Shown here: positions 1-64,000 of the stretch, piece after piece
Position numbering within the stretch: position 1 is the first letter of the stretch
How the letters are laid out: every line of letters begins with the position of its first letter
Assembly (NCBI GenBank): GCA_013152715.1
Contig: JAADFU010000094.1
Span: 12,610-76,609, forward strand
Reading direction: 5' to 3'
Length of the DNA stretch: 64,000 nucleotides
From: Calditrichota bacterium
GTDB lineage: Bacteria > Zhuqueibacterota > Zhuqueibacteria > Thermofontimicrobiales > Thermofontimicrobiaceae
The notes under the pieces: model-generated
What the model was told of the DNA's origin: nothing
The model's database searches: none
The model's input: the letters and a program-made list of their open reading frames with translations, nothing else
Made by a program: the position numbers and the translations under genes

Positions 1-165
1 ATCAACAAAAAGCGGATGGAAACCATCAATGATTCAATTGATCGCATAAAAAACATTTTGAATAAAATGCGCGCCTTGCAGGCAAAAACTATCAAAACGC
101 GCGACGCTTTGAGTGGTTTAGAAATCTTTGAATTAAATGAAAATGAAAATCAAATGATTGTGTGA
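1..165 (+). CDS. 3' end of an upstream gene (partial, continues before the window); C-terminal 54 aa, charged/helical, no recognisable family
   Basis: Open frame 1 from position 1 to TGA at 163-165, read directly from the sequence; overlaps or abuts the pilT start. Confidence 0.3.
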   Translation: MNKKRMETINDSIDRIKNILNKMRALQAKTIKTRDALSGLEIFELNENENQMIV

Positions 166-166
166 C

Positions 167-1384
167 ATGGACAATGTAAATGACATGTTTGACAAAGTTT
201 TGGAGAATGTCCCCGAGTACGCCACGGATATTGAGCGGCAGGTAATGATTCGGAGAGGGGTCAAATCACTAAAGCCAGACGAGTTGAACGTCATCGTTTC
301 GCAAATTAATAATTACTTGATTTTTATGCGCGAGATTGAAGCCTCTGACATTGAAATCGGCGGGACAACAGCGCTGGGGCGTATCTGGTTTCGCGTTTTT
401 GGCGAAAAAAAACCGTATCCGGAATTGGGACTATTCACTCACGATCAGACGAATGTATTTTGTCAGGCAATTTTGACCGACAAACAGTGGGAGCGTCTTC
501 TGGAATGGCGAGCGACAGATTTTTCGCATTTGGTTGAAAAAGATGGCGTTATGTACCGCTGGCGCGCTACTGTCTATTTTGACATGGGACATTTAGCCTT
601 GAATATGCGGGCAATTGCAGATAAAATTTATCCGTTTTCAAATTACCAATTTGCGCCTAATGTTGCAAAACATCTGTCTCTGGGGCATGAAAAACAAGGT
701 TTGGTGCTCATCACCGGCATCACCGGCAGCGGCAAAAGCACAACCATGGACAGCATAATTGACGCGAATAACCGTAGTTTTCCCGGGCACATTGTGATTA
801 TCGGAGATCCGATTGAACAAATTCACCAGTCGAAAAAGAGCATCGTCCGCCATCGCGAAGTGGGCAGAGATGTGCTATCTTTCAAGGACGGCGCTATTCA
901 GGCATTGCGTCAGGACCCGGATATCATCGTTGTCGGCGAAATGCGCGATCCGGAAACGATCATTACCTGTCTGGAAATCACGGACACCGGTCACAAAGTG
1001 TTTTCCACTTTGCACACCAGTTCCGCCATGGAAACAATAGACCGTATCATCGCCGAATGTCCGCCAATAGAGCAGGAGCGTGTACGAAATCGTTTGGCAG
1101 ATGTGCTGCGCGTCATTGTCTCGCAAAAATTAGTGCCCAGTCTGGATGGCAAATTGGCGCTGGCAAAAGAAATAATGGTCGTGGACGGATCGGTAAAAGC
1201 CGCCATTCGCAACAACAACACCCATGAAATTTACCAGATGATCAGCGAACGAGGTCACCTGGGAATGACAACGCTGGAACAGGATTTGGTTCGTCTGTAC
1301 AAAAGCAGACTTATTTCTAAAGACAATGTTTATAATTTTGCCAATAATAAAAAACGAGTTCACGAATTAATGGTTTCGGAATAA
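167..1384 (+). CDS. pilT: PilT/PilU-family type IV pilus retraction ATPase with an extended, divergent N-terminal domain
   Basis: Walker A GITGSGKST, Asp box, Walker B IIVVGEMRD, His box GHKVFSTLHTSSA typical of PilT/GspE secretion ATPases. The ORF track starts at TTG 158; ATG 167 (MDNVND...) lies just after the upstream stop and is preferred. About 190 aa precede Walker A, versus about 130 in canonical PilT. Confidence 0.85.
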   Translation: MDNVNDMFDKVLENVPEYATDIERQVMIRRGVKSLKPDELNVIVSQINNYLIFMREIEASDIEIGGTTALGRIWFRVFGEKKPYPELGLFTHDQTNVFCQAILTDKQWERLLEWRATDFSHLVEKDGVMYRWRATVYFDMGHLALNMRAIADKIYPFSNYQFAPNVAKHLSLGHEKQGLVLITGITGSGKSTTMDSIIDANNRSFPGHIVIIGDPIEQIHQSKKSIVRHREVGRDVLSFKDGAIQALRQDPDIIVVGEMRDPETIITCLEITDTGHKVFSTLHTSSAMETIDRIIAECPPIEQERVRNRLADVLRVIVSQKLVPSLDGKLALAKEIMVVDGSVKAAIRNNNTHEIYQMISERGHLGMTTLEQDLVRLYKSRLISKDNVYNFANNKKRVHELMVSE

Positions 1385-1400
1385 AAATGTTGAGCGGACG

Positions 1401-3002
1401 ATGGACAAATTAGCTTTAGGCATATATTTCGACGGACTTTATGTTAATGCGGCGCTCGTGAAGCAGGAACACGGATTCCTCTCCATCGAATCGCTGGAAT
1501 CCTTCCGGCTTTACGACTCGCTTGAACAGTCAGAAGAAAGTCAAAACTCATCAGCTTCTTCGGGCGGAAGTGAACATGCAGCCGATTCGGACGACCCGTT
1601 TGGCTTTGATATCGACGGCATCGGGCAAAATAGCGACGTCACAGAAACGAGAGGCAATATCGACGTCATCGTGGAAATGTTGACAAAAATGGCGCCGGAC
1701 GGCTGTCCGATTGCTTTTAATTTGCACGACTCGAACGTCATCTACACGGTCATCAATGTCGATAAAAAAGTGACCAAATCACAGTTGAAAAAATTAATCG
1801 CCGAAGAATTGGCAAAGAGCGATGAGCAAGAATCTGTTTTCGGGCAAATCGGATTCGCGCCCATCTCAGATTTGAGCTATCTGGGCGTGGTGCACAAAGA
1901 TCCGCTCGTTTTTGCTAATCTGCTTTCAGAAGCGGTGCGCTTGATTCATCGACAATCTCAGCCGATCAAACTCATTGATACCATTGAATTTTCTTTGTCA
2001 GAGTTTATTTCCGGCGAATATCATTTTTCCGATCAGGATCGAACCGCAGTTGTCTTTTTCAGTCAGAATTTTACTAAAATATTTTTTATGAGAGGTTCGA
2101 TTGTTGATCACATTTTGCCGACAATCCACATCGGCATTCGTTCGAGCAAGATTTGCGAAACTGCTTTTTCCAAGTTGCTCTATGAACTCGATTTTAAAGG
2201 AATCGAATTGCCGCAGCGGATCGTATTGGTTGGCGAGGTGGATCCGATCGGAGCGGAAGATTTCTTTCAGCAGAAATTTCCTAATATCAAGATCGTTAAA
2301 TTTGAAGTCAATGAATCGCTGTTGGCGCCGCACATCCAAAGTCTTGCCGGCAAAACGTCTCCCTTCAGCGTGGCAATCGCGTTAGCGGCGAAGATTTTGC
2401 GACCTAAAAAATCAAGAAGATACAAACATAATTTTGTGCCTAAAAAAGTACGCGAACAACAGTCACAGTTTGTGATTGCCTGGCATGGATTCGCCATGGT
2501 AGGCTTAGTATTTTTGACGCTCGTTTTATTATTTTTAAAAAGCACAGCGATGAACGGCGATATTGCGAAATTGAAAAATTCGCTTGACGAAATAAATTTT
2601 GATCTTTCAAAACTGAGCAATGTTGAGCATGACGTGGATAGCCTGCGGCTCCAAATCAGCAATCTGGAAAAAGGGACTTCTCTGATCGACTCTTTATCTG
2701 CTGTCACGACTCGTTGGACGCCGTTAATAAAGACTTTTTCGGATGCGTATCAAAAAGTCGGGAAATTCTCAATTAAAAAAATGGAGAGCGTCAGTGATGA
2801 AAAAATGGTTGTGAGCTTAGATCTATCAAAATTAGAACAAGTTGCTTTGTTAGAAAGGTTCATTCCGGAAAGCAAAGTTTTGTCTGTGCTTCATCAGGAA
2901 ACAGAAGATCGAGGTGAAGTGCTGGAGATGACGATAGAATGCGATTTGAGCCATCAAAAGCTAAAAAAACCGAAAGCGGCAAAGTTGAATCAGGCGAATT
3001 AG
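1401..3002 (+). CDS. PilM-like actin-fold pilus assembly protein fused to a PilN-like segment (TM helix plus coiled coil)
   Basis: N-terminus LGIYFDGLYVNAALV resembles the PilM/FtsA ATPase-fold start. An internal hydrophobic helix (FVIAWHGFAMVGLVFLTLVLLFL, around aa 355-380) is followed by a coiled-coil-rich region like PilN. Position is immediately after pilT and before pilO/pilQ. Confidence 0.55.
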   Translation: MDKLALGIYFDGLYVNAALVKQEHGFLSIESLESFRLYDSLEQSEESQNSSASSGGSEHAADSDDPFGFDIDGIGQNSDVTETRGNIDVIVEMLTKMAPDGCPIAFNLHDSNVIYTVINVDKKVTKSQLKKLIAEELAKSDEQESVFGQIGFAPISDLSYLGVVHKDPLVFANLLSEAVRLIHRQSQPIKLIDTIEFSLSEFISGEYHFSDQDRTAVVFFSQNFTKIFFMRGSIVDHILPTIHIGIRSSKICETAFSKLLYELDFKGIELPQRIVLVGEVDPIGAEDFFQQKFPNIKIVKFEVNESLLAPHIQSLAGKTSPFSVAIALAAKILRPKKSRRYKHNFVPKKVREQQSQFVIAWHGFAMVGLVFLTLVLLFLKSTAMNGDIAKLKNSLDEINFDLSKLSNVEHDVDSLRLQISNLEKGTSLIDSLSAVTTRWTPLIKTFSDAYQKVGKFSIKKMESVSDEKMVVSLDLSKLEQVALLERFIPESKVLSVLHQETEDRGEVLEMTIECDLSHQKLKKPKAAKLNQAN

Positions 3003-3021
3003 TGAAAAATAAACTGAAGCT

Positions 3022-3996
3022 ATGAATAAAATTGTACGAAATACATTAATCCTGTCCTCGGTGTGGGTGCTCATGTTAATTATCGGTGTCATCTACATTT
3101 ACGGACATCAGAAAAAATTGCTCAATAAACTCAAAGCCGAAGAAAAACAAAAATCTGAGCGGCTGGCGGATTTGCGCTCGTTGCAGAATGATTTGACGGC
3201 GTTGGTAAATTATTATAAGCAATTGAAAGAAAATAGTTTACGATTTAAAGGTACTTTGGCGTCTTTTGTACTGCCTGGAGAAACTTTTGACTATATTCGC
3301 CGCGAACTGATTCGAACGAACTCTACCATAAAATTGGACATGGATTTTGAGAACGAAGAACCTTTTAAAAACATGATCAGACGAAATTATATTTTGAAAG
3401 GTACAGGCAAATTTACTGATATTTACAATTTCTTCTGGTTCTTAGAAAACGGACCGGTTTTTTATAATTTGGGCTCTTTAACGGTGGAAAAGACAGACCA
3501 AACTGCGGTCGCCGACGCGCTGCCTACTCCGGAAAAGGAAGCTTCATTCAATTTAAAGCTCGTTGGCTACGATCGCAAGGAAGGGCCAAACATAACGGAG
3601 ATCAATAATGAATATGGCGAGCCGGAGCGCATTGCAGACATATTCGAGGAAATCGCGCCTCGAAGTCGCTTCGCGGCAAATAAGCCCGCGCCTCGTTTCG
3701 CGGATAATAATTCGGCGCCGCCACGGATGAAAAGTCGCACTTTACAGCCGCAGGAAACAGCTAAAGCCAGAAATACAAGGGACTTGGCAAAGATGAGCAA
3801 CTCATGTGAAGTGCTGGCGATTACGCCATTTTCAGTGCTCATTAAAGACGCTAACGGAAAAATTATAAAGCTGCGCAAAGGTGATAAAATTTATGGCGGC
3901 ACATTGACAACATTGGACGCCAAAACAGGAAAGGCGATTTTTCAATACGACAATCAACCTGGAGCCAGGACATTTGTTTTGACAATGCAAAAATAG
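3022..3996 (+). CDS. PilO-like bitopic pilus alignment protein (N-terminal TM plus coiled coil) with a C-terminal beta-rich PilP-like domain
   Basis: Single N-terminal TM (LILSSVWVLMLIIGVIYIY) followed by coiled coil (KLKAEEKQKSERLADLRSLQNDL...). The C-terminal ~70 aa (ITPFSVLIKDANGKIIKLRKGDKIYGGTLTTLD...) resemble a small beta-sandwich. Gene order pilM/N-pilO-pilQ. Confidence 0.5.
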   Translation: MNKIVRNTLILSSVWVLMLIIGVIYIYGHQKKLLNKLKAEEKQKSERLADLRSLQNDLTALVNYYKQLKENSLRFKGTLASFVLPGETFDYIRRELIRTNSTIKLDMDFENEEPFKNMIRRNYILKGTGKFTDIYNFFWFLENGPVFYNLGSLTVEKTDQTAVADALPTPEKEASFNLKLVGYDRKEGPNITEINNEYGEPERIADIFEEIAPRSRFAANKPAPRFADNNSAPPRMKSRTLQPQETAKARNTRDLAKMSNSCEVLAITPFSVLIKDANGKIIKLRKGDKIYGGTLTTLDAKTGKAIFQYDNQPGARTFVLTMQK

Positions 3997-3998
3997 AG

Positions 3999-5642
3999 AT
4001 GACAACCATGAAAAGGATCATACTAACAACCGGGCTGGTAATGAGTTTATGCCTTGTGTCGGCGCTATTCGCCCAGAAAGAGCTGCCACGAGAATATACT
4101 CCGCCAGAAGAGTTGATTTCGCTGAACAGTGAAATTGACATCTCAACTGCGCTGGATTTGATCAGTGAGTACGCGATCCAGTTTGCCAAGAAACCAATCT
4201 ATGACCCCGATGGCCATTCCGGGCCTATCGGAGTTGATATTCGAAGTATTCCCTGGAAAAAGGCATTGGGCTTAATTCTCAGTCGACGGGGTTTGTGGTA
4301 TGCGGAAAAACCACGCTACATTCAGGTTATCAGCGCTGACGAGTACGAATCCATGCTCACTGGGGGTGGGGGAGAGGACATGAAGCTCGGCGCCGGCATG
4401 GATTTGAAACCCCACAGCCGGGAAGTAAAAATCGAGACCGTGTTTTTTGAAGGCGATAGAAAGGCGTTGAAAGAAATAGGTTTGGATTGGAGCACATTTT
4501 ATCAGGGAAAAGTACTTGTTGACGCCAGCCAATTGGGGACCCTGGATATTACTGACAACGTGTTTAATGTGGGCGCCAGAATTCCCAAAAAACTGATTGG
4601 CGTGGATTTGGAAGTGTTGCTGAAAGCTTTTGATTCAAAAAAAATTGGTAAAGTGTTAGCTCAGCCGCAAGTGGTCGTGACTGAGGGAAAAGAAGGAACT
4701 ATTCAGGTCGGACAGGATTTTTCGATCAAAGAACGAGATTTTGCCGGCAATATCATTGATCGTTTTTACAGTACAGGCACTATTCTCAAAGTAACGCCGT
4801 ACATCATTCAAAATACCGCGCCGGATGGCAAACCGCTTGAGCCGGTCATTTTTCTGAAAATCCATGTTGAGCGAAGCACGGCGCATCCGGATGTCGTCAG
4901 CACGATTATCAATAAATCCCAGGCGAATTCTTATTTGCAGCTTTATGACGGCGAGGAAACTTTGATTGCCGGGCTGTATTCCACTGAAAAAAATAAGGTT
5001 CGCAAGGGAGTGCCAATTTTAAAAGACATGCCGTGGTGGTTTTTGGGATTTCCGTACATTTTTGGATACAATCGCACCGAAGAAACTGAGAAAGAGTTGG
5101 TCATAATCATCAAAGCGACGCTGCTGAAAGACGTGCTCGTCCGTCAAAAAGTGACGAAAACGAATGCGATGAATCTAAGCCAAACGCTTGCGCAAAATTA
5201 TCGTAGCGACGCCTTTGTCAGAAATGATTTTTCTCAAATTCAAGCCAGTTCAGACTCGCCTGTACATAATTTTAGGGTGACAAGTCGACCGGAAGCCTCT
5301 TTGGTTTCCAATCCGACAGTGAAGCCGTTGGCAAACTCAATTCCCAAAGTGCAAAATCACAGTTCAATTACTCAATATTGCTTTGGCAAAATAATCAAAA
5401 TAAAGAACCAGTTGGCATTAATCTATTGGCAAAGAAAACCGGCGGAAATTAAAGTCGACGGCAAGATCGGATCAATTGTGAGAAAATCTAATTCTGCGCG
5501 AAAGGTCAATATTATTGCAGAAGCCAAAATTATCGGCACGCGACAGAATCGTTCTGTTGTCAAAATCAATAAAAGAAGATTTGATTCAACTATTCGTGCC
5601 GGAGATGTTTTTGTGATCAAAATAAACGCAACCGAGGATTGA
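3999..5642 (+). CDS. pilQ: Secretin (PilQ/GspD family) outer-membrane channel, short form with a ~180-aa C-terminal extension
   Basis: Signal peptide (MTTMKRIILTTGLVMSLCLVSALFAQ). Conserved secretin C-domain motif GVPILKDMPWWFLGFPYIFGYNRTEETEKELVIIIKATLL. An extra C-terminal region follows the secretin motif (…KVDGKIGSIVRKS…RAGDVFVIKINATED). Confidence 0.75.
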   Translation: MTTMKRIILTTGLVMSLCLVSALFAQKELPREYTPPEELISLNSEIDISTALDLISEYAIQFAKKPIYDPDGHSGPIGVDIRSIPWKKALGLILSRRGLWYAEKPRYIQVISADEYESMLTGGGGEDMKLGAGMDLKPHSREVKIETVFFEGDRKALKEIGLDWSTFYQGKVLVDASQLGTLDITDNVFNVGARIPKKLIGVDLEVLLKAFDSKKIGKVLAQPQVVVTEGKEGTIQVGQDFSIKERDFAGNIIDRFYSTGTILKVTPYIIQNTAPDGKPLEPVIFLKIHVERSTAHPDVVSTIINKSQANSYLQLYDGEETLIAGLYSTEKNKVRKGVPILKDMPWWFLGFPYIFGYNRTEETEKELVIIIKATLLKDVLVRQKVTKTNAMNLSQTLAQNYRSDAFVRNDFSQIQASSDSPVHNFRVTSRPEASLVSNPTVKPLANSIPKVQNHSSITQYCFGKIIKIKNQLALIYWQRKPAEIKVDGKIGSIVRKSNSARKVNIIAEAKIIGTRQNRSVVKINKRRFDSTIRAGDVFVIKINATED

Positions 5643-5645
5643 AAA

Positions 5646-8600
5646 ATGTGGCGCTATATTATTAATTTTGTAATCGTTGTCATCATCGGCATTCTGCTTT
5701 TTCTTTCTTGCGGACAGAGCGATGACATTGTGGGGTCTAAAAATGATTCCATTGAAGCCCTGGAGACGTCAGCGCCCGCGATTTTAGCGGACGGTTTGTC
5801 CACGGCAATCATCGTAGCGACGGTACTCGATTCCAGCGGCAAACATACGTCGGGTTTACCCGTTCATTTTGAAACGTCTGCTGGTGCGATCAATGAAATG
5901 GAATACACTGATGATGACGGAAACGCTTATGCCGTTCTGCAAAGCGTCGCCAGCAAAGCAGACCTGAAAGCGATAGTGACAGCGACTGTGCTGGATACGC
6001 TGCACCTTCTTCCCAAGGGCGCCGGATTTAATTTCGGCTTGAGGCTCTCTGTCAAGGGCATGAAATCACTGCCCGGACGAAAATTTGATTTGAAAAAATC
6101 GTCGGTAACGGGCGAGAATTCTGCCTCTATCCAGGTTAATTTTATTGGCATCGCTTTTGTCGGAGAATTGGAAGAAGCGTCCATTCCGGCAGATGGAATT
6201 TCAACGGCAAGATTGAAAGTGACGATTAAAGAGACCACGAGCAAAAAGGCGATAACCGACGCCGAAGTTTCCGTCGCGGCGACTTACGGCACAATTGTCA
6301 ATAAGATCAAAACGGACAACCAGGGACTTGCCCAGACGGATCTCACCGCGGCTACTGTTGAAGGCACCGATTCGATCTATCTGGAATACGGAAATGTTTT
6401 TCGCGACACGCTTTTCATTGATTACGAAAAACCCAACATTTCGATTTCTCCCAAAACTGCTTATTTAATTGCGGACGGGAGCAGCAAGACAACGTTCACC
6501 GTAGCTGTGAAATCAAAGAAAAATACGCCTATCGTCGATGCGGAAATTCATTTTTCCGCGACAGACGGAACCATTGCTCCGAGCGTAATTGCTACAAATA
6601 GCGAAGGAATCGCTCAGGCGACGCTCACCAGCGTTGCCAAAGTGGATACGAATGTATTGGTTATCGCCAGTTTGCATCAGTTTGCTGATACTGCTCGCGC
6701 GCGATTTATCAAGCCAATCCTGAGTTTGACGCCAGAAAGCGGGGAATTGCCGGCAGATGGCAGCAGCGAAATGGATTTCGCTGCCTCTCTTGTATTGCCG
6801 GATAATACGCCGGTTGTCGGAGCGGAAATAAGTTTTTCGACGTCAGCGGGAACAATTACCCCGACTTCAGGGAAAACCGATGCCACCGGTTCTGTCAGCG
6901 CAACACTGAAGAGCGATTTTAACGAAAATGAAAATGTGATTGTTAAAGCTGTTTTTCAAGAGTTGCAAAAAACAGCGACGGTTCGTTTCTCACTGCCAGT
7001 ACTCACGATTTCTCCTGCGGAAGCAAAATTGCTGGCTAACGGCAGCAGCAAACAGACATTCACCGCCGCTTTAATATCGCAGAACAACGTTCCTATCGCC
7101 AACGCGGAAATAGAATTCTCGACCACCAACGGGACTATTTCCAATTCTAGCGCGCTGACCAACGCCGAAGGAAAAGCGTCAACGGATTTGAGAAGCAGCA
7201 CTGTGCCCGACTCTAACGTGAAAGTGATCGCTCAATTCCACCATACGGCAGATACGGCGAACGTCGTTTTCATCCCTTCCTCGACAGAGAGCGGTTTAAA
7301 ATTAGAAGGTGAAAATGAATTGTTTCGCGATGGTATTTCTTCGACGACCATCACCGCCACTGTGCTCGATGAAAATGGAAACCCGGTATCCGATGCTACG
7401 GTTTTTTTCAGCGCTCAATACGGCACAATTCCACAGACAGCAGTCACCGGCTCGGATGGCAGTGCGGGCGTGACTTATATCGCCGATGTGGGCGAAAACA
7501 GCGTCTCAGACGAAATCACGGCTACCGTCGGCTCCGCAACCGTGAGCCACGTCATTTCGCTGCGCGGATTGACAATGACGCTTTCGGCTTCGCCGGATTC
7601 CATTCCTGCGGACGGAGTATCGATCTCGACCATTTCCGTCCATCTCAAACAGACGGAATCGCAATTAGCTGTTTCCGGAATCAATATCACTTTTACAAGC
7701 GACCGGGGATTCATTGGGACGACGGCTGCGACCAACGAACAGGGCGTGGCAAACATCGAGCTTCGATCCGCATCATCGCCAGGCACTGCCACAGTGACGG
7801 CGACGTACGGTCTTTTTGTCAAAACAGCAAATGTCCAATTTTATTTGAATTCGCCTCAGAGCATGATTTTGAGCGCTGACCCGAACTACATTTGGGTGAA
7901 AGAAACGGGCAATCTGGAGCAGACATTAATTACAGCGACGGTTTTAGGCGTACAAGGTCAGCCAATCGGCCATGAAGTTCCGATAAAATTTTACGTGCAA
8001 AATTCTCCGGATGAAAATCTCCCTGCCGATGAACAATGCGGCTTTGTGAACGAAGGCGGCGCCGTTGTGAGAGAGACGGACCCCATTTACAGCTCGGACG
8101 GATCGGCCAGTATCGGATTTCGCTCTGGCACAAAATCGGGAACCGTGGAAATTCGGGCGGAACTCGTCGAACAGCCGCAAACTTTATCGCGCCAGGCAGT
8201 GATCGTCATCCGTTCCGGCCCGCCCTACATCTGGATCGATCCGGCGGATCCCGACCACGTTTTGCCGAACATGACGCTTTATCTGGATTATTTCAATCAG
8301 GACGGCAAATATGCACTCCGCGAATACAAAGTCACTGCGCTGTTGGGCGATAAATACAATAACCCGGTCGAGCAAAACACGACAGTCTATTTCACTTCCA
8401 CGGGCGGAGTAATCACCACAGACACCAAAACATCCGCCGACGGATTTGCTCATGTGTCGCTTTTTTCGGGGAATCCGTTTCCCACAACTTGTCCCGCTGA
8501 TCCGCGGTTGAATCCGCATCAAATCCCAAATCCGAACGAGGAAGGGATGAATTTACCGATTATTTTGCCGGATTTTGAGATGGGCGAAGTGACAAATAGC

Positions 8601-9059
8601 TGCGGCGATACGGGCGAAAATGACGGCATTGCTGTAATTTACGCCTACACCTGGGGCAGAGACCAAAACGGAAATGATGCGACGGTTTTCACGACCACCA
8701 AGGCAGTATTTGGCGGTGCAATTACACATTTTGAAGTTTACGTGGATCCTCCGGTAGATTCATTGAATCCCGGAGAAGTCGCTAATATTCATATTCGCGT
8801 CTGGGACGAGCATGGCAATCCACCATCGGCTGGTTCGTCAATGTCTGCCTCCACTTCAGCGGGAAAATTATCCGTAGAAAAATTTATGCCGGACAAAGAT
8901 CGCTATGGATTTGGCAGTACTTATTTCACTACTTCACTGTTAAATAATCTGGACCCGATCGAAGACAAACCGCAAATGGCGGAAGTCACCATTAGTCTGG
9001 ATGCGCCGAATCCAAACGGGAAAATTAGCGGAACGGTTTATGTCTATTTAAAACTTTAG
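5646..9059 (+). CDS. Large surface lipoprotein composed of about 9-10 tandem bacterial Ig-like (Big_1/invasin-intimin type) domains plus a distinct ~280-aa C-terminal domain
   Basis: Lipoprotein signal with lipobox (LLFLSCGQ). Recurring ~90-aa units with signatures such as ATVTATYG, ISFSTSAGTITPTSGKTDATGSVSATLKSD, IEFSTTNGTISNSSALTNAEGKASTDLRS and VFFSAQYGTIPQTAVTGSDGSAGVTY, typical of Big_1 repeats. Confidence 0.7.
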   Translation: MWRYIINFVIVVIIGILLFLSCGQSDDIVGSKNDSIEALETSAPAILADGLSTAIIVATVLDSSGKHTSGLPVHFETSAGAINEMEYTDDDGNAYAVLQSVASKADLKAIVTATVLDTLHLLPKGAGFNFGLRLSVKGMKSLPGRKFDLKKSSVTGENSASIQVNFIGIAFVGELEEASIPADGISTARLKVTIKETTSKKAITDAEVSVAATYGTIVNKIKTDNQGLAQTDLTAATVEGTDSIYLEYGNVFRDTLFIDYEKPNISISPKTAYLIADGSSKTTFTVAVKSKKNTPIVDAEIHFSATDGTIAPSVIATNSEGIAQATLTSVAKVDTNVLVIASLHQFADTARARFIKPILSLTPESGELPADGSSEMDFAASLVLPDNTPVVGAEISFSTSAGTITPTSGKTDATGSVSATLKSDFNENENVIVKAVFQELQKTATVRFSLPVLTISPAEAKLLANGSSKQTFTAALISQNNVPIANAEIEFSTTNGTISNSSALTNAEGKASTDLRSSTVPDSNVKVIAQFHHTADTANVVFIPSSTESGLKLEGENELFRDGISSTTITATVLDENGNPVSDATVFFSAQYGTIPQTAVTGSDGSAGVTYIADVGENSVSDEITATVGSATVSHVISLRGLTMTLSASPDSIPADGVSISTISVHLKQTESQLAVSGINITFTSDRGFIGTTAATNEQGVANIELRSASSPGTATVTATYGLFVKTANVQFYLNSPQSMILSADPNYIWVKETGNLEQTLITATVLGVQGQPIGHEVPIKFYVQNSPDENLPADEQCGFVNEGGAVVRETDPIYSSDGSASIGFRSGTKSGTVEIRAELVEQPQTLSRQAVIVIRSGPPYIWIDPADPDHVLPNMTLYLDYFNQDGKYALREYKVTALLGDKYNNPVEQNTTVYFTSTGGVITTDTKTSADGFAHVSLFSGNPFPTTCPADPRLNPHQIPNPNEEGMNLPIILPDFEMGEVTNSCGDTGENDGIAVIYAYTWGRDQNGNDATVFTTTKAVFGGAITHFEVYVDPPVDSLNPGEVANIHIRVWDEHGNPPSAGSSMSASTSAGKLSVEKFMPDKDRYGFGSTYFTTSLLNNLDPIEDKPQMAEVTISLDAPNPNGKISGTVYVYLKL

Positions 9060-9171
9060 AGAAAAAAATGCGGTACACTTTCATTCTTCAATCATGTGTA
9101 ATACGGGAACAACATGATTCTTCCATCCATGCCGAGGTGTACCGCATTTAATAATTTCATCTGAGGGATCA

Positions 9172-9663
9172 GTGATGATGCAGAATTTTCTATTGATCGG
9201 CGCTTTTGTGATTTTAGGAATATTAATTTTATCAATTAACAGCACAATTTTTGTCACCAACAAAGCGATTACAGAGAACGAAGTACATATTACGGGAATC
9301 GGTCTGGGGCAAGCGCTGATAGAAGAAATCACTTCGCGGTCTTTTGATGAAAATACGACCGGATCAAAAAGGGTCGCCTCTCCTTCTCAATTGACGGGTG
9401 TGGACAATCTGAGCAAAGAAACTGGAGAGCCGCCTTTTGACGACGTAGATGATTACAACAATTTCAGCAAAAAGGTCGATACGCCGCGAATCGAGGGGTA
9501 CGTGATTAATGTGAAAGTTGGCTACGCGAATCCGTTGACTCAGAGAAATTTTATTAGTACGAAAACATATCTCAAAAGAATTGAAGTGACGGTAAAAAAT
9601 CCGAAATACATGCACAATCCGGATTCGCTGATTTTAGCGACGGTAGTTTCGTATTTCAAATAA
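9172..9663 (+). CDS. Pilin-like protein A (N-terminal hydrophobic anchor, no canonical G/FxxxE prepilin motif); paralog of 11426-11929
   Basis: N-terminal helix MMMQNFLLIGAFVILGILILSIN. Shares blocks with the paralog: IEE...FDEN, PPFDDVDDYNNFS vs PYFDDIDDFNGFS, TKTYLKRIEVTVKNP vs SRTYFKRMVVEIFSP. Confidence 0.4.
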   Translation: MMMQNFLLIGAFVILGILILSINSTIFVTNKAITENEVHITGIGLGQALIEEITSRSFDENTTGSKRVASPSQLTGVDNLSKETGEPPFDDVDDYNNFSKKVDTPRIEGYVINVKVGYANPLTQRNFISTKTYLKRIEVTVKNPKYMHNPDSLILATVVSYFK

Positions 9664-9675
9664 AACAGGAGAACG

Positions 9676-10257
9676 ATGCAAACGGCTTTCAACATAATGA
9701 TTTCAATTGTCATTTTTTCACTTTTAATGATGATAGTCGTCGGCGTCGATGGCAACGTGAAATCTGTTTCCAGGCAGTTGTCAGGCGACAAAATCGCCCA
9801 GGAAATGGTCGTTGGAATTGCCGAGTTAATCGACCATGATTTTGCCAAAATTGGCTACATGAAAACCGCTCCTAAATTTAAATTAGGAGCGTTGGATTCA
9901 AATAAAATCACTTTTTATTGCGATTATGACAATAATGGGCTCATGGATTCGGTTTCGTTTTATTTTGACCGGAAAGTCAGTGCTGTGAAATCCAATCCAC
10001 ACATTCGCCACCTGTATCGCAAGATGAATAATCAAAATCCCGAAAAAGTTGCTTTGGGAATTGTTTATTTCAATCTCGCTTACTTTGATGAAAATATGAA
10101 TCCTATCAGCTACGGCAAATTAGCGGATGTGAATTATGTGAATCAAATTAAAGCGATTCGGGTCCGTTTGCGTGCAGAGACTCAATTTCAAATTGAAAAT
10201 CATTTCGGGAGCGCTTATTGGGGAAAAGTCTATTTCCCCAAAAATTTAAATTTATAG
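9676..10257 (+). CDS. Pilin-like/minor-pseudopilin-like protein B (N-terminal TM anchor); paralog of 11950-12534
   Basis: N-terminal helix IMISIVIFSLLMMIVVG. Similarity to the paralog (e.g. ELIDHDFAKIGY vs DILEYDFRKIGH). Size class (193 aa) resembles GspJ/PilW-type minor pilins. Confidence 0.35.
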   Translation: MQTAFNIMISIVIFSLLMMIVVGVDGNVKSVSRQLSGDKIAQEMVVGIAELIDHDFAKIGYMKTAPKFKLGALDSNKITFYCDYDNNGLMDSVSFYFDRKVSAVKSNPHIRHLYRKMNNQNPEKVALGIVYFNLAYFDENMNPISYGKLADVNYVNQIKAIRVRLRAETQFQIENHFGSAYWGKVYFPKNLNL

Positions 10258-10278
10258 AACCATAAATCAGCAGAGATT

Positions 10279-11322
10279 TTGCAAATGGGAAAAGCCGCGC
10301 TGTTCATAGTGATTGGATTGTCCGTTTCATTGGCATTTATAAAATTGGCCTTGATCGGTTATCCGGTCCAGTCGATGACCAACACCAGCGATTATTTTAG
10401 TTCGGTGACCGCGACTAATATTGCCCGGTCAGCGCTGAATAATTATCTGAAAAAGCTAAATCAGAATAAATCATTGCACGGTACTTTTGTCGAGGAAGAT
10501 CAATATATGGAAGGCGGAATCGACACGGTTGCCATTTCATCGGCTTCCGCTAATCCAACAATCGGAGATACAATTTCAGTAGCGGTAAAAGCTTGGTACA
10601 ATAAAAAAAGAAAAGAAGCTTCGGCGAAAATAGTATTGTCGAAATTAACAATACCGCCGCTGGAGGCGGCTGTCGCTTTCCCGGGTCAGAATCCGGTGCT
10701 TGATCTCAACGGCGCGCCGCTAATCGATGGCAATAATCACGACTATACCGGAAATTTGTCGTCTGATTCCAGCGATTTGCCTGGCGTCGCCGTTCACTCA
10801 ACAACGGATAGCGTCAACATCGTACAAAAACTTTACCATGACAAACAAGAAGATCACGTCGTTGGATTTGGCGGAATGCCCAGTGTACACGTCAAAGCAG
10901 TAGATGATCCGTCGGTTTTTATCGATCCCATTACTGCCAGCGCTGATTACCGTCTGCCAGCGGGAACCTATAGTTCGGTGACATTTGGATCCAAAAATAC
11001 GCCGGTTATTGTTTACGGACAGGGTGATTTGAAATTTTCCGGCGGCGTTGTCGGTCACGGAATTTTGGTAATCGATGGCACTTTGACGCTGTCAGGCAAT
11101 TTTTTCTGGTATGGCATCGTTTACGTCGTCGGACCCTCGCCGGAAATCTTCAACTCGGTGGGTACGAACAGGATTATCGGCGGTGTGGTACTCGGCGGTA
11201 AAGATAAGACCGCTCGTTTGCGCGGCACTGCAGATATTCAGTACAGCTATGAAGCTGTTGAAAATGTGCGAAACAACACAAAAAGTCTTTTGACAATGAA
11301 TTTGATTTCATGGTTCGAATAA
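10279..11322 (+). CDS. Large pilin-like/PilX_N-like anchored protein C with beta-rich C-terminal domain; paralog of 12560-13825
   Basis: N-terminal helix MQMGKAALFIVIGLSVSLAFIKLAL (PilX N-terminal-like, no Glu+5). Gly-rich beta-strand repeats (GGVVGHGILVIDGTLTLSGNFFWYGIVYVVG). Size (347 aa) comparable to GspK/PilX-type tip pseudopilins. Confidence 0.35.
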   Translation: MQMGKAALFIVIGLSVSLAFIKLALIGYPVQSMTNTSDYFSSVTATNIARSALNNYLKKLNQNKSLHGTFVEEDQYMEGGIDTVAISSASANPTIGDTISVAVKAWYNKKRKEASAKIVLSKLTIPPLEAAVAFPGQNPVLDLNGAPLIDGNNHDYTGNLSSDSSDLPGVAVHSTTDSVNIVQKLYHDKQEDHVVGFGGMPSVHVKAVDDPSVFIDPITASADYRLPAGTYSSVTFGSKNTPVIVYGQGDLKFSGGVVGHGILVIDGTLTLSGNFFWYGIVYVVGPSPEIFNSVGTNRIIGGVVLGGKDKTARLRGTADIQYSYEAVENVRNNTKSLLTMNLISWFE

Positions 11323-11425
11323 TTTTTATCACATGATTGTCACTGAGATTATTAACTCACAGTTAGTGATTTTGCGCGGCAACGATCTTATTTGTAATTA
11401 GTTATTTAAAATTGGGTTAAGAAAA

Positions 11426-11929
11426 ATGGGAAAAGGCGATCTGATTTTGGTCATCGGCGGACTTTTGCTGCTGTCAATGTTCACGCTTACAATAAACAGC
11501 TCGATTCGTGAGAATCAAAGCACGCTTTATTCAAGCGAAAGCGTCTTGAATGGATTAGTTTTAGCGCAAAAGTACATTGAAGAAGCGGAAGCGCTGCGCT
11601 TCGATGAAAACAAATCCGCGACGATTCCCAGTTCGTTCACCAAGCCGATTCGTCTGGGCCCTGACGGAAATGAGCATTATCCTTATTTTGACGACATCGA
11701 TGATTTTAACGGTTTTTCTGTTACAGATACATTGTCGGGAAACGTACCTTACACAATTTATATCAGCGTTTTTTATGCAACATTAACGAAGCCGGATAAA
11801 GTTTCTACCAGCCGAACCTATTTCAAAAGGATGGTAGTGGAGATATTTTCACCATTTATGAAAGATGCAGGCGATAAAACGATCACTTTGAAAAAACTTT
11901 TTGCTTATCATTATTTTTATAGTCAATAA
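11426..11929 (+). CDS. Pilin-like protein A' (second copy of the cassette)
   Basis: N-terminal helix DLILVIGGLLLLSMFTLTIN. Conserved blocks shared with 9172-9663 (see that entry). Confidence 0.4.
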   Translation: MGKGDLILVIGGLLLLSMFTLTINSSIRENQSTLYSSESVLNGLVLAQKYIEEAEALRFDENKSATIPSSFTKPIRLGPDGNEHYPYFDDIDDFNGFSVTDTLSGNVPYTIYISVFYATLTKPDKVSTSRTYFKRMVVEIFSPFMKDAGDKTITLKKLFAYHYFYSQ

Positions 11930-11949
11930 AAAATTGAGACGGATTTGCC

Positions 11950-12534
11950 ATGAATGCTATTAGAGAAACATTATTAGCGCTATTTTTCGCCGGATGGATT
12001 ATCATGATAGGCCTCCGGGTAAATACAAACTCGACATTGCATCTTTACAACACCCAGCGGAGCGCCATCAATCAAGAAAATTTGCACGTTGTTACTGACA
12101 TTCTGGAATATGACTTTCGCAAAATCGGACATGGATTGCTAAATCCGCTCGGCGCGATTCAAGTCGCCGACAGCAATCGCATCGTGTTTTCTTATGACAA
12201 AGATCCATCATTAGTTTACGATTCCATCAGAGTTGTTTACAAGATGGTTCCAGTTAAACATAAGAACCACAAATTCAACAAGATACTCATACGCAAAGAA
12301 AATTCAAATAAAATTACCCGTTTTCCGTTTGGCATTTCCAGATTCAATTTGAAGTATTTCAACAAATTTGGGAAAAATTTGCCGACGCCGGTTGTCTCCG
12401 ATTCATTGGCAAGTATCCGGGAAATTGAAATCTCTTTGACGTTAGCGAGTAGTGACCTTGAAAAAGATGAATATGGAGAAGCGAAATATGTCACCAGAAT
12501 TGTGCCAAAAAATTTATTGAGCCATTATGATTGA
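11950..12534 (+). CDS. Pilin-like protein B' (second copy)
   Basis: N-terminal helix LLALFFAGWIIMIGL. Paralogous to 9676-10257. Confidence 0.35.
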   Translation: MNAIRETLLALFFAGWIIMIGLRVNTNSTLHLYNTQRSAINQENLHVVTDILEYDFRKIGHGLLNPLGAIQVADSNRIVFSYDKDPSLVYDSIRVVYKMVPVKHKNHKFNKILIRKENSNKITRFPFGISRFNLKYFNKFGKNLPTPVVSDSLASIREIEISLTLASSDLEKDEYGEAKYVTRIVPKNLLSHYD

Positions 12535-12559
12535 CTAGAAAACTACAACAGGTGAAATC

Positions 12560-13825
12560 ATGGGACGTTACATCGCTTTCATTATCATGGGGTTTTTCAT
12601 CAGTACTTCTACATTGCGGATGCAGGCAAATCGCTACACCACCGCCAGCGTGAATAATTTTTCGGATAAATACAAGAAATTAGTTGTCAAAAATGTCGCA
12701 AACACTGGCGCTACAATTGCATTAAATGCCTTGACAGTCAACATCAATGAAATAAAAGGCATTAAAAATCAGCCTATTGATGGCGGTCATTTTTCTTACT
12801 TTCTTGAAAGACAAAAAGATGATCCAAAGTTAGGCCCGACTGAGATAAGAGTCACTTCTATTGGTCACTTTATGAATAAGACAGACACGGTGATCGTTTT
12901 GCTAACGCGCCCCTCATTTTCACGCTATGCCTATTTCACAAATCACGAAGGAAATATCTGGTTTGCCACAGGAGACACAATTTACGGTCCCTGCCACACA
13001 AACACTTATTTTCAGATGGCAGGACGACCTGTTTTTTACGGAAAAGTGACGAGCGCAAAAGTCTATAATTCACATAGCCCTTATCGTAAATATTACTACG
13101 GCCTGACAGATCCCAAATTTTACGGCGGCACAGAATGGGGAATTCCTAAACTTCCTATGCCGACTCAAATTCCTCAGGACTTAATCGATGCCGCGAAGAA
13201 CGGAGGCATCTACATTTCAAAAAGGCACGTCTGGATGAAGTTCCGATCGAACGGCACAGTGAAAATCGCAGCGAAAAATTCTTCGAAAACGCCCAAATCA
13301 TGGGAATATACAACTTACAACCTCAATAGCACAAACGGCGTTATTTACATCACGAATAGCGGCTCAAGGCCAACAGTGCGCGTCAAAGGCACAGTCAATG
13401 GAAAAGTGACTGTGGGAACCCGCGGCTACATGAGAATCACAGGCGACATCGTTTACGCCGATGATCCGCGCGTAAACCCAAACTCCAACGATTTGTTGGG
13501 ATTGCTTTCAGAACGAGATATTATTGTTTACAATAACCATCACGATCAAGATCGGACAATTCAAGCAAGCATTATGACTTTGGACCCTGCCACGGCTCCA
13601 AACAAGAATTTTTGGGTCGATCGCTACAAATATGATCGTTACGGACGTTTGCATTTATTGGGCGGTTTGATTCAAAATTCACGCGGCGCCGTGGGGCTGG
13701 TCGGAAGCTACTACAGCAGAAAAGGCTATCTCAAAGATTACCACTGGGACCAAAGACTAATGAAAATGAGCCCGCCTTATTTTCCTGCATTATTCGCTTT
13801 GCGCAAAATTTCCTGGTGGGAATAA
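12560..13825 (+). CDS. Pilin-like anchored protein C' (second copy, 421 aa)
   Basis: N-terminal helix YIAFIIMGFFISTST. Beta-rich Gly repeats (GTVNGKVTVGTRGYMRITGDIVYADD, HLLGGLIQNSRGAVGLVGSYY). Same position in the cassette as 10279-11322. Confidence 0.35.
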   Translation: MGRYIAFIIMGFFISTSTLRMQANRYTTASVNNFSDKYKKLVVKNVANTGATIALNALTVNINEIKGIKNQPIDGGHFSYFLERQKDDPKLGPTEIRVTSIGHFMNKTDTVIVLLTRPSFSRYAYFTNHEGNIWFATGDTIYGPCHTNTYFQMAGRPVFYGKVTSAKVYNSHSPYRKYYYGLTDPKFYGGTEWGIPKLPMPTQIPQDLIDAAKNGGIYISKRHVWMKFRSNGTVKIAAKNSSKTPKSWEYTTYNLNSTNGVIYITNSGSRPTVRVKGTVNGKVTVGTRGYMRITGDIVYADDPRVNPNSNDLLGLLSERDIIVYNNHHDQDRTIQASIMTLDPATAPNKNFWVDRYKYDRYGRLHLLGGLIQNSRGAVGLVGSYYSRKGYLKDYHWDQRLMKMSPPYFPALFALRKISWWE

Positions 13826-14176
13826 TGAGTCTTTCATTTTTTTTGTTACAAACAGCGCACATCCTCCAAGGCAGATTTGGGATTGTTTAACGTGGAAAAT
13901 ATTTTCATTTTAGTTGACGACCTGCCGAATTTGTTTCTGCTAAATTTTTACTAAAACTCTTTTCTTCCAATCTGAACAAATTTCACATTTCAAAATGAAA
14001 TATTGCCTAATCATAATTCTCTTTTTGAACAACCAGTCATTTGCTCAAAAGACATTTAAATTTTTAGCAATTTTTCTACTGCTTTATTTCTTTTATTTAC
14101 AATATGTTAAACAAATTAGTTTTTTTATTTGCGTCAGCCTAAAAACCTTGAAATAATAATTCTATTTTCTAGCTAA

Positions 14177-14192
14177 TGGTACGCTTTTTGTT
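14177..14192 (+). promoter_or_regulatory. Putative sigma-54 (-24/-12) promoter, near-consensus: TGGTACGCTTTTTGTT vs TGGCACG-N4-TTGCW
   Basis: GG at 14178-14179 and the conserved G at 14190 with correct 10-nt spacing, about 58 bp upstream of the DUF4347-like gene. A sigma-54 enhancer-binding protein gene lies immediately downstream. One mismatch in each element. Confidence 0.3.
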
Positions 14193-14249
14193 AGATAGAA
14201 TATTGAATTCCAACGAAACATAACTCTCAAATATGAAAGGGGTTGGGAA

Positions 14250-14876
14250 ATGCGTGAGGAAAAAACATTGTCGGGATGTGTGGTCATTTTTGGGATGCTG
14301 TTATTAATTTTTAGCGGGACGCATCAAATATGGGCACAAGCGAACCATTCAATGAAGCCGTTGAACGTCATTTTCGTTTCCAGCAAAATCCAGAATGCAC
14401 AAGCGATTGCCGACGCGGCAGACAAAGAGGCAGTGGCTGTCGTTTATGATTTTGAAAATACAACGCTGAGGCAAATTAATTTGACTCTGGAAGAATTAGT
14501 GCAATGGAAAGGGAAAAAAATTGACCATTTAATGTTCTTCTGCCACGGCGCGCCGGGGACGGTCATTTTAAGTGCTAAGGAAATTGTGGACGTGAAATCC
14601 GTGAAGAGCGAATCCGATGAATGGAAATTTTTCAGCAAAATGTTCAACAAAAATGCTACCATCGATTTTTATGGCAGTGAAATCGGCTGGGGCGAAGAAG
14701 GCAAACAATTGGTCACATTTCTCTCTCAGGTGACAGGCGCCACTGTTCGCGCCAGCGTCAATTCGTCCGGCAACATTCATGACGCCGATTGGAATTTGGA
14801 AATCAAAACGGGGAAAAATCAAATTCCCTGCCCAATTAATTTTTCGCAGTTAGCAAAAACGCCCCTGTATTTTTAA
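14250..14876 (+). CDS. Secreted standalone DUF4347-like domain protein
   Basis: Signal peptide (…LLIFSGTHQIWAQA|N). Mature part matches the DUF4347 pattern as I recall it: (FFCHGAPGTVILSAK ~ HxxSHGxxG; IDFYGSEIG ~ LLYGCNVA; GATVRASVNSSGN ~ GADVAAS; DADWNLEIKTG ~ GGDWxLE). That domain normally sits at the N-terminus of giant adhesin-like proteins; here it is 208 aa in total. Confidence 0.55.
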   Translation: MREEKTLSGCVVIFGMLLLIFSGTHQIWAQANHSMKPLNVIFVSSKIQNAQAIADAADKEAVAVVYDFENTTLRQINLTLEELVQWKGKKIDHLMFFCHGAPGTVILSAKEIVDVKSVKSESDEWKFFSKMFNKNATIDFYGSEIGWGEEGKQLVTFLSQVTGATVRASVNSSGNIHDADWNLEIKTGKNQIPCPINFSQLAKTPLYF

Positions 14877-14999
14877 ATAGATGGCGCTGTTTAGTCAGCG
14901 CCTGTCCACTGCCGCTGGTTGTCGCCCCTCTGCCAGCGGCATGGGCTTTTTCTGATGATCAACAAAATTTGGCCAATCACAGCGAATGAGAACACAGCT

Positions 15000-16394
15000 A
15001 TGGAAAATGAAAACAATGATCCGAGAACAGTTCTGGTGGTCGACGATGATATTGTTGATCTGAAAATTATGGAGCGTTTTTTCTTAAACAATAATTATCC
15101 GCATCTGCTCGCTAAAAATGCTGCTGACGGTTTATTGCTTTACCACAAACATTATCCGAAAATCATTTTCATCGATTTGCTGCTTCCGGACATGAATGGT
15201 ATTACATTGATGGAAGAAATTATCCGTGAAGATCCCGAAGTCTCCATCGTCATCGCTACGGGCCACGCTTCAGTGGAAACTGCGGTCGAGGCGATCAAAA
15301 AAGGCGCCTGCGACTATATCACCAAGCCTATTGATATGTATCAGTTGTCGCTTTTGACAGAACGTCTGGTAAAATCGCAGCAAGTTTTGCTGGAAAAAAA
15401 TCTTTTGCAGGCGAGATTGGATGAATTGTTTGGGTTTCATAATTTTATCGGCCAAAGCCAGCAGATCAAAAATGTCATTCGTCAAATCTTGCAAGTCGCC
15501 CGCACAAGTGCGACAGCGCTCATCACCGGCGAATCCGGAACCGGAAAAGAACTTTGCGCCAATGCCATTCACCAATCCAGTCCAAGAAAAAATAAACCAT
15601 TCATCAAACTAAATTGTGCCGCTCTGCCTGAGAATATCATTGAAAGCGAACTTTTCGGCCATGAAAAAGGCGCGTTTACCTCAGCGATTCAAAAACGCAT
15701 TGGGAAATTTGAATTGGCGGACGGCGGCACCATTTTCCTGGACGAGATCGGAGACCTTTCAATTTCTATTCAAGCAAAACTGTTGCGCGTGCTCGAGAAC
15801 CAGGAATTTGAGCGAATTGGCGGCAATCAGACAATTAAAGTGGACGTGCGCCTCGTCGCCGCCACAAACAGAGATTTAAGACAAGCGGTGGAAAAGGGGC
15901 TTTTCCGCGAGGACTTATTTTATCGGTTGAATGTGGTTAATATTCATATTCCACCGCTTCGCGAGCGACGTGAAGATATTCCGGTGCTTCTGACTCATTT
16001 TCTCCAACATTTCGCGGAGCAGATGAATAAACCAATTAAGTCAATTTCGGCGAAGGCACAAGCGTTGCTCAACTCATATTCTTGGCCAGGCAATGTGAGA
16101 GAGTTAGTCAATACGATTGAGCGGGCAGTTGTTTTTTGCGAGTCAAGCACAGTAACGGAGCGGGACCTGCCAGATCAGATCGCCGGAGCAAGCAACGACC
16201 CAGCAAACTCATGGAATATGCCGTTGTTGCCTTTGGCTCAGATGGAAAAAAAGTTGATCGAGCGAGTGTTAATCGAAACCAATTGGAATTTACGTCGCGC
16301 TGCGAAAATTTTAAACATCCATCGTGGAACTCTTTACAGCAAAATTGAAAAACATGGGATTAAGAAAAACAAATTATTGATGGCGTTCAATTAA
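15000..16394 (+). CDS. Sigma-54-dependent Fis-family response regulator (NtrC/PilR-like: REC + AAA+ sigma-54 activator + HTH)
   Basis: Receiver domain (VLVVDDD…D…T…K). Sigma-54 interaction domain with Walker A GESGTGKE, the GAFTSA loop and LDEIGD. C-terminal Fis-type HTH (LRRAAKILNIHRGTLYSKI). The ORF track starts at 14919; the start at ATG 15000 (MENENNDPRTV) or 14955 is uncertain. Confidence 0.85.
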   Translation: MENENNDPRTVLVVDDDIVDLKIMERFFLNNNYPHLLAKNAADGLLLYHKHYPKIIFIDLLLPDMNGITLMEEIIREDPEVSIVIATGHASVETAVEAIKKGACDYITKPIDMYQLSLLTERLVKSQQVLLEKNLLQARLDELFGFHNFIGQSQQIKNVIRQILQVARTSATALITGESGTGKELCANAIHQSSPRKNKPFIKLNCAALPENIIESELFGHEKGAFTSAIQKRIGKFELADGGTIFLDEIGDLSISIQAKLLRVLENQEFERIGGNQTIKVDVRLVAATNRDLRQAVEKGLFREDLFYRLNVVNIHIPPLRERREDIPVLLTHFLQHFAEQMNKPIKSISAKAQALLNSYSWPGNVRELVNTIERAVVFCESSTVTERDLPDQIAGASNDPANSWNMPLLPLAQMEKKLIERVLIETNWNLRRAAKILNIHRGTLYSKIEKHGIKKNKLLMAFN

Positions 16395-16463
16395 GCTGTC
16401 GGAATATTTGTCATAATTTTCAGTTAGAGATGTTGGAAAACGTTTAGCAAAAAAAAGAGAGGG

Positions 16464-16892
16464 GTGGTCACCATGTCTCCTAAAAAAACCACTCAAAAAT
16501 TCGACAGCGGAATCACCAAAAAGATGTTAATTATTGATGATTCTGAAGTCAATCGTTATTTGCTGGAAACGGTGCTCAGCCATTTGGGTTATGATACCAT
16601 TGCCGCTGTTAACGGGGAAGCCGGATTGGCGGAATTTAAAAAAAGCCAGCCATTCATTACTTTTTTGGACATTGTTATGCCGGGAAAATCCGGGCTGGAA
16701 ATCCTCAAACAGATAAATGAAATATCGCCTTCTTCCATCGTGGTCATGGTTAGTTCTTTCTCAAGCAAAGAAAATCTATTCGAAGCGAAAAAGGCTGGCG
16801 CTAATTGGTTCCTTGTCAAACCGATCACGGCTTCAAAAATAGCGGAATTAGTCGCTTATTTTGAGAAAAAAAGTTTGCAGCAAAGCTATTAA
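16464..16892 (+). CDS. Single-domain CheY-like response regulator receiver
   Basis: MLIIDDSEVNR…D…LDIVMPGKSGLEIL…K: Asp pocket, phospho-acceptor Asp in FLDIVMP, conserved Lys. Confidence 0.8.
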   Translation: MVTMSPKKTTQKFDSGITKKMLIIDDSEVNRYLLETVLSHLGYDTIAAVNGEAGLAEFKKSQPFITFLDIVMPGKSGLEILKQINEISPSSIVVMVSSFSSKENLFEAKKAGANWFLVKPITASKIAELVAYFEKKSLQQSY

Positions 16893-16909
16893 CAGAAACG
16901 GGAGAAAAC

Positions 16910-17248
16910 ATGATTTGCAAATCTTGCGGCGCTGACAACAAGGATTGGGCGTCTTATTGCACGCATTGCGGCGTTCCTCTGGGAAATGTTTGTCGCTGCT
17001 CTTTTATTAATGAGGCCGGAGACCTGTACTGCGGCGGTTGTGGCAGACCACTGATGGCGAACGGGAATGACAGGTTGAAGCGCGACATAGCTCTTGAGGG
17101 TTTGGAACTTGTCGACAATCAATTCAATGAATCACAGATAAAAAAACTCATCAGAGAGAGCCTGTTGATGAAAGTGGATGAAGACGATTCCATCAATCAA
17201 AGCGATATCGATTTGATTTTTTCCATGGACAACGATCCGCCAGAGTGA
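16910..17248 (+). CDS. Small double zinc-ribbon protein
   Basis: CKSCGADN…CTHCG and CRC…CGGCG Cys pairs at the N-terminus, acidic C-terminal tail; located between the receiver gene and pilB. Confidence 0.4.
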   Translation: MICKSCGADNKDWASYCTHCGVPLGNVCRCSFINEAGDLYCGGCGRPLMANGNDRLKRDIALEGLELVDNQFNESQIKKLIRESLLMKVDEDDSINQSDIDLIFSMDNDPPE

Positions 17249-17280
17249 GAAATTTTAGTGACTAAAACGACGCATCGAGG

Positions 17281-18978
17281 TTGAAAATGGCATTTCAGGA
17301 AGATCAAGTTTTTATTCAGGAACTGATAAAAAAGGGGCTGATTACAAAATCTCAAATCATTCAATCGCAAAATTTGCTCCGTACTCAACTCAGTCGGGAA
17401 GGGATTACGAAAACATTGTTGTCTCATTTTAAGCTCGACGAAACAAAACTGGCGCAATCCATTGCAGAAATATTCAACGTGCCATTTATGGAGCAGGTAA
17501 ACGGCCTTTCGCGAATGGAAGTTGACGAACTCCAGACAGTGAATATTCCCGCTGATTTTCGTTTCATTCCTGTGCTGGTTGATATTAATGAAATCACCAT
17601 TGCCATCAAGGACCCGCCTTATCAGAAATTGGTTGAGTTTGTCAAAAAAGCGACCGACAAGCACATCATTACTCTTGTGCTCAAAAATTCCGATTTTGAA
17701 TATCTCAATGATGAAAAAGTCGCGGAGAAAAAGTCGGATAAGCCGCTAAAAATTGATTTCTCCAAACTCGATGTCGAGAAGCAGGGGCTTCGATGGGCAC
17801 GATCAGCAGAGCAGACCGGATCGCTACCTTCGGCGAAGAATGTACTTGATCGCTTACTGGAGACCGCTCGCGAAACCAACGCCAGCGATATCCATCTGGA
17901 AATTACATCTCAGAACACGTTGGTCGTCAGATTTCGCTTAAACGGCGTTCTTCAGCGAGTGGTCACGCTGCCTCAGAGTTACGCCTCATCCTTGCCGAAA
18001 GTAATCAAGCAGATAGCGAGCATTGATAATTTTGAGAAAAACAATATAGCAGAAGGAATTTTTTCGGAGCCATTGAGCGGCAATAAAATTCAGTGCCGCG
18101 TAAATATTATTCCCACCGCGACCAGCGAAAAAATTACTCTCCGCATGGTCAACGACCATCTGGATATTATTCGTCTGGAACGCTTGGGGTTATCGCTGCA
18201 TGATCTGCAGCGGATTCGTCGTCTTTTGTCTTACCACAATACTGTTATTTTATTCTCCGGCCCAGCCGGATGTGGAAAGACGACGACTTTGTACTCTGTC
18301 TTGAACGAGCTCAATCATTTCACGAAAAATATTACAACCATCGAAACGCCGGTGGAAGCTCATCTGGAAGGAGTTAATCAAATTTCTGTAACGACAAATT
18401 CAGATCTTGATTTTGCTAAGGTGATGAAAGCTTTGTTTCATCATGACGTGGATTCTCTGGCTCTGGGTGAGGTTCGCAGCAAGCAAGAGGCTGAGTTGCT
18501 TTTGGAAGCAGGCCTTTCCGGAATGACTGCTTTTGCCACGATTCAAGCGGCAGACGCAATAAAAACAATCTATCGTTTGAAAAATTTTGGCGTAGAGATC
18601 GAACAATTTGCGCTCGCTCTCCGCGGCATCGTTTCTCAACGATTTGTGCGCAAGGTTTGTCCTTATTGTCAGGCAGAATATCGTCCGGATGCGGAAATTC
18701 TGCAAAACGCCGGACTAAAAAGTCTGCCGGAAGATTTTAAATTTAAGCGGGGATTGGGCTGCAAGAATTGCCTGGGGACAGGCTATCTGGGGCGCATTCC
18801 CGTTTTTGAAGTTCTCATTTTCAATGAAACTCTGAGTTCGTTGGTTTTTCAAAACAAACCATATCGCGAACTTTTTTTAGCGGCGAAACATGAAGGCTTC
18901 ACTACCCTGCGCTATGACGGACTTCGCAAAGCGCTGGCAGGCATCACCACGCTCAACGAAGTCCTTCGAGTCACTTGA
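17281..18978 (+). CDS. pilB: Type IV pilus assembly ATPase PilB / GspE family
   Basis: N-terminal T2SSE_N/MshEN-like helical domain. Walker A GPAGCGKTT, Asp and His boxes. Tetracysteine zinc motif CPYC…CKNC typical of GspE/PilB. Confidence 0.85.
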   Translation: MKMAFQEDQVFIQELIKKGLITKSQIIQSQNLLRTQLSREGITKTLLSHFKLDETKLAQSIAEIFNVPFMEQVNGLSRMEVDELQTVNIPADFRFIPVLVDINEITIAIKDPPYQKLVEFVKKATDKHIITLVLKNSDFEYLNDEKVAEKKSDKPLKIDFSKLDVEKQGLRWARSAEQTGSLPSAKNVLDRLLETARETNASDIHLEITSQNTLVVRFRLNGVLQRVVTLPQSYASSLPKVIKQIASIDNFEKNNIAEGIFSEPLSGNKIQCRVNIIPTATSEKITLRMVNDHLDIIRLERLGLSLHDLQRIRRLLSYHNTVILFSGPAGCGKTTTLYSVLNELNHFTKNITTIETPVEAHLEGVNQISVTTNSDLDFAKVMKALFHHDVDSLALGEVRSKQEAELLLEAGLSGMTAFATIQAADAIKTIYRLKNFGVEIEQFALALRGIVSQRFVRKVCPYCQAEYRPDAEILQNAGLKSLPEDFKFKRGLGCKNCLGTGYLGRIPVFEVLIFNETLSSLVFQNKPYRELFLAAKHEGFTTLRYDGLRKALAGITTLNEVLRVT

Positions 18979-19018
18979 GGTCTGGTTTAAAGTTCAAAAA
19001 AATCGCTGAAATGTTGCA

Positions 19019-19068
19019 AAAAAATGGGCTTACTCGTATCGCTTGAAAATAGAATAGCCCATTTTTGT
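19019..19068 (+). terminator. Putative bidirectional intrinsic terminator (11-bp stem AAAAAATGGGCT/AGCCCATTTTTG) overlapping the 3' end of the convergent ppiC-like gene
   Basis: Inverted repeat seen in the sequence, followed by TTTGTTTTG on the + strand after pilB. The loop is about 24 nt, which is long. Confidence 0.3.
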
Positions 19069-19623
19069 TTTGACGATAGCGCTGATTTCGCCCACTTTCA
19101 AACCGCTCAAAGTACTGTCTAATTCCGGCAAAAAATCGCCTTTGGTAATGATTCCCAGGTCCCCGCCTTTTTTAGCATTAGGACCAATCGATCGTTCTTT
19201 TGCTAATTTCCGAAAATCGGCTCCGCCATCCAGCAGCGATTTGATTTCTTTCGCTTCTTGCTCGGTAGCGACTAAAATGTGCAATGCGCGAATCGTGTAG
19301 CCTTTGATGCTAAAACGGTCTTGACTCAGCGAGCCTTTCCAAATGTAGCCGACAATCTGCACCGCAACCCAATTGCCCTGTTCGCCGAGCGCGATGACTT
19401 TCGTGCCCTGAGACAAGCGGCAAATCACTGATCCGTTGGGTGACAATCGCAAATTCTCGAAATTAGGCTTCACGTAAAGTTCGTCACCCTGTTGAATTTT
19501 GAGTTGGGCGAAAATATTGGCGCTGCTCAAAACTAAAAGCGATATTAGCATTCCCCAAAAAACTTTTCTCATTTTCTCACACCTCCGGGTTAATTTTAGC
19601 AAAAAATACTCACTCAATTTCAA
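19030..19623 (-). CDS. Secreted parvulin-type peptidyl-prolyl cis-trans isomerase (PpiC domain) with N-terminal SH3b-like domain
   Basis: Signal peptide. C-terminal PpiC signature (…ALHILVATEQEAKEI…GGDLGIITKGDFLPELDSTLSGLKVGEISAIVKTKMGYSIFKRYE). Confidence 0.7.
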   Translation of the reverse strand: MKLSEYFLLKLTRRCEKMRKVFWGMLISLLVLSSANIFAQLKIQQGDELYVKPNFENLRLSPNGSVICRLSQGTKVIALGEQGNWVAVQIVGYIWKGSLSQDRFSIKGYTIRALHILVATEQEAKEIKSLLDGGADFRKLAKERSIGPNAKKGGDLGIITKGDFLPELDSTLSGLKVGEISAIVKTKMGYSIFKRYE

Positions 19624-20537
19624 CGCGTGCTATCGTTGAAACGCATAAAATTCAGAACAGTTTCCTGCTTTGGGATGCCTTTCTGTCCCCCTAAAGTCTG
19701 ACACTTTATCGCAGCCATGGCATTGGCGGAGCGCAAATTTTCTTCCAGCCGCAATCCGCGAAGCAGTCCGGCGACAAAAGCGCCGTGAAAAACATCCCCG
19801 GCGCCGGTGGTGTCTACGACCTTTACCTGAAACGCCGGTTGAAAAACAACGCCCTTTTCATCGCCACCGTAACTTCCTTTTTCTCCGCAGGTTACGACAG
19901 CGGTCCTGACGCCAAAATCAAGTAGTTTTCTAATTGCTATTTCGTAATTATCGGTTTGAAAAAACTGATGGCAAAAGCTGTGCGAAACGATGGCATAATC
20001 CACAGCGCGCAACAGCTTCTCCATTTCCCGGCGCGGACTGCCGGCATCCAGCACAATCGGAATTTGCCTCGCCCTTGCCCAGTCAATAATTTTCCACGTT
20101 GCTGCTGTATCTCTGCCGTCGATGAGTACATACGCGGCATCGCGGACGAAATCAAGCTTCAGCTCCCGCGGCTCAACCGGCTGGTAACGATGGCTATCGA
20201 GAACAATGGATTTTTTCCCGCTCACCTGATCAATCCAGATGAACGCCTTGTTTGTCGGCATTTTTTTGTCCCGGATCACTGCCGTCGTATCGACGCCTTC
20301 CGCGCGAAAATTATTGATTACAAAATCGCCGTCGCCGTCGGTCCCTATTTTTCCAATAAAAGACGTGTCGAAGCCTAACCGAGCCAAAGCGACCAGAGCC
20401 GTGGCGCATGGACCCCCGCCTTGTTTTGAGAATTCAACGGTTTCCGTTTTTTCGTCCAATTTCGGGTATTTCGGTACGAGGCACAGGTAGTCCGCAGCGC
20501 AAATGCCAAAACCTACGCAGTCAAAATGTTTTTGCAT
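19620..20537 (-). CDS. PfkB-family carbohydrate/sugar kinase (ribokinase-like)
   Basis: PfkB signature 2 region VVDTTGAGDVFHGAFVAGLL and a Gly-rich N-terminal motif. Confidence 0.8.
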   Translation of the reverse strand: MQKHFDCVGFGICAADYLCLVPKYPKLDEKTETVEFSKQGGGPCATALVALARLGFDTSFIGKIGTDGDGDFVINNFRAEGVDTTAVIRDKKMPTNKAFIWIDQVSGKKSIVLDSHRYQPVEPRELKLDFVRDAAYVLIDGRDTAATWKIIDWARARQIPIVLDAGSPRREMEKLLRAVDYAIVSHSFCHQFFQTDNYEIAIRKLLDFGVRTAVVTCGEKGSYGGDEKGVVFQPAFQVKVVDTTGAGDVFHGAFVAGLLRGLRLEENLRSANAMAAIKCQTLGGQKGIPKQETVLNFMRFNDSTR

Positions 20538-20600
20538 TTTATTGTCATTTTTTTGCGACGATAGAAACCGGTTTTTTCAAGAAAATTGGGTTTTTATGAG

Positions 20601-22280
20601 TTACAGCGCTTCAATTTTTTCAGTCACAATTTCCAGCACTTCTTTTTGCAATTTTTCCGCGTCGGCGCGAATTTCATCGACGCGGACTCTCATTTTTTTC
20701 ACAAATTTTTTGTCCTGAATTCCGGGCAGATTGATCTTCACATTCAGTCCCGCACCTTCTACAGCAGTTCTCGCCATGAGCGCGGAAACCCCGGCGTCGC
20801 TGGCAGCGTTGTCATTTCCTTTTCCCGCTGCGATTTTTGCCAACCGCAAAACTTTCGCCGAAAATTCCATCACGCTGAGCGGCACTTCGCAGGCGAATTT
20901 TGTAGCATTTTCAATCGCCTCGCTGCGCAACGCGGCTTGTTCTTCTGTTTTTTTCTTCATGGAAAAAGCAGCCATGAGTTGGTTGAACGCTTCGGTGTCG
21001 CGATCGACGCTGCGGAGCAATTCGTCTTTAAGATGCTGCGCCTCTACTGCGATTTCGTTCATTTCTTCCCAGACAGATTCATAGCCCTTTTTCCCTGAGG
21101 TGAGATTTGCCACCATTCCGCTCAATGAAGACGCCAGCGCGCCTGCCAGTGCAGAAACGCTTCCCCCGCCTGGCGCCGGTGATTCGGAAGAAAGTACATT
21201 GGCGAAATCGCGCAGATCCATTTTTACCAGCGGACCTTTAGTTGTGCGAACCTGATATTCGATGATTTTTTTCACCGGATCAAATTCGCTCACATCGCGC
21301 AACCCCAGGGAAACAACAGCAGCTTCAATCAGATCTTCTTCCGGAACTCCGGGAGACTTCCCTTGTTTGCGCAGATAGTGTTTCCCGGCATCCAGCATTG
21401 CCTGCAACGGAATCAGTCCCACCAATTCGCTGCCGGTAACGCGTAAACCGCGTTTTTCAGCTTCTTCGCAAACCACGTCAAAAGCTACGTGCGGCGGCGT
21501 AATTTTGTAATTTGTCAGATTTATCGAGACCTGAGCCTGACCGTATTCATCGATGTACCAGCCAACAGCGCGACAGGCCGACAGCCGACCGGGGACTTTA
21601 ATTGCTTTTCCTTCTGCATCGCGAATGATTTTTCCTTCGGCGTCTCGCTTGGCGCGTCCTGCCTCGCGGATAGTCAGAGCAATGTCGTGCGCCAGTTTTC
21701 TGTCTCGTGTGTTCAGATTGACATTGTAGGCAATCAAAAATTCTCGCACGCCAATCACTGTGGCACCGGATTTTTCGTTAAAAACCGCTTCGCCGAAATC
21801 CGGTTTCCATTCCGGATCTTTCAATTTTTCCGGCAAGCCTTCGTACTCACCTTTGCGAATATCTGCCAGACTTTTCCGCTCGGGTCGCGTCGCCGCTTCT
21901 TCGTACAAGTAAACCGGAATACCCAATTCATTTGCCGTACGCGCGGCGACTTCTTTGGCAATTTGCACGCAATCTTCCACCGTCGCGCCGGAAACCGGCA
22001 CAAACGGACACACATCAGTTGCGCCCATGCGCGGGTGTTCGCCTTTGTGATGACGCATATCAATCAATTCTGCCGCCTTTTTTATTGCCCGAAAAGCTGC
22101 CTCTTTCACACCCGCGGGCGATCCAATGAAAGTAACGACAGTGCGATTGGTGTCGGCGCCAGGATCTACGTCCAGAAGTTTGACGTCTTCAGTGTCCCGA
22201 ATCTCATCAGCAATCGCTTCGATGACCTGTAGATTTTTCCCTTCGCTAAAATTTGGCACACATTCGACTAATTTTAACAT
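20601..22280 (-). CDS. ftcD: Bifunctional glutamate formimidoyltransferase / formimidoyltetrahydrofolate cyclodeaminase (FTCD)
   Basis: N-terminal formiminotransferase domain (MLKLVECVPNFSEGKN…). C-terminal cyclodeaminase domain (APGGGSVSALAGALASSLSGMVANL…). Confidence 0.8.
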   Translation of the reverse strand: MLKLVECVPNFSEGKNLQVIEAIADEIRDTEDVKLLDVDPGADTNRTVVTFIGSPAGVKEAAFRAIKKAAELIDMRHHKGEHPRMGATDVCPFVPVSGATVEDCVQIAKEVAARTANELGIPVYLYEEAATRPERKSLADIRKGEYEGLPEKLKDPEWKPDFGEAVFNEKSGATVIGVREFLIAYNVNLNTRDRKLAHDIALTIREAGRAKRDAEGKIIRDAEGKAIKVPGRLSACRAVGWYIDEYGQAQVSINLTNYKITPPHVAFDVVCEEAEKRGLRVTGSELVGLIPLQAMLDAGKHYLRKQGKSPGVPEEDLIEAAVVSLGLRDVSEFDPVKKIIEYQVRTTKGPLVKMDLRDFANVLSSESPAPGGGSVSALAGALASSLSGMVANLTSGKKGYESVWEEMNEIAVEAQHLKDELLRSVDRDTEAFNQLMAAFSMKKKTEEQAALRSEAIENATKFACEVPLSVMEFSAKVLRLAKIAAGKGNDNAASDAGVSALMARTAVEGAGLNVKINLPGIQDKKFVKKMRVRVDEIRADAEKLQKEVLEIVTEKIEAL

Positions 22281-22418
22281 ATCTTTTTCCCCATTTTTTT
22301 CAAACCAGCTTTTTCCTTTTTATCAGAAAATCATTGAATAATTTTGCAAAGCATGCGGATGAACGCCAATTTGGCTGATTTTTCCCGAATAGTAAAAATT
22401 TTTTTTCGGAAAATTGAC

Positions 22419-23603
22419 TTAGCTCACCAAAAACAACTCCATTTGCCGCGGCGAAAGGAATTCACAGCCATTTTCCGTCACTACCACTTCTTCCTCAATC
22501 GTGGCGACGCCGTAGCCCTCACAAGTCACGCGCGGCTCCAGCGTGTACACCTGACCCGCTTCGACTTTTAAATAGGGCAGATCGCCGTACCGTTCCCAGA
22601 TCGGACAAAGCACTCCGGCGCCATCGTGAGCCTCTCTGCCAACCTGATGGCCCAGCGCGTGCGGATATTCGTCAAAACCGCAATTGACGATGTGTTGCCT
22701 GGCGACATTGTCAACTTCCCAGCCTTCGACACCTGGGCGGAGAAATTCTGCTGCTTTGGTAATTGAATCCCGCACTGCTTCAAACGCCTTTTTCACGGCA
22801 GCCGGCGCTTCTGTTTCTCCTTCACGCAAAAAATACCACGTGCGCTGCAAATCAGAGACGTAGTCAGCTACGCGCACGCCAAAATCCATATTCATGATGT
22901 GACCGCGCTCGGTTTTGCGACCCGTGGGACCGTAATGCGCTCCGGCAGTATCGGGGCCGGTAAAAACTGATGGGCAGGATGTCGCATCCCAGGACAGACC
23001 CACTCCCAATTCATCCACGCGTTTTAATACAAATTGGGCGATTTCTTTTTCCGACAGCCCTGGTTTCAACATGCGCGTTACTTCAGCGAAAATGTCAATG
23101 GTAATGTTGATCGCTTTTTTCAGACGTTCCAATTCAGACAGCGATTTCCGTCCCCGAAGTGCAGAGATTATTTTCTCCGCCGAGGTGAATCGATTGGCGT
23201 AATCGGTGTCTTTCAGATAATCGTTGAGCAGAAGGAACATCCCATGCGTCAGACCATCGGAAACGTGGTCATTAGTAGAATAGTTCAAAGCAATGGATTT
23301 TGGATTCAGGGCAGAAATTTCTTTGAGCAAGTCCTCTCTGAGGGAGGCTTTGTAACTAATCACTTTGTCGTAAACGCCAAGGTCGTTCACCGCGGAATAA
23401 TCCAGATTCCCGACAATAGCGGTTGTTTTTCCGGTGGCAGAAATCAAAAAAGCCGATTGCCAGGTACAAGTCCCGTCGAAAATCAGCGGCAAACTGGGAT
23501 CGGTTAATGTGTGACTTTCGCGGACAAAAATGAGCCAGAGATCAATATTTTTTTCTTGCAGAATGCGAATTGCCTGATCGAGTTTTTCTTTAATCATTTT
23601 CAT
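22419..23603 (-). CDS. M24-family metallopeptidase (Xaa-Pro dipeptidase/aminopeptidase, creatinase fold)
   Basis: Pita-bread fold metal ligands in conserved context (…DFGVRVADYVSDLQRTW…, HALGHQVGREAHD, …TLEPRV…EEEVVVTENG). Confidence 0.8.
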   Translation of the reverse strand: MKMIKEKLDQAIRILQEKNIDLWLIFVRESHTLTDPSLPLIFDGTCTWQSAFLISATGKTTAIVGNLDYSAVNDLGVYDKVISYKASLREDLLKEISALNPKSIALNYSTNDHVSDGLTHGMFLLLNDYLKDTDYANRFTSAEKIISALRGRKSLSELERLKKAINITIDIFAEVTRMLKPGLSEKEIAQFVLKRVDELGVGLSWDATSCPSVFTGPDTAGAHYGPTGRKTERGHIMNMDFGVRVADYVSDLQRTWYFLREGETEAPAAVKKAFEAVRDSITKAAEFLRPGVEGWEVDNVARQHIVNCGFDEYPHALGHQVGREAHDGAGVLCPIWERYGDLPYLKVEAGQVYTLEPRVTCEGYGVATIEEEVVVTENGCEFLSPRQMELFLVS

Positions 23604-23656
23604 GAAAATGCCTCGTTGACTAATTTAGTTGAATAGAAGTCATCAGATAAAAAGAA

Positions 23657-23690
23657 ACCGAGAAATAAAATCCTCGGTTTCTAATCAACT
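23657..23690 (-). terminator. Intrinsic terminator for mdh (stem GAAACCGAG…CTCGGTTTC followed by a T-run on the minus strand)
   Basis: Hairpin plus TTTTTAT run read on the reverse complement just downstream of the mdh stop. Confidence 0.45.
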
Positions 23691-23708
23691 TTCATTTCAT
23701 GTTCAAAA

Positions 23709-24656
<948 letters not shown>

Positions 24657-24787
24657 TTATTTGAATTGAGTGGTCTTTTATTTAAAAACTAGAGCTATTC
24701 ATTTTCGAACAAAAAAATGGTGTCCACTGCCGGTTGATATTCCTGAACAAGCAATCAGGGCAATAGCACACAGGCAAATGTGAAAAT

Positions 24788-25042
24788 TTATGCCGGTAAA
24801 ACGCGCACCCGCTTTTTCGATTTTCCGTGCGTAGTGTACTGAACTTTGCCGTCAATCTTGGAAAACAAAGTAAAGTCTCCGCCCATGCCTACGTTTTCTC
24901 CGGCGTGAATTTTGGTTCCGCATTGACGAACCAGAATGCTTCCGGCGGTTACTTTTTGTCCGCCATACACTTTGACGCCGCGCATTTTTGGTTTGCTATC
25001 GCGTCCGTTTTTAGAGCTTCCAACGCCTTTCTTGTGAGCCAT
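24788..25042 (-). CDS. rpmA: 50S ribosomal protein L27
   Basis: [16 protein letters not shown]…[15 protein letters not shown], unmistakable L27 sequence. Confidence 0.95.
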
Positions 25043-25064
25043 TTTTTATTTCCTCCAAAACGCT

Positions 25065-25379
25065 TTATGATAAAATAATATCTTCAATTTTTAAACGAGT
25101 AAAATCCTGACGATGTCCTTTTTTAAGTTTATAAGCTTTGCGCCGTTTTTTTTTGAAAACGATGACTTTTTTGCCACGCTCATCGCCGACAACAGTAGCT
25201 TTGACTTTTGCGCCTTTTACAACAGGATTTCCCACATGAACTTTTTCTTCGTCCGATGCAAATAAAACCCGATCAAACTCGACTTCGCTTCCGGTCTCCA
25301 CATGCAGCTTCGGCGCGACAATTTCATCGTTTTTGTGCACTTTGAATTGCATCCCGGCAACTTCAACAATTGCGTACAT
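25065..25379 (-). CDS. rplU: 50S ribosomal protein L21
   Basis: MYAIVEVAGMQFKV… canonical L21 N-terminus. The ORF track starts 5 codons earlier (MEENL); MYAIV is the likely start. Confidence 0.9.
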   Translation of the reverse strand: MYAIVEVAGMQFKVHKNDEIVAPKLHVETGSEVEFDRVLFASDEEKVHVGNPVVKGAKVKATVVGDERGKKVIVFKKKRRKAYKLKKGHRQDFTRLKIEDIILS

Positions 25380-25479
25380 TAAATTTTCCTCCAAATCAAA
25401 TATCTTAATATGACTACTTTTTTTCTCAAATTATCAGCGATATTCAAGATTTTGAATATAATAATTTTTATTCATTAAG

Positions 25480-26997
25480 TCAAGATTTAAATTTGTCCGT
25501 GATGTCAATATTTTGCTTTTTTGAGAAAATTTGAAATTCATCGAATTCCAAATTCCAATCGCCAGCTACCTCGATCTTCAAAAAGTAACGCCACATCAGC
25601 CGCCGGATCGGACTTTTTATTCCCTGAGTGAGGTAAGTTTTCATCTCCGGATGCGTGACGATTTTCAAACGGCGCTCTTTCGATTTAGCGCGAAATCTCT
25701 TGATCCAGCGCTCTATCTGGCTAAAAACAGCGCTTTTTGACGTAATTCTCCCCAAACCACCGCAAGTTGGGCATGTTTCGCTGAAGGCGTACATAATACT
25801 CGGCCTGATTCTCTCGCGCGTCATTTCAATCAAACCAAAATCGCTCAATGGCAGAATGTTTGCCTGCGCGCGATCTTTTTTGAGTTCACTTTTCAATTCA
25901 TCGTGAAGACGCTTCTTATTTTTTCCTTCCCGCATGTCGATGAAATCAATGACAATAATGCCGCCAAGATCCCTTAAGCGCAGTTGACGAGCGATTTCCT
26001 TTGCGGCTTCCAGATTGATCTTTAGCGTGTTTTGTTCCTGTGTTTTTTTGCCGATAAATCTGCCGCTGTTCACATCAATGGCGCACAGCGCTTCGGTCTG
26101 ATCAATGATGATGGATCCGCCGCTTTTGAGCTCCACCTTGCGGGAAAGGCTGTTTTGAATTTCATCCTCAATTTTGTAATGGTCAAATATCGGCGTGGTG
26201 CGATCGTAAAACTCGACAAGGCCTGCCATCTCGTGCGCCACATCTTTGAGATAGGTGACAATTTTTCGGTACAATTTTCTGTCATCCACAATCAGGCGCG
26301 TCATGTCGCGAGTGAAAAGATCGCGGATGACGCTCGATGTCATGCCCATGTCTTTGTACACCAATAGCGGCGGCTTATTTTTTTTGATTTTTGCCTGGAT
26401 TCTTTTCCAGGTCTTTTTTAGATTCTCAACATCTTTTTCCAACACCATTTTGTCTCTGCCGTCGGCGACGGTTCTCACGATCAAACCGAATCCCTCCGGC
26501 CGAATTTCCCGCGCAATTTTGCGCAGCCGCTTTCTCTCTCTGGCGCTATCAATTTTTTTGGAAACGCCAATAAATTTTGAATTGGGAACCAGCACTAAAA
26601 AACGACCCGGAATCGAAATCTGAGTCGTCAGGCGGGCCCCTTTGGTGCTGATTGGCTCTTTGATGATTTGGACAAGTATTTGTTGCCTGACGCGAATATC
26701 TTCTGGCGCGAGCGCCTGCGTAATGTGTCCTTCTTCGCCAGGGTCAATCATTGAACTCACTGTAGAAAAAGATTCGCCAATGTCGGAAAAGTGGAGAAAA
26801 GCGTCTTGCTTCAAACCAATATCGATGAAAGCCGCGCGCATTCCGCGCACGACATTGACGACTTTGCCCAGGTAAATATCCCCCACCATTCTCTCATTGT
26901 CTGGCATCTCCACAAAAAGTTCTGCCAGACGACCGTTCTCTAAAATGGCGATTCGTTTCTCTCCGATCGCCGCGTTTATTAGAATCTCTTTATTCAT
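25480..26997 (-). CDS. rng: Ribonuclease G / RNase E-G family endoribonuclease
   Basis: N-terminal S1 domain (GDIYLGKVVNVVRGMRAAFIDIG). DNase I-like and Zn-link regions (…IIDQTEALCAIDVNSG…, CPTCGGLG). Classic rng-rplU-rpmA arrangement. Confidence 0.85.
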   Translation of the reverse strand: MNKEILINAAIGEKRIAILENGRLAELFVEMPDNERMVGDIYLGKVVNVVRGMRAAFIDIGLKQDAFLHFSDIGESFSTVSSMIDPGEEGHITQALAPEDIRVRQQILVQIIKEPISTKGARLTTQISIPGRFLVLVPNSKFIGVSKKIDSARERKRLRKIAREIRPEGFGLIVRTVADGRDKMVLEKDVENLKKTWKRIQAKIKKNKPPLLVYKDMGMTSSVIRDLFTRDMTRLIVDDRKLYRKIVTYLKDVAHEMAGLVEFYDRTTPIFDHYKIEDEIQNSLSRKVELKSGGSIIIDQTEALCAIDVNSGRFIGKKTQEQNTLKINLEAAKEIARQLRLRDLGGIIVIDFIDMREGKNKKRLHDELKSELKKDRAQANILPLSDFGLIEMTRERIRPSIMYAFSETCPTCGGLGRITSKSAVFSQIERWIKRFRAKSKERRLKIVTHPEMKTYLTQGIKSPIRRLMWRYFLKIEVAGDWNLEFDEFQIFSKKQNIDITDKFKS

Positions 26998-27029
26998 AAT
27001 TCCCTAAATTTTTTGAGTGATTAATTTTT

Positions 27030-29645
27030 TTATATTTCCAGCGGAGTTATTTGTTTTTGGTCCAGTTGTATCATCAGCGCTTTTCTGTGCACCCGAGTCA
27101 AAGCGATCTTTTCTTCGTCCATGCCAAACATCTCCGCTAAAATCTCCTGCATGCGCGCTGTTTTTGACTCTTGAAAAAGTGTTGTCATTACCAATTTCTG
27201 CGAAGCTCTGTCCAAATTGACGGCGTCGACGTAAGGACGAATATCGACTTCCACGACGTCATTTTTTCGTTTCCGCTGCACCACGACGCTCTCGCGCGCG
27301 ATGAACTTAATGATTTTTTCGTTCAATTGCGATTTGTCAAAAATTCCCGGCAATTTTATTTCATAAATTGCCCGATTGATAACAGCCGCCAGAGAACGCG
27401 GTTTTCCGAAAATATTTTTCGCTTTCAAAATTCGTAGTCCTGTCGGAAGCACGCGATTCAAGTGAGTAATGATTTCTTTGCCGCGCTCCTGAAAATATTG
27501 AACGTCCAGATATTCTGCCTCGCTGGTAAAACCAATCGCCAGCGGCGGACTGTAAGCAATTTTCGGATGCGGATGAAATCCCTGAGAATAGGCTAATTTA
27601 ATTCCGGCACGGCGAAAGGCGCGTTCAAAAATTGTCACCAAGTCCAGATGAGAAGTAAACCGAACTTCTTCGCCTTTGGAATAGCGCAAACGAATCAAAC
27701 GCGCTTCCGGTTGCGCTGTCTCCGTCACTTTTCGCAAAGACCTGCCGTAAAAATTTTTCTTCTCGCGTTCGGGATCATGAGCAACTTTGGGTTCGGTATC
27801 AGCGCGATTGCCGCTGATAATCTCCTTGCACGCCGCCGTTGTCATCAGCCCACAGCCGTGGCAGGTCGAAGTGCGGCAGTCGGACGTGGGAGTTCTCTCT
27901 AAAGATTTCTGATACTCTTTGACAAGATATTTTTTGGCAACGCCCTTGTCAATGTGATCCCACGGCAGCGCTTCGTCTAAATCGCGCTGGCGCACAAAAA
28001 TCTGCGGATCGAGCTGATTGGTTTCAAATGCATCCAGCCATGCCTGAAAATTGAAATGATCAGACCAGGCGTCAAATTTCGCGCCGTTTTTCCAGGCATC
28101 GAGAATAACCGCCCCCAGACGACGATCGCCGCGTGCCATGACTCCTTCCAGAAATGCGACTTCCGGATCCCGCCAGCTAAATTTAAACATGAAATCAGAC
28201 AGCCGATCTTTCAGGTAAAAAATCTTTTGCTGCATTTCTTCGATGGAGCTTTGCGCCACCCACTGAAAAGCCGTGCCGGCTTTGGGACAGAACGGCGAAA
28301 CAGAAATGTTAATATTTTTCCCCCGATAACTCTGGGCGATTTTTCTCACTTGCCGGACAAGTTCAACGATCCCTTCTAAATCCTCCGGTTTTTCTTCTGG
28401 CAATCCGATCATGAAATACAACTTGACCGAATTCCACCCATTAGAAAACGCAATTTCCGCCGCTCGCAGCAGGTCTTCGTTGCTATTGGTTTTGTTAATC
28501 ACATTGCGCAGTTCCGACGTCCCTGCCTCAGGCGCCAGCGTGAGACCGGTCTTGCGAATTTTGCGCCCGAAGCGCGCCATCTCCGGAGTGAAACTTTCCG
28601 TGCGCAACGACGGAAACGATACCGTCACCATGTCCGATTCCAGTTTTCGCGACAGTCTCGTGAGCAATGGCAATAGTTGGCTGTAATCAGAAGTCGAAAG
28701 CGATGCCAGCGAAATCTCGTCGTAGCCGGTGTTTTTAATGACAGCCTCGATATGCCGCTCCAACTCATCGACGCTGCGCTCGCGCACAGGTCTGTAAATG
28801 TAACCTGCGTTGCAGAAACGACACCCCTGGGTACAACCGCGCATGATTTCCACCGAGTAGCGGTCATGCGTCGTCTCGATCAACGGGACCAACGGCTTGG
28901 TGGGATAATATTCCGTTTTTAATGCATCGACCATGCGTGCCGTGATTTTTTCCGGCGCCGATATTCCATCTTTCGCTTTTAAGCTTTTGAAAAGAATCCC
29001 CTCATATTCCGCTTCGTACAAAGATGGCACATAAATGCCTTCGATTTTTGCCAACTCGGGAAGCAGCGTTTTTCTGGACGTTTTCTCCTTTTTTAAAGCG
29101 CGAAATTTTTCCACAAATTCAGCGACAACCTCCTCGCCGTCACCGATAACAAAAGCATCGATAAATTCTGCAATTGGTTCCGGATTAAACGCGCAGGGGC
29201 CCCCGGCAATGATGAGTGGATCTGCCTCTGTCCGATCTCGCGCCAGAATCGGAATTTCCGACAAGTCCAGCATATTGAGAATATTGGTAAAATGCAACTC
29301 ATACTGCAGCGTGAATCCGACAATGTCAAAATCGCGGATGGGTCTCTTTGATTCCAGAGAAAAAAGCGAGAGTGACTTTTTCCGCAACAATTCTTCCATA
29401 TCGATGCCCGGAGCGTAGACGCGCTCGGCTGCCACATAATCGATCTTATTCAAAAGATGATACAAAATCTCAAAACCGACATGCGACATGGCAATTTCAT
29501 ACATGTCAGGAAAAGCAAGAGCAAAGGTGACATCGACTTTGTCCCATTTTTTTTTGATGACATGGATTTCGTTGCCCGTGTAACGACCGGGTTTATTCAC
29601 CAGTGGAAGTATTTGATTCTCAATCAATTGTGCGAAATCTTGCAT
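27030..29645 (-). CDS. Fused B12-binding radical SAM protein (TIGR03960-like) with TIGR03936/DUF2344-like C-terminal domain
   Basis: Radical SAM Cys motif CTQGCRFCNAGY. An N-terminal B12-binding-like region. The C-terminal ~250 aa resemble the radical-SAM-associated DUF2344 protein that is usually a separate gene next to rng/rne. Confidence 0.75.
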   Translation of the reverse strand: MQDFAQLIENQILPLVNKPGRYTGNEIHVIKKKWDKVDVTFALAFPDMYEIAMSHVGFEILYHLLNKIDYVAAERVYAPGIDMEELLRKKSLSLFSLESKRPIRDFDIVGFTLQYELHFTNILNMLDLSEIPILARDRTEADPLIIAGGPCAFNPEPIAEFIDAFVIGDGEEVVAEFVEKFRALKKEKTSRKTLLPELAKIEGIYVPSLYEAEYEGILFKSLKAKDGISAPEKITARMVDALKTEYYPTKPLVPLIETTHDRYSVEIMRGCTQGCRFCNAGYIYRPVRERSVDELERHIEAVIKNTGYDEISLASLSTSDYSQLLPLLTRLSRKLESDMVTVSFPSLRTESFTPEMARFGRKIRKTGLTLAPEAGTSELRNVINKTNSNEDLLRAAEIAFSNGWNSVKLYFMIGLPEEKPEDLEGIVELVRQVRKIAQSYRGKNINISVSPFCPKAGTAFQWVAQSSIEEMQQKIFYLKDRLSDFMFKFSWRDPEVAFLEGVMARGDRRLGAVILDAWKNGAKFDAWSDHFNFQAWLDAFETNQLDPQIFVRQRDLDEALPWDHIDKGVAKKYLVKEYQKSLERTPTSDCRTSTCHGCGLMTTAACKEIISGNRADTEPKVAHDPEREKKNFYGRSLRKVTETAQPEARLIRLRYSKGEEVRFTSHLDLVTIFERAFRRAGIKLAYSQGFHPHPKIAYSPPLAIGFTSEAEYLDVQYFQERGKEIITHLNRVLPTGLRILKAKNIFGKPRSLAAVINRAIYEIKLPGIFDKSQLNEKIIKFIARESVVVQRKRKNDVVEVDIRPYVDAVNLDRASQKLVMTTLFQESKTARMQEILAEMFGMDEEKIALTRVHRKALMIQLDQKQITPLEI

Positions 29646-29861
29646 GCAGTAAAGACCTAAAATTTTGACTCTGAAAATTTTTTCAAAAAAATAAATTCAA
29701 CTAAATTTTCAACGAATAGTTGAATTAAAAGTTCCTGTTCAAAAAAACAATTTTCGGCAAAAAGCAAGAGAAAATGACGCATAGCCCAAAAAGAAACTTC
29801 AAATCACCGCTAAAAGCGTCCAGATTTTTTCTCTTTTTTAAAATATTCATAAATGCTCACG

Positions 29862-29905
29862 TAGCCGATAATAAAAATCGGGCATGAAACCCACTGCCCG
29901 ATTTT
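29862..29905 (-). terminator. Intrinsic terminator downstream of the kor operon (11-bp stem AAAATCGGGCA/TGCCCGATTTT followed by TTTATTAT on the minus strand)
   Basis: Perfect inverted repeat and T-run read on the reverse strand immediately after the korB/G stop. Confidence 0.5.
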
Positions 29906-29950
29906 CATCGTCCACTATTTTGGTTGCGATTCAGCGACAAAATAAAGCGC

Positions 29951-31390
29951 TCAAGCGTGATTTTCTCTGATGAAACGCACGCCTTCCTGAATCGCTTTCA
30001 CGTTGATATCCACATATTTTTTCTTTTTCAGATTCTTTTTGATGGATTCAATCGCCACATTCGGGCCCATAATTTTTGTGTACTCAAGGTACGCGCCGAT
30101 ACAAACCGAATTCGCCACCGCCGTCAATCCCAAATTAGCAGCCATTTCCGTGAGCGGAATGTACAGAGCGCGCACATCGGAGCGCTTCACTTTTCTGTCA
30201 ATGATAGAACTGTTGACGATAATCAAACCGCCTTCTTCCACTGAATCCTCGAACGCATCCAGCGACGGACCGTTCATGGCAATCAACACATTGGGGTGCG
30301 TCGTCAACGGAGATCCGATGCGCTTGTTGGACAAAATAACGCTACAGTTCGCCGTGCCGCCGCGCATTTCCGGACCGTAAGACGGAATCCAACTGACATT
30401 CAAATCCTGCGTCATGGCAGCGTCCGCCAGCATGACGCCCATAGTTAAAACGCCTTGCCCGCCGAAACCGGCAATTTTCAGCTTCTGCTCCGGAAACTTC
30501 TCGATGAAATCCTCGTCGACTTTTACTTGCTCTTTTTCGCCAGCAATTTTCAAAATTTGCAGTATTTCTTCGTCTGTCAAATCTTTCTTCTGAATCTTGC
30601 GCGGTTCGACTTCATCGCTATTGTCCTTGAACACTTTCACCGGATAGTACGGCATCATTTTTTCTTCAATCCATTTCTGGGATTCCACAGAAGTTATTTT
30701 CCAGCCGGTCGGGCACGGAGAAAGAACCTCTACGAACGAAAAACCTTTGTTTTCGATTTGATTTTTTAAAGCCTTCCGGATTGCCCTTTTCGTGCGATTG
30801 ATGGACTTGAAATCAACCAACGCGGTTCTCTCCACATAAACCGGCATTTCGAGAGTGCTGATAATTTCGCACATGCGAATGGGGAAACCTTCGTTTTGCG
30901 CGGAACGGCCGTAAGGACTGGTCGTTGTTTTCTGGCCGACCATTGTCGTCGGCGCCATTTGTCCGCCAGTCATGCCGTAAATCGCATTGTTGATAAAAAT
31001 TACCGTCATATTTTCGCCGCGGTTGGCAGCGTTGAGAATTTCTGCGCCTCCGATAGCAGCCAGGTCTCCGTCTCCCTGGTAGGAAATCACGATACTCTCA
31101 GGATTGGCGCGTTTCAGACCGGTCCCGACAGCGGGCGCGCGTCCGTGAGCCGCCTGGACATTGCCGGTGTCAAAATAATAGTAGGCAAAAACCGAACAGC
31201 CGACCGGAGAAATTAAAATTGTCCGATCCGCAATGCCGAAATCTTCTATCGCTTCAGCGAGAATTTTGTGCACATTGCCGTGGCCGCAACCGGGACAGTA
31301 GTGCGTTGTCTCCAGATTGGCGCCACCTTTCCGTTCAAATTTATCGTAAAAAGTTCTTGGCTTTTCTAATGTTTGCGCTTTCATAGCCAC
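29951..31390 (-). CDS. korB: 2-oxoacid:ferredoxin oxidoreductase beta subunit (TPP-binding) fused to gamma subunit
   Basis: HYCPGCGHG and GDG…N TPP-binding motifs (beta). The C-terminal ~190 aa carry the gamma-subunit signature (KIAGFGGQGVLTMG…SYGPEMRGG). Confidence 0.8.
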   Translation of the reverse strand: MAMKAQTLEKPRTFYDKFERKGGANLETTHYCPGCGHGNVHKILAEAIEDFGIADRTILISPVGCSVFAYYYFDTGNVQAAHGRAPAVGTGLKRANPESIVISYQGDGDLAAIGGAEILNAANRGENMTVIFINNAIYGMTGGQMAPTTMVGQKTTTSPYGRSAQNEGFPIRMCEIISTLEMPVYVERTALVDFKSINRTKRAIRKALKNQIENKGFSFVEVLSPCPTGWKITSVESQKWIEEKMMPYYPVKVFKDNSDEVEPRKIQKKDLTDEEILQILKIAGEKEQVKVDEDFIEKFPEQKLKIAGFGGQGVLTMGVMLADAAMTQDLNVSWIPSYGPEMRGGTANCSVILSNKRIGSPLTTHPNVLIAMNGPSLDAFEDSVEEGGLIIVNSSIIDRKVKRSDVRALYIPLTEMAANLGLTAVANSVCIGAYLEYTKIMGPNVAIESIKKNLKKKKYVDINVKAIQEGVRFIRENHA

Positions 31391-31402
31391 TCCTCATGCT
31401 GG

Positions 31403-32446
31403 TTAAATAAATTTCCGAGCCTCTTCTAAAAGTTCCTCCACCGTAGGAACAGCGCCGCCCATTCTTCCGTAGAAATGAATTTCGCGGCGCCCGTTAACGG
31501 CAAGTTTCACATCGTCAACCATTTGTCCGTTGCTGAGTTCAACAACCAGAAAATGTTTGGCGCTTTCAGCAAGATCAGCCACTTTCTTTGTTGGGAAAGG
31601 AAATAAGGTGATAGGGCGCAACAGCCCGACCTTTTTCCCTTCTGCACGAAGGATTTCCACCACATTTTGCAGCATTCGGGAAACAATGCCGTAGCCGACT
31701 AATACTAAATCAGCATCTTCGACATGTAACTCCTCAAAACGAACTTCTTTTTCTGCTAATTCCTGATACTTTCTTTGCAAGTGGCGATTGTGCTCTTCCA
31801 GAATCTGAGTATTCATCAAAATCGACGTGATCAAATTTTTCTGCGTTTTTTTGTCGCCGTACAGAGCCCATTCCTTGTAAGGCACTTTTTTTCGCGTTGT
31901 CGGGAAATCCACTGGTTCCATCATCTGGCCGATGTAAGCATCCGTGAGAACGACGACCGGATTTCGATATTGATCAGCAAGCTCAAACGCAAGCATGGTC
32001 AAATCACACATTTCCTGCGCCGCATTTGGCGCGAGGACGACATTTCGATAATTGCCGTGACCGCCGCCTTTGACGATCTGATTGTAATCGCCCTGTTCCG
32101 GCCAGATATTTCCCAAGCCGGGGCCTGCACGCATCACGTCAATAATAACGCACGGCAACTCAGCGCCGGCGATGTAAGAAATACCTTCCTGCTTCAGGCT
32201 CAATCCGGGTCCCGAAGAAGCTGTCATTACTCTTTTTCCCGCACTGGCAGCACCGTAAACCATATTAATCGCCGCTACTTCGCTTTCCGCTTGCACAAAT
32301 GTGCCTCCCATTAAAGGGAAATAATTTGCAGCCGCTTCGGCAATTTCACTGGCAGGCGTAATCGGATAGCCAAAATACAAACTGCACCCCGCCAGCAAAG
32401 CCCCTTTGACAACTGCCTCGTTACCTTTTATTAATTGTTTAGGCAT
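31403..32446 (-). CDS. korA: 2-oxoacid:ferredoxin oxidoreductase alpha subunit
   Basis: [21 protein letters not shown]…[10 protein letters not shown]…SGPGLSL typical of KorA/PorA. The ORF track extends 28 codons upstream into korD; the start at MPKQL is preferred. Confidence 0.85.
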
Positions 32447-32448
32447 AA

Positions 32449-32700
32449 CTATTCTCCCTTTGCTTTTTTGTAAACAATTATCGCTCCTGGTTCCGGACAG
32501 GCGTAAAAGCAAATCGTACAACCGGTACATCCCTCTCCTGTATATCGAGCGTAATTATATCCCATCTGATTAAATTTACCGGAAAATTCAATCACGTCTT
32601 TGGGACAATGTTCTATGCAAAGCCCGCATCCCTTGCAAAGTTCGTTTACAACTTCAATCGCCGGTAGCGCCATATCAACTTCAACGATCTCGCTTGCCAT
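32449..32700 (-). CDS. korD: 4Fe-4S ferredoxin-type delta subunit of 2-oxoacid:ferredoxin oxidoreductase
   Basis: Two CxxCxxCxxxCP clusters ([24 protein letters not shown]). Immediately upstream of korA. Confidence 0.8.
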
Positions 32701-33066
32701 GAACGCCTCCTTAAAATAAAATTTGATATTTTAACTAAAATTTAGAATCTTGTTCTGCAAAATGACAGATTTGCCTTATTTGATAACTCAATTAGAGAAA
32801 ATATTATAACAATTTTTTTTCTGTTTTGCAAGGATTTTTTCCTCTTTTTCAAGAAAAATGTCTTCCTTTGCCCTGTTAAAGGCAATTTACCGATCTCGTG
32901 AAAACAAAAAATGTCAATTTTGCAAGTTTTCTCTTGACTCATTGGATTTTTTTCATTAATTTAAAAGCTCTTAAATTGCAGCAACGAATTTGTTCCTTCA
33001 TTTAAAACGAAGCCGTTGGTTCTTTATCGAATTCTACTGATTTTTTGATCTTGCAAAGAGGCATTT

Positions 33067-33540
33067 ATGAAAAGAGCCACACAATTATTGTTTGCACTCT
33101 TTTTCATTCTTTCCCTCAGTTCGGTTCTTTCAGGCAAGGATGAAACAATTTTTGAACAACGCCGCCAGAAAATTCTTCAAAGCATGCCCGAAAACAGCCT
33201 GCTCATTCTCGCAGCAACTCCTGAATGCTATCGTTTCGGATTTAATTTTCACCAGAACAGCGATCTTTTCTATCTCACCGGCAACCGCAACGAAGCAGTC
33301 ATCGAGTCATGGACGCCGGGAATTTACATCCCGGAAAATTCAGAGCTGCCCAAAGAATACTGGAACATCGGCGTGGGAATCGAAGACGGTATTTTGATCA
33401 CCGAAAACGGTCATCGATTGCTGGCGAGGGGGCTTATCAAATCAGTGGATGATATTGGAAAATTGATGGCAGAAAAAAGTATCTTGGAAAAATTTACAGC
33501 GAAGAAGCAGTCAAATAAAAGTCAGGCGCGGGCTTTTTAA
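33067..33540 (+). CDS. Secreted mini-protein derived from aminopeptidase P (PepP): N-terminal ~55 aa joined in-frame to C-terminal ~60 aa, catalytic core missing (probable gene remnant)
   Basis: Signal peptide, then [22 protein letters not shown]…[19 protein letters not shown] (matches the PepP N-terminus FQRRRQAL…YRQNSDFWYFTGFNEPEAVL). This is joined directly to [26 protein letters not shown]…DDIGKLM (matches the PepP C-terminus PEQYRGIGIRIEDDIVITETGNENLT…EEIEALM). Confidence 0.5.
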
Positions 33541-33598
33541 AGAAAAATTTTTTTTCACAAGCAAAAATAGAAAAACGACATCATTAACGAGAAAAAAT

Positions 33599-35149
33599 AT
33601 GACGAAAGATCCTAAATTAGAAAAACTTTTCCAGCTAAAAAAAGAGGCAAAATTAGGCGGCGGCCAACATCGTATCGAAACGCAGCATAAGAAAGGGAAA
33701 CTCACTGCGCGCGAACGAATCGAACTTTTGCTCGACAGAGATTCTTTTGTGGAAATGGACATGTTCGTCAAACATCGCTGCACCGATTTTGGTCTGGACA
33801 AAGAAAAGTATCCCGGTGACGGCGTGATTACCGGCTACGGACGAATCGAAGGACGGCTTGTTTTTATTTTTTCCCAGGATTTCACCGTCTTCGGCGGTTC
33901 GCTTTCCGAAAGTTACGCGAAAAAAATTTGCAAAATCATGGATTTAGCCATGAAAGTCGGCGCCCCGGTCATTGGCATTAACGACTCCGGCGGCGCGCGC
34001 ATCCAGGAAGGTGTGGACAGTCTCGGCGGTTACGCGGAAATTTTTCTTCGCAACACGCTGGCGTCCGGAGTGATTCCGCAAATTAGCATCGTCGCCGGGC
34101 CCTGTGCCGGCGGCGCAGTTTACTCGCCGGCGATTACAGATTTCATTTTCATGGTAAAAAACACCTCCTACATGTTCGTCACCGGACCTAATGTGGTGAA
34201 AACTGTCACCCACGAAAATGTCAGTTTCGAAGAATTGGGTGGCGCCATCACCCACAGCAGCAAAAGCGGCGTCTCTCATTTTGCCTGCGAAAATGAAATT
34301 GCCGCGTTCGAAGCTGTGAGAAAACTTATGAGCTACGTGCCGCTCAACAATGTCGATGATCCGCCATTTGTGGAGACAAACGATCCGGTCGATCGCAGCG
34401 ATGAGCGTCTGGACACTATTGTTCCTGACAATCCGAATAAACCGTACGACATGAAAGACATCATTCGCCTCGTGGTTGACGACGGCGAATTTCTCGAAGT
34501 TCAACCTGATTGGGCGGCAAACATCATCATTGGTTTTGCGCGTTTGGGAGGCTACTCCGTTGGCATCGTAGGAAATCAGCCCATGGTACTGGCTGGCGTG
34601 CTGGACATTGATTCTTCCAGCAAAGCGGCGAGATTTGTCCGTTTCTGCGACGCATTCAATATTCCGCTGATTACCTTCGTTGACGTGCCCGGATTTTTGC
34701 CCGGAACGGCACAGGAATTCGGCGGTATCATTAAGCATGGCGCTAAATTGCTTTACGCCTTTTGCGAAGCGACCGTGCCTAAAATCACTATCATCACTCG
34801 AAAAGCTTACGGCGGCGCCTACGACGTCATGAGCAGTAAACACATCCGCGGCGACGTTAATTTGGCCTGGCCTTCCGCAGAATTAGCTGTGATGGGGCCC
34901 AAAGGCGCCGTGGAAATTATTTTCAAAAAAGAGATTGCCGCCGCCAATGATCCGGACAAGGCATTAGAGGAAAAATTATCCGAATTCATCACTGAATTTG
35001 CCAACCCCTACAAAGCAGCCGAGCGCGGCTATATTGACGATGTGATTGAGCCGAAATTCACCAGACCGAATTTGATTCAAGCGCTGCAAATGTTAGAAAC
35101 AAAAACCGACACTAATCCGAGGAAGAAACACGGAAATATTCCACTTTGA
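33599..35149 (+). CDS. Acyl-CoA carboxylase carboxyltransferase subunit (propionyl-CoA carboxylase beta / methylmalonyl-CoA carboxyltransferase family)
   Basis: Full-length carboxyl-transferase pattern (…[14 protein letters not shown]…[22 protein letters not shown]…[13 protein letters not shown]…). Confidence 0.85.
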
Positions 35150-35166
35150 TTTTTTAAATTTTCCCG

Positions 35167-35205
35167 CCCTTTCAGAAATTCCAAACCTTTGAAAGGGTTG
35201 AATTG
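35167..35205 (+). terminator. Possible intrinsic terminator after the carboxyltransferase gene (stem CCCTTTCA/TGAAAGGG, 15-nt loop, weak T-rich tail)
   Basis: Inverted repeat at 35167-35174 / 35190-35197 seen in the sequence. Confidence 0.3.
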
Positions 35206-35323
35206 CTGATTTTGAATTTGGAAATTAAAATTCGTTTAAAACTTGGAAATTGTGATTAGGAATTTTTTAAATATATCGCTAAACCATTATTTTTATTAAA
35301 AAATATTACAACGAAGAAAAACT

Positions 35324-36829
35324 ATGTTTTCAAAAATCCTCATCGCTAACCGTGGCGAAATTGCGGTTCGGATAATGCGCACCTGCCGGGAAATGGGCAT
35401 TTCCACAGTGGCGGTCTATTCCGAAGCCGATCAGACAGCCCGCCACGTGGTTTATGCTGACGAAGCCCACCTTTTGGGACCGGCTCCTGCCAACGAAAGC
35501 TATCTTGTCATCGACAAAATCATCGAAATTGCCAAAGAGAGCGGCGCCGAAGCCATTCATCCGGGATACGGTTTTTTGGCGGAAAATCCGATTTTCGCCC
35601 AGCGCGTGGTGGAAAATGGTCTTATCTTCATCGGGCCTAAACCAGAGACAATCGCGCTGTTAGGTGACAAAATGGCTGCTCGTCAGATCATGGAAAGAGC
35701 CAACGTGCCCATCGTGCCGGGTATGAAAGAGCCAATTTTTTCTCCGCAGCAAGCCTTGCAATTCGCGCAGCAGGTTGGCTATCCCATTCTTTTGAAAGCA
35801 GCGGCTGGCGGCGGCGGCAAAGGCATGCGCATTGTCCGCAACGATTCAGAAATCGAGGAAATGTTTCTGCGCGCGCAATCCGAAGCACAATCCGCATTTG
35901 GCGACAAGCGCGTTTATCTGGAAAAATATCTGGAAAAACCGCGCCACATTGAAATTCAAATTTTGGCGGATGCACACGGAAACGTCATTCATCTTGGCGA
36001 ACGAGAATGTTCAATTCAGCGGCGGCATCAGAAAGTGATCGAAGAATCTCCCTCTCCGGTCGTGGACGAAAATCTGCGGGTTAAAATGGGCGCAACAGCG
36101 GTGAAGGCAGCAAAGGCGTCAGGATATGTGAATGCCGGAACCGTGGAGTTTCTGCTGGATCACGACAAAAAATTTTATTTCCTTGAGGTCAATACGCGTC
36201 TGCAAGTGGAGCATCCGGTCACGGAATTGCTCACCGGACTCGATCTGGTTCGGGAACAAATTCTCGTCGCGGCAGGTGAAAAATTATCGTTGACGCAACA
36301 AGACGTCCAATTTCGCGGTCACGCTATCGAATGCCGCATCTACGCCGAGGATGCGGATAATGAATTTATGCCCTCGGTAGGAACAATTTTCAACTACCGC
36401 GAGCCCGGCGGGCCGGGCGTGCGCGTCGATTCGGGGTTTGGCCGCGGAGACACTGTGCCGATTTATTACGACCCCATCATCGCGAAACTGATTACCTGGG
36501 GACACGACAGAGGGCAAGCGATTGGTCGCATGAAACGTGCATTGGACGAGTACGTAATTCACGGAATTCAGTCAATTATTCCCTTCCACCGCCGGCTTAT
36601 GGAATTGAAAGATTTTGAAACGGGAAATCTATCGACGCATTTCATTCAGGAACATTTCGCACAAAGCAACGAAATTGAAAAATTCAGCGAGAAAGAATTA
36701 GAGGCATTGGCGGCTTTGGTGTGTGCAGTTGATTATTCCGAAAAAAAACGTGCCAGTGGTTTTATTTCCCCAAAGCCGATGCAAAATTGGAAAATGATTC
36801 AGAGATATTGTCAATTGTTGAATCGATAA
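35324..36829 (+). CDS. accC: Biotin carboxylase subunit (acetyl/propionyl-CoA carboxylase)
   Basis: MFSKILIANRGEIAVRIMRTCREMGI… ATP-grasp motifs, …EVNTRLQVEHPVTE… conserved biotin carboxylase core. Confidence 0.9.
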   Translation: MFSKILIANRGEIAVRIMRTCREMGISTVAVYSEADQTARHVVYADEAHLLGPAPANESYLVIDKIIEIAKESGAEAIHPGYGFLAENPIFAQRVVENGLIFIGPKPETIALLGDKMAARQIMERANVPIVPGMKEPIFSPQQALQFAQQVGYPILLKAAAGGGGKGMRIVRNDSEIEEMFLRAQSEAQSAFGDKRVYLEKYLEKPRHIEIQILADAHGNVIHLGERECSIQRRHQKVIEESPSPVVDENLRVKMGATAVKAAKASGYVNAGTVEFLLDHDKKFYFLEVNTRLQVEHPVTELLTGLDLVREQILVAAGEKLSLTQQDVQFRGHAIECRIYAEDADNEFMPSVGTIFNYREPGGPGVRVDSGFGRGDTVPIYYDPIIAKLITWGHDRGQAIGRMKRALDEYVIHGIQSIIPFHRRLMELKDFETGNLSTHFIQEHFAQSNEIEKFSEKELEALAALVCAVDYSEKKRASGFISPKPMQNWKMIQRYCQLLNR

Positions 36830-36907
36830 CCATCTTTGTTCTCTTATTTACCTTTCTCTGTAATCTCTGGGACTCGGTGGCTTAAAAATTGAGGGTTCAA
36901 AGCGACT

Positions 36908-37417
36908 ATGAATTACATCTCACGAATTCGAAACCGAAATTATCGCATCACTCTTTCTGAAACTGTCTCTGGCGAAATTATCGCCGAAATCAATGGAAAG
37001 AAGATACCCGTCACCATTCAACGAAAAAACGGCGACGGCGTCTGTCTGGCTCAAGTCGGCAATCAATTTTTTGAAATCGATATGACGAAAAACGATACTG
37101 ATTATCTTTTGCATTACAGGGGCGAAATCACCCGCGTCTCTGTGGAAGATGAATATTTGTCTCAATTTAAAAAATTCACCAACCACGCGTCCAAACAACA
37201 GATGCAAAAAGAGCTGACAGCGCCCATGCCCGGGCTCGTCGTTACCATTGAAGCAAAAGCCGGCCAACAGGTGCGTCAAGGCGACGGCTTGATCGTTTTC
37301 GAGGCCATGAAAATGGAAAATGAACTCAAAGCGCCGTTTGACGCGACGATAAAAGAAATCAAAGTGAGCGAAAAGCAAGCTGTTGACAAAGATCAGTTAC
37401 TTATTGTTTTTAATTAA
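36908..37417 (+). CDS. Biotin carboxyl carrier / biotin-lipoyl attachment domain protein
   Basis: C-terminal biotinyl domain with the EAMKMENE motif (the biotinylated Lys lies in AMKM). Confidence 0.8.
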   Translation: MNYISRIRNRNYRITLSETVSGEIIAEINGKKIPVTIQRKNGDGVCLAQVGNQFFEIDMTKNDTDYLLHYRGEITRVSVEDEYLSQFKKFTNHASKQQMQKELTAPMPGLVVTIEAKAGQQVRQGDGLIVFEAMKMENELKAPFDATIKEIKVSEKQAVDKDQLLIVFN

Positions 37418-37453
37418 ATTCCCCAGGAGAAACTCGCAACTCGAAATCCGAAG

Positions 37454-38785
37454 CTACGTACCCGAAACCGTCATCTCCGCGATTTTGATCGTCGGCGCGC
37501 TGATCGAGCGATTGAACCGCAAGTCATTTCCGACCATCTCAATTGATTGCAACATTGTGCCCAGATTTCCAGAAATGGTAATTTCCGCGACGGGGTAGGC
37601 CACTTCGCCATTTTCAATCCACAACCCGAACGCGCCGCGCGAATAGTCTCCTGTCACCGGATTTGTGCCCTGGCCCATCGCGTGAGTCAAAAGCAGACCG
37701 TTGTCCACAGAGCGAATGATTTCATCAGGCGAAAAATTTCCTTTTTGCAGATAAAAATTATTCGGGCCTGAACCATTCCCAGTGGATTTCATGTTTAATT
37801 TTCTTGCTGAATAGACATCAGTGAGATAAGTTTGCAAAACGCCGTTTTTCACAGCAGCATGTTTTGTCACGGGAACCCCTTCAGCGTCGAAGGGCCTGCT
37901 GCCAAGACCGCGTTTGATCAGGCCGTCGTCGAAAATATTCACCTTCGCCGCAGCAATCTGCTCGTTTAGTTTGTCCACTAGAAAAGATTGCTTCATGTAA
38001 ATCGCCCTGCCGGTCAGACATTGGTACAGAAAAGAGAGGATGCTCGCCGCCATGCCCGGTTCCATGACAACGGGCACATTTTTCGTTTTCACCTTTCGCG
38101 GATTAATCAGCCGGGTTACACGATGGACAGCTTCGTTCGCCACCTGCTCCGGCGTCCACAAATCGTTAAAAAAACGGCTGCTCTCGTACCAGCCGGATTC
38201 CACGCGTTTGTCTTCTTCACCGGCTTGCAGGTAAACTCCCAGGCTGAACCTCGACCGTTTGAACGATCCACTGAAGCCGTTGGAATTCACCAGGATGTAT
38301 TCACCAAACGAATCCGAAAAGCTGGAACCGTAAGAATTGGTGATGCGCTTATCCGCTACTGCAATCTTTTCGGTCTGTCGCGCCAGCGAAATCTTTTTTC
38401 CCGGCGAGAGATTAGTGATCTCCTCGTCGTAGATTTCCAATTTTTTCCAATCATCGATTTCCGCATTCGGATCAAATTCAGGCAGGCCAGAAAACGGATC
38501 CTGTGAAGAATTGCGTGCCCGTTCGATGCCGCGCTCAACGAGATGAGACAAAACATCCCTGTCAAAATCATCCGTGTTTACGCTGGCATAACGATGATCA
38601 ACAAACAGTCTGATGGACAAATTTTTATCACCCGCTTCGACTAAATTTTCCAGCTCCCCGTTGCGAATCTCCACATCAAATTCCCTGCCCTGAGAAATGG
38701 AAACCTCTGCCTCGTCCGCGCCTTTTTTTCTCGAAAATTCTACCAGCCACTCCGCCAGCTCAGTTAACTTTTTATTTTCAATCAT
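37454..38785 (-). CDS. pmbA: PmbA/TldE-family metalloprotease modulator
   Basis: TldD/PmbA family pattern throughout. Placed directly downstream of tldD with a 4-bp start/stop overlap. The ORF track starts 28 codons earlier; MIENKK is the preferred start. Confidence 0.8.
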   Translation of the reverse strand: MIENKKLTELAEWLVEFSRKKGADEAEVSISQGREFDVEIRNGELENLVEAGDKNLSIRLFVDHRYASVNTDDFDRDVLSHLVERGIERARNSSQDPFSGLPEFDPNAEIDDWKKLEIYDEEITNLSPGKKISLARQTEKIAVADKRITNSYGSSFSDSFGEYILVNSNGFSGSFKRSRFSLGVYLQAGEEDKRVESGWYESSRFFNDLWTPEQVANEAVHRVTRLINPRKVKTKNVPVVMEPGMAASILSFLYQCLTGRAIYMKQSFLVDKLNEQIAAAKVNIFDDGLIKRGLGSRPFDAEGVPVTKHAAVKNGVLQTYLTDVYSARKLNMKSTGNGSGPNNFYLQKGNFSPDEIIRSVDNGLLLTHAMGQGTNPVTGDYSRGAFGLWIENGEVAYPVAEITISGNLGTMLQSIEMVGNDLRFNRSISAPTIKIAEMTVSGT

Positions 38786-40278
38786 TGCCTTCCTCCCACC
38801 GTCATTCGGTCGATTTTCAGCGTCGGCGTACCGGCAGTCACCGGAACCGACTGACCTTCTTTGCCGCACGTTCCCAGAAAGAATCCCATGTCATTGCCAA
38901 CTATGGAGACATTGTTCAAAATTTCAATATTCGAACCGATCAGCGTGGCATTTTTGACCGGATGAGTCAATTTTCCGTCTTCAATTTGATAGCCCAAGTT
39001 CACCGAAAAAACAAATTTTCCGGAATCCTGCACCTGACCGCCCTGGTAAGTTTTAGCGTAAAAGCCGCGTCTTACAGAACGGATAATATCTTCGGGATCG
39101 CTTTCTCCTTTGGCGAGAACCGTATTTGTCATGCGCGGAATCGGCGCAAACTGATAATTTTCCCGTCTGCCGTTTCCGGTAGGCGTCATTTGTAAAATTT
39201 GTGCTGACAGCCGATCCTGAATGTAATTCACTAATTTTCCGTTTTCTACTAAAATCGTTTTTTGCGTCACTGTTCCTTCGTCGTCAATGTTGAGAGAACC
39301 GCGGAATTGGGGAATGGTTGGATCTTCGTAAATCGTCACAATTCCGTTAGCAACTTTTTGCCCCATGCGATTAGACATGATTGACGTTCCCTTTCGATTG
39401 GCGTCTGCCTCCAGCGGATGTCCCACAGCCTCGTGAATCATCACCCCGCTCTGTCCGGCGCCTAAAACAACAGTCTGTTCGCCCGGCGCAGGATCACGTG
39501 CATCCAGAAGAATGACCGCCTCTTCGGCGGCTTTTTTGCCGATTTCCTCCGGCGTCATCTGTTTTGCGAAAAAATCCATTCCCACGCGTCCGCCGCCATT
39601 GTGATGCCCTGAAGTGCGATTGCCGTTTTGGTTGGCAACAGCAAAAGCGAATAATCTCGTTTGCGGTCTCACATCGGAAATCAGCAGCCCGGCGGAATTG
39701 GCGATGAGAATGTAGTTCAATGAATCCTGCAAAAAAGCCTGCACTTTTTCAATGCGAGAGTCAAAATTTTGCGCAGACTGATAGGCGGCTCGCACGAGCG
39801 AAAGTTTGTCCTGAAAAGCCGTCGCTGTGAGAGCCCTGTTCAAATCATAAATCTGTCTACTGGCCTCGGCTGTTCTCAAGTCAGCAGCTTCCAAAGAACT
39901 CCCGGCATCGGCGATATTTGCCGCTGTCAGCGCCGCCGCTTTCATCGAATCAAAACTCAAATCATTGGTGTAGCCATAGCCCGTTCTCTCGCCTGAAATC
40001 ACGCGCACGCCCACGCCGACGCTGATGTTTTCAGACGTGCGTTTGATGATATCCTCTTCCATGGTGACGGAATGAGAAATGTGATATTGGAAATAAAGCT
40101 CGGAAAATTCACCACCGCGGGACAGTGCGAGCGACAGTAATTTTTGCATCCCCTCAACAGAAACGCCGAATCGATTTTCGAAAAGATAAATCGTTCCTTG
40201 CGGCAAATTCCCTGACAGCAATTGGTCGAATAGAAAATTGGATTTTTCTGTCTTTTCCGTATCTGCGAATTTAGTCAT
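38782..40278 (-). CDS. tldD: TldD-family zinc metalloprotease
   Basis: HEAVGHPLEAD (HExxxGH) metal-binding motif and Gly-rich C-terminal region typical of TldD. Confidence 0.85.
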   Translation of the reverse strand: MTKFADTEKTEKSNFLFDQLLSGNLPQGTIYLFENRFGVSVEGMQKLLSLALSRGGEFSELYFQYHISHSVTMEEDIIKRTSENISVGVGVRVISGERTGYGYTNDLSFDSMKAAALTAANIADAGSSLEAADLRTAEASRQIYDLNRALTATAFQDKLSLVRAAYQSAQNFDSRIEKVQAFLQDSLNYILIANSAGLLISDVRPQTRLFAFAVANQNGNRTSGHHNGGGRVGMDFFAKQMTPEEIGKKAAEEAVILLDARDPAPGEQTVVLGAGQSGVMIHEAVGHPLEADANRKGTSIMSNRMGQKVANGIVTIYEDPTIPQFRGSLNIDDEGTVTQKTILVENGKLVNYIQDRLSAQILQMTPTGNGRRENYQFAPIPRMTNTVLAKGESDPEDIIRSVRRGFYAKTYQGGQVQDSGKFVFSVNLGYQIEDGKLTHPVKNATLIGSNIEILNNVSIVGNDMGFFLGTCGKEGQSVPVTAGTPTLKIDRMTVGGRQ

Positions 40279-40467
40279 TCATTTCTCCGTAATAATCGAA
40301 ATTTTTAGCCCGTTAGTCAACTTTGGTCTGGAGCAAGATAATAGTTAGCAGGTTAGATTGCTTCTGTCTGAAAAAGTTTCTCTTGCTTATACTAAATCCA
40401 ACCGAATCTGTTTCATCGCACTTGGCCCAAAAGAATTGTGTAAAATATGAAAAAACAGAAATTTTCC

Positions 40468-40496
40468 TTGACTTTTTATGATTTTCATTCTATATT
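40468..40496 (+). promoter_or_regulatory. Sigma-70-like promoter candidate: TTGACT - 17 nt - TATATT
   Basis: Exact hexamers with 17-nt spacer read from the sequence, about 140 bp upstream of the 40635 gene. The organism's primary sigma may prefer a different consensus. Confidence 0.3.
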
Positions 40497-40634
40497 AATT
40501 GTGTAATTTATTACGCTTGATTCCACAGCACGAAAAATCCCGATCTCGAATTTTCCTGAAGCTTCTGCATTTATTTTTCGTATTGAGCCTGCAATTTAAA
40601 ACAGAATTTTTTTCAAAATGTTAGAGGAGGAAAA

Positions 40635-41648
40635 ATGAAGACGTTAAAAATAATCGGAATCATCATTTTGATTCTCATCGTGATCATCATTATCCTGGGT
40701 CTGGTAGCGCCGAAAAAATATCACGTGGAACGAACCACAGTCATCAAGGCGCCAAAAGATTTAGTCTTCATGAATGTGAAATACTGGCAAAAATGGATCG
40801 CCTGGAATCCCTGGGGCAAGCAAGATTCCACCATGAAAATTACAGTTGAAGGTACTGACGGCGAGGTTGGTTCAAAATACATCTGGGTCGGCGATCCCAA
40901 ACTCACGGGCAAAGGTGAAATGGTGAACACCGGCGTCAAAGAAAATGAGGAAATGACTTTTCACCTGCACTTTCTCGAGCCCTGGGAAAGCGAATCGGAC
41001 GGATACATTCGAGTCGCCGACACCGATAGCGGTACAAAGGTTTCCTGGGCATTTTTAGGCAAGAATCCCTTTCCCTGGAATATCATGATGCTGTTCATGA
41101 GCATGGACAAAACCATCGGTCCTGACTTCGAAAAAGGGTTGGCTCTGTTGAAATCAGTTTGTGAAAAGCAGGCTGCGGCTGTTCAAAAATTCGCAGTCAA
41201 AGAAGTCGATTTCCCCGGAAAAACTTATGCCATAATTCGCAAAACTATCTCTTTCAATAATATTCAAAAATTTTATGCTGAATCATTTGGAAAAATTATA
41301 GCAGCGATGCAAAAACACGGGGCGGTGATGACCGGCGCGCCGAGCGGAATTTATTTCAGTTATGACGAGGGGAAGGGTGTCACCGACATGGCAGCGGCAA
41401 TTCCCGTTAGCAGAGTTTTTGAGGAGCCGGGAATCGATACTTATGAAATTCCCGCTGGAAAAGCCTACAAAATCAATTATTATGGTCCGTACGAAAAAAT
41501 TGGTGACGCGCACATCGCCATGGATTTTTATTTCCACCAAAACAGTCTAAAGCAGCAAATTCCGGTGGTTGAAGAATATGTCACCGATCCCGGAAGTGAA
41601 GCTGACAGTTCCAAATGGCTCACTGTTATTTATTATTTTGCAAAATAG
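40635..41648 (+). CDS. Membrane-anchored SRPBCC-fold (polyketide cyclase/START-like) domain protein fused to a GyrI-like small-molecule-binding domain
   Basis: N-terminal TM (IIGIIILILIVIIIILGLV). SRPBCC-like region (…KYWQKWIAWNPW…). C-terminal GyrI-like pattern (…YAIIRKTISFNNIQKFY…GAPSGIYFSYDE…AAIPV…). Confidence 0.55.
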   Translation: MKTLKIIGIIILILIVIIIILGLVAPKKYHVERTTVIKAPKDLVFMNVKYWQKWIAWNPWGKQDSTMKITVEGTDGEVGSKYIWVGDPKLTGKGEMVNTGVKENEEMTFHLHFLEPWESESDGYIRVADTDSGTKVSWAFLGKNPFPWNIMMLFMSMDKTIGPDFEKGLALLKSVCEKQAAAVQKFAVKEVDFPGKTYAIIRKTISFNNIQKFYAESFGKIIAAMQKHGAVMTGAPSGIYFSYDEGKGVTDMAAAIPVSRVFEEPGIDTYEIPAGKAYKINYYGPYEKIGDAHIAMDFYFHQNSLKQQIPVVEEYVTDPGSEADSSKWLTVIYYFAK

Positions 41649-42571
41649 TTTTTTTAAATTTGGGGAGAAGATCAGGGACTTGAGCCCGTACATGGCGAGG
41701 GATTCGTCCTTGGGAGTTGTTCCTGCATCTTTCTCCTCATTTTTTTGGGCATAATTTCATGAAAACTACGTGGAATAATCTCCCAGAAATTGTTTCTTCT
41801 TAAAAATAGTCTGATTAAGATTGCAAGATAATGTAAAGATTGAGTTCGCGGTAGGGGAGATCGCGTCCGCCAAATAAGGAAGAAAAAAATTTGTAACGAT
41901 CTCGTTGATTTTTTAGTATGCACGAGCGCGGTGACAGACGTTGCTCGCCATAAGGCCTTTCATTGCGGATTTTTAATATTTTATTACTACCATCTTCGAG
42001 AATTACAGTTTGGCGGAAAGAAAATATTTCGCTTTTGCTATTTTTGTCCTGGCGAGAACTTTTATTCAGGGGAACATTTGGCGGGGTCTTTCTTTACGAA
42101 AAATACAATTTTTAACTTCTTTTCTCCTGTCCAAAATAAGCAAATTTTGCGTCATCCACATGCTCGAGTCTTCATCCATCACAATATCCATCACAATGTC
42201 ATCTCGCACTATCAAAATCAAACGGCTATCTTTCATTTCTATTCTTTCTCTTCTAATTCACTTTGTAGCCGTTAAGCAGTTCCGTAAGCGAAATTACATT
42301 GTATTTTTCGTTGGGGAATTTCCCCGCCAATGTTCAACTTTTGTCTCGGAATCTCGTCGCGTTATTTTTTTTTTGAAAAAAGCGCTGATGAAAATTTCCG
42401 AAAAGAACAAAAAACTGGTACAAAAAAGATATTTCTCATTTTCAGTCTCAAAGCCAGGCAAGCCTTTTAGACGGCGGCGAACCGAAATGGCTGTCGGGAG
42501 GGAGGACAAACCTGACAGCCATTTCATCTTGCTCAGTTGCTGCCGCAAAAATCAGTTTTAACACAAAACTT

Positions 42572-43228
42572 TTAGCTTATTGATTCATGAAATCCGTTTT
42601 CTTTCACCTGTCGTGCAAAATGTGCTACTTTTTCGACAGCCATGATCATATCTCTGTTTTCAACATGAACGGAAGCCGGTAATTTTAACTGAATCGGAGC
42701 GTAATTCAAAATTCCTTTTACGCCTGCGCTTGCTAATCGCCCGCCCATGTATTGCGCTTGATCTTCAGGTATGGCGAGAATGGCGATTTGGATGTTATTT
42801 TCCTGAAGAATTTTCTCCAGATCTTGTATGGAATAGCAACGAACGCCATTCACGACGCGATCAATCTTTTTGGAGTCCTTGTCAAAAGCGGCTGTGATTT
42901 CTAATTTTTCTCGACGGCCGCGAAAATAGTTGACAATGGCGCGGCCCAATTGTCCCAGACCGATGATAGCGACTTGTTGCACGTCAGGCGCGTCGATAAA
43001 TTCGCTCAAACTGGCGTAGAGTTTTTTGATTTCATATCCTTTGACAGGGGATCCGGAGTAGCCAATCGCCATCAAATCGCGCCGAATTTGCGCCGAAGTA
43101 AAACCTGTCATTACAGAAAGCTCGTGAGAAAAAATATTGGATTTTTCTTCCGGATCCAGATTCATCAAAAGGCGTCGATAAAGGATAAGACGTTCTACGG
43201 TTTTTTCTGGAAATGTTTTGTCTTGCAT
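42572..43228 (-). CDS. rex: Redox-sensing transcriptional repressor Rex
   Basis: N-terminal winged helix (…RLILYRRLL…SHELSVMTGFTSAQIRRDL). Rossmann GLGQLGRAI NADH-binding motif. Confidence 0.85.
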   Translation of the reverse strand: MQDKTFPEKTVERLILYRRLLMNLDPEEKSNIFSHELSVMTGFTSAQIRRDLMAIGYSGSPVKGYEIKKLYASLSEFIDAPDVQQVAIIGLGQLGRAIVNYFRGRREKLEITAAFDKDSKKIDRVVNGVRCYSIQDLEKILQENNIQIAILAIPEDQAQYMGGRLASAGVKGILNYAPIQLKLPASVHVENRDMIMAVEKVAHFARQVKENGFHESIS

Positions 43229-43253
43229 GATATCCTTAATGATATTTAGATTG

Positions 43254-43271
43254 TTGTTAAAATTTTCACAA
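43254..43271. promoter_or_regulatory. Candidate Rex operator TTGTTAAAATTTTCACAA (17/18 match to TTGTGAA-N4-TTCACAA), about 26 bp upstream of the rex start
   Basis: Palindromic site read from the sequence. Rex genes are commonly autoregulated through such a site. Confidence 0.45.
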
Positions 43272-43714
43272 ATAAATATATCAAATAATATTTAAAAATG
43301 CAAGTAAAAGTTTAAAAAAATAGTTCGAGATCGTGTCAATCCTAATGAAAAATATTTTCCGTACTTCTTCATTGCGCCATTAGTGTCAGGCAAGACTTTT
43401 CAGGACAAAACAATCAAAAATATTAATCTGACAATGGTACATTTTCACAAATGCTAAATAAGCGTAACTGTAATAAAATCAATTATTGCCGGAGCAGTAT
43501 CGAGTTGCAAAATTCCTGACTTTCGCCTTTTTTGAATCAGGCGATGAATTAATCACTGTGAAGAAAGTGAAAAATTCGCGCGAAACTTATCTTCGGCAAG
43601 TTACAAATTTCTAAAACTAATTCTTGATTATTATTTTTATTATTTTAAATTATGGACATTTGTAATCGCTGACAATCTTTTTAGAGAAGCGACAAAATAC
43701 AGGAGGAAATATTA

Positions 43715-44608
43715 ATGGTATTCGATCAATTTGCCGGAGTTTTCGCTCCGATTCCAACGCCTTTCTCGGAAAAAGATTTGACAATCAACTTTGAATATAT
43801 TCGCCGACATCTGGAATTCTTGCAAGAGAAGGGAGTTAACGGAGCGCTGGTGTTGGGCACGAACAGCGAATTTCCTTCCCTGTCCATCGAGGAAAGGAAA
43901 AATATCATCTCCTGGGTGATGAAATTCCGCGGTGATTTGAAAGTAATGGTACAGGTTGGCACATCCTCGTTTGTGGAGACGATTGGTTTGAGCCATTACG
44001 CCATGGAAAAAGGCGCTGATGCGCTGCTGATTTGTGCGCCCTTTTATTTTAAAGAAATCAATGAAATAGGCTTGATTGATTATTATTTCCAAATTTTCAA
44101 TCGCGTCCAACATCCGATTTTTCTCTATCACATGCCGCAGGTCACGCAGGTGCCGATTACTGAAAAAGTGATCGAGAGCCTGCTTTCCTTTTCCAATTTT
44201 CTGGGACTGAAAGAATCTTCGGGGCAATGGGACACGACGAAGCATTACATTGAAAAGTTTCGTCAACTGCATATTTTCACTGGGAATGATTTGCTGTTCA
44301 GAGACGCGCTGGACATTGGCGCCGGCGGCTGCATTACCGCGGTGTGCAATTCGCTGCCGGAATTGCCAGTGAGCTTGTTTCACGCTGTGAGGGTCGGAGA
44401 AGACGTGTCTTACATTCAATCCAGACTATCGGCGTATCGCAAGCTATTGCAGCAATTTCCTCTGCAATCGGCGACCAAGTACATTTTGCAAATGCGCAAT
44501 TTCCCTGCCGCAGGCGTGAGGCCGCCGTTGACCGAATTGACAGAATCGCAAAAACGGGGATTAGAGCGGGGATTGGTGGAGTTGGGTTTTGATTTTCCAA
44601 CGGACTGA
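43715..44608 (+). CDS. DapA-family class I aldolase (dihydrodipicolinate synthase / N-acetylneuraminate lyase-like)
   Basis: …GVFAPIPTPF…GVNGALVLGTNSEFPSLSIEER… and Schiff-base Lys region (…HIFTGNDL…) typical of the DapA/NAL family. Confidence 0.75.
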   Translation: MVFDQFAGVFAPIPTPFSEKDLTINFEYIRRHLEFLQEKGVNGALVLGTNSEFPSLSIEERKNIISWVMKFRGDLKVMVQVGTSSFVETIGLSHYAMEKGADALLICAPFYFKEINEIGLIDYYFQIFNRVQHPIFLYHMPQVTQVPITEKVIESLLSFSNFLGLKESSGQWDTTKHYIEKFRQLHIFTGNDLLFRDALDIGAGGCITAVCNSLPELPVSLFHAVRVGEDVSYIQSRLSAYRKLLQQFPLQSATKYILQMRNFPAAGVRPPLTELTESQKRGLERGLVELGFDFPTD

Positions 44609-44677
44609 ATATTTTCGAAAAATTGATTGTTTGAAATCTTGTTAAAAAAAATCAGAAAAATAAAATGAGGAGTCCAA

Positions 44678-45454
44678 ATGAAAGAGATGGGCATTCAAGG
44701 AAAAATTGCTATTATCACCGGGGCTAGCAGCGGCATGGGAAAGGAAACAGCGCTGCTTTTTGCTGAAGAAAAGGCAAAAGTGATGATCACTGCCCGCGAT
44801 GAAAAACGATTGCAGGAAGTCGCAGCGCAAATTCGAAAAAATGGGGGAGAAGTGGAAATTTTTCCGGCTGACGTCACGGATGCTGGCGGTCGGGAAAAAT
44901 TGGTTCAGGCCACGGTAGAAAAATTTGGCGGGATTGATATTTTAGTGAATGCAGCGGGAATTATCGCGACGGGAACTGTTGAAAATACTTCGCTTGCAGA
45001 CTGGGACTACATGATGGATATCAATTTACGCTCTGTTTTTCATTTGATGCAGTTGGCGCTGCCTTCTCTGATTGAGCGGGAAGGAAATATCGTCAATGTT
45101 TCCAGTGTGACCGGATTGCGCGCTTTTCCGGGAGTACTTTCCTACTGCGTGAGTAAAGCCGGCGTCGATCAACTTACTCGATGCGCAGCGCTCGAACTGG
45201 CATCCAAAAAAGTCCGCGTAAATGCCGTAAATCCCGGTGTGACAGTTACGGAATTGCATCGCCGCGGCGGCATGGACGAAAAAGCATATCAGGCATTTTT
45301 GGGGCACAGCAAAACAACACATCCCATTGGCAGGGTCGGCGAACCGAGAGAAATCGCGGAATTAATTTTATTCTTGGCGTCTCCCCATGCGAGCTGGATC
45401 ACCGGCGTAAGTTACAGCATCGACGGCGGCAGAGCGCAGACGTGTGCAAGGTAA
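44678..45454 (+). CDS. SDR-family NAD(P)-dependent oxidoreductase
   Basis: TGASSGMG cofactor motif, NAAG, catalytic YxxxK (YCVSK). Confidence 0.85.
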   Translation: MKEMGIQGKIAIITGASSGMGKETALLFAEEKAKVMITARDEKRLQEVAAQIRKNGGEVEIFPADVTDAGGREKLVQATVEKFGGIDILVNAAGIIATGTVENTSLADWDYMMDINLRSVFHLMQLALPSLIEREGNIVNVSSVTGLRAFPGVLSYCVSKAGVDQLTRCAALELASKKVRVNAVNPGVTVTELHRRGGMDEKAYQAFLGHSKTTHPIGRVGEPREIAELILFLASPHASWITGVSYSIDGGRAQTCAR

Positions 45455-45542
45455 AAATAAATAGAAATAGCGAGAAATCGGGTTTTCCAAAAATCTGGGT
45501 TCTGAAATCAAAACTCGCTTTCTGAAACCAGCGGAAAAAGAC

Positions 45543-46079
45543 ATGTATTCAAAAAATATTTTTCTCACCGGCGATCTTCATGTGGGGAAATCTACAATTG
45601 TTCAAAATGTCTTGAATCGATTGAAAGTGGCAGAGATTGGCGGTTACAGAACTGAAGTTATTTTCGAAAACGGCAAGAAACTCGGTTTCAAAATGATTTC
45701 TTTTTCAGGCGAAGAAAAAATATTTGCCCATGCCAGTTTCACAAAAGGAAAGCGTTTTGGCGATTTTCGCGTGCAATTGGAAGTTTTCGAAAGCTTCGGT
45801 GCGCAAATTCTCACGACTGCTCTTGAACAGAATGGCCTCATTGTCATAGATGAGATCGGGGCCATGGAAAAACACGCCCAAAAATTCCGAGAGGTAATTT
45901 ATGAATGTCTTGATGCGCCAATTCCGGTGCTCGGTGTTTTTCAGCAGCGGGCAAAATGGGCAAAAGCGATGTTGGAAGCGCGGAACGATTGTAAAATTTT
46001 CGCGGTTGAGCGGTTAAATCAACGCGCTGTGGAAGATTCAGTGTATCATGCGTTAACTGGAATTTTTTCTGGTCGTTAA
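45543..46079 (+). CDS. THEP1/COG1618-type nucleoside-triphosphatase
   Basis: Walker A LTGDLHVGKST, Walker B LIVIDEIG. Size (about 178 aa) and layout match NTPase_1. Confidence 0.7.
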   Translation: MYSKNIFLTGDLHVGKSTIVQNVLNRLKVAEIGGYRTEVIFENGKKLGFKMISFSGEEKIFAHASFTKGKRFGDFRVQLEVFESFGAQILTTALEQNGLIVIDEIGAMEKHAQKFREVIYECLDAPIPVLGVFQQRAKWAKAMLEARNDCKIFAVERLNQRAVEDSVYHALTGIFSGR

Positions 46080-46150
46080 TTCAAAATATCTGAGCGTTGT
46101 CGGTTGAGAATTAATGCTGTGACCCTATGATGTGAGCAATTTTTCGTAAT

Positions 46151-46186
46151 ACGAACAAGTCCCTGTTCGCAAAATTTTTTTGATAA
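46151..46186 (+). terminator. Putative intrinsic terminator (CGAACAAGTCCCTGTTCG hairpin followed by AAAATTTTTTT)
   Basis: Inverted repeat plus T-run about 70 bp after the NTPase stop. Confidence 0.4.
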
Positions 46187-46340
46187 TTTTTTTCGGGTTC
46201 CTCACCATTTGCTGTGGGTAAATATTCATCAGTCCGTCATTTTTACGCTAATTTGTGTACGCCGTGTATTACGTTCAATAGAAAAATGCATTATTTCAAA
46301 TTTTGCAATGAATAGTTTCTGGTTAACACTTTGCTGAATT

Positions 46341-48479
46341 TTATTTGTACCGATACGGATCTTCTTTCAAAATTTCGACTAATTCAAAATCAATAATTTT
46401 TTCTTCCGGATTGACGAGCAAAACTTTGACAGTGACCGGATCGCCTAGTTGATAAGTTTTTCCCTGATAGGCGCCGAACAGCAGATAGCGCGCTTCGTCG
46501 AAATTGTAATAGTCGTCGTCAAGCGTCGTGATGTGCACCAATCCTTCGATGAGATAGTCTGAGAGTTCAACAAAAATACCGAATGACGTGACACCGGAAA
46601 TGATGCCCTGGAAGGTCTGTCCCACTTTGTCTTGCATGAATTCAAGCTGTTTCGTTTTGACAGAAGCGCGCTCCACTTCCATGGCGCGAATTTCCATATC
46701 AGTGGCGTGGGAGCAGATTTTTTCCAATTTTTCCGCTGGCAAGGGAATTTTGTTGGCATCCTTGAGATATTGTTTGAGCAGCCTGTGCACCATCAAATCC
46801 GGATAGCGGCGAATGGGAGAGGTGAAATGTGTGTAATATTTCAGCGCCAGACCGAAATGCCCCTCGTTTTTGGTGGTATACTTTGCCTTCATCATGCTGC
46901 GTACCATGATTTCCTCTACCAACAGTTTCCGTTCGTTTCCTTCCAGAGATTGCTGCAAATCTTGAAACATGCGCGGCGTCACCCGAGATGTGGATTTGAA
47001 ATTAATACCCAGCGCTTTGAGAAATCGGCGGAAGTCTTTGAGCTTTTCGCCGCCGGGTTTTTCGTGAACGCGATAGGGGAAAGGCAGGTCAAAACCGGTC
47101 TTTTCCTTCAAAATTTTGTCCACATGTCGGGCGACGATCGAATTTGCCAGTACCATGAATTCCTCGATGAGTCGGTGACTGTCCAATTGATAAACGCGAA
47201 CAATATCCACAGGTTTGCCCTCATCGTCCAATTTGATGCGCACTTCGTGGCTGCCAAAATCGAGGCTGCCGCGCTCCTGGCGTTTCTGAATCAATTTTTT
47301 GCTCAAACGAAACATTTCGAGTATCGTGCCCTGAAATTTGGCGTCAGTGATTTTGCCGTCGATCAAATCCTGAATTTCTTCGTACGTAAATCGGCGGTCG
47401 CTGTCAATGATTGATTGCTGAATGTCATATTTAATCACGCTGCCATCTTTCGCCATCTCGATGAGTACGCTGAAAGTCAACCGATCGACTCCCTGTTTCA
47501 AGGAACAGATTTCATTTGACAGCCGTTCGGGAAACATGGGGATCACGCGATCCACGAGGTAGACAGAAGTAGAGCGATTCCGACTTTCGCGATCCAGCTC
47601 TGTCTCGGGCGCAACGTAATAGCTGACATCGGCGATGTGCACGCCTAACAGATAATGCCCGTTGTCCAGAATTTTGAGAGAAATCGCATCGTCAAAATCT
47701 TTAGAATCAACCGGATCAATGGTGAATGTCAATTCTTTACGCCAGTCCAATCGTCGCTTGATTTCACTCTGGGGAATTTCATCAGGAATGGCTTCGGCTT
47801 CTTTGATTATTTTTTTGGGAAAAATGTCCGGCAAATCAAAAGATCGGGCAATGGAAAGCACATCAATTCCCGGATCGCCGGGGCGGCCTAAAATTTCCAC
47901 GATTTCGCCGGTCGGATTTTGCCTTTCGTCCGTCCATTCCAACAATTGAGCGACAACTTTCTGGCCGTCTTGGGCCCCATTTTGCTTTTCCGGAGCAATA
48001 TAGAGTGTGCGGTGAATTTTCAAATTATCGGGAACGACAGTTCCCCAATACTTTCCTTGTCGAAATGTTCCCACAAAATTGTTATGGGCGCGTTGCAAAA
48101 CTTCCACCACTTTGCCTTCCTGATTTTTCCCGCGCAAGCGGGCGAACAGTAGAGCGCGTACCCGATCGCCGTGAAATGCCATGCCCATATTCTTCTGGCT
48201 GATGAAAATATCCGCTTTGTCGTCGTCTGTAATCAGAAAACCGTAGCCCTGCGTCTTGACGTGTAAAATGCCCTCCACTTCGTAAGAGCGCAGTCCTTGA
48301 CCGATTTTGCCTTTTTTGTGGCGTGTGATAATGCCCTGTTCTGCAAGCTTTTTCAGCTTACGTTTAAAAGCCGGATATTGGCGGTCGTCGATTTTAAGAA
48401 TTTTTCCTAATTGCTTGGGTTTGTAATATCGCTCGGGATATTTTTCAAATAATTGAATGAGTTGGTCTTCGATGCTCAT
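46341..48479 (-). CDS. rnr: Ribonuclease R (3'-5' exoribonuclease, RNB family) with N-terminal HTH and C-terminal S1 domain
   Basis: RNB catalytic region (…FTIDPVDSKDFDDAIS…), cold-shock/OB domains, and a C-terminal S1 (…GIISGVTSFGIFVEL…). Confidence 0.9.
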   Translation of the reverse strand: MSIEDQLIQLFEKYPERYYKPKQLGKILKIDDRQYPAFKRKLKKLAEQGIITRHKKGKIGQGLRSYEVEGILHVKTQGYGFLITDDDKADIFISQKNMGMAFHGDRVRALLFARLRGKNQEGKVVEVLQRAHNNFVGTFRQGKYWGTVVPDNLKIHRTLYIAPEKQNGAQDGQKVVAQLLEWTDERQNPTGEIVEILGRPGDPGIDVLSIARSFDLPDIFPKKIIKEAEAIPDEIPQSEIKRRLDWRKELTFTIDPVDSKDFDDAISLKILDNGHYLLGVHIADVSYYVAPETELDRESRNRSTSVYLVDRVIPMFPERLSNEICSLKQGVDRLTFSVLIEMAKDGSVIKYDIQQSIIDSDRRFTYEEIQDLIDGKITDAKFQGTILEMFRLSKKLIQKRQERGSLDFGSHEVRIKLDDEGKPVDIVRVYQLDSHRLIEEFMVLANSIVARHVDKILKEKTGFDLPFPYRVHEKPGGEKLKDFRRFLKALGINFKSTSRVTPRMFQDLQQSLEGNERKLLVEEIMVRSMMKAKYTTKNEGHFGLALKYYTHFTSPIRRYPDLMVHRLLKQYLKDANKIPLPAEKLEKICSHATDMEIRAMEVERASVKTKQLEFMQDKVGQTFQGIISGVTSFGIFVELSDYLIEGLVHITTLDDDYYNFDEARYLLFGAYQGKTYQLGDPVTVKVLLVNPEEKIIDFELVEILKEDPYRYK

Positions 48480-48811
48480 TGTTTACCTGCTTTCTACTGT
48501 ATGTTTTTATTGACAATTTTTGATTCTATTTTTCGAATTTTGTTTTATTTTTAAAAAATTGTTTTCTCTGATTTACGCCGCCCCAAAATGCGTCCGTTTG
48601 TTGCTACTGTCGTTTTCACAGTACTGTTGCGATCAGGACTTCTTGGTGAAATAGCAGTGAGCTTTATTTTTTTCAGGAGCAATGGGTTCGAACCGATGAG
48701 GTACGAAATATGATTAGCCTTGATTTTGAAAATTAAAAAGGAAATTTCCATACCGAAGAAATAGCTTGTTTAGATAAAAGCGGGTTTCGTATTTTTTTCA
48801 ATAGACACCAC

Positions 48812-48852
48812 AAAAAAGAAAACGGAACCCCTGAAAAGAAGTTCCGTTTTAT
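48812..48852 (-). terminator. Bidirectional intrinsic terminator downstream of hup (AAACGGAAC…GTTCCGTTT flanked by A-run and T-run)
   Basis: 9-bp perfect stem with poly-A on the left and poly-T on the right, read from the sequence. Confidence 0.5.
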
Positions 48853-48873
48853 AAGAAGTTCTTTCTGAGAAAA

Positions 48874-49149
48874 TTATTTGAGAGCGTCTTTCAAAGCTTT
48901 GCTCGCCGAGAATTTCGGTCTTCTTCCGGCCGGAATCTGAATTTTTGCGCCGGTTTGCGGATTGACGCCGGTTCTGGCTGCGGTATTCATTACTTTGAAT
49001 GTACCGAAACCTTGAAAAGTGAAAGAGTCGCCTTTTTTGAGGCAATCGGTTAAAGCGCCAAAGACAGCATCGACGGCAGCAGCAGCCACTTTTTTAGAGG
49101 GCATTCCTTCTACCGCAGCGATTTTATCGATAATTTCGGCTTTTGTCAT
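48874..49149 (-). CDS. hup: Histone-like DNA-binding protein HU
   Basis: MTKAEIIDKIA…GFGTFKV…RTGVNPQTGAKIQIPAGRRPKFSASKALKDAL, canonical HU. The ORF track adds 6 codons upstream. Confidence 0.9.
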   Translation of the reverse strand: MTKAEIIDKIAAVEGMPSKKVAAAAVDAVFGALTDCLKKGDSFTFQGFGTFKVMNTAARTGVNPQTGAKIQIPAGRRPKFSASKALKDALK

Positions 49150-50101
49150 ATTTTGTTTCCTCCTCAAGCTTGTTTAAAGTTAAATTGATGACATTGTGGC
49201 TAAAAGTAATAATAAAATTTGAAAATGTCAATGAAAAAATTAAAAAAGGCAAAAAACTCGAAAAAAATTTGGATTGGCGAAAAATGAAGAAACGACGATT
49301 ATTGCCCTTCCGTTCGCTAATCACGCAGGAATAATACGATGAGCAATGGCCCGGAGAATTTGGGAAAGGACGATTTGTATTTTCTCTCATTTTTTTCTCG
49401 ATGATTTCGGAAGTTCCTACGAGATGAAAAATATCAAATTCGCTCTTAAAATACGTCAGCATCGAGGTGTCGCGGCAAGAAAAGGCACAGCAATTATTGG
49501 CGATCCGGCCGTTTTTTGGGAGGATGCTACTATCGCGAGCTCTGTCATTTGGCGATTATTTTTCATCCTGTAGAATTTTCATCGAAGTCGAAGTTCATCT
49601 CAAATAGTCATAAAAGGCCATATTTTGGTTTTCCCGGCAAACAAGAGAATGATTTTTGCTACATATTTCCGCTAAATTGCGCTAAGTAATGTATTATTAG
49701 AAGAATGCTTTGCTGGCGATCATTTTGGCAACCAGATTTGCATTTCAAAAGATTGTTTCTGAAAACTATTGTTTTCCGATGGGGAAGGTTCAATTGAAAT
49801 TGGAAGTGAGGGGGTAATTACAATATAATCGGAGAAAATAGGCTGAAAATGGTTGAAAGCGGACAATTATAATGGATATTGACATAATTTATCGGCTAAT
49901 TGCTTAGTGAAAAAGAAATCGACTTTTCTTGAATACGCAAGATTACCATTTTTTCATGTTGACGTTTTATCTCTAATTTTGAACAATATTTGCTCAGTTA
50001 AGCGATTCAGTCGGGAAATTTTTACGCTTTTTGAATATCAGTGCATGACATTTTTGCAATCGCAATTGTGAATTACAGGATAGCTCTGTCAATCTGCAAC
50101 T

Positions 50102-50989
50102 TTGAATTCAGACATGCGGCGCGTGCTTGAGGAGGCAACTGATTTGAAAGTGACATTTTGGGGTACCCGGGGGTCCATTCCGTCGCCCGGTCAAGAAACC
50201 ATCCACTATGGCGGCAACACTACATGTTTGGAAATTGAATTGAGCGACGGCACATTGCTGGTTTTTGACGCCGGCACCGGGATAAAAAAATTGGGACAAC
50301 ATATCGTCTCAAATTCGCGAGTCGGGAAGATCAATATTTTTTTCACGCATTCTCATTGGGATCATATTCAAGGTTTTCCTTTGTTTGCTCCGGCGTATTC
50401 GGATAAATACGAGATTGAAATTTACAGTTGCCCACCGGTCTTTCGCAATGTCCAGGAAATTTTAACCAGCCAAATGGATGCGCGATATTTTCCGGTTCGC
50501 TTTAGCAATTTGAAAGCCAAAATTTTATTTCATCAGATAGAAGAGCCAAAGTTTAACCTGGGCGCGGCGGTCATCGAGTGCATAAAAAATAATCACCCCG
50601 GCGGAGCCAATGGTTTCAAAGTAACGGATCACAACAAAATTTTGGTTTTCATTACTGACAACGAATTACACGCGCCTGGGAATTCCAGTTCCACCTGGGA
50701 ACAATTTGTCGATTTCTGTCGCGGCGCGGACCTGCTAATTCATGATTCGCATTATTTATCCGATGAATTGAGAAATGCCATCGGCTGGGGACATTCTTCT
50801 TACGAGCAGGCGTTTCAATTGGGAATCGCGGCGGGAGCAAAAGAATTACTTTTTTTTCACCATGATCCGGACCGCACTGATGGTCAGATCGATGAAATCG
50901 TCAGGGGTTTTCGCGAAAGAATAAAGAAAATGGGCCAAAAAATGAAACTTGACGCTGCAACTGAGGGTACAAAATATAGGTTAACTTAA
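50102..50989 (+). CDS. MBL-fold metallo-hydrolase
   Basis: HSHWDHIQG (HxHxDH) motif. A downstream His/Asp ligand (…IHDSHY…HHD…). The start may be at TTG about 50143, after GAGGAGG. Confidence 0.75.
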   Translation: MNSDMRRVLEEATDLKVTFWGTRGSIPSPGQETIHYGGNTTCLEIELSDGTLLVFDAGTGIKKLGQHIVSNSRVGKINIFFTHSHWDHIQGFPLFAPAYSDKYEIEIYSCPPVFRNVQEILTSQMDARYFPVRFSNLKAKILFHQIEEPKFNLGAAVIECIKNNHPGGANGFKVTDHNKILVFITDNELHAPGNSSSTWEQFVDFCRGADLLIHDSHYLSDELRNAIGWGHSSYEQAFQLGIAAGAKELLFFHHDPDRTDGQIDEIVRGFRERIKKMGQKMKLDAATEGTKYRLT

Positions 50990-51022
50990 GAGAGCACTCA
51001 TTTAGCCAGTAGGAGGTACTGA

Positions 51023-51511
51023 ATGAGTGAAATTGCTGAGAAACAACGAATAGTGAGCATGTTGCTCCAATCAACGCTGCGTTGCGCTGAATTTTATGAG
51101 GTATTAAGCGCCCACAGCAGGCATGAACAACTGAAGAAAGTTTTTACGGGTTTGAGCAAGGATGGCAGACAGTTGGGCCGGCGTCTCGAATCCTGGAGTG
51201 AATTGAGCGCGCACATTCATCCCCGCCAATACTTCGATTTCGATCGCTCCCGATTTTACTTTGAATCTCTGAGTCGGAAATCTTTACAAGCAAATACGGA
51301 AACCCGGGCAGAGGTTTTGCCGGAGTTAGCTGATACCATCTGCGCTATCCAGATCGCGATTAGTTTTGAAAAAGATGGCATTTTGTTTTGGGAAGAAATG
51401 AAATCCGTTTGTGAAGGAAGGTTGTCCGATTTTGTCAAAGAACTGATCTCCCTCAAGAAGCAACGATTATCTATGTTACTAAACATGAAAGGAAAATTAG
51501 CCTCGGGATAA
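51023..51511 (+). CDS. Hypothetical all-helical protein
   Basis: ORF with a reasonable RBS (GGAGG) and no recognisable motifs; sits immediately upstream of the sigma factor gene. Confidence 0.3.
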   Translation: MSEIAEKQRIVSMLLQSTLRCAEFYEVLSAHSRHEQLKKVFTGLSKDGRQLGRRLESWSELSAHIHPRQYFDFDRSRFYFESLSRKSLQANTETRAEVLPELADTICAIQIAISFEKDGILFWEEMKSVCEGRLSDFVKELISLKKQRLSMLLNMKGKLASG

Positions 51512-51612
51512 AAATTTGCTTTTTTTGACGCGAATCACATTATTTTTTTATGAATTTGCTTATCTTTTATTTGTAATGTTAATAATGCTAATCTTCCAAC
51601 CAAAGAAGGCGG

Positions 51613-52476
51613 GTGATTTCTATGAAGAGAAAAAAGCAGGTAAGCCAGCCCCATGAGGTGCTTTCCAATTATCTCCATGATATCGACCAAATTCCGATGT
51701 TGTCGGAAAAGGAGGAAATCAAACTCGCCGAACGTATCAAAAAAGGCGACCAGCACGCGCTGGACAAATTAGTTAATGCTAATCTCAAATTTGTCGTTTT
51801 TGTTGCCAAAGATTACAAGAATCGCGGTTTGCCATTTGACGAGTTGATTTGCGAAGGCAACGTCGGGTTGATGGAAGCGGCGAAAAGATACGACAGCAAG
51901 CGCGGCGTGAAATTTATCAGTTACGCGGTGTGGTGGATTCGGCAGTCCATTTTGCGCGCTCTTGCCAACAACTCCCGTATCGTCAGACTGCCGGTGAATC
52001 ATGTCTGGGCATTGCAGAAAATGGTTAACACCGTGGAAACATTGGAACAAACTTTAGGGCGTTCGCCAGAATTGGAAGAGGTCGCCCATGCAATGGAAAT
52101 TTCTCCGCAGAAACTCTCTAAAAGTTTGAAATACTGGGGCCGAGAAATGTCGCTGGAAGATTCAACATATCCCGGAGAAGAAAGCCTGTCTCTGCTGGAA
52201 AAGATTAGCAGCGATGAGTTCGTTGAGCCCTCGCGAAATCTGCTCGACGAATCGCTAAAACTGGACGTCAAAATGACGCTGGACACGCTGACGGACATCG
52301 AAGCGAGTATTATTCGTTTTTACTACGGTATCGGGACAGAGAGGCCTCTCACATTGCTGGAAATCGGAAAGAAATTAAATCTTAGTCGCGAGCGGATTCG
52401 GCAGATTCGCGATCGAGCGATTCGAAAACTGCGCTACTTACATCGACGGGAACGGTTGCAGGGATATCTTGGTTAA
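51613..52476 (+). CDS. Sigma-70 family RNA polymerase sigma factor, short primary-like form (regions 1.2-4, no region 1.1)
   Basis: Region 2 (…FISYAVWWIRQSILRAL…), region 3, and region 4 HTH (…LTLLEIGKKLNLSRERIRQIRDRAIRKLR). Confidence 0.8.
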   Translation: MISMKRKKQVSQPHEVLSNYLHDIDQIPMLSEKEEIKLAERIKKGDQHALDKLVNANLKFVVFVAKDYKNRGLPFDELICEGNVGLMEAAKRYDSKRGVKFISYAVWWIRQSILRALANNSRIVRLPVNHVWALQKMVNTVETLEQTLGRSPELEEVAHAMEISPQKLSKSLKYWGREMSLEDSTYPGEESLSLLEKISSDEFVEPSRNLLDESLKLDVKMTLDTLTDIEASIIRFYYGIGTERPLTLLEIGKKLNLSRERIRQIRDRAIRKLRYLHRRERLQGYLG

Positions 52477-52641
52477 GGCAAGCGTTTCGGTTGCTTTGTT
52501 TGTGTATTTAAATTTCCTGGGGAAAAAGCCACTAGCGAATTTCAAATTTCGATGGTGGCTTTTTTGTTTTTGAAAGAAAATCTTGCAGTTTTTTCCGAAT
52601 TAATTCTTTGAAATTTCAAAAAAATGTATTAAATTCAATAC

Positions 52642-53535
52642 TTGAAATCAAACAAAATCAGGAGCCTGAATTTTCAATTGAATAAAGACGAGAATATTTT
52701 ACTCGGCGCTCACGTTTCCGTCGCCGCCGGCGTGCATTTGGCGCCGCAGAGAGGCCAGGAGATCGGCTGTACTGCAATTCAAATTTTCACCAGAAATCAG
52801 CGCCAGTGGACATCACCGCCGCTTTCCGATGACGAGGTCGGGCAGTATTTCGAATCACTGAAAAATACCGACATTCGCAGCGTTGTGGCGCACAGCAGTT
52901 ATTTAATTAATCTGGCTTCGCCCGACAAAAATCAATTGCAAAAATCGAGGGAATCTTTTATTTTAGAGCTCGACCGCGCCGAGCGACTGAAATTGGACGG
53001 CTACATTTTTCATCCGGGCGCTCATAAAGGCGCAGGGGAAAAATCCGGCATGAAGCGCGTGACCGAGCAGTTGAATCTCATTCTGGCGGAGAGACCAGAT
53101 CACAAAACAAAAATTTTGTTGGAAACGACCGCCGGTCAGGGCACTTCGCTGGGGCACAGTTTCGAGCAATTGGCTGAAATGATCAGCGGAACCACGCAGC
53201 CGGAGCGGCTCGGCGTTTGTCTGGATACGTGCCACATTTTTGCGGCTGGCTATGATTTTCGCAGGCGGGAGCAGTACGAGAAAATGATGGCTGATTTTGA
53301 TCGCATCATCGGACTGAACAAACTTGCGGCAATTCATGTCAACGATTCAAAAACTGGATTCGGCTCGCACGTGGATCGGCACGAACTCATCGGAAAAGGA
53401 GAAATCGGACTGCAAGCCTTCGCTTTTATCATGAACGATCAGCGTCTGGGGCAGGTGCCGAAGATTATTGAATTGCCCGGCGGGCCTAATAGCGACAGAG
53501 AAAATTTGCGAATTTTAAAAGGTTTAAGGAAATAG
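52642..53535 (+). CDS. nfo: Endonuclease IV (apurinic/apyrimidinic endonuclease, xylose isomerase-like TIM barrel)
   Basis: …ILLETTAGQGTSLG… and …GVCLDTCHIFAAGYD… Nfo signature regions. Confidence 0.85.
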   Translation: MKSNKIRSLNFQLNKDENILLGAHVSVAAGVHLAPQRGQEIGCTAIQIFTRNQRQWTSPPLSDDEVGQYFESLKNTDIRSVVAHSSYLINLASPDKNQLQKSRESFILELDRAERLKLDGYIFHPGAHKGAGEKSGMKRVTEQLNLILAERPDHKTKILLETTAGQGTSLGHSFEQLAEMISGTTQPERLGVCLDTCHIFAAGYDFRRREQYEKMMADFDRIIGLNKLAAIHVNDSKTGFGSHVDRHELIGKGEIGLQAFAFIMNDQRLGQVPKIIELPGGPNSDRENLRILKGLRK

Positions 53536-53603
53536 TCAGCTAATCTGCTGAAAGATGATTTTATTGATGTATTTTGTAAAAAAATAAACAAAAGGGGTGA
53601 TTT

Positions 53604-55001
53604 GTGGAGAAAATGGCTTTCGATTTGGTTGTTGTTGGCGCCGGCCCTGGCGGCTATGTGGCCGCGATTCGTGCGTCGCAATTAGGGATGAAAGTTGCGG
53701 TTGTGGAAAAGGAACACTTAGGCGGCATCTGCCTGAATTGGGGATGCATTCCGACAAAGGCGTTGCTGAAGAGTGCAGAATTGTACTCGTCGATGAAATC
53801 AGCTAACAAATTTGGTTTGAAGGCGGAAAATATCGATTTTGATTTTTCGGCGATCATTAGGCGTAGCCGGCAGATTGCTTCGCGCATGTCGAAAGGAGTG
53901 GCTTTTTTATTCAAAAAAAATAACATTATGACGTTTGTCGGCAGCGCGAAATTGATTGACGCAAAGACAGTTGCTGTCGTGAAAGACGATGAACAAATCG
54001 CGGAATTGACAGGAGCGAAAGTTTTAATTGCCACTGGCGCCAGACCGCGGTCCATTCCGGGCATTGAAATCGATCACCAGAAAATCATCACCAGCCGCGA
54101 AGCCATGTCGCTGGAAAATCTGCCGGCGTCGCTCATCGTCATCGGCGCCGGCGCCATCGGCGTGGAGTTCGCGTATTTTTACCAGACGCTGGGTTGTCAG
54201 GTGGCATTAGTGGAGATGCTGCCGCATCTTCTGCCGGTGGAAGACGAGGAAATCTCTCAGCAGTTGGAACGTTCTTTCAAAAAACAGAAGGTGAAAATTT
54301 TCACGGAATCCCTGGTGAAAAATGTCAAAGTGGGTGCTGACGACGTGGTTGTTTCCATTGAGAAAAACGGAGAAATTGTGGAATTGCGGGCGGAGATGGC
54401 GCTGATGGCAATCGGCGTGCAGGGAAATGTTGAAAATATTGGGCTCGAAGATGTGGGCGTGAAAACGGAACGCAGTTTTATCCCGGTGGATGAATTTTAC
54501 CGCACGAATGTGGAGTCGATTTACGCCATCGGCGACGTGGTGGGGCCGCCGTGGCTGGCGCACGTGGCTTCAGCCGAAGGCATCCGCGCCGTTGAAAAAA
54601 TGGCGGGAAAAGATGTCGCTGCGGTGAATTACGACGCGATTCCCGGTTGTACTTATTGCCAGCCACAGATCGCCAGCATCGGTTTGACCGAAAAAGCAGC
54701 AGCGGAAAAAGGTTTTGCGGTGAAAATCGGGCGTTTCCCGTTCGTGGCAAATGGCAGGTCGCTGGCAGCCGGCGAGAGCGAGGGAATGGTCAAATTGATT
54801 TACGATAAAAAGACAGAAAAGTTATTGGGCGCGCACGTCATTCACGCCGAAGCCACGGAACTCATCGGCGAATTATCCGTTATAAAATCTCTCGGCGTTG
54901 CGGGACACGATTTGATTAACACGGTTCACGCGCATCCGACGCTTTCGGAGTCCATCATGGAAGCGGCTGCTGCGGCGTTCGGCGAGGCAATTCACGTTTA
55001 A
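53604..55001 (+). CDS. lpdA: Dihydrolipoyl dehydrogenase (E3)
   Basis: FAD motif LVVVGAGPGGY, redox-active disulfide GGICLNWGCIPTK, C-terminal HAHPTLSE interface motif. GTG start. Confidence 0.9.
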   Translation: MEKMAFDLVVVGAGPGGYVAAIRASQLGMKVAVVEKEHLGGICLNWGCIPTKALLKSAELYSSMKSANKFGLKAENIDFDFSAIIRRSRQIASRMSKGVAFLFKKNNIMTFVGSAKLIDAKTVAVVKDDEQIAELTGAKVLIATGARPRSIPGIEIDHQKIITSREAMSLENLPASLIVIGAGAIGVEFAYFYQTLGCQVALVEMLPHLLPVEDEEISQQLERSFKKQKVKIFTESLVKNVKVGADDVVVSIEKNGEIVELRAEMALMAIGVQGNVENIGLEDVGVKTERSFIPVDEFYRTNVESIYAIGDVVGPPWLAHVASAEGIRAVEKMAGKDVAAVNYDAIPGCTYCQPQIASIGLTEKAAAEKGFAVKIGRFPFVANGRSLAAGESEGMVKLIYDKKTEKLLGAHVIHAEATELIGELSVIKSLGVAGHDLINTVHAHPTLSESIMEAAAAAFGEAIHV

Positions 55002-55003
55002 TT

Positions 55004-55921
55004 TTGTCGGAAAATTTCAGAAAGGATTTCATGCGAATTCGCGAGAAAAGACATCCGCGGTGGATGAAGGTTCCGCTTCCGGCCGGAAGATCATTTCAGA
55101 ATGTGCGAAAATTGGTTCAGAGCAATCATTTGCACACAGTCTGCCAGAGCGCGCACTGTCCGAATATCGGTGAGTGCTGGGGCAACGGCACCGCGACTTT
55201 CATGATTTTGGGTGACCGCTGTACGCGAAACTGCCGCTTTTGTAATATTCAATCCGGAGCGCCGGCGCCGGTCGACCCGGACGAGCCGAAACGCGTCGCT
55301 GCGGCAGTGAAAACACTCAACTTGAATTACGCGGTAATCACCTCTGTGACGCGCGACGATTTGCCCGACGGCGGCGCTGCACATTTTGCTGAAACGATTC
55401 GGGAAATCAAAAAATTGTCGCCGGATTGCCGGGTAGAAGTTTTGATTCCGGATTTGCAAGGCAAAATTGAAGCTCTGAATATCGTCTTCGACGCCGCGCC
55501 TGATGTTTTGAATCATAATTTGGAAACCGTGCCCTCGCTTTACCGCCAGGTCCGGCCCGGCGCAGATTTTCAGCGTTCATTGACTGTGCTGAAACTTGCC
55601 AAAGAAAACGGGCTGCTTACAAAATCCGGGCTCATGGTCGGACTGGGCGAAGAATTGCGCGAAGTTTTGGGAGCGATGTCGCAATTGCGTCGGGTGGGTT
55701 GCGATTTTTTGACTATTGGTCAATATCTCCAACCTTCTGCCGAACATTTGCCCATTGCGCGCTATGTAACACCGGCTGAGTTCGCCAATTTGGAAAAGCA
55801 GGGAGAGGAAATGGGCTTCGTCCGCGTCGAAGCGGGCCCTCTGGTGCGCAGTTCTTATCACGCGGCTTTGGGATTTCAATTGTCAGAATCGGCTGAAATG
55901 AGTTATCCGTCTCCCAGTTGA
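55004..55921 (+). CDS. lipA: Lipoyl synthase (radical SAM)
   Basis: N-terminal auxiliary-cluster Cys (C…C…C), radical SAM CTRNCRFC, and the C-terminal RSSY motif. Confidence 0.9.
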   Translation: MSENFRKDFMRIREKRHPRWMKVPLPAGRSFQNVRKLVQSNHLHTVCQSAHCPNIGECWGNGTATFMILGDRCTRNCRFCNIQSGAPAPVDPDEPKRVAAAVKTLNLNYAVITSVTRDDLPDGGAAHFAETIREIKKLSPDCRVEVLIPDLQGKIEALNIVFDAAPDVLNHNLETVPSLYRQVRPGADFQRSLTVLKLAKENGLLTKSGLMVGLGEELREVLGAMSQLRRVGCDFLTIGQYLQPSAEHLPIARYVTPAEFANLEKQGEEMGFVRVEAGPLVRSSYHAALGFQLSESAEMSYPSPS

Positions 55922-56073
55922 AGAGCTGTTAAAGGGGGCATTTCAAAAAAAATTTACTAAAAAATTTCATGTAATTTCACTTGATTTTTTTGTGAATATT
56001 TTGTATAATTGCCACTTCAATTTTATTTTGAAAAATGCCAACACGTTGGATGACAAAATCATGGAGGAAAGAA

Positions 56074-56301
56074 GTGGCTCATGTAATCGTTGACCTGTGT
56101 ACGATGTGCGGAAGTTGCGCGGAAATATGTCCGACCGAATGCATCAGCGAAGGCGAGGATCAGTATTACATTAATCCGGAAGAATGTATCGATTGCGGAA
56201 CCTGCGTCGACGCGTGTCCAACGGACGCAATTTATGCGGAAGAAGAACTGGCGCCGGATCAAAAGGAATTTATTGAAAAAAATGCAGATTTTTTTAGTTA
56301 A
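56074..56301 (+). CDS. 2x[4Fe-4S] ferredoxin
   Basis: [12 protein letters not shown] and [12 protein letters not shown] motifs. A GTG start after GGAGGA gives the typical MAHVIVD N-terminus; the ORF track starts at 56035. Confidence 0.8.
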
Positions 56302-56404
56302 CCAACTCATTGAAATTTAAAAAGTTGCGGTAGGAGCTCTCCCGAGGCTCCTATCATCGTTTTTGGAATGGCGTTTTTTTGCCAATTTTTAGGAGACCAA
56401 GCCA

Positions 56405-58825
56405 ATGTCCTCCCGATCAAAGGAAGTGCCCCCCAATAAGCTTCGTTATTTTTATGATCCGAAACAATTCAAATTTAAAACCACTGACGAGTTAGAGCCG
56501 CTGTCTGAAATTATTGGTCAAGATCGCGCGGTAACTGCGGTCGATTTCGGCGTTCAGATTAAAAATTTAGGCTACAACATTTTTGCCGTTGGTCCGACCG
56601 GAGCCGGAAGGACATCCACCATCAGAGATGCGGTGCAAAAAAGAGCGAAAAAATTGGCTGTGCCGCCTGACTGGTGTTACGTTTACAATTTTCAAAATGG
56701 GGACAGGCCTGTTGCGCTGAAGCTTGCGCCGGGAGATGGCAGAAAATTGGCAAAAGCGATGAACGGGCTCATTGTCAAGCTGGCTCGCGATGTGCCGGCG
56801 GCGCTGAATTCTGAGGAATTTCAACGGCAAAAAAAATCCATCATGGAGCAGTTGCAAATTCAGCAACAAAATTTGCTGAATGGTTTGACCGAAAAAGCGC
56901 ACAAAAAAGGTTTCAGTCTGCGAAAAATTGCTTCCGGCCTGGTGCTGCTGCCTGTTCTCGACGGAAAACCGCTGACAGTTGAGCAAATAGATGCTTTGCC
57001 GGAGGAGCAGCGCGAGAAATTGCAGGAGGTCGGCGCCCGATTGCAGGAAGAATTGAATGACGGTCTGAAAAGCATCCGCAATTTAGAACAGGAAATGCAG
57101 GAGAAATTGGAAAAACATCTCAAAGAAATCCTGCGGCTGGCGATCGACAACCCGATTGCGAAAATCAGTGAGCAGTTCGAAAAATATCCGAAGGTCGTAG
57201 AATATCTGGAAGAAGCAGAAGAAGATTTGCTCAATACAGCGGCCGGGATGTTTTCCGAGGCGCCGGAAGAAGAAGAGGCGGAGGAATCCATCGACCACAG
57301 TTGGATCAAAGGATTGCAGCTTCACCGCTATCGGGTGAATGTTTTTGTGGACAACAGCGAAACAAAAGGCGCGCCAGTAATTGTGGAAACGAATCCGACT
57401 TACAACAATCTCATTGGCCGCATTGACCGCGTTCCGCGAAAAGGGCTTTTACTGACTGATTTTACAAAAGTTAAATCGGGTTCGTTGCAACGGGCAAATG
57501 GCGGATTTCTCATCATCGACGCGGAACAACTTTTCCGTTCAGCGTTGGCGTGGCAGGCGTTGAAACGCTCGCTGAAAAACCAGTGCGCTGAAATCACCGA
57601 TCTCAGTGAGGAATCCTCTCATTTGAGCGTCAGAACGCTGGAGCCGGAGCCAATTCCCCTGGATATTAAAATTATTCTCATCGGCAGTTCCGGAATTTAT
57701 TACACGCTGCTCAGCTATGACAGTGATTTCAGTAAATTGTTCAAAGTGAAGGCGGATTTTAGCGTCACCATGCCCTTGAACAAAAGGAATATTTTGAATT
57801 ATGCTCGTTATTGTGCGGGTCAGTGTCAAAAAGAAAATTTGCTGCCGCTTTCGCCAGATGCAATGAGCCGCGTTGTGGAATATGGTGTGGAAATCGCAGA
57901 AGACCAGAAAAAATTGACCACGCGATTTAATTATGTTCGCGATGTGTTGGTCGAAGCAAATTATTTCGCGCAAAAAAATCAGCATCGCACGATCACCGGC
58001 GAAGATGTTCGGGAAGCGCTCGCTGCAAGCAGATTTCGGCACAATAAATACGAAGAATTAATTCAGGAGATGTTCCGCGAAAAAACATTATATTTGAACG
58101 TGAGCGGCTACCGCGTGGGTGAAGTCAATGGATTGACTGTCCTGGATTTGGGCGATTACACCATGGGGAAACCCACGCGCATCACAGCGAGAGTTTCTCT
58201 GGGTCAGGACGGCGTTCTTGCCATCGACCGGGAAGTGAAAATGAGCGGTCCCCTGCACAATAAAGGCGTGTTGATTTTGTCCGGTTTTTTGCAAGGCATG
58301 TTTGGCGCTGACAAAAAAATCTCCATTTCGGCAAGTATTACGTTTGAACAAGTCTACTCCACGGTGGATGGCGACAGCGCTTCATCGGCGGAATTGTACG
58401 CGCTGCTTTCCAGCTTGTCTGAAATTCCAATTAATCAGTCCTTTGCTGTCACCGGCTCTGTGAATCAGATGGGTGAGATTCAGCCCATTGGCGGCGCCAA
58501 ATACAAAATTGAAGGTTTTTTCGATGTGTGCGCTGCGCATGGATTGACTGGCGAACAGGGAGTTTTGATTCCAAAATCCAATTTAGCCAATTTAGTGCTC
58601 CATGATCGCGTCATCGATGCTGTGAAAGAGGGGAAATTTCATATTTACGCGGTCGCTACTGTGCAGGAAGGGATTGAAATTTTAACAGGCAAAAAAGCCG
58701 GCCGCCGTGGCAAAAACGGGAAATTTCCGGCGGGAACTGTTTTCCGTGCAGTGGACGAAAGATTAGAAGAGATGGCGGAAAAATTGAATTCAGGCAGGTC
58801 GAAACAAGGGAAGAAGAATTCCTGA
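56405..58825 (+). CDS. Lon-like ATP-dependent protease (COG1067/LonB-type: AAA+ with helical insert plus S16 protease domain)
   Basis: Walker A GPTGAGRTS, Walker B FLIIDAEQL. C-terminal Lon protease domain (…DGDSASSAELYALLSSL…AVTGSVNQMGEIQPIGG…K…). Confidence 0.75.
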   Translation: MSSRSKEVPPNKLRYFYDPKQFKFKTTDELEPLSEIIGQDRAVTAVDFGVQIKNLGYNIFAVGPTGAGRTSTIRDAVQKRAKKLAVPPDWCYVYNFQNGDRPVALKLAPGDGRKLAKAMNGLIVKLARDVPAALNSEEFQRQKKSIMEQLQIQQQNLLNGLTEKAHKKGFSLRKIASGLVLLPVLDGKPLTVEQIDALPEEQREKLQEVGARLQEELNDGLKSIRNLEQEMQEKLEKHLKEILRLAIDNPIAKISEQFEKYPKVVEYLEEAEEDLLNTAAGMFSEAPEEEEAEESIDHSWIKGLQLHRYRVNVFVDNSETKGAPVIVETNPTYNNLIGRIDRVPRKGLLLTDFTKVKSGSLQRANGGFLIIDAEQLFRSALAWQALKRSLKNQCAEITDLSEESSHLSVRTLEPEPIPLDIKIILIGSSGIYYTLLSYDSDFSKLFKVKADFSVTMPLNKRNILNYARYCAGQCQKENLLPLSPDAMSRVVEYGVEIAEDQKKLTTRFNYVRDVLVEANYFAQKNQHRTITGEDVREALAASRFRHNKYEELIQEMFREKTLYLNVSGYRVGEVNGLTVLDLGDYTMGKPTRITARVSLGQDGVLAIDREVKMSGPLHNKGVLILSGFLQGMFGADKKISISASITFEQVYSTVDGDSASSAELYALLSSLSEIPINQSFAVTGSVNQMGEIQPIGGAKYKIEGFFDVCAAHGLTGEQGVLIPKSNLANLVLHDRVIDAVKEGKFHIYAVATVQEGIEILTGKKAGRRGKNGKFPAGTVFRAVDERLEEMAEKLNSGRSKQGKKNS

Positions 58826-58994
58826 TTTTTGAGAGCAGGTTGAGATCAACGGCTGGCAATTTCAGCGATGAAATGTTTACTGATCGCGAGTACAAAAAAT
58901 ACAACTCTAAAATTTGATTTGCACTAACGAAGACCAGAAATTCACCGCCGATTTTTCCGAGGGAATTTCCAAAGGGGAGGAACCGCAAATTCCA

Positions 58995-59735
58995 ATGAAA
59001 TTGACTGTTGCGCATGTTTTCAAGCAGATTCAGATTCCTGATGAAGAAAATGAACTGCGCAGGATTGATATTCTCAGCGATGTGAGCGTTGATTTTTTGG
59101 GCGCTAAAATTCACACCGTCATCGGGCCCTCCGGCAGCGGGAAAACGACTCTTTTGCGAATGGTCAACAAACTTGACTCGCCGACAAAAGGGAAAATATT
59201 AATAGAAGATCAGGACATCGCGGAAATTCCGCCGCGCGAGTTGCGCAAACAAATTGGCATGGTGTTTCAGACGCCGGCTTTGTTTCGCGGAACAATCACC
59301 GATAATGTGGCTTACGGCCCCGCGCTTTTCAAACGAAAATTTTCCGAAACCGATGTGAAAAATCTGCTTGAAAAAGTCGGATTGAAAGAATTGAATCCCA
59401 ATCGGAATGTGGAAAATTTGTCCGTGGGGCAACAGCAGCGGATTTCTTTTGCCAGAGCCCTGGCGAACGAGCCGCGGATTTTGCTCCTGGATGAACCCAC
59501 TTCGGCGCTTGACCCGACGGCTGCAAATAATTTGCTGGATTTAATCCGTTCCATCAATCAGGAATTAGGAATTTGTATCATCATGGTGACGCACATCATG
59601 GAACATGCAAAAAGAATCGCCGATAGTGTCTGTCTGCTGGTGGGCGGCAAAGTTGTGGAGACAGGGGAGACCAGGCAATTTTTTCAGCAGCCGCATACCG
59701 AAATCGCGCAAAATTTTATTCGCGGAGAGATGTGA
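58995..59735 (+). CDS. ABC transporter ATP-binding protein (FetA/YbbL-like)
   Basis: Walker A GPSGSGKTT, ABC signature LSVGQQQR, Walker B LLLDEPTSALD. The ORF track starts at 58914; ATG 58995 after GGGGAGG is preferred. Confidence 0.8.
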   Translation: MKLTVAHVFKQIQIPDEENELRRIDILSDVSVDFLGAKIHTVIGPSGSGKTTLLRMVNKLDSPTKGKILIEDQDIAEIPPRELRKQIGMVFQTPALFRGTITDNVAYGPALFKRKFSETDVKNLLEKVGLKELNPNRNVENLSVGQQQRISFARALANEPRILLLDEPTSALDPTAANNLLDLIRSINQELGICIIMVTHIMEHAKRIADSVCLLVGGKVVETGETRQFFQQPHTEIAQNFIRGEM

Positions 59736-60523
59736 TGGAATACGTGAATCTGAGTTATTTTGATCTACTCATCGCTTTTATTTTGATACTCATTCCCATT
59801 ATCATTTCCTTCAAAGCCAGGCTGGGGATCGAAAAAGAAATTTTCATCGGCACGGTGCGCACTTTTGTCCAGCTCATTGCCATCGGTTACGTTTTGAAAT
59901 ATATTTTTGGTCTGCGCGATTGGCGCGCTGTTTTGCTGATGATTATTCTGATGTCAATTGTCGCCGGGAGAAATGCTGTCAAACGGCAGAAATTTGAGAT
60001 TCCCTATCTTTTTCCGCTGGTCACATTTGCCATTCTGTCAGGCGCATTTGTCTCCATGGCGACGCTGCAAATATTGATTTTGCGCGTAAAACCGTGGTTT
60101 GAACCGCAGTACCTGATTCCAATCAGCGGCATGATGCTGGGTAATGCCATGAATGCTGCGGCTCTGGCAATAGATCGTTTATTTAGCGAAGCGCGCAGCC
60201 GGCGTTACGAAATCGAAGCCGCGCTCGCGCTGGGCGCTTCTCCTTTGCGCGCAGTTTCGCCGCTTATCCGGGAAGCCGCACGCGCGGCAATGATGCCGAC
60301 TATCAACGCCATGATGGTCGTCGGGCTTGTGCAATTGCCAGGAATGATGACCGGCCAGATCATTGGCGGCGTGGCGCCGGAACAATCTGTGCGCTATCAA
60401 ATTATAATTATGTATATGTTGGCGGCGTCGGTAACAGTTTCCTGTTTGACAATTTTGTATCTGGCTTATCGTTTACTGTTCACTAAAGAAGAGCAATTGG
60501 AACTGAAAATGCTGCAATTTTAA
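59732..60523 (+). CDS. ABC transporter permease of the FetB/YbbM (UPF0014) family
   Basis: Multi-pass membrane protein with FetB-like conserved regions (…RTFVQLIAIGYVL…, …LIPISGMMLGNAMN…). Translationally coupled to the ATPase. Confidence 0.7.
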   Translation: MMEYVNLSYFDLLIAFILILIPIIISFKARLGIEKEIFIGTVRTFVQLIAIGYVLKYIFGLRDWRAVLLMIILMSIVAGRNAVKRQKFEIPYLFPLVTFAILSGAFVSMATLQILILRVKPWFEPQYLIPISGMMLGNAMNAAALAIDRLFSEARSRRYEIEAALALGASPLRAVSPLIREAARAAMMPTINAMMVVGLVQLPGMMTGQIIGGVAPEQSVRYQIIIMYMLAASVTVSCLTILYLAYRLLFTKEEQLELKMLQF

Positions 60524-60722
60524 AGCGGAAGATTTTATTGGAGAAAAATATTCTGCCTTAGAATCTCAGCGATTCAACAGAAAAAAAGGAAGTTTTCAAG
60601 TTTTTTTGAGGCATTAAACAGGTAAATATTCAGGGGGCACTTTTGAGTGATTTGACTAACAAGCTCAGAATATTTAATAACACTTTGAGCCTTCGCGGCT
60701 AAAAAAAGAAAAGGGGAAAATT

Positions 60723-61814
60723 ATGGGCTTCAAGTGCGGACTTGTCGGCTTGCCCAATGTCGGAAAATCGACAATTTTCAATGCCCTGACCGCGCAGCAA
60801 GTGGCGTCTTCAAATTATCCCTTCTGTACCATCGATCCTAATATCGGAGTCGTTCCCCTTCACGACGAGCGGCTGGAGAAAATTGCCGAAATCATCGGTT
60901 CAGAAAAGTCAGTGCCGACAACGCTCGAATTTATCGATATCGCCGGGCTGGTGAAAGGCGCCAGTCAGGGAGAGGGTCTGGGAAATCAATTTTTAAATCA
61001 TATTCAGGCTGTCGATGCGGTCGCTCATGTCGTCCGTTGTTTTGAAGATAAAAATGTGGCTCACACTTCCGAAAACCTCGACCCGATTCTCGATCTGGAA
61101 GTCGTGATCACAGAGCTCATTCTCAAAGATTTGGAAATTGTCGAACGACGGGTTAGTCGATTGCAACATGCAGTCAAAAGCGGGGACGCAAAGCTCAAAG
61201 AAGAACTGGCGATTTTGACAAAAATTCAAGATCACTTGTCCCGGGGAATTCCGCTGAAAAAAATGGAGCTGAATGAAAAAGAGCGCGATTTAATCCGTGA
61301 AATGAATCTGCTCACGCTCAAGCCGGCAATCTACATTGCGAATGTGGACGAATCGCACCTACAAAATAATGATTATGCTCAGCAGCTCAAATCTTTCGCC
61401 GAAACTCAGAGGGAACCGTTTGTCGCCATTTGCGGCAAAATTCAGGAAGAGATCAGCCAATTAGATACAGAAAGTCAAGCGATCTTTTTAAAAGAATGGG
61501 GGATAGACGAGTTGAGTTTGAATGCTGTGGTTCGCGCCGGGTACGAGGTTTTGCATTTGAATACATTTTTTACGGCAAACGAAAATGAAGCCCATGCCTG
61601 GACCGTTCCTCAAGCCACACCTGTGCATCGGGCGGCGGGAAAAGTGCACACGGATTTTGAAAAAGGGTTCATCAAGGCGGAAGTGATCAAATATGCTGAT
61701 CTGGCTCGTCTGGATTCGGAAAGAGAAGTCCGGCAACGCGGTCTGATGGGAGTGCACGGCAAAGACTATCTTGTGCAGGACGGCGATTTGATATTTTTCC
61801 ATGCTCATCGCTAA
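60723..61814 (+). CDS. ychF: Ribosome-binding ATPase YchF (Obg-family)
   Basis: G1 GLVGLPNVGKST, DIAGL, NVDE G4-like motif, C-terminal TGS domain. Confidence 0.9.
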   Translation: MGFKCGLVGLPNVGKSTIFNALTAQQVASSNYPFCTIDPNIGVVPLHDERLEKIAEIIGSEKSVPTTLEFIDIAGLVKGASQGEGLGNQFLNHIQAVDAVAHVVRCFEDKNVAHTSENLDPILDLEVVITELILKDLEIVERRVSRLQHAVKSGDAKLKEELAILTKIQDHLSRGIPLKKMELNEKERDLIREMNLLTLKPAIYIANVDESHLQNNDYAQQLKSFAETQREPFVAICGKIQEEISQLDTESQAIFLKEWGIDELSLNAVVRAGYEVLHLNTFFTANENEAHAWTVPQATPVHRAAGKVHTDFEKGFIKAEVIKYADLARLDSEREVRQRGLMGVHGKDYLVQDGDLIFFHAHR

Positions 61815-61821
61815 CAACCGT

Positions 61822-62673
61822 TTACACGCCCGCACGTTCTTTCATTTTTTCCAGAAAATGATAAGGCACATTCAACTGTCCAATGTGCACGCCATTCCCC
61901 GGCGCAGCGTGGCAGTCGGAACCGCCGCTTTCCAGTAAATTTTTTTCGCGAGCGATCTGCCGAAAATGATCGACTTCTTCCTGCGTGTGTTTGGGGTGTA
62001 GCGTTTCAATACCATCCAGCCCGACTTTGGCTAAAGAACAAATTTCCTCGTCTGAAATTTCCCTGTCCGGATGCGCCAGCACGCAAATTCCGTGAGCGCT
62101 CTTGATCAAACTAATAGCATCTTGGGGTGTGATTTTGAATTTTGGCACCCAGCAAGAACAGCCATCGCCGAGAAAATGGCGAAAAATTTCCTGGAAAGAA
62201 GTTGCCAGTCCTTTGTTAATGAGCGCATAGGCGATATGAGGTCTGCCGATAGACGCATTTTTGCCTGCAGCTTTGAGCACATCTTCAAACGTCAAATCAA
62301 ATCCGAGATTATTAAAATTTTTGATGATTTTCTTAGCGCGCTTGGTGCGTTCATTTTTAAAAAATTCAATATAATCGATCAGCGATTTATCGTTATAATT
62401 AAAAAGATAGCCCAGTAAATGCATGTCTTGCTTATTGCCGCGAGCCGAAATTTCTATGCCATTAACGAATTCGATGCCTTTTTTCTGGCTCAACTTATTT
62501 GCAGCGGGGAGCGCAGAGATATTGTCGTGGTCAGTGATACTGATGGCTTTGAGTTTCATTTTCTGCGCATGAGCAAATATTTTGTCAACGCTCAGATTGC
62601 CATCCGAATGATTGGAATGAATGTGAAGGTCGATTCTGTTTCCAGAAAAATCCACTCGTTGACGCGTAAGCAT
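61822..62673 (-). CDS. PHP-domain (polymerase/histidinol-phosphatase-like) metal-dependent phosphoesterase
   Basis: DLHIHSNHSDG…ISITDHD PHP motifs I and II. Confidence 0.75.
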   Translation of the reverse strand: MLTRQRVDFSGNRIDLHIHSNHSDGNLSVDKIFAHAQKMKLKAISITDHDNISALPAANKLSQKKGIEFVNGIEISARGNKQDMHLLGYLFNYNDKSLIDYIEFFKNERTKRAKKIIKNFNNLGFDLTFEDVLKAAGKNASIGRPHIAYALINKGLATSFQEIFRHFLGDGCSCWVPKFKITPQDAISLIKSAHGICVLAHPDREISDEEICSLAKVGLDGIETLHPKHTQEEVDHFRQIAREKNLLESGGSDCHAAPGNGVHIGQLNVPYHFLEKMKERAGV

Positions 62674-62724
62674 GCGAATTTCCTCGAATAAAAATTTACG
62701 GTTTTGGTTTTTTAAAGGAAAGTA

Positions 62725-63789
62725 TCAGCTTAACGTGAGCATTCTTTCCAAAGCCAGCGACGCATCACGGGCAATGTCCGCCGGTACACGAACGATGTTT
62801 TCTTTGCCAAGATTTTCCAGCGTAAAACAAAGATTGTGCAAATTGATTTTGTACATGTTCGGACAAAGAGAACGAGCCAGCGGAAAAACGGTTTTGTCCG
62901 TCGATTCTGTGCTCAGTCGATGCACCAAATTGATTTCCGTGCCAATGGCAATCGTTGTTCCTGGCGGCGCATTTTTCACGTAAGAAATAATCTGAGAAGT
63001 CGATCCGTCCGCATCCGCAGCGTTTACGACTCCTTCCGGGCACTCTGGATGAACAATGACTTTTCCGTCGGGAAATTTCTGGCGAAAAACCTCGATGTGT
63101 TCGCTTTTAAACCAGGCGTGGACGTGGCAGTAGCCTTTCCACAGGATGACTTTTGCATTTTTTATCTGCTCCGGCGTGTTCCCGCCCAAGGGGAGTGTGC
63201 TGTCCCAGAGGATTTTTTGCTCCGCTGAAATGCCTAATTTATTGGCCGTATTTGCACCGAGAAACTGATCCGGGAAAAAGAAAACTTTGTCCGAATTGTT
63301 GAGCGCCCAGGTCAAAATTTGCCTGGCATTGGACGAGGTGCACACTGTCCCGCCATTCCTACCGCAGAAAGCCTTTAATGCGGCAGCCGAATTAATGTAA
63401 GTGATCGGCGTGATGGTGGTCTCGGGCGCTGCTTGTTTAATTTCTGCCCATGCTTCGGAAACAGTGACGGAATCTGCAAAATCGGCCAGCGGACAGCCGG
63501 CGGACAGTTCCGGAATGTGCACAATTTGGTGCCTTGCAGTCAAAATATCGGCGGCTTCAGCCATAAAATGAACACCGCAAAAAACGATGTATTTTGCCTC
63601 TTTCTGTTCTGCCGCTAGTTTACTTAAACCAAAAGAATCTCCCTTGAAATCGGCAAACCGCAGCACTTCGTCGCGCTGGTAGTGGTGACCCAAGATGGTT
63701 AGTTTTTTCCCCAATTTCGTTTTGACAGCAAGAATGCGTTGGCTCAACTCATCGGTGGACATTTGGCGATATTGCTCAGGCATCATCAT
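62725..63789 (-). CDS. nadA: Quinolinate synthase NadA
   Basis: …ILGHHYQ…VFCGVHFMAE… and Cys ligands of the [4Fe-4S] NadA fold. The ORF track starts at 63819 and would overlap tatC; MMMPEQY is the preferred start. Confidence 0.85.
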   Translation of the reverse strand: MMMPEQYRQMSTDELSQRILAVKTKLGKKLTILGHHYQRDEVLRFADFKGDSFGLSKLAAEQKEAKYIVFCGVHFMAEAADILTARHQIVHIPELSAGCPLADFADSVTVSEAWAEIKQAAPETTITPITYINSAAALKAFCGRNGGTVCTSSNARQILTWALNNSDKVFFFPDQFLGANTANKLGISAEQKILWDSTLPLGGNTPEQIKNAKVILWKGYCHVHAWFKSEHIEVFRQKFPDGKVIVHPECPEGVVNAADADGSTSQIISYVKNAPPGTTIAIGTEINLVHRLSTESTDKTVFPLARSLCPNMYKINLHNLCFTLENLGKENIVRVPADIARDASLALERMLTLS

Positions 63790-64000
63790 CTTTTTCTTTT
63801 TCCTGCTTGCGGTAAACAAATTTTGAAACCCAGATACTAATTTCGTAAAGCAAAATCAGGGGTAAAGCCAGACATACTTGAGTAAAAACATCGGGCGGCG
63901 TCAGAATCGCTGCGACAAAGAAAATCAGCACGATACCGTAGCGACGTTTGCTGCGCAGAAAATCAGGAGTGAGAATCCCCAATCTGGTCAGAAAATAGGC
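63776..64000 (-). CDS. tatC: Sec-independent translocase TatC, C-terminal portion (gene continues beyond the window end)
   Basis: …LTPPDVFTQVCLALPLILLYEISI… matches the conserved last TM segment of TatC. Open frame continues to position 64000. Confidence 0.5.
   Translation of the reverse strand, partial: AYFLTRLGILTPDFLRSKRRYGIVLIFFVAAILTPPDVFTQVCLALPLILLYEISIWVSKFVYRKQEKEKDDDA

Follow-up and report, generated by a model that had tools for sequence, protein, structure and literature searches.

A probable retractable pilus of type IVa-like architecture, encoded in one locus in KSB1 bacteria and their relatives, with pilins that appear to lack a class III leader

Does a run of type IV filament genes in which nearly every component looks atypical represent a defined pilus system, and where are its platform protein, prepilin peptidase and major pilin? 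The question is raised by a 64,000-nucleotide stretch of a Calditrichota bacterium assembly (GCA_013152715.1 JAADFU010000094.1:12610-76609), hereafter the window, in which 16 co-directional type IV filament locus genes, all on the + strand, occupy positions 158-18978. Positions 1-18978 probably represent the downstream two-thirds of a retractable type IVa-like pilus system that is encoded in one locus of about 29 kb, is conserved in KSB1 and relatives and has pilins that appear to lack the class III leader. The locus is known here from its genes alone, and the source organisms are all uncultured. Its initial annotation as a divergent type IV filament locus was borne out by domain searches, structure comparison and synteny; all of the ORFs listed there were found in place on the + strand, each with conserved homologues. 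The features of the locus are as follows.

1..153, + strand: PilS-like sensor kinase gene (6TM_PilS/HisKA), 3' end only, truncated at the window edge (82% identity over 51 aa)
167..1384, + strand: PilT-family retraction ATPase with an N-terminal extension of about 46 aa (TIGR01420, PF00437)
1401..3002, + strand: predicted PilM-PilN fusion, 533 aa (AlphaFold2 model, Foldseek)
3022..3996, + strand: PilO-like bitopic protein, 324 aa; contains a Pro-rich linker and, at the C-terminus, a conserved domain of about 70 aa (transitive Pfam matches)
3999..5642, + strand: PilQ-like secretin, 547 aa, with a short N-terminal region (PF00263)
5646..9059, + strand: Big_1/Invasin_D3 repeat protein, 1137 aa (Pfam)
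9172..9663, + strand: triad 1 member a, GspI/XcpV-like minor pilin, leaderless (paralogue of the modelled 167-aa protein)
9676..10257, + strand: triad 1 member b, probable GspJ/PilW-like minor pilin, leaderless (family alignment A6)
10285..11322, + strand: triad 1 member c, probable large GspK/PilX-like minor pilin (size and position after a and b)
11426..11929, + strand: triad 2 member a, GspI/XcpV-like minor pilin, leaderless (MGKGD...)
11950..12534, + strand: triad 2 member b, probable GspJ/PilW-like minor pilin, leaderless (MNAIRE...; A6)
12560..13825, + strand: triad 2 member c, 421-aa DUF4900 protein, probably GspK/PilX-like by position (PF16241)
14250..14876, + strand: DUF4347 protein with an N-terminal signal-like segment (PF14252, E 7e-28)
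15000..16394, + strand: sigma-54-dependent response-regulator activator of the NtrC/AtoC class (Response_reg, Sigma54_activat, HTH_8)
16464..16892, + strand: single-domain response regulator (PF00072, E 5e-23)
16910..17248, + strand: double zinc-ribbon protein (PF12773, PF13240)
17281..18978, + strand: PilB2, divergent PilB/GspE-family paralogue (PF00437, TIGR02538)

The architecture is common to about 30 loci from KSB1, Balneolales, LCP-89 and Zixibacteria. In KSB1 the genes follow the order pilin-PilC-PilB-response regulator-histidine kinase-PilT-PilMN-PilO-secretin-Big1-triad, or whatever part of it each contig spans. Balneolales-type metagenome-assembled genomes have the rearranged order pilin-pilin-PilC-PilB-triad-PilT-PilMN-PilO-secretin, LCP-89 has a further version, and in Zixibacteria only the first genes of the locus (activator, pilin and PilC) were seen. 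The genes between pilQ and pilB had been regarded as insertions into a canonical order; this view does not hold, as about 20 KSB1 species have conserved both the Big_1 protein and one triad or more as components of the system. The operon is thus conserved lineage-wide and its small ORFs resemble minor (pseudo)pilins in fold, although they differ from the well-characterised ones in sequence and N-terminal signal.

No pilC, pilD or canonical pilin gene was found elsewhere in the window, of which the part from 19 to 64 kb contains housekeeping genes only. The absence of platform and major pilin genes is probably due to the window starting inside the locus, within the gene of a PilS-like kinase: translated positions 1..153 match the C-terminal end of the kinase (323 aa; Pfam domains 6TM_PilS and HisKA) that precedes pilT in the related locus L004, with 82% identity over 51 aa. 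In all syntenic relatives, pilin(s), PilC, a 593-aa PilB and response regulators are encoded just upstream. A T2SSF protein of 441-468 aa, with GspF as the best NCBIfam match, is encoded 5' of pilT wherever a relative's contig extends that far. A 132-aa major pilin of the MGQQQ type (P0034) is recorded on a contig of 156,476 bp, and the contig carrying the window's PilM-PilN and 167-aa proteins is equally 156,476 bp long. By synteny, the region upstream of the window probably encodes one to three major pilins, PilC, the core PilB extension ATPase, response regulators and the PilS-like kinase. The reported absence of the platform and major pilin is therefore probably an artefact of the window edge.

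The pilT ORF opens at TTG 158, its likely start being ATG 167. The protein scores 308.9 bits against TIGR01420 over residues 50-399, just below the cut-off of 319.1, also matches PF00437, and has all of its motifs intact (Walker A, Asp box, Walker B and His box). Homologues of 400-429 aa occupy the same position in all loci, and the N-terminal extension is conserved; its presence had been recognised correctly, although it comprises about 46-49 rather than about 60 residues, model position 2 aligning at residue 50 of the TTG-initiated ORF. The gene at the far end of the locus had been taken for pilB, the assembly motor, but it encodes PilB2, a paralogue with 26% identity to the core PilB of L004. 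TIGR02538 is the best match of both, with 324.6 bits for PilB2 and 444.7 bits for the core PilB, both below the equivalog cut-off of 675; the ATPase and platform scores are all under the NCBIfam equivalog cut-offs. A weak MshEN match was also obtained for PilB2. Its catalytic motifs are degenerate: the Asp of the Asp box and both His of the His box are replaced and GEIRD is changed to GEVRS, a state conserved in three genomes. On these sequence features PilB2 is classed as a divergent paralogue and not the core assembly motor.

Together with PilB2, the DUF4347 protein, sigma-54 activator, response regulator and zinc-ribbon protein constitute an accessory module of this sub-clade only. The DUF4347 gene is present in the three close relatives only and had no match in more distant loci. 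The ORF of the sigma-54 activator opens at TTG 14919; AtoC and NtrC are its best NCBIfam matches, and the homologues in relatives have 462-464 aa. Three regulators had been proposed here, of which the sigma-54 activator and the single-domain response regulator stand, whereas the double zinc-ribbon protein is not demonstrably a regulator.

The 533-aa protein encoded after pilT has no sequence match in Pfam, NCBIfam or PDB. Its AlphaFold2 model (pLDDT 75.3) comprises a cytoplasmic actin-like domain, one transmembrane helix within a long helix and a periplasmic domain with two alpha-beta-beta units. The top Foldseek matches are the PilM structures 5eou, 5eq6, 3jc8_Ma and 2ych (E 1e-14 to 3e-12; target-normalised TM-score of the best match 0.66-0.67), followed by FtsA and cytoplasmic GspL/EpsL. 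The C-terminal part is predicted to be PilN by its topology of transmembrane helix, coiled coil and two alpha-beta-beta units, and the model thus agrees with the fusion of PilM and PilN suggested in the initial annotation.

The following gene had been described as pilO with an additional domain, which is consistent with transitive Pfam matches and alignment. The 324-aa window protein itself has no PF04350 match, but among 39 remote homologues from a representative search six match Pfam PilO (PF04350; best E 4.7e-6), one T2SSM_b and one PilN. It is probably PilO-like, by transitivity only; aligning it by hhalign to the PilN-like portion of the fusion gave no significant result. The C-terminal domain is conserved (alignment A9) and had no Pfam match at E 10; its sole related PDB sequence match is GspC, a weak one (E 0.88), and it is possibly PilP/GspC-HR-like.

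In the secretin, PF00263 covers residues 212-376 of 547 (E 1.5e-25), leaving a C-terminal extension of 171 aa, close to the 180 aa first reported. This extension had no Pfam match even at E 10; KSB1 homologues (529-608 aa) have it, whereas those of Balneolales (395-422 aa) do not. No AMIN or other Pfam domain was detected outside the secretin domain. The best NCBIfam match is PilQ TIGR02515, whose score of 81 bits falls far short of the 284-bit cut-off, and there is a weak match to MshL. The adjacent 1137-aa protein contains eight Big_1 (E 3.4e-76) and seven Invasin_D3 Pfam repeats, a lipobox-like N-terminus (LFLSC) and a partial NCBIfam match to intimin. Its gene adjoins the secretin gene or a triad in every KSB1 locus long enough to tell, and LCP-89 has an Invasin_D3 protein at the equivalent place. 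It is a putative surface adhesin of the system.

The six pilin-like genes form two mutually paralogous triads, in which family a comprises the small members, b the medium ones and c the large ones. The small triad member finds its best structural matches in the type II secretion system (T2SS) pseudopilins XcpV, GspI and EpsI, which have the GspI fold, and its model has a long hydrophobic N-terminal helix; triad 1 member a is 30% identical to the 167-aa protein whose model was tested. Among the PDB matches of the family b profile, the Thermus type IV-like pilin TTHA1219 is second best but not significant (E 0.31); in this non-significant alignment (E 0.31) the D/E at position 6 of family b pairs with pilin Glu5. 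Family c (alignment A7) had no PDB match. Its triad 2 member matches PF16241 (DUF4900, E 1.2e-8), is 50-59% identical to its KSB1 counterparts and is present in LCP-89. Position and weak matches suggest that families b and c are GspJ/PilW- and GspK/PilX-like, respectively.

In families a, b and c, three to six polar residues precede the hydrophobic helix, and neither a conserved basic leader nor a G|F...E pattern was found. Triad 1 member a begins with MMMQNFLLIGA and has no start codon further 5' in its ORF; triad 1 member c starts with MGK in an ORF that opens at TTG 10279, and triad 2 member c with MGR, after which comes a hydrophobic stretch. Neither family a nor family b conserves a Gly at any one position, and Gly at position 4 is common in family a; in family c, G2 is invariant and no acidic residue occurs near the N-terminus among the aligned sequences. 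The structural match of the small member, the family N-termini and the start-codon survey support the early description of these six genes as pilin-like without prepilin motifs.

The predicted major pilins display the same feature. The MGQQQLLL start is invariant in 22 major pilin genes that otherwise fall to about 35-40% identity, and 116 of the best 120 database matches begin with exactly these residues. In 21 of the 22 there is no alternative start between the upstream in-frame stop, mostly one to eight codons away, and the ATG, and most have a GGAG-type ribosome-binding site just 5' of it. Since MGQQQLLL directly follows an in-frame stop and a Shine-Dalgarno site, the major pilin has no basic leader and no Glu5, Gln being found where Glu5 normally sits. 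Only sub-threshold ComP_DUS matches were obtained in Pfam, and the PDB profile matches are all type IV pilins, but with E 0.13-0.39. At these E-values (0.13-0.39) the alignment places G17 on the canonical G14 and the canonical F1 near residue 4; in this register residues 1-3 would be a tiny leader and Gln5 would not be on Glu5.

The type IV filament superfamily is recognised by a PilB/GspE-family ATPase, a PilC/GspF platform, subunits with class III signal peptides and a prepilin peptidase (Denise et al. 2019). Neither the major pilin nor families a, b and c show the class III signal peptide (basic leader, Gly at -1, hydrophobic residue at +1 and Glu at +5). Peptidase_A24 was found neither in the window nor in the precomputed Pfam listings of related loci, and no ORF in 632 kb of loci carries GxGDxK, which we take to be the motif typical of A24 peptidases. 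Judging from the sequences, every pilin would be made without a class III leader, and either no prepilin peptidase would be needed or only one or two residues would be removed.

An alternative of some plausibility, although we consider it rather improbable, is that the pilins are ordinary prepilins with an ultrashort Met-Gly leader, cut after Gly2 by an unlinked A24 peptidase, and that the system is simply a divergent type IVa pilus (T4aP). Gly2 is invariant in both the major pilin and family c, consistent with an unlinked peptidase cutting after this residue, and Gly at -1 is the one residue of PilD substrates that prepilin peptidases strictly need; the frequent Gly at position 4 of family a and the placement of F1 near residue 4 of the major pilin point the same way. 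Prepilin peptidase genes are often unlinked to pilus genes. All of the mannose-sensitive haemagglutinin (MSH) loci are likewise without one (Denise et al. 2019). However, the major pilin has no basic residue ahead of the Gly, no Gly keeps a constant position in families a and b, the +5 position after such a cut would be hydrophobic instead of Glu, and no A24 gene was found within 10 kb of any of the approximately 30 loci.

The present pilus system resembles the T4aP of Pseudomonas, Myxococcus and Thermus in its PilB- and PilT-type ATPases, PilC platform (as encoded in the relatives), PilM fold, PilO-like protein and PilQ-type secretin, its set of small, medium and large minor pilins (FimU/PilVWX in T4aP), and its PilS-like six-transmembrane kinase and sigma-54 activators. 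Unlike in T4aP, the pilins have neither class III leader nor Glu5, and the major pilin starts with MGQQQLLL; PilM and PilN are fused, PilO bears an additional domain and a separate PilP gene is lacking. All genes are in one locus, which lacks PilD. The secretin has no detected AMIN domain and, in KSB1, carries the 171-aa extension, PilT is extended by about 46 aa, and no PilY1 was detected, its neighbourhood being occupied by the Big_1 lipoprotein. By analogy with T4aP and T2SS, PilB acting on PilC would pull pilins out of the inner membrane, the GspI/J/K-like triad would prime and cap the fibre, and the two triads may give alternative tips. PilMN and PilO(P) would couple the motor to the secretin, PilT would retract the fibre, and the Big_1 protein may be an adhesin or cargo.

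It is unlikely that the locus instead encodes a T2SS-like machine, in which a short periplasmic pseudopilus drives cargo such as the Big_1 lipoprotein through the secretin and no extracellular pilus is made. As in T2SS, a single locus contains all genes, the fusion has the GspL architecture (actin-like domain, transmembrane helix and periplasmic domain in one polypeptide, with cytoplasmic EpsL/GspL among the Foldseek matches), and the small triad member is closest to XcpV, GspI and EpsI in structure. The triads rise in size, the largest member being without an acidic residue, as is GspK of T2SS; the platform protein matches GspF best, and a large lipoprotein gene is conserved next to the secretin gene or triad. 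Nevertheless, a PilT-family ATPase with intact motifs is encoded inside the operon in every locus, and we know of no T2SS with PilT. The pseudopilins lack leaders, both PilB-type ATPases match type IV-A PilB best and the secretin matches PilQ best, and regulation is of the T4aP type, with a PilS-like kinase and sigma-54 activators. No sequence-level match to GspL, GspM, GspC, GspI, GspJ or GspK was found; the GspC, GspL and GspM HMMs had no match in the locus, so that the GspL resemblance is architectural only.

A precedent for secretion is the T4aP-derived 'so-called T2SS' of Bacteroidetes (Cytophaga hutchinsonii CHU_3191-3202), likewise a type IV filament system from the FCB superphylum; it clusters with T4aP and has a very divergent major pilin and PilMNOP-like proteins seen only by remote homology (PMC6668835; PMC5553014). 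However, the Cytophaga gene cluster includes a Peptidase_A24 of its own (CHU_3197) and its published description does not mention PilT, the reverse of the present system on both counts.

The MSH pilus shares with the pilus system described here weak matches to MshL (secretin) and MshEN (PilB2) but differs in its component set; its pilins have canonical leaders, and MSH loci, to our knowledge, have no PilT. Its single locus also resembles the present one in the absence of a prepilin peptidase gene (Denise et al. 2019).

That the locus is a decaying remnant or assembly artefact with non-functional odd ORFs might be suggested by the lack of Pfam or NCBIfam matches for the 533-aa, 324-aa and six pilin-like ORFs (except DUF4900 in the 421-aa ORF) and by the catalytic residues lost from PilB2, but this is effectively refuted, since the window ORFs are all intact and collinear, have homologues from 82% down to about 20% identity in dozens of independent assemblies from different environments and phyla, give high-confidence folds in predicted models, and the PilB2 substitutions are conserved in their own right.

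The locus is probably most of a complete retractable type IV pilus cluster, common to KSB1 and several related little-known phyla. As a divergent type IVa pilus the system appears to be new, in that its subunits apparently lack the leader peptide treated as a hallmark of such filaments.

Sixteen open reading frames (ORFs), all in one direction and separated by short gaps, fill positions 158-18978 of the window. The initial annotation was correct in recognising a divergent type IV filament locus here, as the ORFs are present and domain searches name a PilT, a secretin and a PilB/GspE-family ATPase. Half of the gene names proposed at that stage were guesses made without prior test; those that domain searches bear out are PilT, the secretin, the PilB/GspE ATPase and several others. 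Searches of Pfam and NCBIfam at permissive thresholds found no match for the 533-aa ORF, the 324-aa ORF or five of the six small pilin-like ORFs, while the sixth carries DUF4900 (Pfam). The main features are as follows.

Features of the pilus locus (positions in the window, all genes in the same direction; domains from domain searches)
Within 158-18978: PilT-family ATPase, TIGR01420 at 308.9 bits against a cut-off of 319.1
1401-3002: 533-aa protein
3022-3996: 324-aa PilO-like protein
Within 158-18978: secretin, 547 aa, PF00263 at residues 212-376
Within 158-18978: 1137-aa repeat protein with eight Big_1 and seven Invasin_D3 stretches
9172-11322: first triad of small pilin-like genes
11426-13825: second triad of small pilin-like genes
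Within 158-18978: DUF4347 protein
Within 158-18978: sigma-54 response-regulator activator
Within 158-18978: single-domain response regulator
Within 158-18978: double zinc-ribbon protein
17281-18978: PilB/GspE-family ATPase (PilB2)

The N-terminal extension of PilT (window 167-310, residues 1-46) is kept in all homologues of this pilus system, which are 400-429 aa long, and has no Pfam match even at E 10. The 171-aa C-terminal extension of the secretin (residues 377-547, window 5130-5642) occurs in KSB1 homologues of 529-608 aa and is missing from the Balneolales-type secretins (395-422 aa); neither this extension nor the N-terminal region of the secretin matched Pfam at E 10. The remainder of the window, from 19 to 64 kb, contains housekeeping genes and neither pilC nor pilD, and Rfam and tRNA scans of the whole window returned no matches. 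Directly downstream of the pilus locus, and in the same place in close relatives, a single 559-aa ORF (20601-22280, minus strand) joins a formiminotransferase (FTCD_N and FTCD) to a cyclodeaminase (FTCD_C). A 1.6-kb stretch with a G+C content of 0.39 (48480-50100), likewise devoid of Rfam and tRNA matches, has no ORF longer than 112 aa except a gene for an HU/IHF-like DNA-binding protein (48874-49167, minus strand).

The first 153 bases of the window encode the last 51 residues of a PilS-like kinase, 82% identical to its counterpart in L004, the syntenic locus of a KSB1 relative, and thus the window starts within the locus. This 82%-identical relative carries, in the 8.8 kb that precede pilT, genes in the following order: response regulator, three pilins, PilC, PilB (593 aa), three response regulators, kinase. 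The lack of a platform protein and a major pilin reported earlier is therefore, like that of a core PilB, very probably an artefact of the window edge. Synteny points to the same upstream content in the present genome, and there is strong reason to place the 132-aa major pilin P0034, recorded on a contig of 156,476 bp, on the contig with the proteins of the window, which has an identical length.

The 533-aa protein is 100% identical to GXO74_07260, a hypothetical protein on a 156,476-bp contig of a 'Calditrichaeota bacterium' metagenome-assembled genome (MAG) in which the locus tags of the window extend from GXO74_07260 to GXO74_07295, and 82% identical to its homologue in KSB1 bacterium 4484_87; among 5.8 billion proteins searched it had only 22 relatives. 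Scanning the alignment of this family against one genome per species yielded 26 loci, which belong to KSB1 MAGs, several of them mislabelled 'Cytophagia', and to Balneolales, 'Bacteroidetes' and 'Chitinophagales' MAGs, where identity is 23-27%. ORFs were called in all loci and compared with the proteins of the window and with those encoded upstream in L004. The order in KSB1, to the extent that each contig shows it, is pilin(s), PilC, PilB (about 594 aa), response regulator(s), PilS-like kinase, PilT, the 533-aa and 324-aa homologues, secretin, Big_1 protein and triad(s). The Balneolales-type order is pilin, pilin, PilC, PilB, triad, PilT, 533-aa homologue, 324-aa homologue and secretin. The LCP-89 locus contains the same parts in another permutation, and in the shorter Zixibacteria locus only the first genes are visible, namely activator, pilin and PilC. 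The genes between pilQ and pilB are not passengers, as the Big_1 gene and a triad are conserved core neighbours. This is a lineage-wide, conserved and real pilus system, as predicted from its genes, and the previous description of it as divergent, with fused components and non-canonical pilins, stands.

In two KSB1 species (L001, 14953-21596, and L016, from 5782) the genes after the secretin are c, b, a and Big_1, all on the minus strand; the triad and the Big_1 gene together thus have the reverse orientation with respect to the secretin, suggesting that the adhesin-plus-triad unit travels as a module. Immediately upstream of activator-pilin-pilC, the opposite strand of the LCP-89 and Zixibacteria loci carries dprA, which encodes DNA processing protein A, and obg (L037, 5387-7503, and L038, 5861-7983), a neighbourhood absent from KSB1 loci. 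The position of dprA next to the pilus genes hints at a role in DNA uptake for these two loci.

An AlphaFold2 model of the 533-aa protein built with 20 homologues (pLDDT 75.3, best segments above 90) comprises an actin-like ATPase fold (residues 1-340), a long helix (348-435), and a C-terminal domain with two successive helix-strand-strand units (440-515). The helix takes in a hydrophobic stretch visible in the sequence at about residues 360-385, which presumably spans the membrane. Foldseek comparison with the PDB placed PilM of P. aeruginosa, M. xanthus and T. thermophilus at the top (E 1e-14 to 3e-12), followed by FtsA and, lower, the cytoplasmic domains of EpsL/GspL. Of the PilM-PilN fusion proposed earlier, the PilM part is thus supported by the match of the modelled structure, and the PilN part by topology only. 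The architecture is the same as that of GspL of the type II secretion system (T2SS). PilM-PilN fusions have been reported in clostridial pili, so that the arrangement is unusual but has a precedent.

None of the alignments for PilMN, the PilO-like protein and families b and c gave a significant match when searched as a profile against the PDB, and hhalign of the PilO-like against the PilMN family aligned the coiled coil only, with a probability of 1.7%, which lends no support to PilN/PilO homology. Searching 1.84 billion representative proteins in full with HMMER retrieved 146 relatives of the 324-aa protein. Among the 39 that were scanned, matches were to Pfam PilO in six (best E 4.7e-6), to T2SSM_b in one and to PilN in one, so that the N-terminal two-thirds of the protein are PilO-like by transitivity. 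Its C-terminal 70 residues are conserved and resemble PilP or the GspC homology region by eye; this tail has no Pfam match at E 10, and the sole related PDB match was GspC (E 0.88). It is plausible, judging from sequence, that the protein is a PilO with an added PilP-like domain. Some of the remote relatives (within P0195-P0316) carry AMIN (4 of 39), LysM (2 of 39) or SH3_4 (1 of 39), which are peptidoglycan- or septum-associated modules usually found on PilQ or other envelope proteins.

The six small pilin-like genes form two paralogous triads, whose members a (163 and 167 aa), b (193 and 194 aa) and c (347 and 421 aa) are 30%, 24% and 18% identical between triads, respectively. Family a has M-x-x-G/S at its start, and its fifth residue is D, E, H or N. 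Family b begins with M-N-x-x-x-D/E and matches weakly the Thermus type IV-like pilin TTHA1219 (E 0.31), the acidic residue at position 6 pairing with Glu5 of that protein in the alignment. Family c begins with M-G-K/R, has no PDB profile match, and lacks an acidic residue at that position in the aligned sequences; GspK and PilX are likewise devoid of Glu5. Size, order and N-terminal features suggest that family b is GspJ/PilW-like and family c GspK/PilX-like. KSB1 species mostly have one triad, usually of the DUF4900 type, and the clade of the window has both. Alternative tip or priming complexes have been described for organisms with several minor-pilin sets, and by analogy the two triads may serve as such alternatives.

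The PilB in the window, previously read as the core motor, does not fit that role. It shares 26% identity with the core PilB found in relatives, scores 324.6 bits with the PilB model compared with 444.7 bits for the core protein, and has several degenerate catalytic motifs. Thr, Met or Asn stands in place of the Asp-box aspartate, GE(V/I)R(S/T) in place of GEIRD, and both His-box histidines are lost (GH to GM/GL, LH to IQ), while Walker A and the Walker B glutamate are retained. These substitutions are kept in all three genomes with the gene (window 17281-18978; L033, 15874-17565; L035, 15877-17568), which suggests a pseudo-ATPase or regulatory paralogue. PilB2 forms an accessory module with the DUF4347 protein, the sigma-54 activator, the response regulator and the zinc-ribbon protein, found only in close relatives of the window and missing from more distant KSB1 loci; a regulatory or scaffolding role may be proposed for it. 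Gene neighbourhood is consistent with PilR-type sigma-54 control of the pilin. No conserved -24/-12 promoter was found upstream of the pilin genes or in the intergenic gaps of the window, where counts were at chance level.

A class III signal peptide and a dedicated peptidase are regarded as defining every type IV filament, including pili, T2SS pseudopili, competence pili and archaella. The first eight residues of the major pilin, MGQQQLLL, are invariant in 22 genes from KSB1 and Balneolales-type loci, and identity across the rest of the protein drops to about 35-40%. The pilin family of this lineage numbers 4,783 database matches, and 116 of the best 120 of them start in exactly this way. The stretch between the start ATG and the upstream in-frame stop, which is usually 1-8 codons away, contains no ATG, GTG or TTG in 21 of the 22 genes, and most have AAGGAG/GGAG-type sites just upstream of the ATG. 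A class III leader consequently does not fit ahead of this start, and the residue at position 5 is Gln rather than Glu. No ORF with the GxGDxK motif typical of A24 peptidases was found in 632 kb of related loci, and their precomputed annotations contain no Peptidase_A24. One tentative explanation is that the pilins of KSB1, Zixibacteria, LCP-89 and Balneolales are translated in a 'mature' form, beginning at Met1, or at Gly2 after methionine removal, with Gln5 in place of the charge-pairing Glu5, and need no prepilin peptidase. It is also possible, though again short of probable, that a peptidase encoded elsewhere in the genome removes Met-Gly after the invariant Gly2. Profile alignment with Geobacter and Thermus pilins leans towards such cleavage, as it places residues 1-3 before the canonical F1, at E-values that are not significant (0.13-0.39).

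Judged from genes alone, the system shares with type IVa pili the extension and retraction ATPases, platform, alignment complex, secretin, minor-pilin tip set and PilS-type regulation; it differs in that its pilin falls outside the class III signal definition and its proteins score below every equivalog cut-off. With the T2SS it shares the GspL-like fusion and a GspI-like subunit, but it has PilT. The nearest described relative in spirit is the 'so-called T2SS of Bacteroidetes', which is derived from type IVa pili and has a very divergent pilin (Denise et al. 2019). The Cytophaga 'T2SS' is not the same system: an A24 peptidase gene belongs to its cluster, and PilT is nowhere mentioned in the paper that describes it. 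The literature covered on pili of KSB1, Zhuqueibacterota, Calditrichaeota and Zixibacteria, on leaderless pilins, DUF4900 and DUF4347, which is incomplete so that a prior description may exist, contains no account of this system or of leaderless bacterial pilins, and some KSB1 genome papers make no mention of pili. The pilins, PilMN and PilO of this system are missed entirely by HMM annotation, so that pili are probably under-counted in surveys of these uncultured bacteria, which are widespread in sediments and hot springs.

The PilM-PilN fusion, the PilO with its additional domain and the degenerate PilB paralogue provide material for the study of alignment complexes and motor regulation. The predicted machine is complete, retractable and kept across several phyla of the FCB superphylum, with an invariantly leaderless major pilin and loci devoid of a peptidase gene. 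Whether a pilin can be extracted from the membrane and polymerised without removal of a leader, and without the pairing of Glu5 with the N-terminal amine, is thus a question that can now be tested. If this is the case, such independence from a peptidase would be a first for the type IV filament superfamily, and the system would serve as a natural experiment on the purpose of leader cleavage, N-methylation and Glu5.

Follow-up and report, generated by a model that had tools for sequence, protein, structure and literature searches.

Two adjacent genes in a Calditrichota contig very probably encode the inner-membrane alignment and assembly subcomplex of a retractile type IVa-like pilus, with four proteins carried in two (we put the probability of this reading at roughly 85%). 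The first gene, ORF1, is a predicted PilM-PilN fusion, and the second, ORF2, is a predicted PilO-PilP fusion. Public databases list them as hypothetical proteins (GXO74_07260 and GXO74_07265) from a Calditrichaeota MAG. The original prediction described two ORFs spanning positions 1401-3996: a 533-aa ORF combining an actin-like PilM domain with an internal transmembrane (TM) segment and a PilN-like coiled coil, and a second ORF with a PilO-like TM and coiled coil followed by a PilP-like C-terminal beta-domain. The coordinates match exactly (1401-3002 and 3022-3996). Both domain descriptions are upheld, the former by Foldseek, AF2 modeling, a docking motif, the TM segment, and PilN matches in relatives, and the latter by AF2 topology and structural matches, with the PilP part lacking a sequence match. 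The features are as follows, numbered within the window (that is, the whole 64-kb stretch of DNA that was analyzed).

158..1384, + strand: PilT-family retraction ATPase, directly 5' of ORF1 (TIGR01420 pilT_fam and PF00437)
1401..3002, + strand: ORF1, predicted PilM-PilN fusion, 533 aa, ATG start
1401..2405, + strand: ORF1 aa 1-335, predicted cytoplasmic PilM domain of actin-like fold, in which aa 41-80 form a disordered acidic insert (Foldseek, pLDDT)
2421..2462, + strand: ORF1 aa 341-354, Y-K-H-N-F-V-P-K-K-V-R-E-Q-Q, PilN-type N-terminal (predicted PilM-docking) motif (conservation, HofN alignment)
2466..2555, + strand: ORF1 aa 356-385, single transmembrane segment (Kyte-Doolittle mean 2.21 over 19 aa)
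2556..2705, + strand: ORF1 aa 386-435, predicted periplasmic coiled-coil-type helix (AF2)
2718..2945, + strand: ORF1 aa 440-515, predicted PilN-like (alpha-beta-beta)x2 ferredoxin-like periplasmic core (AF2)
3022..3996, + strand: ORF2, predicted PilO-PilP fusion, 324 aa, ATG start
3046..3243, + strand: ORF2 N-terminal TM (~aa 9-29), then a coiled-coil-type helix to aa 74 (Kyte-Doolittle 2.49; AF2)
3274..3576, + strand: ORF2 aa 85-185, PilO-like ferredoxin-like core
3613..3807, + strand: ORF2 aa 198-262, disordered, poorly conserved linker, the counterpart of the flexible PilP N-terminal region
3808..3984, + strand: ORF2 aa 263-321, PilP/GspC-HR-like beta-sandwich domain
3999..5642, + strand: PilQ-like secretin (PF00263, 1.5e-25), starting 3 nt past the ORF2 stop

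The N-terminal domain of ORF1 is predicted to adopt an actin/ASKHA fold that is nearest to solved PilM structures. The AF2 model has a mean pLDDT of 75, with most of the PilM domain at 80-94, and the ten best Foldseek matches in the PDB are all PilM (E-values of 1.3e-14 to 2.9e-12, target TM-scores of 0.54-0.67). These include 5eou from P. aeruginosa (1.3e-14), 3jc8_Ma from M. xanthus (5.8e-13), and 2ych from T. thermophilus (2.9e-12). FtsA (~1e-11) and the cytoplasmic domain of GspL (1.7e-6) rank below PilM.

The remainder of ORF1 has the organization of PilN. The N terminus of PilN is the PilM-binding element according to reviews (PMC4471445, PMC6916266), and ORF1 carries a motif of this I-N-L-L-P type as N344-F-V-P347, within a family consensus of [NDS][FL][LTIV]P. 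We assessed conservation in two sets of diverse ORF1 relatives (n = 89 and n = 140, ~18-54% identity): P347 is conserved in 88 of the 89 and 136 of the 140 members, respectively, and Q354 in 83 of the 89. The motif aligns with E. coli HofN aa 4-15 (PINFLPWRQQRR; the HofN N terminus is MNPPINFLPWRQQRR, which contains INFLPW) at an equal spacing to the TM segment, the distance from proline to TM being 9-10 residues in both proteins. When the ORF1 C-terminal profile was compared with HofN by using hhalign, the INFLPW segment was the best local match; the overall alignment was not significant. Although aa 341-354 have no regular secondary structure in the AF2 model, their pLDDT is 78-85, which hints that the motif may be docked in the PilM domain.

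In the same model, one unbroken helix runs from aa 348 to aa 435 with the TM segment inside it, and a TM is found at this position in 130 of 140 relatives. A K/R-rich stretch immediately before the TM fits a cytoplasmic location for its N-terminal side. The predicted core beyond the helix (H440-453, E457-463, E468-475, H478-487, E491-501, E505-515) has the (alpha-beta-beta)x2 arrangement that is the fold of PilN, PilO, periplasmic GspL, and GspM (PMC4471445). ORF1 itself does not match the Pfam PilN model (PF05137). This model does match 16 of the 89 distant relatives (best E-value 5.9e-9) at the equivalent of ~aa 442-519, in the C-terminal core, and PilN is the only family that Pfam recurrently matches among them. 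One family member already carries the NCBI name "PilN domain-containing protein."

After a short cytoplasmic N terminus, ORF2 has a TM and a coiled coil, and its ferredoxin-like core is nearest to solved PilO. It has one hydrophobic segment (aa 3-29), and in the AF2 model (mean pLDDT 67) a helix spans aa 3-74 at pLDDT 76-88. ORF2 and its close relatives do not match the Pfam PilO model (PF04350). Among 31 distant Bacteroidota orthologues, sub-threshold PilO matches occur in 19 (best E-value 0.0034, spanning positions 6-141 of the 145 in the profile); sub-threshold matches in the same set also occur for T2SSM_b (18 of 31, best 1e-4) and PilN (14 of 31). Two members of the ORF2 family are labeled PilO by JGI.

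The linker that follows has a pLDDT below 50 over aa 198-248, varies in both length and sequence, and is much shorter in Bacteroidota orthologues. Beyond it, the C-terminal domain is a small beta-sandwich of HR fold, modeled by AF2 as all-beta with seven strands at pLDDT ~62-67. Because no PilP sequence match was found, the assignment of this domain to PilP is a structural one: the Pfam PilP model (PF04351) matches neither ORF2 nor any of 33 close relatives or 31 distant orthologues. The signal peptide and lipobox cysteine of a PilP-type lipoprotein are also absent; the domain lies inside ORF2 and is tethered to the membrane through the PilO-type TM at the N terminus, in which respect the module resembles TM-anchored GspC. 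A competing interpretation, which we consider unlikely, is that the domain is an unrelated small beta-sandwich (for example, one that binds peptidoglycan or cargo), such that ORF2 would be an extended PilO in a system lacking PilP. The lack of Pfam PilP matches across ORF2 and 64 relatives is in keeping with this interpretation, as is the moderate model confidence for the domain. Moreover, DotF matches the domain as well, monoderm PilO proteins bear unrelated C-terminal extensions (PMC6916266), and PilO-LysM fusions are known (PMC13319060). We retain the PilO-PilP fusion as the preferred reading of ORF2.

Both families lie largely beyond the reach of current sequence models. Scans of ORF1, ORF2, and all members of their close alignments with Pfam and NCBIfam gave zero matches to PilM, PilN, PilO, or PilP; for PilM (PF11104, TIGR01175), this holds for ORF1 and ~109 relatives. 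Profiles built from the close-homologue alignments of ORF1 and ORF2 retrieved nothing from PDB sequences by hmmsearch. Similarly, hhalign comparisons of sub-alignments with E. coli HofM, HofN, HofO, and HofP were insignificant throughout, as was that of the ORF1 C-terminal part with the ORF2 N-terminal part. These failed searches carry little weight against homology, because HofN, an authentic member of the PilN family, also does not recover PilN from the PDB in a phmmer search.

The gene neighborhood bears on the type of machine. The ATPase encoded upstream of ORF1 matches pilT_fam with an E-value of 4.6e-92 and 309 bits, just under the cutoff of 319, and PF00437 (T2SSE) with 6.7e-35. The secretin scores better against the PilQ model (TIGR02515, 7.8e-23) than against GspD (1.1e-15). 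In a syntenic locus on a closed chromosome (L016, OY843751.1), the order is a pilin-like ORF, PilC (T2SSF), PilB, a response regulator, a PilS-like kinase, PilT, the PilM-PilN (MN) gene, the PilO-PilP (OP) gene, the secretin, a giant Big_1 protein, and small pilin-like ORFs.

We therefore favor a retractile T4aP-like machine over a T2SS, based on the presence of PilT and the PilS-like kinase and on the preference for PilM over GspL and for PilQ over GspD. The cluster could conceivably encode a T2SS-like secretion machine, with ORF1 as an orthologue of GspL and ORF2 as a fusion of GspM with the HR domain of GspC. Indeed, GspL, like ORF1, is one polypeptide in which a single TM connects an actin-like domain in the cytoplasm to a ferredoxin-like domain in the periplasm, and it pairs with the PilO-like GspM as ORF1 would pair with its own PilO-like partner. 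However, a GspL orthologue would be expected to lie in a T2SS cluster without a retraction ATPase and to have a cytoplasmic domain nearest to GspL, whereas here PilT adjoins ORF1, the cytoplasmic domain is full-size and matches PilM far better than cytoplasmic GspL (1e-14 versus 1.7e-6), and a PilN-type N-[FL]-L-P motif is retained between the domains. Given also the PilQ-like secretin and the presence of PilC, PilB, and the PilS-like kinase upstream in L016, we judge the T2SS explanation to be very improbable.

The double fusion extends across the FCB group as a lineage-wide architecture and is found in Calditrichota, KSB1, Bacteroidota (including Balneolales and Chitinophagales), and Eisenbacteria. 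An exhaustive profile search yielded 507 cluster representatives of the ORF1 family (E<=1e-3), and both halves are present in 137 of 140 diverse relatives. The ORF2 family search gave 62 matches of 283-327 aa, apart from three shorter fragments; with the relatives in the loci described next included, all complete ORF2 relatives are single ORFs of 283-337 aa. By scanning with the close ORF1 alignment, we found 26 reference-genome loci, and the order PilT, MN, OP, secretin is kept in all 26 as far as each contig reaches: PilT lies upstream of the MN gene in every related locus extending that far, and the secretin gene directly follows the OP gene in every one that reaches it. Wherever the OP gene is present in these loci, it consists of one ORF to which the PilO-like and the PilP-like sub-profiles both match. 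KSB1, Balneolales, Chitinophagales, and "Cytophagia"/Bacteroidetes MAGs contributed these loci, and the closed chromosome is among their sources.

The absence of separate pilN and pilP ORFs, as originally claimed, was borne out within the 64-kb window. No other PilN-, PilO-, or PilP-like ORF scored below E=0.007 when all stop-to-stop ORFs were searched with family sub-profiles by hmmsearch, and Pfam scans of the remaining cluster ORFs revealed no PilN, PilO, or PilP. The upstream part of the cluster runs off the window edge; the corresponding part of L016 contains no separate pilN, pilO, or pilP. Comparison with orthologues, proposed with the original prediction as a check, also disposes of the idea that lost stops, frameshifts, or gene-calling errors joined pilM to pilN and pilO to pilP: the source is a MAG, but conservation refutes this explanation, since both architectures are uninterrupted in hundreds of independent assemblies (including the 137 of 140 ORF1 relatives with both halves), complete ORF2 relatives are all single ORFs, and the closed chromosome is among the sources.

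This analysis yielded the folds of the domains, the features of topology, the motif, and the data on conservation and synteny; the pairing and binding steps below are inferred from the known PilMNOP and GspLMC systems. ORF1 runs from the predicted PilM domain through a ~10-residue join to the N-F-V-P docking motif, the TM, a periplasmic coiled coil, and the ferredoxin-like core. ORF2 runs from its short cytoplasmic N terminus through the TM, coiled coil, and PilO core to a flexible tether and the PilP/GspC-HR beta-sandwich. By analogy with PilN-PilO and GspL-GspM, the TM, coiled-coil, and core regions of the two proteins would pair, the cores and coiled coils forming heterodimers in the periplasm. 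The tether and HR domain of ORF2 might reach the N0 domain of the adjoining secretin, as described for PilP and GspC-HR (PMC3169554). Support for this binding comes from gene adjacency, which holds in every locus extending as far as the secretin. The PilM domain may assemble into a ring on the cytoplasmic side and contact PilB, PilT, and PilC there, as in related systems (PMC6325625, PMC8389850). With these fusions, M:N and O:P would each be fixed at a 1:1 stoichiometry, and the PilO TM would take over from the PilP lipid anchor. That the docking motif is strictly conserved even though the two parts are already covalently joined suggests a continuing influence of the peptide-in-groove contact on PilM conformation, beyond simple tethering. 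The roles of the PilMNOP parts have been described (PMC4471445, PMC10191384, PMC6916266, PMC3169554).

Canonical PilMNOP systems (P. aeruginosa, M. xanthus, T. thermophilus, and N. meningitidis) have the same four modules in the same operon order before the secretin gene. The folds of ORF1 and ORF2 match PilM, PilN/PilO, and PilP structures, and the PilN docking motif is kept. The arrangement here differs in that the modules are spread over two polypeptides rather than four, that the PilP module is held by the PilO TM and not by a lipid-modified cysteine, and that neither protein has significant similarity to curated family models.

The fusion concept of the original prediction is correct, yet each fusion type has been reported before. 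PilM-PilN gene fusions occur in T4aP clusters as PilMN of C. difficile and in most Campylobacterota pilMNOPQ clusters (PMC6916266; bioRxiv 10.1101/2025.02.19.638559), where, as with ORF1, pilM and pilN form one gene. A pilO-pilP fusion is not part of those descriptions (Campylobacterota have pilMNOPQ, and the monoderms lack PilP), and the ORF1 family differs further in belonging to the FCB group and in being divergent enough for Pfam and NCBIfam to miss it. PilO-PilP fusions were noted in "a few cases," for example, Pseudomonas putida Q88CU9, and were argued to imply a 1:1 stoichiometry (Korotkov et al. 2011, PMC3169554). Q88CU9, like ORF2, unites PilO and PilP in one gene; judged by its description, it differs from ORF2, in which the fusion is fixed across a multi-phylum family, occurs alongside the MN fusion, and has a PilP part undetectable by sequence. 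Within the literature searched, we found no description of the two fusions co-occurring, of their fixation across FCB phyla, or of the invisibility of the family to models. The double fusion is thus an interesting variant, not a new kind of system, and it leaves the current picture of how the pilus machine operates unchanged.

These assignments provide a PilMN/PilOP annotation for two large families mostly recorded as "hypothetical protein," and they indicate that standard profile models miss part of the type IV pilus machinery present in Calditrichota, KSB1, and Bacteroidota. The natural double fusion offers independent evolutionary evidence for 1:1 ratios of PilM to PilN and of PilO to PilP, as well as for PilP as a tether between PilO and the secretin. 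Preservation of the docking motif in a covalent fusion argues for a structural or allosteric role of the peptide-groove contact beyond recruitment. In addition, a two-protein alignment complex could be a simpler structural target.

More tentatively, and on balance we doubt it, the FCB-group cluster might represent a distinct, unrecognized subtype of type IV filament machine rather than merely a divergent T4aP. A six-frame regular-expression search of the window detected no canonical prepilin motif, and the pilin-like ORFs lack the canonical G-F-T-L-x-E. If the subtype is real, it would be characterized by a two-polypeptide MN/OP alignment complex whose core parts are invisible to PilM, PilN, PilO, and PilP models, by pilin-like subunits in which a minimal noncanonical "MG" leader replaces G-F-T-L-x-E, and by a conserved gene for a giant Big_1 (Ig-like) protein right after the secretin gene.

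ORF1 relatives of 700-1000 aa were considered as possible M-N-O-P mega-fusions, and this idea was rejected. The extra length in these longer relatives consists of SPOR (peptidoglycan-binding) or TPR domains added at the C terminus, which is consistent with a periplasmic location for the ORF1 C terminus.

The gene directly downstream of the secretin gene encodes a giant protein of Ig-like repeats, and the pilus cluster extends beyond it through window positions 14250-18978. The features discussed here are as follows, with those in L016, a distant syntenic locus from a related reference genome, listed last.

1521-1640 (+), acidic, Ser-rich, disordered insert within the PilM-like domain of ORF1, the PilM-PilN fusion (aa 41-80)
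5136-5642 (+), C-terminal secretin extension of ~170 aa past the Pfam Secretin domain (aa 380-547)
5646-9059, giant Ig-like-repeat protein, 1137 aa, ~8 Big_1/Invasin_D3 repeats
9172-9663, 9676-10257, 10279-11322, 11426-11929, 11950-12534 and 12560-13825, pilin-like small ORFs with hydrophobic N-terminal helices
14250-14876, DUF4347 protein
14919-16394, sigma-54-dependent response regulator, PilR/NtrC type
17281-18978, full-length PilB-like T2SSE ATPase
L016 11388-14261, counterpart of the giant protein, 957 aa
L016 37-465 and 14276-14779, pilin-like small ORFs with the same type of hydrophobic N-terminal helix

Because its counterpart is equivalently placed in so distant a locus, the giant protein appears to be a conserved component of the pilus cluster, possibly serving as an adhesin or as an envelope-spanning component. 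In both loci, the pilin-like ORFs begin with a very short, non-canonical leader that fits the pattern MG-x-x-[D/E/Q/A]-hydrophobic, as in MGKGDLILVIGG, MGKAALFIVIG and MGQQQLLLIVL, and the prepilin motif G-F-T-L-x-E was found in no frame of the window. The sole Pfam match among these ORFs is DUF4900, in 12560-13825. The 'MG'-leader ORFs may represent an atypical class of type IV pilin. In related loci, PilB lies upstream of PilT, whereas the PilB-like ATPase of the window is encoded further along the cluster, which reflects either a different gene order here or a second extension ATPase.

The secretin extension terminates in a beta-rich segment. Orthologues from KSB1 and Calditrichota are 529-608 aa long, whereas those of Bacteroidota, which lack the extension, are only ~395-422 aa. 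Bacteroidota orthologues of the PilO-PilP fusion (ORF2; L019-L027, for example, L020 8666-9532) have a much shorter linker, and a motif, [H/Y]-N-P-[F/L/Y]..P-L-I-[H/Y], is conserved immediately N-terminal of their beta-domain. This motif is reminiscent of the R-D-P-F that precedes the beta-sandwich of E. coli HofP.

Within the ORF1 insert is a conserved P-F-G motif, whose P66 and F67 are each shared by 90% or more of the close relatives and whose F-G persists in the consensus of 140 distant relatives. A partner such as PilB, PilT or PilC may recognize it as a short linear motif. Among 140 diverse members representing the ORF1 family, 50 (about one third) are longer than 650 aa. In all eight long relatives that we scanned (P0069, P0079, P0082, P0085, P0090, P0103, P0150 and P0173), the PilM-PilN fusion is extended at its C-terminus by SPOR (peptidoglycan-binding) or TPR domains; some lineages therefore place additional envelope-anchoring functions on the fusion polypeptide itself. 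In a Foldseek search of the PDB, the PilM-like domain matched 3hrg (6.8e-8), a structural-genomics entry for the uncharacterized actin-like Bacteroides thetaiotaomicron protein BT_3980. BT_3980 may be a Bacteroides member or relative of this PilM-like family.

Follow-up and report, generated by a model that had tools for sequence, protein, structure and literature searches.

The six plus-strand genes at positions 9172-13825 raise the question of what proteins that resemble pilins, and that offer no leader for a prepilin peptidase to remove, are doing among the genes for a type IV pilus. To our knowledge, all known pilins need a leader peptide for their processing, and we know of no described type IV filament (type IV pili, T2SS, Tad, Com pili, archaeal pili) that is not said to need the leader-removing prepilin peptidase. 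That pilins need prepilin peptidase processing is also stated in the literature (bioRxiv 10.64898/2026.02.12.705559). We consider it likely that the six genes code for type IV pilus minor pilins of the "core" type, in two paralogous sets of three, ABC and then A'B'C', with GspI-like, GspJ-like and GspK/ComZ-like subunits.

Gene organization of the locus

The coordinates and lengths given for the six ORFs in the initial annotation are all correct, all six lie on the plus strand, and they stand in the window (the whole stretch of DNA analyzed, 64 kb) in the following setting.

158..1384, + strand: PilT-like retraction ATPase (NCBIfam PilT/PilU TIGR01420, E 4.6e-92, 308.9 bits, just under the 319 cut-off)
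1401..3002, + strand: possible PilM-PilN fusion, from its position and one internal membrane segment only (no match in Pfam and NCBIfam searches)
3022..3996, + strand: possible PilO-like bitopic protein, from position only, with an N-terminal membrane helix (no match in the family search)
3999..5642, + strand: outer-membrane secretin (Pfam Secretin PF00263, E 1.5e-25)
5646..9059, + strand: 1137-aa lipoprotein with Big_1/Invasin_D3 Ig-like repeats (Big_1 E 3.4e-76; Invasin_D3 E 1.7e-61)
9172-9663, + strand: A, GspI-like minor pilin of trio 1, 163 aa, leaderless, start M(M)MQNFLLIG...
9676-10257, + strand: B, GspJ-like minor pilin of trio 1, 193 aa, leaderless, start MQTAFNIMIS...
10279-11322, + strand: C, GspK/PilX-like tip pilin of trio 1, 347 aa; true start probably the ATG at 10285 (MGKAAL...)
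11426-11929, + strand: A', GspI-like minor pilin of trio 2, 167 aa, start MGKGDLILVIGG...
11950-12534, + strand: B', GspJ-like minor pilin of trio 2, 194 aa, start MNAIRETLL...
12560-13825, + strand: C', ComZ/GspK-like tip pilin of trio 2, 421 aa, pilin module plus DUF4900 beta-solenoid
14250..14876, + strand: DUF4347 protein with signal peptide (Pfam DUF4347, E 7e-28)
14919..16394, + strand: sigma-54-dependent response regulator of PilR/NtrC type (Response_reg, Sigma54_activat, HTH_8)
16464-16892, + strand: single-domain response regulator (Pfam Response_reg, E 5e-23)
16910-17248, + strand: double zinc-ribbon protein (Pfam DZR, E 3e-7)
17281..18978, + strand: PilB/GspE-type assembly ATPase (Pfam T2SSE, E 5.2e-79)

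The trios are thereby flanked by the secretin and the PilT-like ATPase on one side and by the PilB-like ATPase on the other, all in one plus-strand block; neither a major pilin gene nor a PilC gene was found in the 64 kb window. Homologues of the possible PilM-PilN fusion sit between PilT and the secretin in seven related loci, and the place of the possible PilO-like gene upstream of the secretin is likewise kept in related loci. Of the related loci, only those of the closest relatives (L001 and L002) have the DUF4347 gene at this position. The 1137-aa protein, which carries a lipobox at its N-terminus (...LLFLSC), is a candidate tip-associated adhesin or secreted cargo, and the trios of KSB1 and Balneolaceae loci likewise have a giant gene of Ig-like or adhesin type immediately upstream.

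Relationship between the two trios

The initial annotation had read the six genes as two tandem, diverged copies of a three-gene set at roughly 30% identity. Pairwise BLASTP bears out the homology for all three pairs, with 36% identity between A and A' (134 aa, E 2e-16), 28% between B and B' (181 aa, E 8e-14) and 24% between C and C' (E 9e-7), so that the identity figure stands for A and B and, for C, applies only within the pilin module, the N-terminal 100 aa. At the family level, C-type and C'-type proteins have about 106 N-terminal columns in common (hhalign 98.3%, E 2.4e-14) as well as a C-terminal SW[FW]E strand, and their large middle domains show no detectable likeness in the same comparison.

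Across the related lineage, by which we mean KSB1, Calditrichia, Ignavibacteria and Balneolaceae, 24 loci hold one copy of the trio, 12 hold two and one holds three. The single trios of related KSB1 genomes share 39-59% identity with A'B'C' (42-54% for A' against the single A of other KSB1 MAGs), as against 24-36% with ABC. By these identities A'B'C' is the orthologue of the single KSB1 trio, and it is the ancestral set of the lineage; ABC is an additional, older-diverged set, the C protein of which carries another head domain.

Folds and relatives of A, B and C

None of the six proteins matches any Pfam or NCBIfam pilin model, Pfam N_methyl and TIGR02532 included, and profiles with the helix removed gave no significant match to single E. 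coli GspG-K sequences (best A-GspI E 0.16, B-GspJ E 0.027). The structure-based assignments rest on models of B and C', both of which have a long N-terminal alpha-helix, hydrophobic in its first half, packed on an antiparallel beta-sheet. The predicted fold of B matches GspJ, in a model of moderate confidence (pLDDT 71.6) whose input alignment is dominated by distant Omnitrophota relatives. For C' the best structural match is the pilus tip protein ComZ. Its predicted fold is of the ComZ/GspK type: the sheet takes in a large additional domain, Glu+5 is missing and the gene comes last in the set, which are the traits of a GspK/PilX/ComZ-type subunit. Among the nearest solved structures for these models is also the T2SS tip GspI-J-K. 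Residues 113-166 of C' match Pfam DUF4900 (PF16241; 35.6 bits against a cut-off of 29.4). The head domain of C (230 aa) is unlike that of C': C matches neither DUF4900 nor anything in Pfam or PDB by sequence, and the sole relatives that align with it over the full length belong to Balneolaceae, where they are part of the first trio (24% identity, E 1e-17). A is assigned to GspI by its position and by weak T2SSI/gspI matches within its family, namely Pfam T2SSI in 2 of 38 members (E 0.002) and a full-length match of one canonical relative to TIGR01707 gspI (E 4e-4, below the cut-off); A and A' themselves do not match the T2SSI and gspI models.

Omnitrophota and other phyla have the same A-B-C trio in ordinary pilus operons with a canonical G/FTLxE signal; the Omnitrophota relatives of C' (30-37% identity) are preceded, in PilT-PilB-PilC...secretin operons, by B and A genes with matches to Pfam N_methyl (22 of 63 B, 6 of 38 A). 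Even with the helix removed, the leaderless B family aligns with its canonical counterpart at 96.3% (hhalign, E 1.8e-9), and the leaderless A family with the canonical N_methyl A family at 87% (E 4e-6). In three loci (L059, L014 and L013) the trio lies directly 3' of a pilin gene, PilC and PilB, where PilC of L059 matches T2SSF (E 9.5e-32) and those of L013 and L014 are ORFs of similar size at the same position. Taken together with the place of the trio within a type IV pilus cluster, these matches favor the initial proposal of GspI/J/K- or PilV/W/X-like tip subunits.

N-termini without a leader

As first described, each of the six proteins has one N-terminal hydrophobic helix, which starts 2-6 residues past Met1. 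The class III signal of type IV pilins and pseudopilins is a short, basic leader with Gly(-1) as its last residue, which an A24 prepilin peptidase cuts off, N-methylating the subunit; the mature protein then has an acidic residue at +5, GspK-type tip subunits excepted. The canonical G(-1)...E(+5) signal (motif G[FMILVY][ST]x.E) is absent from all six and from the whole 64 kb window. Since the 4-18 in-frame codons between each start and the preceding stop hold no ATG, GTG or TTG, the missing leader does not depend on the choice of start codon; the leader is truly absent, and the earlier doubt about processing by PilD was well placed. Glu6 of B' aligns with E+5, and its Met1 with Gly-1, of canonical N_methyl relatives; A' starts MGKGD, with Gly4-Asp5; A and B have no acidic residue at the +5 position, and neither do C and C', as in GspK. 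The N-terminal tails have a net charge of 0 or -1, those of A and B being uncharged or acidic.

The same holds well beyond this locus. The strict motif occurs in 0/143 trio proteins of the lineage (0/46 A, 0/47 B, 0/50 C); outside it, in 8/10 A and 27/33 B. The A family comprises 1183 representative clusters at 50% identity, the best 150 of which are leaderless with the start pattern M-[GN]-[TS]-G-[QE]-[ML]-L-L, and residue 5 is Q in 63 and E in 32 of 148 representatives. Putative major pilins of the relatives, of which up to three tandem paralogues occur, start MGQQQLLLIVL, and MGQQQL is invariant from residue 1 in four lineages. The leaderless state is a property of the whole lineage, putative major pilins included.

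It is conceivable, and in our judgment somewhat unlikely, that these proteins are prepilins of the ordinary kind whose class III signal is merely atypical and very short (for example MNTG/Q, MG/QQQ or MG/K, cut at the slash) and that a divergent peptidase encoded elsewhere processes them in the conventional way. Glycines do occur at suitable places, at residue 2 in 52 and residue 4 in 50 of 148 A-family proteins, at residue 4 in 28 of 47 B and at residue 2 in 44 of 50 C, and the gene for the prepilin peptidase often lies apart from those for the pilins and is treated as a "loner" (PMC6668835). However, A (MMMQNFLLI), B (MQTAFNIMI) and B' (MNAIRETLL), that is 3/6, lack Gly at residues 1 to 9; the invariant stretch of the putative major pilins begins at Met1, whereas canonical prepilin leaders vary; and the tails lack the positive charge typical of leaders. 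Nor was an A24 peptidase gene found in the 64 kb window or in the examined loci of the lineage, the sole one detected belonging to a Gemmatimonadota locus with canonical prepilins, and pilD is reported as not found in M. roseus.

A bolder reading, which we hold to be somewhat less likely than not, is that the whole branch (KSB1, Calditrichia, Ignavibacteria, Balneolaceae and related FCB-group lineages) makes all its pilins leaderless, both the MGQQQLLLIVL major pilin and the GspI/J/K-like trio, and assembles its pili without any prepilin peptidase. The initiator Met would then stand where Gly(-1) or Phe1 stands in other pilins, and the part of the canonical Glu5 would fall to the Gln/Glu at residue 5-6.

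Proposed function

On the paralogy, the folds of B and C', the gene context, the absence of the leader and its lineage-wide distribution established here, we build a mechanism modelled on GspI-J-K and on Thermus PilA2/PilA3/ComZ. By analogy with these, each trio would form a heterotrimer located at the tip, an arrangement supported by conserved adjacency (a B gene lies immediately upstream of the C gene in 85 of 109 cases) and by the duplication of the trio as a unit. Within the inner membrane, the N-terminal helices of the three subunits of one set would come together as a bundle; this bundle would prime polymerization of the major pilin, driven by the PilB-like ATPase, and the trio would finally cap the fibre. 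Its outermost part would then be the bulky domain of C or C', serving as a plug, adhesin or ligand receptor. Because C and C' share only the pilin module and differ in their heads, a cell could equip its pili with either of two tips, or make two specialized filaments, and we infer that the most likely function of ABC and A'B'C' is to provide two alternative pilus tips. Both sets are probably assembled without prepilin peptidase, all six proteins presumably entering the fibre uncleaved by it.

Another possibility, which we regard as quite unlikely, is that the cluster encodes a T2SS-like secretion machine, in which the trios cap a pseudopilus that stays short and periplasmic and drives cargo, such as the neighbouring Big_1 lipoprotein, out through the secretin, with two trios for two cargo specificities. 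It would suit the T2SS tip among the closest solved folds, the gene order of secretin, then at once the 1137-aa Ig-repeat gene, then the trios, the giant adhesin-like gene before the trios in several phyla, and the protein-secreting T4aP-like machines known in Bacteroidetes (Cytophaga; PMC6668835, PMC5553014). Against it stand the PilT-family retraction ATPase within the block, the tandem major-pilin-like paralogues of the relatives and the structural match of C' to a pilus tip protein; moreover, the giant proteins of Balneolaceae carry a T9SS sorting domain, which implies that they exit the cell by another route, and the Cytophaga system, unlike the present one, includes a gene for Peptidase_A24 as well as a pseudopilin of PulG type.

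That the six are bitopic inner-membrane/periplasmic look-alikes outside any filament (alignment-complex parts or Big_1 anchors, for example), in line with the "different class of bitopic periplasmic proteins" once offered as an alternative, is highly improbable: the missing cleavage motif, the lack of pilin-model matches and the trios of Balneolaceae and Melioribacteraceae, which have no pilus machinery within 10 kb, would agree with it, but the specific fold matches to GspJ and ComZ/GspK, the profile homology past the helix to N_methyl relatives in standard pilus operons, the GspK-like lack of an acidic residue in C and the acidic residue or Gln kept at 5-6 in B' and most A relatives all speak against it.

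The two-tip reading makes this locus a clean natural case of modular tip exchange, in which one pilin module bears two unrelated heads and the set is duplicated whole, and the model of C' would give DUF4900, an uncharacterised Pfam family, a structural role as a ComZ-like tip solenoid. It also brings to light a large family of true minor-pilin homologues without a leader, its A member alone being of the size given above. Should the leaderless branch be real, no earlier family of type IV filaments would have done without the A24 peptidase; since cultured members (Melioribacter, Caldithrix, Gracilimonas) exist, the entry of unprocessed pilins into the fibre is directly testable.

Comparison with known systems

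The trios resemble known minor-pilin tip sets, and what is unusual about them is the absence of the leader across the lineage; relative to the initial annotation, the new points are this lineage-wide leaderlessness, putative major pilins included, the differing C heads and the ancestral standing of the second trio. The Bacteroidetes "T2SS" of Cytophaga hutchinsonii and Flavobacterium is likewise T4aP-derived, comes from the same superphylum and has very divergent pilins and PilMNO-like proteins without family matches; the Peptidase_A24 and PulG-family pseudopilin encoded in the Cytophaga cluster were, however, not seen in the available sequences of the present system. The T2SS tip GspI-GspJ-GspK (E. 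coli 3CI0, Vibrio EpsI/J, Pseudomonas XcpV/W/X) differs more widely: with the helix removed there is no sequence-level similarity to E. coli GspI/J/K, there is no GspH-like gene, the inserted domain is a beta-solenoid here and alpha-helical in GspK, and a PilT-like ATPase is present here while the G(-1) cleavage site is absent. In Pseudomonas aeruginosa, the minor pilins of FimU-PilV-PilW-PilX-PilY1 share their operon with a large adhesin that is not a pilin, and together they prime assembly and make up the tip; here too a large protein gene, that of the Ig-repeat lipoprotein, adjoins the trios; yet no relationship links the Big_1 protein to PilY1, its gene lies upstream, and equivalents of FimU/PilE and canonical prepilin signals are missing.

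Thermus thermophilus PilA2, PilA3 (TTHA1219 type) and ComZ, described as type IV(-like) pilins, share only 12-14% sequence identity with the present proteins. They carry ordinary prepilin signals, and the Thermus competence pilins form a single set, as against two tandem leaderless sets in the window; DNA binding is a feature shown for Thermus ComZ, to which C' is likened by its predicted fold. In Myxococcus xanthus there are reportedly three minor-pilin clusters with PilY1, and several sets are said to prime different pili; as in cyanobacteria and M. xanthus, the genome here holds several paralogous sets of minor pilins. In cyanobacteria, several core minor-pilin sets prime specialised type IV pili, and in the PilX-type subunits the last strand is preceded by an inserted beta-solenoid, which has been proposed to plug the tip where PilY1 is absent (bioRxiv 10.64898/2026.02.12.705559). 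What sets the present locus apart from both is that its three-gene sets stand in direct tandem, that the heads of their tip subunits are unrelated and that the class III signal is missing from every subunit.

Two paralogous gene trios

The initial annotation had described six genes as two consecutive, diverged copies of a three-gene cassette, and all six are present as described, on the plus strand:

9172-9663, +, A, trio 1
9676-10257, +, B, trio 1
10279-11322, +, C, trio 1
11426-11929, +, A', trio 2
11950-12534, +, B', trio 2
12560-13825, +, C', trio 2

Intergenic gaps measure 12-25 nt inside each trio and 103 nt between trio 1 and trio 2. The tandem duplication, put at roughly 30% identity, held for A and A' (36%, E 2e-16) and for B and B' (28%, E 8e-14), but for C and C' it extends over the first 100 residues only (24%, E 9e-7); homology between the triplets, on which that reading had been staked, is thus detected by BLASTP for all three pairs. 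At the family level, C-type and C'-type proteins have about 106 N-terminal columns in common (hhalign, 98.3%, E 2.4e-14), together with a terminal SW[FW]E strand, and no relationship is detectable between their central domains of ~230-300 residues. The duplication is therefore real, and C and C' are one pilin module carrying different heads. Among the six proteins, the sole Pfam/NCBIfam match is the beta-solenoid family DUF4900 in C', a protein 82% identical to one from 'candidate division KSB1 bacterium 4484_87'.

An acidic DDxDD[YF] motif is conserved in the A family (FDDVDDYNN, A residues 89-97, window 9436-9462; FDDIDDFNG, A' residues 92-100, window 11699-11725) and missing from the short 139-aa A proteins of Balneolaceae; it is possibly a metal-binding loop.

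Absence of the prepilin leader

That the six proteins lack a PilD-type motif is borne out, and no upstream start restores one: in all six genes 4-18 codons, none of them a start codon, separate the start from the preceding in-frame stop, and mis-called starts hiding a leader were therefore rejected. The whole 64 kb window is free of canonical prepilin motifs.

Relatives of C' were scanned with one genome per species, which gave at least 495 loci; 80 were kept, and locus counts refer to these plus four further loci. Of the proteins from KSB1, Calditrichia, Ignavibacteria, Balneolaceae and LCP-89 (taxon names as in the records), none carries the strict motif G[FMILVY][ST]x.E (A 0/46, B 0/47, C 0/50); of those from other phyla, 8/10 A and 27/33 B do. 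An A+A' profile searched with full HMMER against 1.84 billion representatives (E <= 1e-3) returned 1183 clusters, and none of the best 150 of these carries the canonical motif. Their consensus start is M-[GN]-[TS]-G-[QE]-[ML]-L-L, residue 5 of the family being Gln in 63 and Glu in 32 of 148 sequences. The hydrophilic N-tail comprises 2-6 residues; A and B tails have a net charge of 0 or -1, C tails (MG[KR]) one of +1. The B alignment places Met1 and Glu6 of B' opposite Gly(-1) and Glu+5 of canonical relatives. Judged from the sequences, the leader is missing in fact and across the whole lineage. No description of leaderless pilins was found in the literature.

To look for a prepilin peptidase, 16 of the loci's 27 multi-pass membrane ORFs were run against Pfam, all locus ORFs underwent a motif scan, and E. 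coli GspO was compared by phmmer with all locus and window ORFs. One gene was found, in a Gemmatimonadota locus, a result that holds for these loci and the window. A very short leader might instead be cut after Gly by an unlinked peptidase, as the frequent Gly at residues 2-4 would allow; but the first nine residues of three window proteins contain no Gly, the N-tails are uncharged (A and B; C, +1) and pilD was reported as not found in M. roseus, which makes such processing rather unlikely.

Gene neighbourhood and related loci

The trios share one plus-strand block with a PilT-family ATPase, a secretin and a PilB/GspE-type ATPase:

158-1384, +, PilT-family ATPase, first gene of the block
between the PilT-family ATPase and the secretin, +, two proteins without family matches, in the places of PilM/N and PilO
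3999-5642, +, secretin
5646-9059, +, 1137-aa Big_1/Invasin_D3 lipoprotein, directly before the trio genes
3' of the six genes, +, DUF4347 protein
after the DUF4347 gene, +, sigma-54 response regulator, single-domain response regulator and zinc-ribbon protein
17281-18978, +, PilB/GspE-type ATPase, end of the block

No PilC or major pilin gene lies within the 64 kb window, and all 10 of the other large ORFs scanned elsewhere in it are housekeeping. Scans of the window for sigma-70 promoters, terminators and sigma-54 -24/-12 elements gave no excess over shuffles (for sigma-54, 33 found and 35 expected at 2-mismatch quality). One sigma-54-like element, TGGTAC-N5-TTGT (2 mismatches, window 14177-14192), is located 58 nt 5' of the DUF4347 gene; the sigma-54 activator gene comes after the DUF4347 gene.

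Several phyla have, immediately upstream of the trios, a giant gene of Ig-repeat or adhesin-like type: in KSB1 it encodes the Big_1/Invasin_D3 lipoprotein, in Balneolaceae a protein of ~2500 aa. The copy in locus L003 (1-6388), the only one from which domains are given, combines Invasin_D3 with Laminin_G_3 and a T9SS Por_Secre_tail. The shared position suggests that the giant gene and the trios are functionally coupled, its product being a tip adhesin or cargo.

Across the loci, a B-family gene is directly 5' of the C gene in 85/109, and profiles recognise the full A-B-C set for 56 of 109 C genes. Omnitrophota and several other phyla carry the trio in ordinary operons (PilT, PilB, PilB, PilC, pilins, B, C, PilM-like...secretin), with Pfam N_methyl signals in 22/63 B and 6/38 A members.

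Proteins of 131-146 aa whose start, MGQQQL, is invariant (consensus MGQQQLLLIVL) are encoded in four loci of relatives:

L059: 3189-3623, 4768-5202 and 18299-18733
L014: 4108-4518
L013: 4673-5110
L086: 6991-8289, -, three tandem copies, divergent from a trio

In L059, L014 and L013 they lie directly 5' of PilC-PilB-A-B-C. Where scanned they match no Pfam family, and neither NCBIfam nor PDB sequences gave a meaningful match; position, size and helix make them likely leaderless major pilins. Their invariance begins at Met1, whereas canonical leaders are variable.

The Calditrichia locus L059 (1-18022) holds two copies of a PilM/N-like, PilO-like and secretin set, flanking the pilin-PilC-PilB-trio-PilT genes. 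In a Melioribacteraceae MAG (L085: 6041-11383), too, two trios (161/202/411 and 166/199/460 aa) stand in tandem, flanked by sugar-nucleotide epimerase genes on one side and an aminotransferase gene on the other. The nearest 10 kb contain no pilus machinery, and one B homologue has a faint Pfam PpdB match. The B-type (GspJ-like) module also forms the N-terminus of proteins exceeding 1000 aa (L030: 6340-9612; L072, 1202 aa; L077, 1055 aa), of which at least that of L030 carries the canonical prepilin signal. All three have the look of modular pilins to which very large passenger domains are attached. Finally, a conserved Balneolaceae block 3' of the trios (L003: 11476-21470; same region in L017, L019, L020, L024-L028, L031, L033, L037 and L038) comprises one ~130-aa and four ~165-200-aa secreted proteins, ~277-aa and ~1000-aa proteins, chaperone/usher-like by size and order, and after these a ~615-aa FliG_M/FliG_C/FliG_N protein, a TPR protein and a MotA_ExbB protein, the FliG-like protein adjoining a MotA/ExbB channel outside any flagellar operon.

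Relationship to minor pilins

Predicted structures cover B and C'. The B model (pLDDT 71.6), limited in quality by an alignment dominated by distant, almost all Omnitrophota, relatives, has strong fold matches to GspJ-type proteins only (TTHA1219 11.0, EpsJ 10.4, XcpW 10.0, GspJ 9.7; next 5.3); a single-sequence search with B returned just 2 homologues. Canonical members of the A family weakly match GspI models (Pfam T2SSI, E 0.002; TIGR01707, E 4e-4, full length). Profile searches against PDB sequences with the A family, the short-C family of Balneolaceae and the MGQQQ pilins gave nothing meaningful, and helix-less family profiles were not significant against single E. coli K-12 GspG-K sequences (hhalign). 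Helix-less leaderless families do match the canonical ones (hhalign; B 96.3%, E 1.8e-9; A 87%, E 4e-6), which makes the window proteins akin to true prepilins by descent, beyond shape.

From the fold matches and the weak GspI-model matches, the trio's counterparts are GspI-J-K or Thermus PilA2-PilA3-ComZ. In ComZ, a GspK-like pilin, a beta-solenoid is inserted ahead of the last strand, and a tip location has been argued for this protein (PMC6561018). The annotated reading of two paralogous sets of GspI/J/K-like tip subunits is supported by the B fold, the weak GspI-model matches and the match of C' to ComZ: the six genes are two paralogous GspI/J/K-type (ComZ-type) minor-pilin sets. A secretion pseudopilus serving the adjacent Ig-repeat lipoprotein would accord with the conserved adjacency to that gene; PilT, the multiple major-pilin paralogues and the ComZ match speak against it, and we regard it as improbable. 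Bitopic periplasmic proteins of another class were the annotation's alternative; such non-filament proteins, contradicted by folds and homology, are very hard to credit.

Origin of the duplication

Other KSB1 MAGs (L006-L008) have a single trio, to which A', B' and C' are 39-59% identical and with which they group in neighbour-joining trees. A, B and C are a distinct set, encountered solely in the window and the relatives closest to it (L001, L002, L005). C has full-length relatives only in the short C proteins of Balneolaceae (367-376 aa; 24% identity, E 1e-17), which likewise belong to the leading trio where there are two or three. The pattern indicates either an old duplication followed by losses or trio transfer between lineages. 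A recent duplication was rejected on the identities of 24-36% and the different head domains. Loci of this lineage have one (24 loci), two (12) or three (one) trio copies, Balneola and Ignavibacteria having their own, more recent duplicates. The duplication always takes all three genes together, as expected for co-adapted partners.

Proposed function and comparison with known systems

Each trio would form a cap like that of GspIJK, priming the fibre and coming to rest at its tip, with the head of C or C' as the exposed element; two sets would then give two alternative tips, or two specialised pili. The subunits could be extracted from the membrane into the fibre without cleavage, since they start near mature-pilin residue 1 and have no positive N-tail. 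We infer that the trimer forms, that it sits at the tip, that the two sets are used differentially and that no peptidase is needed; the leaderless state and the swapped heads carry a testable, potentially surprising implication.

With an A24 peptidase of its own, the Bacteroidetes 'T2SS' of Cytophaga is distinct from the system of the window, and identity of the cluster with it was rejected on that ground. In M. xanthus, several minor-pilin sets reportedly serve alternative or specialised pili. Several sets with such uses are described in cyanobacteria (bioRxiv 10.64898/2026.02.12.705559). Minor-pilin sets of the GspI/J/K (ComZ) kind are already known, as is the idea of several sets; what is new is that the N-termini are leaderless across the lineage and that the head domains are swapped.

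Follow-up and report, generated by a model that had tools for sequence, protein, structure and literature searches.

Aminopeptidase P (PepP, MEROPS M24B) is built from an AMP_N domain (PF05195) and a Peptidase_M24 domain (PF00557) with the pita-bread fold, and is represented by the E. coli structures 1A16 and 2BWY. The dinuclear-metal ligands of the E. coli enzyme are D260, D271, H354, E383, and E406. In KSB1/Zhuqueibacterota, PepPs form a signal-peptide-bearing clade (P0195, P0194, P0193, P0002, P0166, and others; 435–445 aa), and every member examined (41/41) is full length and has invariant catalytic residues. These proteins are the direct orthologues of the open reading frame (ORF) described in this study, which is the only copy in which two internal deletions are apparent. 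The ORF is located on the plus strand at positions 33067..33540 of the window (the whole analyzed stretch of 64,000 nucleotides, i.e., positions 12,610 to 76,609 of contig JAADFU010000094.1, assembly GCA_013152715.1); it starts with ATG and is open throughout its 157 codons plus stop. The NCBI record is that of the hypothetical protein GXO74_07395 from a Calditrichaeota bacterium MAG, on a single 156-kb contig, where it is labeled as an ordinary hypothetical protein and not as a pseudogene. The ORF is homologous to PepP at both ends and, compared to the enzyme, lacks ~295 residues, comprising the larger part of AMP_N and almost all of the pita-bread fold. We consider it probable, with good confidence, that it is what remains of a gene for an exported Xaa-Pro aminopeptidase, open but non-functional, and the outcome of lineage-specific decay.

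Methods

The architecture of the deletions was read from protein (MAFFT) and codon alignments to the orthologue P0195 and its locus L081. Lineage-unique changes were counted in the remnant versus P0195, with P0194 as outgroup. Statements on uniqueness rest on an exhaustive HMMER search; a protein search by word index, queried with the 157-aa sequence, recovered nothing but the query and overlooked P0195 despite 69% identity over 78 aa and many shared exact 5-residue words, and negatives of the word-indexed kind are untrustworthy for short queries with split homology. A synteny search queried with PccB over 185,579 species genomes gave, among its best 80 loci, identities of at most 75% spread over many phyla and no pepP-like sequence nearby, PccB being too conserved to fetch syntenic loci. 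The window's own proteins were also looked up in the contig index, where nothing was found.

Results

The Pfam AMP_N profile (PF05195) matched ORF residues 29–76 with an E-value of 3.4e-9 and over profile positions 1–51 of 121 only, and no Peptidase_M24 (PF00557) match was obtained in the Pfam scan of the 157-aa ORF even at E ≤ 10. The NCBIfam model for Xaa-Pro aminopeptidase (PRK10879 / NF008131) was matched in two stretches, reaching 63.8 bits versus an equivalog cut-off of 465 bits. When aligned to the E. coli PepP structures, ORF residues 29–79 corresponded to PepP 8–62 and residues 80–135 to PepP 380–435 without gaps (E ~1e-13). Of the catalytic domain, alignable sequence is thus limited to the final ~55 residues. 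The original prediction, made from the sequence without database searches, had described an in-frame, internally deleted PepP remnant without its catalytic core, and the AMP_N and E. coli alignments bear this out at both ends. Likewise, the exhaustive HMMER search (1.84 billion representatives) returned 769 hits, nearly all of which were 420–560 aa long and matched at both ends. The resemblance is not confined to low-complexity segments, as identity to P0195 amounts to 69% over residues 1–78 and ~65% over residues 84–140, and it is far beyond chance.

P0195 (439 aa, candidate division KSB1 bacterium 4484_87) and P0194 (443 aa; 56% and 61% identity to the ORF at the two ends) were the closest full-length relatives among the retrieved proteins, with identity to P0195 rising to 78% over ORF residues 25–75. 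P0195 was present on four contigs and P0194 on two, all with the order korB-korA-korD on the minus strand, followed on the plus strand by an intact pepP, pccB, a 184-aa ORF, accC, and the gene for the biotin carrier protein (BCCP). In the window, the korD-korA-korB cluster is also on the minus strand and divergent from the remnant at a distance of 366 bp (korD encodes an 83-aa ferredoxin, the other kor proteins are POR_N/PFOR_II and TPP_enzyme_C/POR), and a pccB-like carboxyltransferase gene (516 aa; 33599..35149, plus strand) begins 58 bp 3′ of the remnant and is followed by biotin carboxylase (accC) and BCCP genes. Thus, the slot between korD and pccB that holds the remnant in the window is occupied by an intact pepP in L081–L085, and a 439- or 443-aa pepP at the orthologous locus of both nearest genomes is what the check proposed with the original prediction returned. 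The flanking KorB, KorA, KorD, PccB, AccC, and BCCP proteins of the window were 86–97% identical to those of L081 and 77–93% identical to those of L085. In more distant members of the clade (L091, L092, and L093), an intact 435–443-aa pepP is again divergent from korDAB, with variable genes downstream. Because an intact pepP is found there both in L081–L085 and in L091–L093, the slot divergent from kor is the ancestral home of pepP in this lineage, and the window ORF its orthologue. The remnant had been placed in the divergent promoter region of the kor operon, which agrees with its position next to kor, but this is simply the ancestral position of pepP. By position and sequence the ORF is a descendant of pepP, yet by every structural criterion it falls outside the PepP family.

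Several other differences were observed in the same neighborhood. The 184-aa ORF between pccB and accC, present in both nearest relatives, gave only sub-threshold Gly-zipper/TauE hints and is possibly a small membrane protein; the window has at this place (35150–35323) a unique AT-rich spacer of 174 bp without any trace of the gene, which is thus the second gene, besides pepP, to have been lost within a stretch of 1.6 kb. In L081, an extra 285-aa ORF with a weak DUF5683 match (15063–15920) lies between accC and BCCP and is absent from L085 and from the window (36830–36907). The gene content of the pcc cluster is fluid among close relatives. In the P0194 genome, genes of 222 aa and 593 aa are inserted between korD and pepP (L085 7535–9993, L086 2145–4603), the former assigned to NspV in the precomputed Pfam annotation of the contig record and to no family in our Pfam scan at E ≤ 0.01, and the latter without a Pfam match; the divergent kor/pepP intergenic region is thus a site of insertion in that genome, and a site of deletion in the window. 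The mechanically called korA ORF of the window (31403–32530, minus strand; 375 aa, ATG at 32530) overlaps korD (32449–32700), and because the orthologues are 347 aa long, translation almost certainly begins at the ATG at 32446, 3 bp past the korD stop. Another, intact Peptidase_M24 protein of 393 aa (E 8e-42, without AMP_N) is encoded ~10 kb away (22419–23603, minus strand) and has a counterpart in L081; it is a paralogue, probably a PepQ/creatinase-type enzyme, and by its sequence it is no replacement copy of the exported PepP.

The first 23 residues of the ORF (33067..33135, plus strand) form a putative Sec-type signal peptide, as judged by hydropathy and comparison with the clade; an MKR n-region precedes a hydrophobic core with a maximum of 2.68 (Kyte-Doolittle, 12-residue window). 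All intact clade members examined begin with MKK or MKR followed by a hydrophobic core of 12–15 residues, and such an N-terminus is absent from cytoplasmic PepPs among the hits (P0007, P0014). Residues 1–24 of the ORF are colinear with P0195. Because it is common to all intact clade members, and given the 69% identity to P0195 over this end, the putative signal peptide is inherited and not, as had been supposed, acquired by the remnant.

Codons 1–72 of the ORF are colinear with orthologue codons 1–72, and codons ~84–147 with orthologue codons 378–439, while 11 codons lie between the two colinear ends: NRN (73–75), EAVIE (76–80), and SWT (81–83). Beyond the putative signal peptide, residues 25–72 (33139..33282, plus strand) correspond to orthologue residues 25–72, i.e., approximately the first 40% of AMP_N, on the evidence of the Pfam match, sequence identity, and the codon alignment. 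The first 8 nt of codons 73–75 (33283..33290) are filler, identical in 3–4 of 9 nt to any candidate source, and with position 33291, the third base of codon 75, a 15-nt match to the middle of the gene begins; neither flank matches the NRN filler convincingly, and the first breakpoint seems to fall within it. The mid-gene island CGAAGCAGTCATCGA (33291..33305, plus strand) is an exact 15-nt match to the L081 pepP in the ancestral codon phase and encodes EAVIE, orthologue residues 228–232, which MAFFT aligned to the clade-conserved QIEAVIEF in the middle of the catalytic domain. Against the deleted segment, neither shuffling the 33-nt junction (2000 times, maximum 13 nt) nor drawing random 33-mers from the window (1968, maximum 12 nt) ever gave a match of this length. 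The next three codons, SWT (81–83; 33307..33315, plus strand), stand in place of an invariant TVE and contain the second breakpoint according to the codon alignment; inspection by eye for a path from the ancestral TVE codons to SWT, through point changes or through frameshifts that compensate each other, gave no convincing alignment. Residues 84–147 (33316..33507, plus strand) align to orthologue residues 378–439, the end of the Peptidase_M24 pita-bread domain with its C-terminal helix, and are followed by an extension of 10 codons relative to the closest orthologue, plus the stop (33508..33540).

Because an in-phase, 15-nt mid-gene island sits in the junction, this arrangement implies at least two deletions, which according to the alignment removed ~152 codons (orthologue ~76–227) and ~143 codons (~233–375/377), and because the island is still read in the ancestral phase, each of them was a multiple of three. 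The original prediction therefore has to be amended in its details: the two terminal segments do not abut, as the EAVIE island and the NRN and SWT codons lie between them; EAVI, which had been counted with the N-terminal segment (where the E. coli alignment would also put it), is part of the island; and relative to P0195, ~295 residues are missing instead of ~320. As an alternative, one deletion mediated by microhomology between the NGISIPE and PGLYIPP motifs seen in P0002 was considered, and was dropped after the P0195 orthologue and the 15-nt island had been found.

The same junction bears on the question of whether the gene could be intact in the real genome, with ~885 bp skipped in the MAG contig by an assembly or binning error. 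The source is indeed a single MAG and one 156-kb contig, and another gene shared by both nearest relatives, the 184-aa ORF between pccB and accC, is absent at a distance of only 1.6 kb. De Bruijn assemblers, however, should from the way they work lose sequence only between exact repeats of roughly k-mer length, and direct repeats within the intact orthologues do not exceed 10 nt. The 15-nt island and the two 9-nt stretches that match nothing would moreover require two mis-joins within 45 nt, the gap between pccB and accC is a unique AT-rich spacer of 174 bp and no clean join, and the substitutions R104G, D108G, and E131G are far from the junction and would not be created by an assembly skip. 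We therefore regard an artefact as most unlikely.

With respect to catalysis, the ungapped alignment to E. coli PepP (offset 300) places E406 at E106, so that this glutamate, together with the C-terminal helix of the E. coli enzyme, is kept in the remnant, and places E383 at T83, where the ligand is lost. The counterparts of D260, D271, and H354 fall into the deleted block; 4 of 5 metal ligands are gone, and the predicted product cannot act as a peptidase. Among the columns covered by the remnant, 47 are ≥ 95% conserved in the 41 intact clade proteins, of which the remnant breaks 10 and intact members at most 3. Six of these ten are invariant in 41/41 proteins (T375S, V376W, E377T, R398G, D402G, and E425G in P0195 numbering), and the three invariant positions of the C-part carry R104G, D108G, and E131G in ORF numbering. 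AlphaFold2, run with a 34-sequence family alignment, gave a mean pLDDT of 60.5 and a pTM of 0.30, with residues 54–125 mostly < 50 and the signal peptide as the sole confident helix; the lack of a compact fold in this AlphaFold2 prediction weakly suggests that the remnant does not fold as a unit.

Changes since the divergence from the nearest relatives were unevenly distributed along the ORF. In the C-part (84–140), 12 amino-acid changes are unique to the remnant versus 5 to P0195, a difference not significant alone (p = 0.14), while the N-part (1–75) shows no acceleration (1–3 in the remnant versus 4–6 in P0195), and the two parts of the remnant differ significantly from each other (Fisher p = 0.004). 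Residues without precedent in the clade number 2 in the N-part plus 5 in the C-part, compared with 5–6 in intact neighbours, so by this count the remnant is no more deviant. Nei-Gojobori dN/dS with three-point lineage decomposition was uninformative, since dS was saturated (~1.5) and some values were undefined. In our reading, the extra substitutions are few and show up chiefly at positions where the intact enzyme allows no change. The 157 codons contain neither a frameshift nor a premature stop, and two random deletions would both be in frame by chance in about 1 of 9 cases. Overall, the surviving parts have not diverged more than intact orthologues have, from which we infer that the gene was lost recently compared with the split from the closest relatives that have been sequenced.

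No further copy of the short form was found at E < 1e-30 in the HMMER search of 1.84 billion representatives, and no second copy of the short allele in a metagenome contig scan. The same short protein across many genomes, which had been named as a possible counter-observation, is thus not what is seen: the short form is found in this genome only. A search with BCCP, the fastest-evolving neighbour, revealed no genome closer than those of P0195 and P0194. The allele is a singleton among 15 billion proteins, and one genome of the species is known.

These observations also weigh on an alternative left open by the original prediction, namely that the ORF is a domesticated mini-protein, an exported product of ~134 aa with a new, non-catalytic role, for instance as a binding module in the periplasm or at the surface, or in regulation. 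In favor of this reading, the frame is uninterrupted and was kept by both deletions, the Shine-Dalgarno sequence, the ATG, and the putative signal peptide are intact and conserved, the N-terminal 75 residues carry fewer lineage-unique changes than the intact orthologue, and the three invariant-position substitutions are all to glycine and could be read as remodelling. On the other side, the allele is known in one copy only, AlphaFold2 predicts no compact fold even when given family covariation, and what is retained is ~40% of one domain together with the final strands and helix of a second; in the PepP structures these end pieces are not an autonomous structural unit. The conservation of the 5′ part is equally explained by a recent loss and by expression signals shared with the pcc genes, and a literature search for functional truncated PepPs or mini-proteins found no relevant precedent. 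We consider such a mini-protein unlikely, and its stricter form, in which the in-frame double deletion was the founding event of a new small-protein family and an exported product of ~134 residues (first 48 mature plus last 64 residues) was selected, very unlikely. Of the two possibilities first offered, pseudogene or mini-protein, the former fits better with the intact orthologous loci, the unique short form, and the lost invariant residues, and the latter gained no positive support beyond the open frame and an unaltered 5′ end.

Upstream of the remnant, the divergent kor/pepP intergenic region (32701..33066) measures 366 bp, versus 364 bp in the orthologous L081, and is largely conserved in the alignment with L081 and L082. 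It contains the promoter-like TTGACT (32934–32939)-17 nt-TAATTT (32957–32962), a match to the sigma-70 consensus that may not fit this FCB-group lineage, and a Shine-Dalgarno-like AAAGAGG at 33055–33061 precedes the ATG of the remnant; this promoter-like element, the Shine-Dalgarno sequence, and the ATG are all conserved relative to L081. The ~160 bp directly upstream of korD (32701–32860) are ~89% identical to L081 by eye, versus 84% for the pccB coding DNA, and have promoter-like sites on both strands; this block may be a conserved regulatory element for kor and/or pepP-pcc. An Rfam scan of 32400–35400 for riboswitches or leaders gave no family. The remnant is separated from pccB by 58 bp versus 57 bp in L081, and this gap shows no terminator-like site and, by a sigma-70 consensus that may not apply to the lineage, no promoter-like site. 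From these features, the remnant is probably co-transcribed with pccB, and its 5′ part may be under additional constraint because it belongs to the expression signals.

A sharper version of the decay explanation can be built on this arrangement, in which the peptide is useless and its translation is selected to keep pccB-accC-BCCP expressed (by preventing Rho-dependent polarity and/or by translational coupling), so that the open frame would be selected and not merely not yet broken. It is in line with the short gap to pccB and the sites lacking from it, with the frame kept by both deletions, and with the conservation of the upstream region and 5′ codons. The linkage of pepP and pccB is, however, not ancient: in more distant relatives, other genes such as those for an aminotransferase or methylmalonyl-CoA mutase follow pepP, and pccB can sit elsewhere. 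Moreover, the reading of the gap as promoter-free relies on the sigma-70 consensus, whose validity in this FCB-group lineage is uncertain. Selection for a translated leader is conceivable, although we are inclined to doubt it.

Discussion

What carries the interpretation of the ORF as a decayed gene is its homology to PepP, its orthologous position, the architecture of the deletions, the unique short allele, and the loss of invariant residues. The course of events can be sketched as follows. Two internal deletions in the ancestor of this one genome would have removed nearly all of the AMP_N and pita-bread domains, and would have left 48 N-terminal residues behind the putative signal peptide, an island of 5 mid-gene codons, and ~64 residues at the C-terminal end. 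The product is most likely inert, or else made, exported, and degraded. The promoter, the ribosome-binding site, and the open frame would persist through the presumed recency of the loss, and through the same upstream signals presumably driving pccB-accC-BCCP. Uninterrupted translation would spare the downstream pcc genes transcriptional polarity, and, speculatively, frame-preserving deletions may have been tolerated as they avoid this polarity, an argument that is suggestive at most.

For annotation, GXO74_07395, deposited as a hypothetical protein with an AMP_N match, should be flagged as a pepP remnant, and the kor-pcc locus should not be taken to provide the organism with an exported Xaa-Pro aminopeptidase. 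Because the frame is open and the expression signals look intact, automated annotation treats the remnant as a normal hypothetical protein. The locus illustrates a cryptic pseudogene, apparently expressible and at the head of a gene cluster, which escapes detection based on frameshifts or stops.

Compared with known bacterial internal-deletion pseudogenes, the remnant agrees in that essential parts are lost relative to intact relatives, the truncated form is not conserved, and constraint at former active-site positions may be relaxed. It differs from them in that it has no frameshift or premature stop and its expression signals look intact. It is therefore best filed as a cryptic, frame-preserving pseudogene, i.e., as ordinary bacterial gene decay in an unusually clean form.
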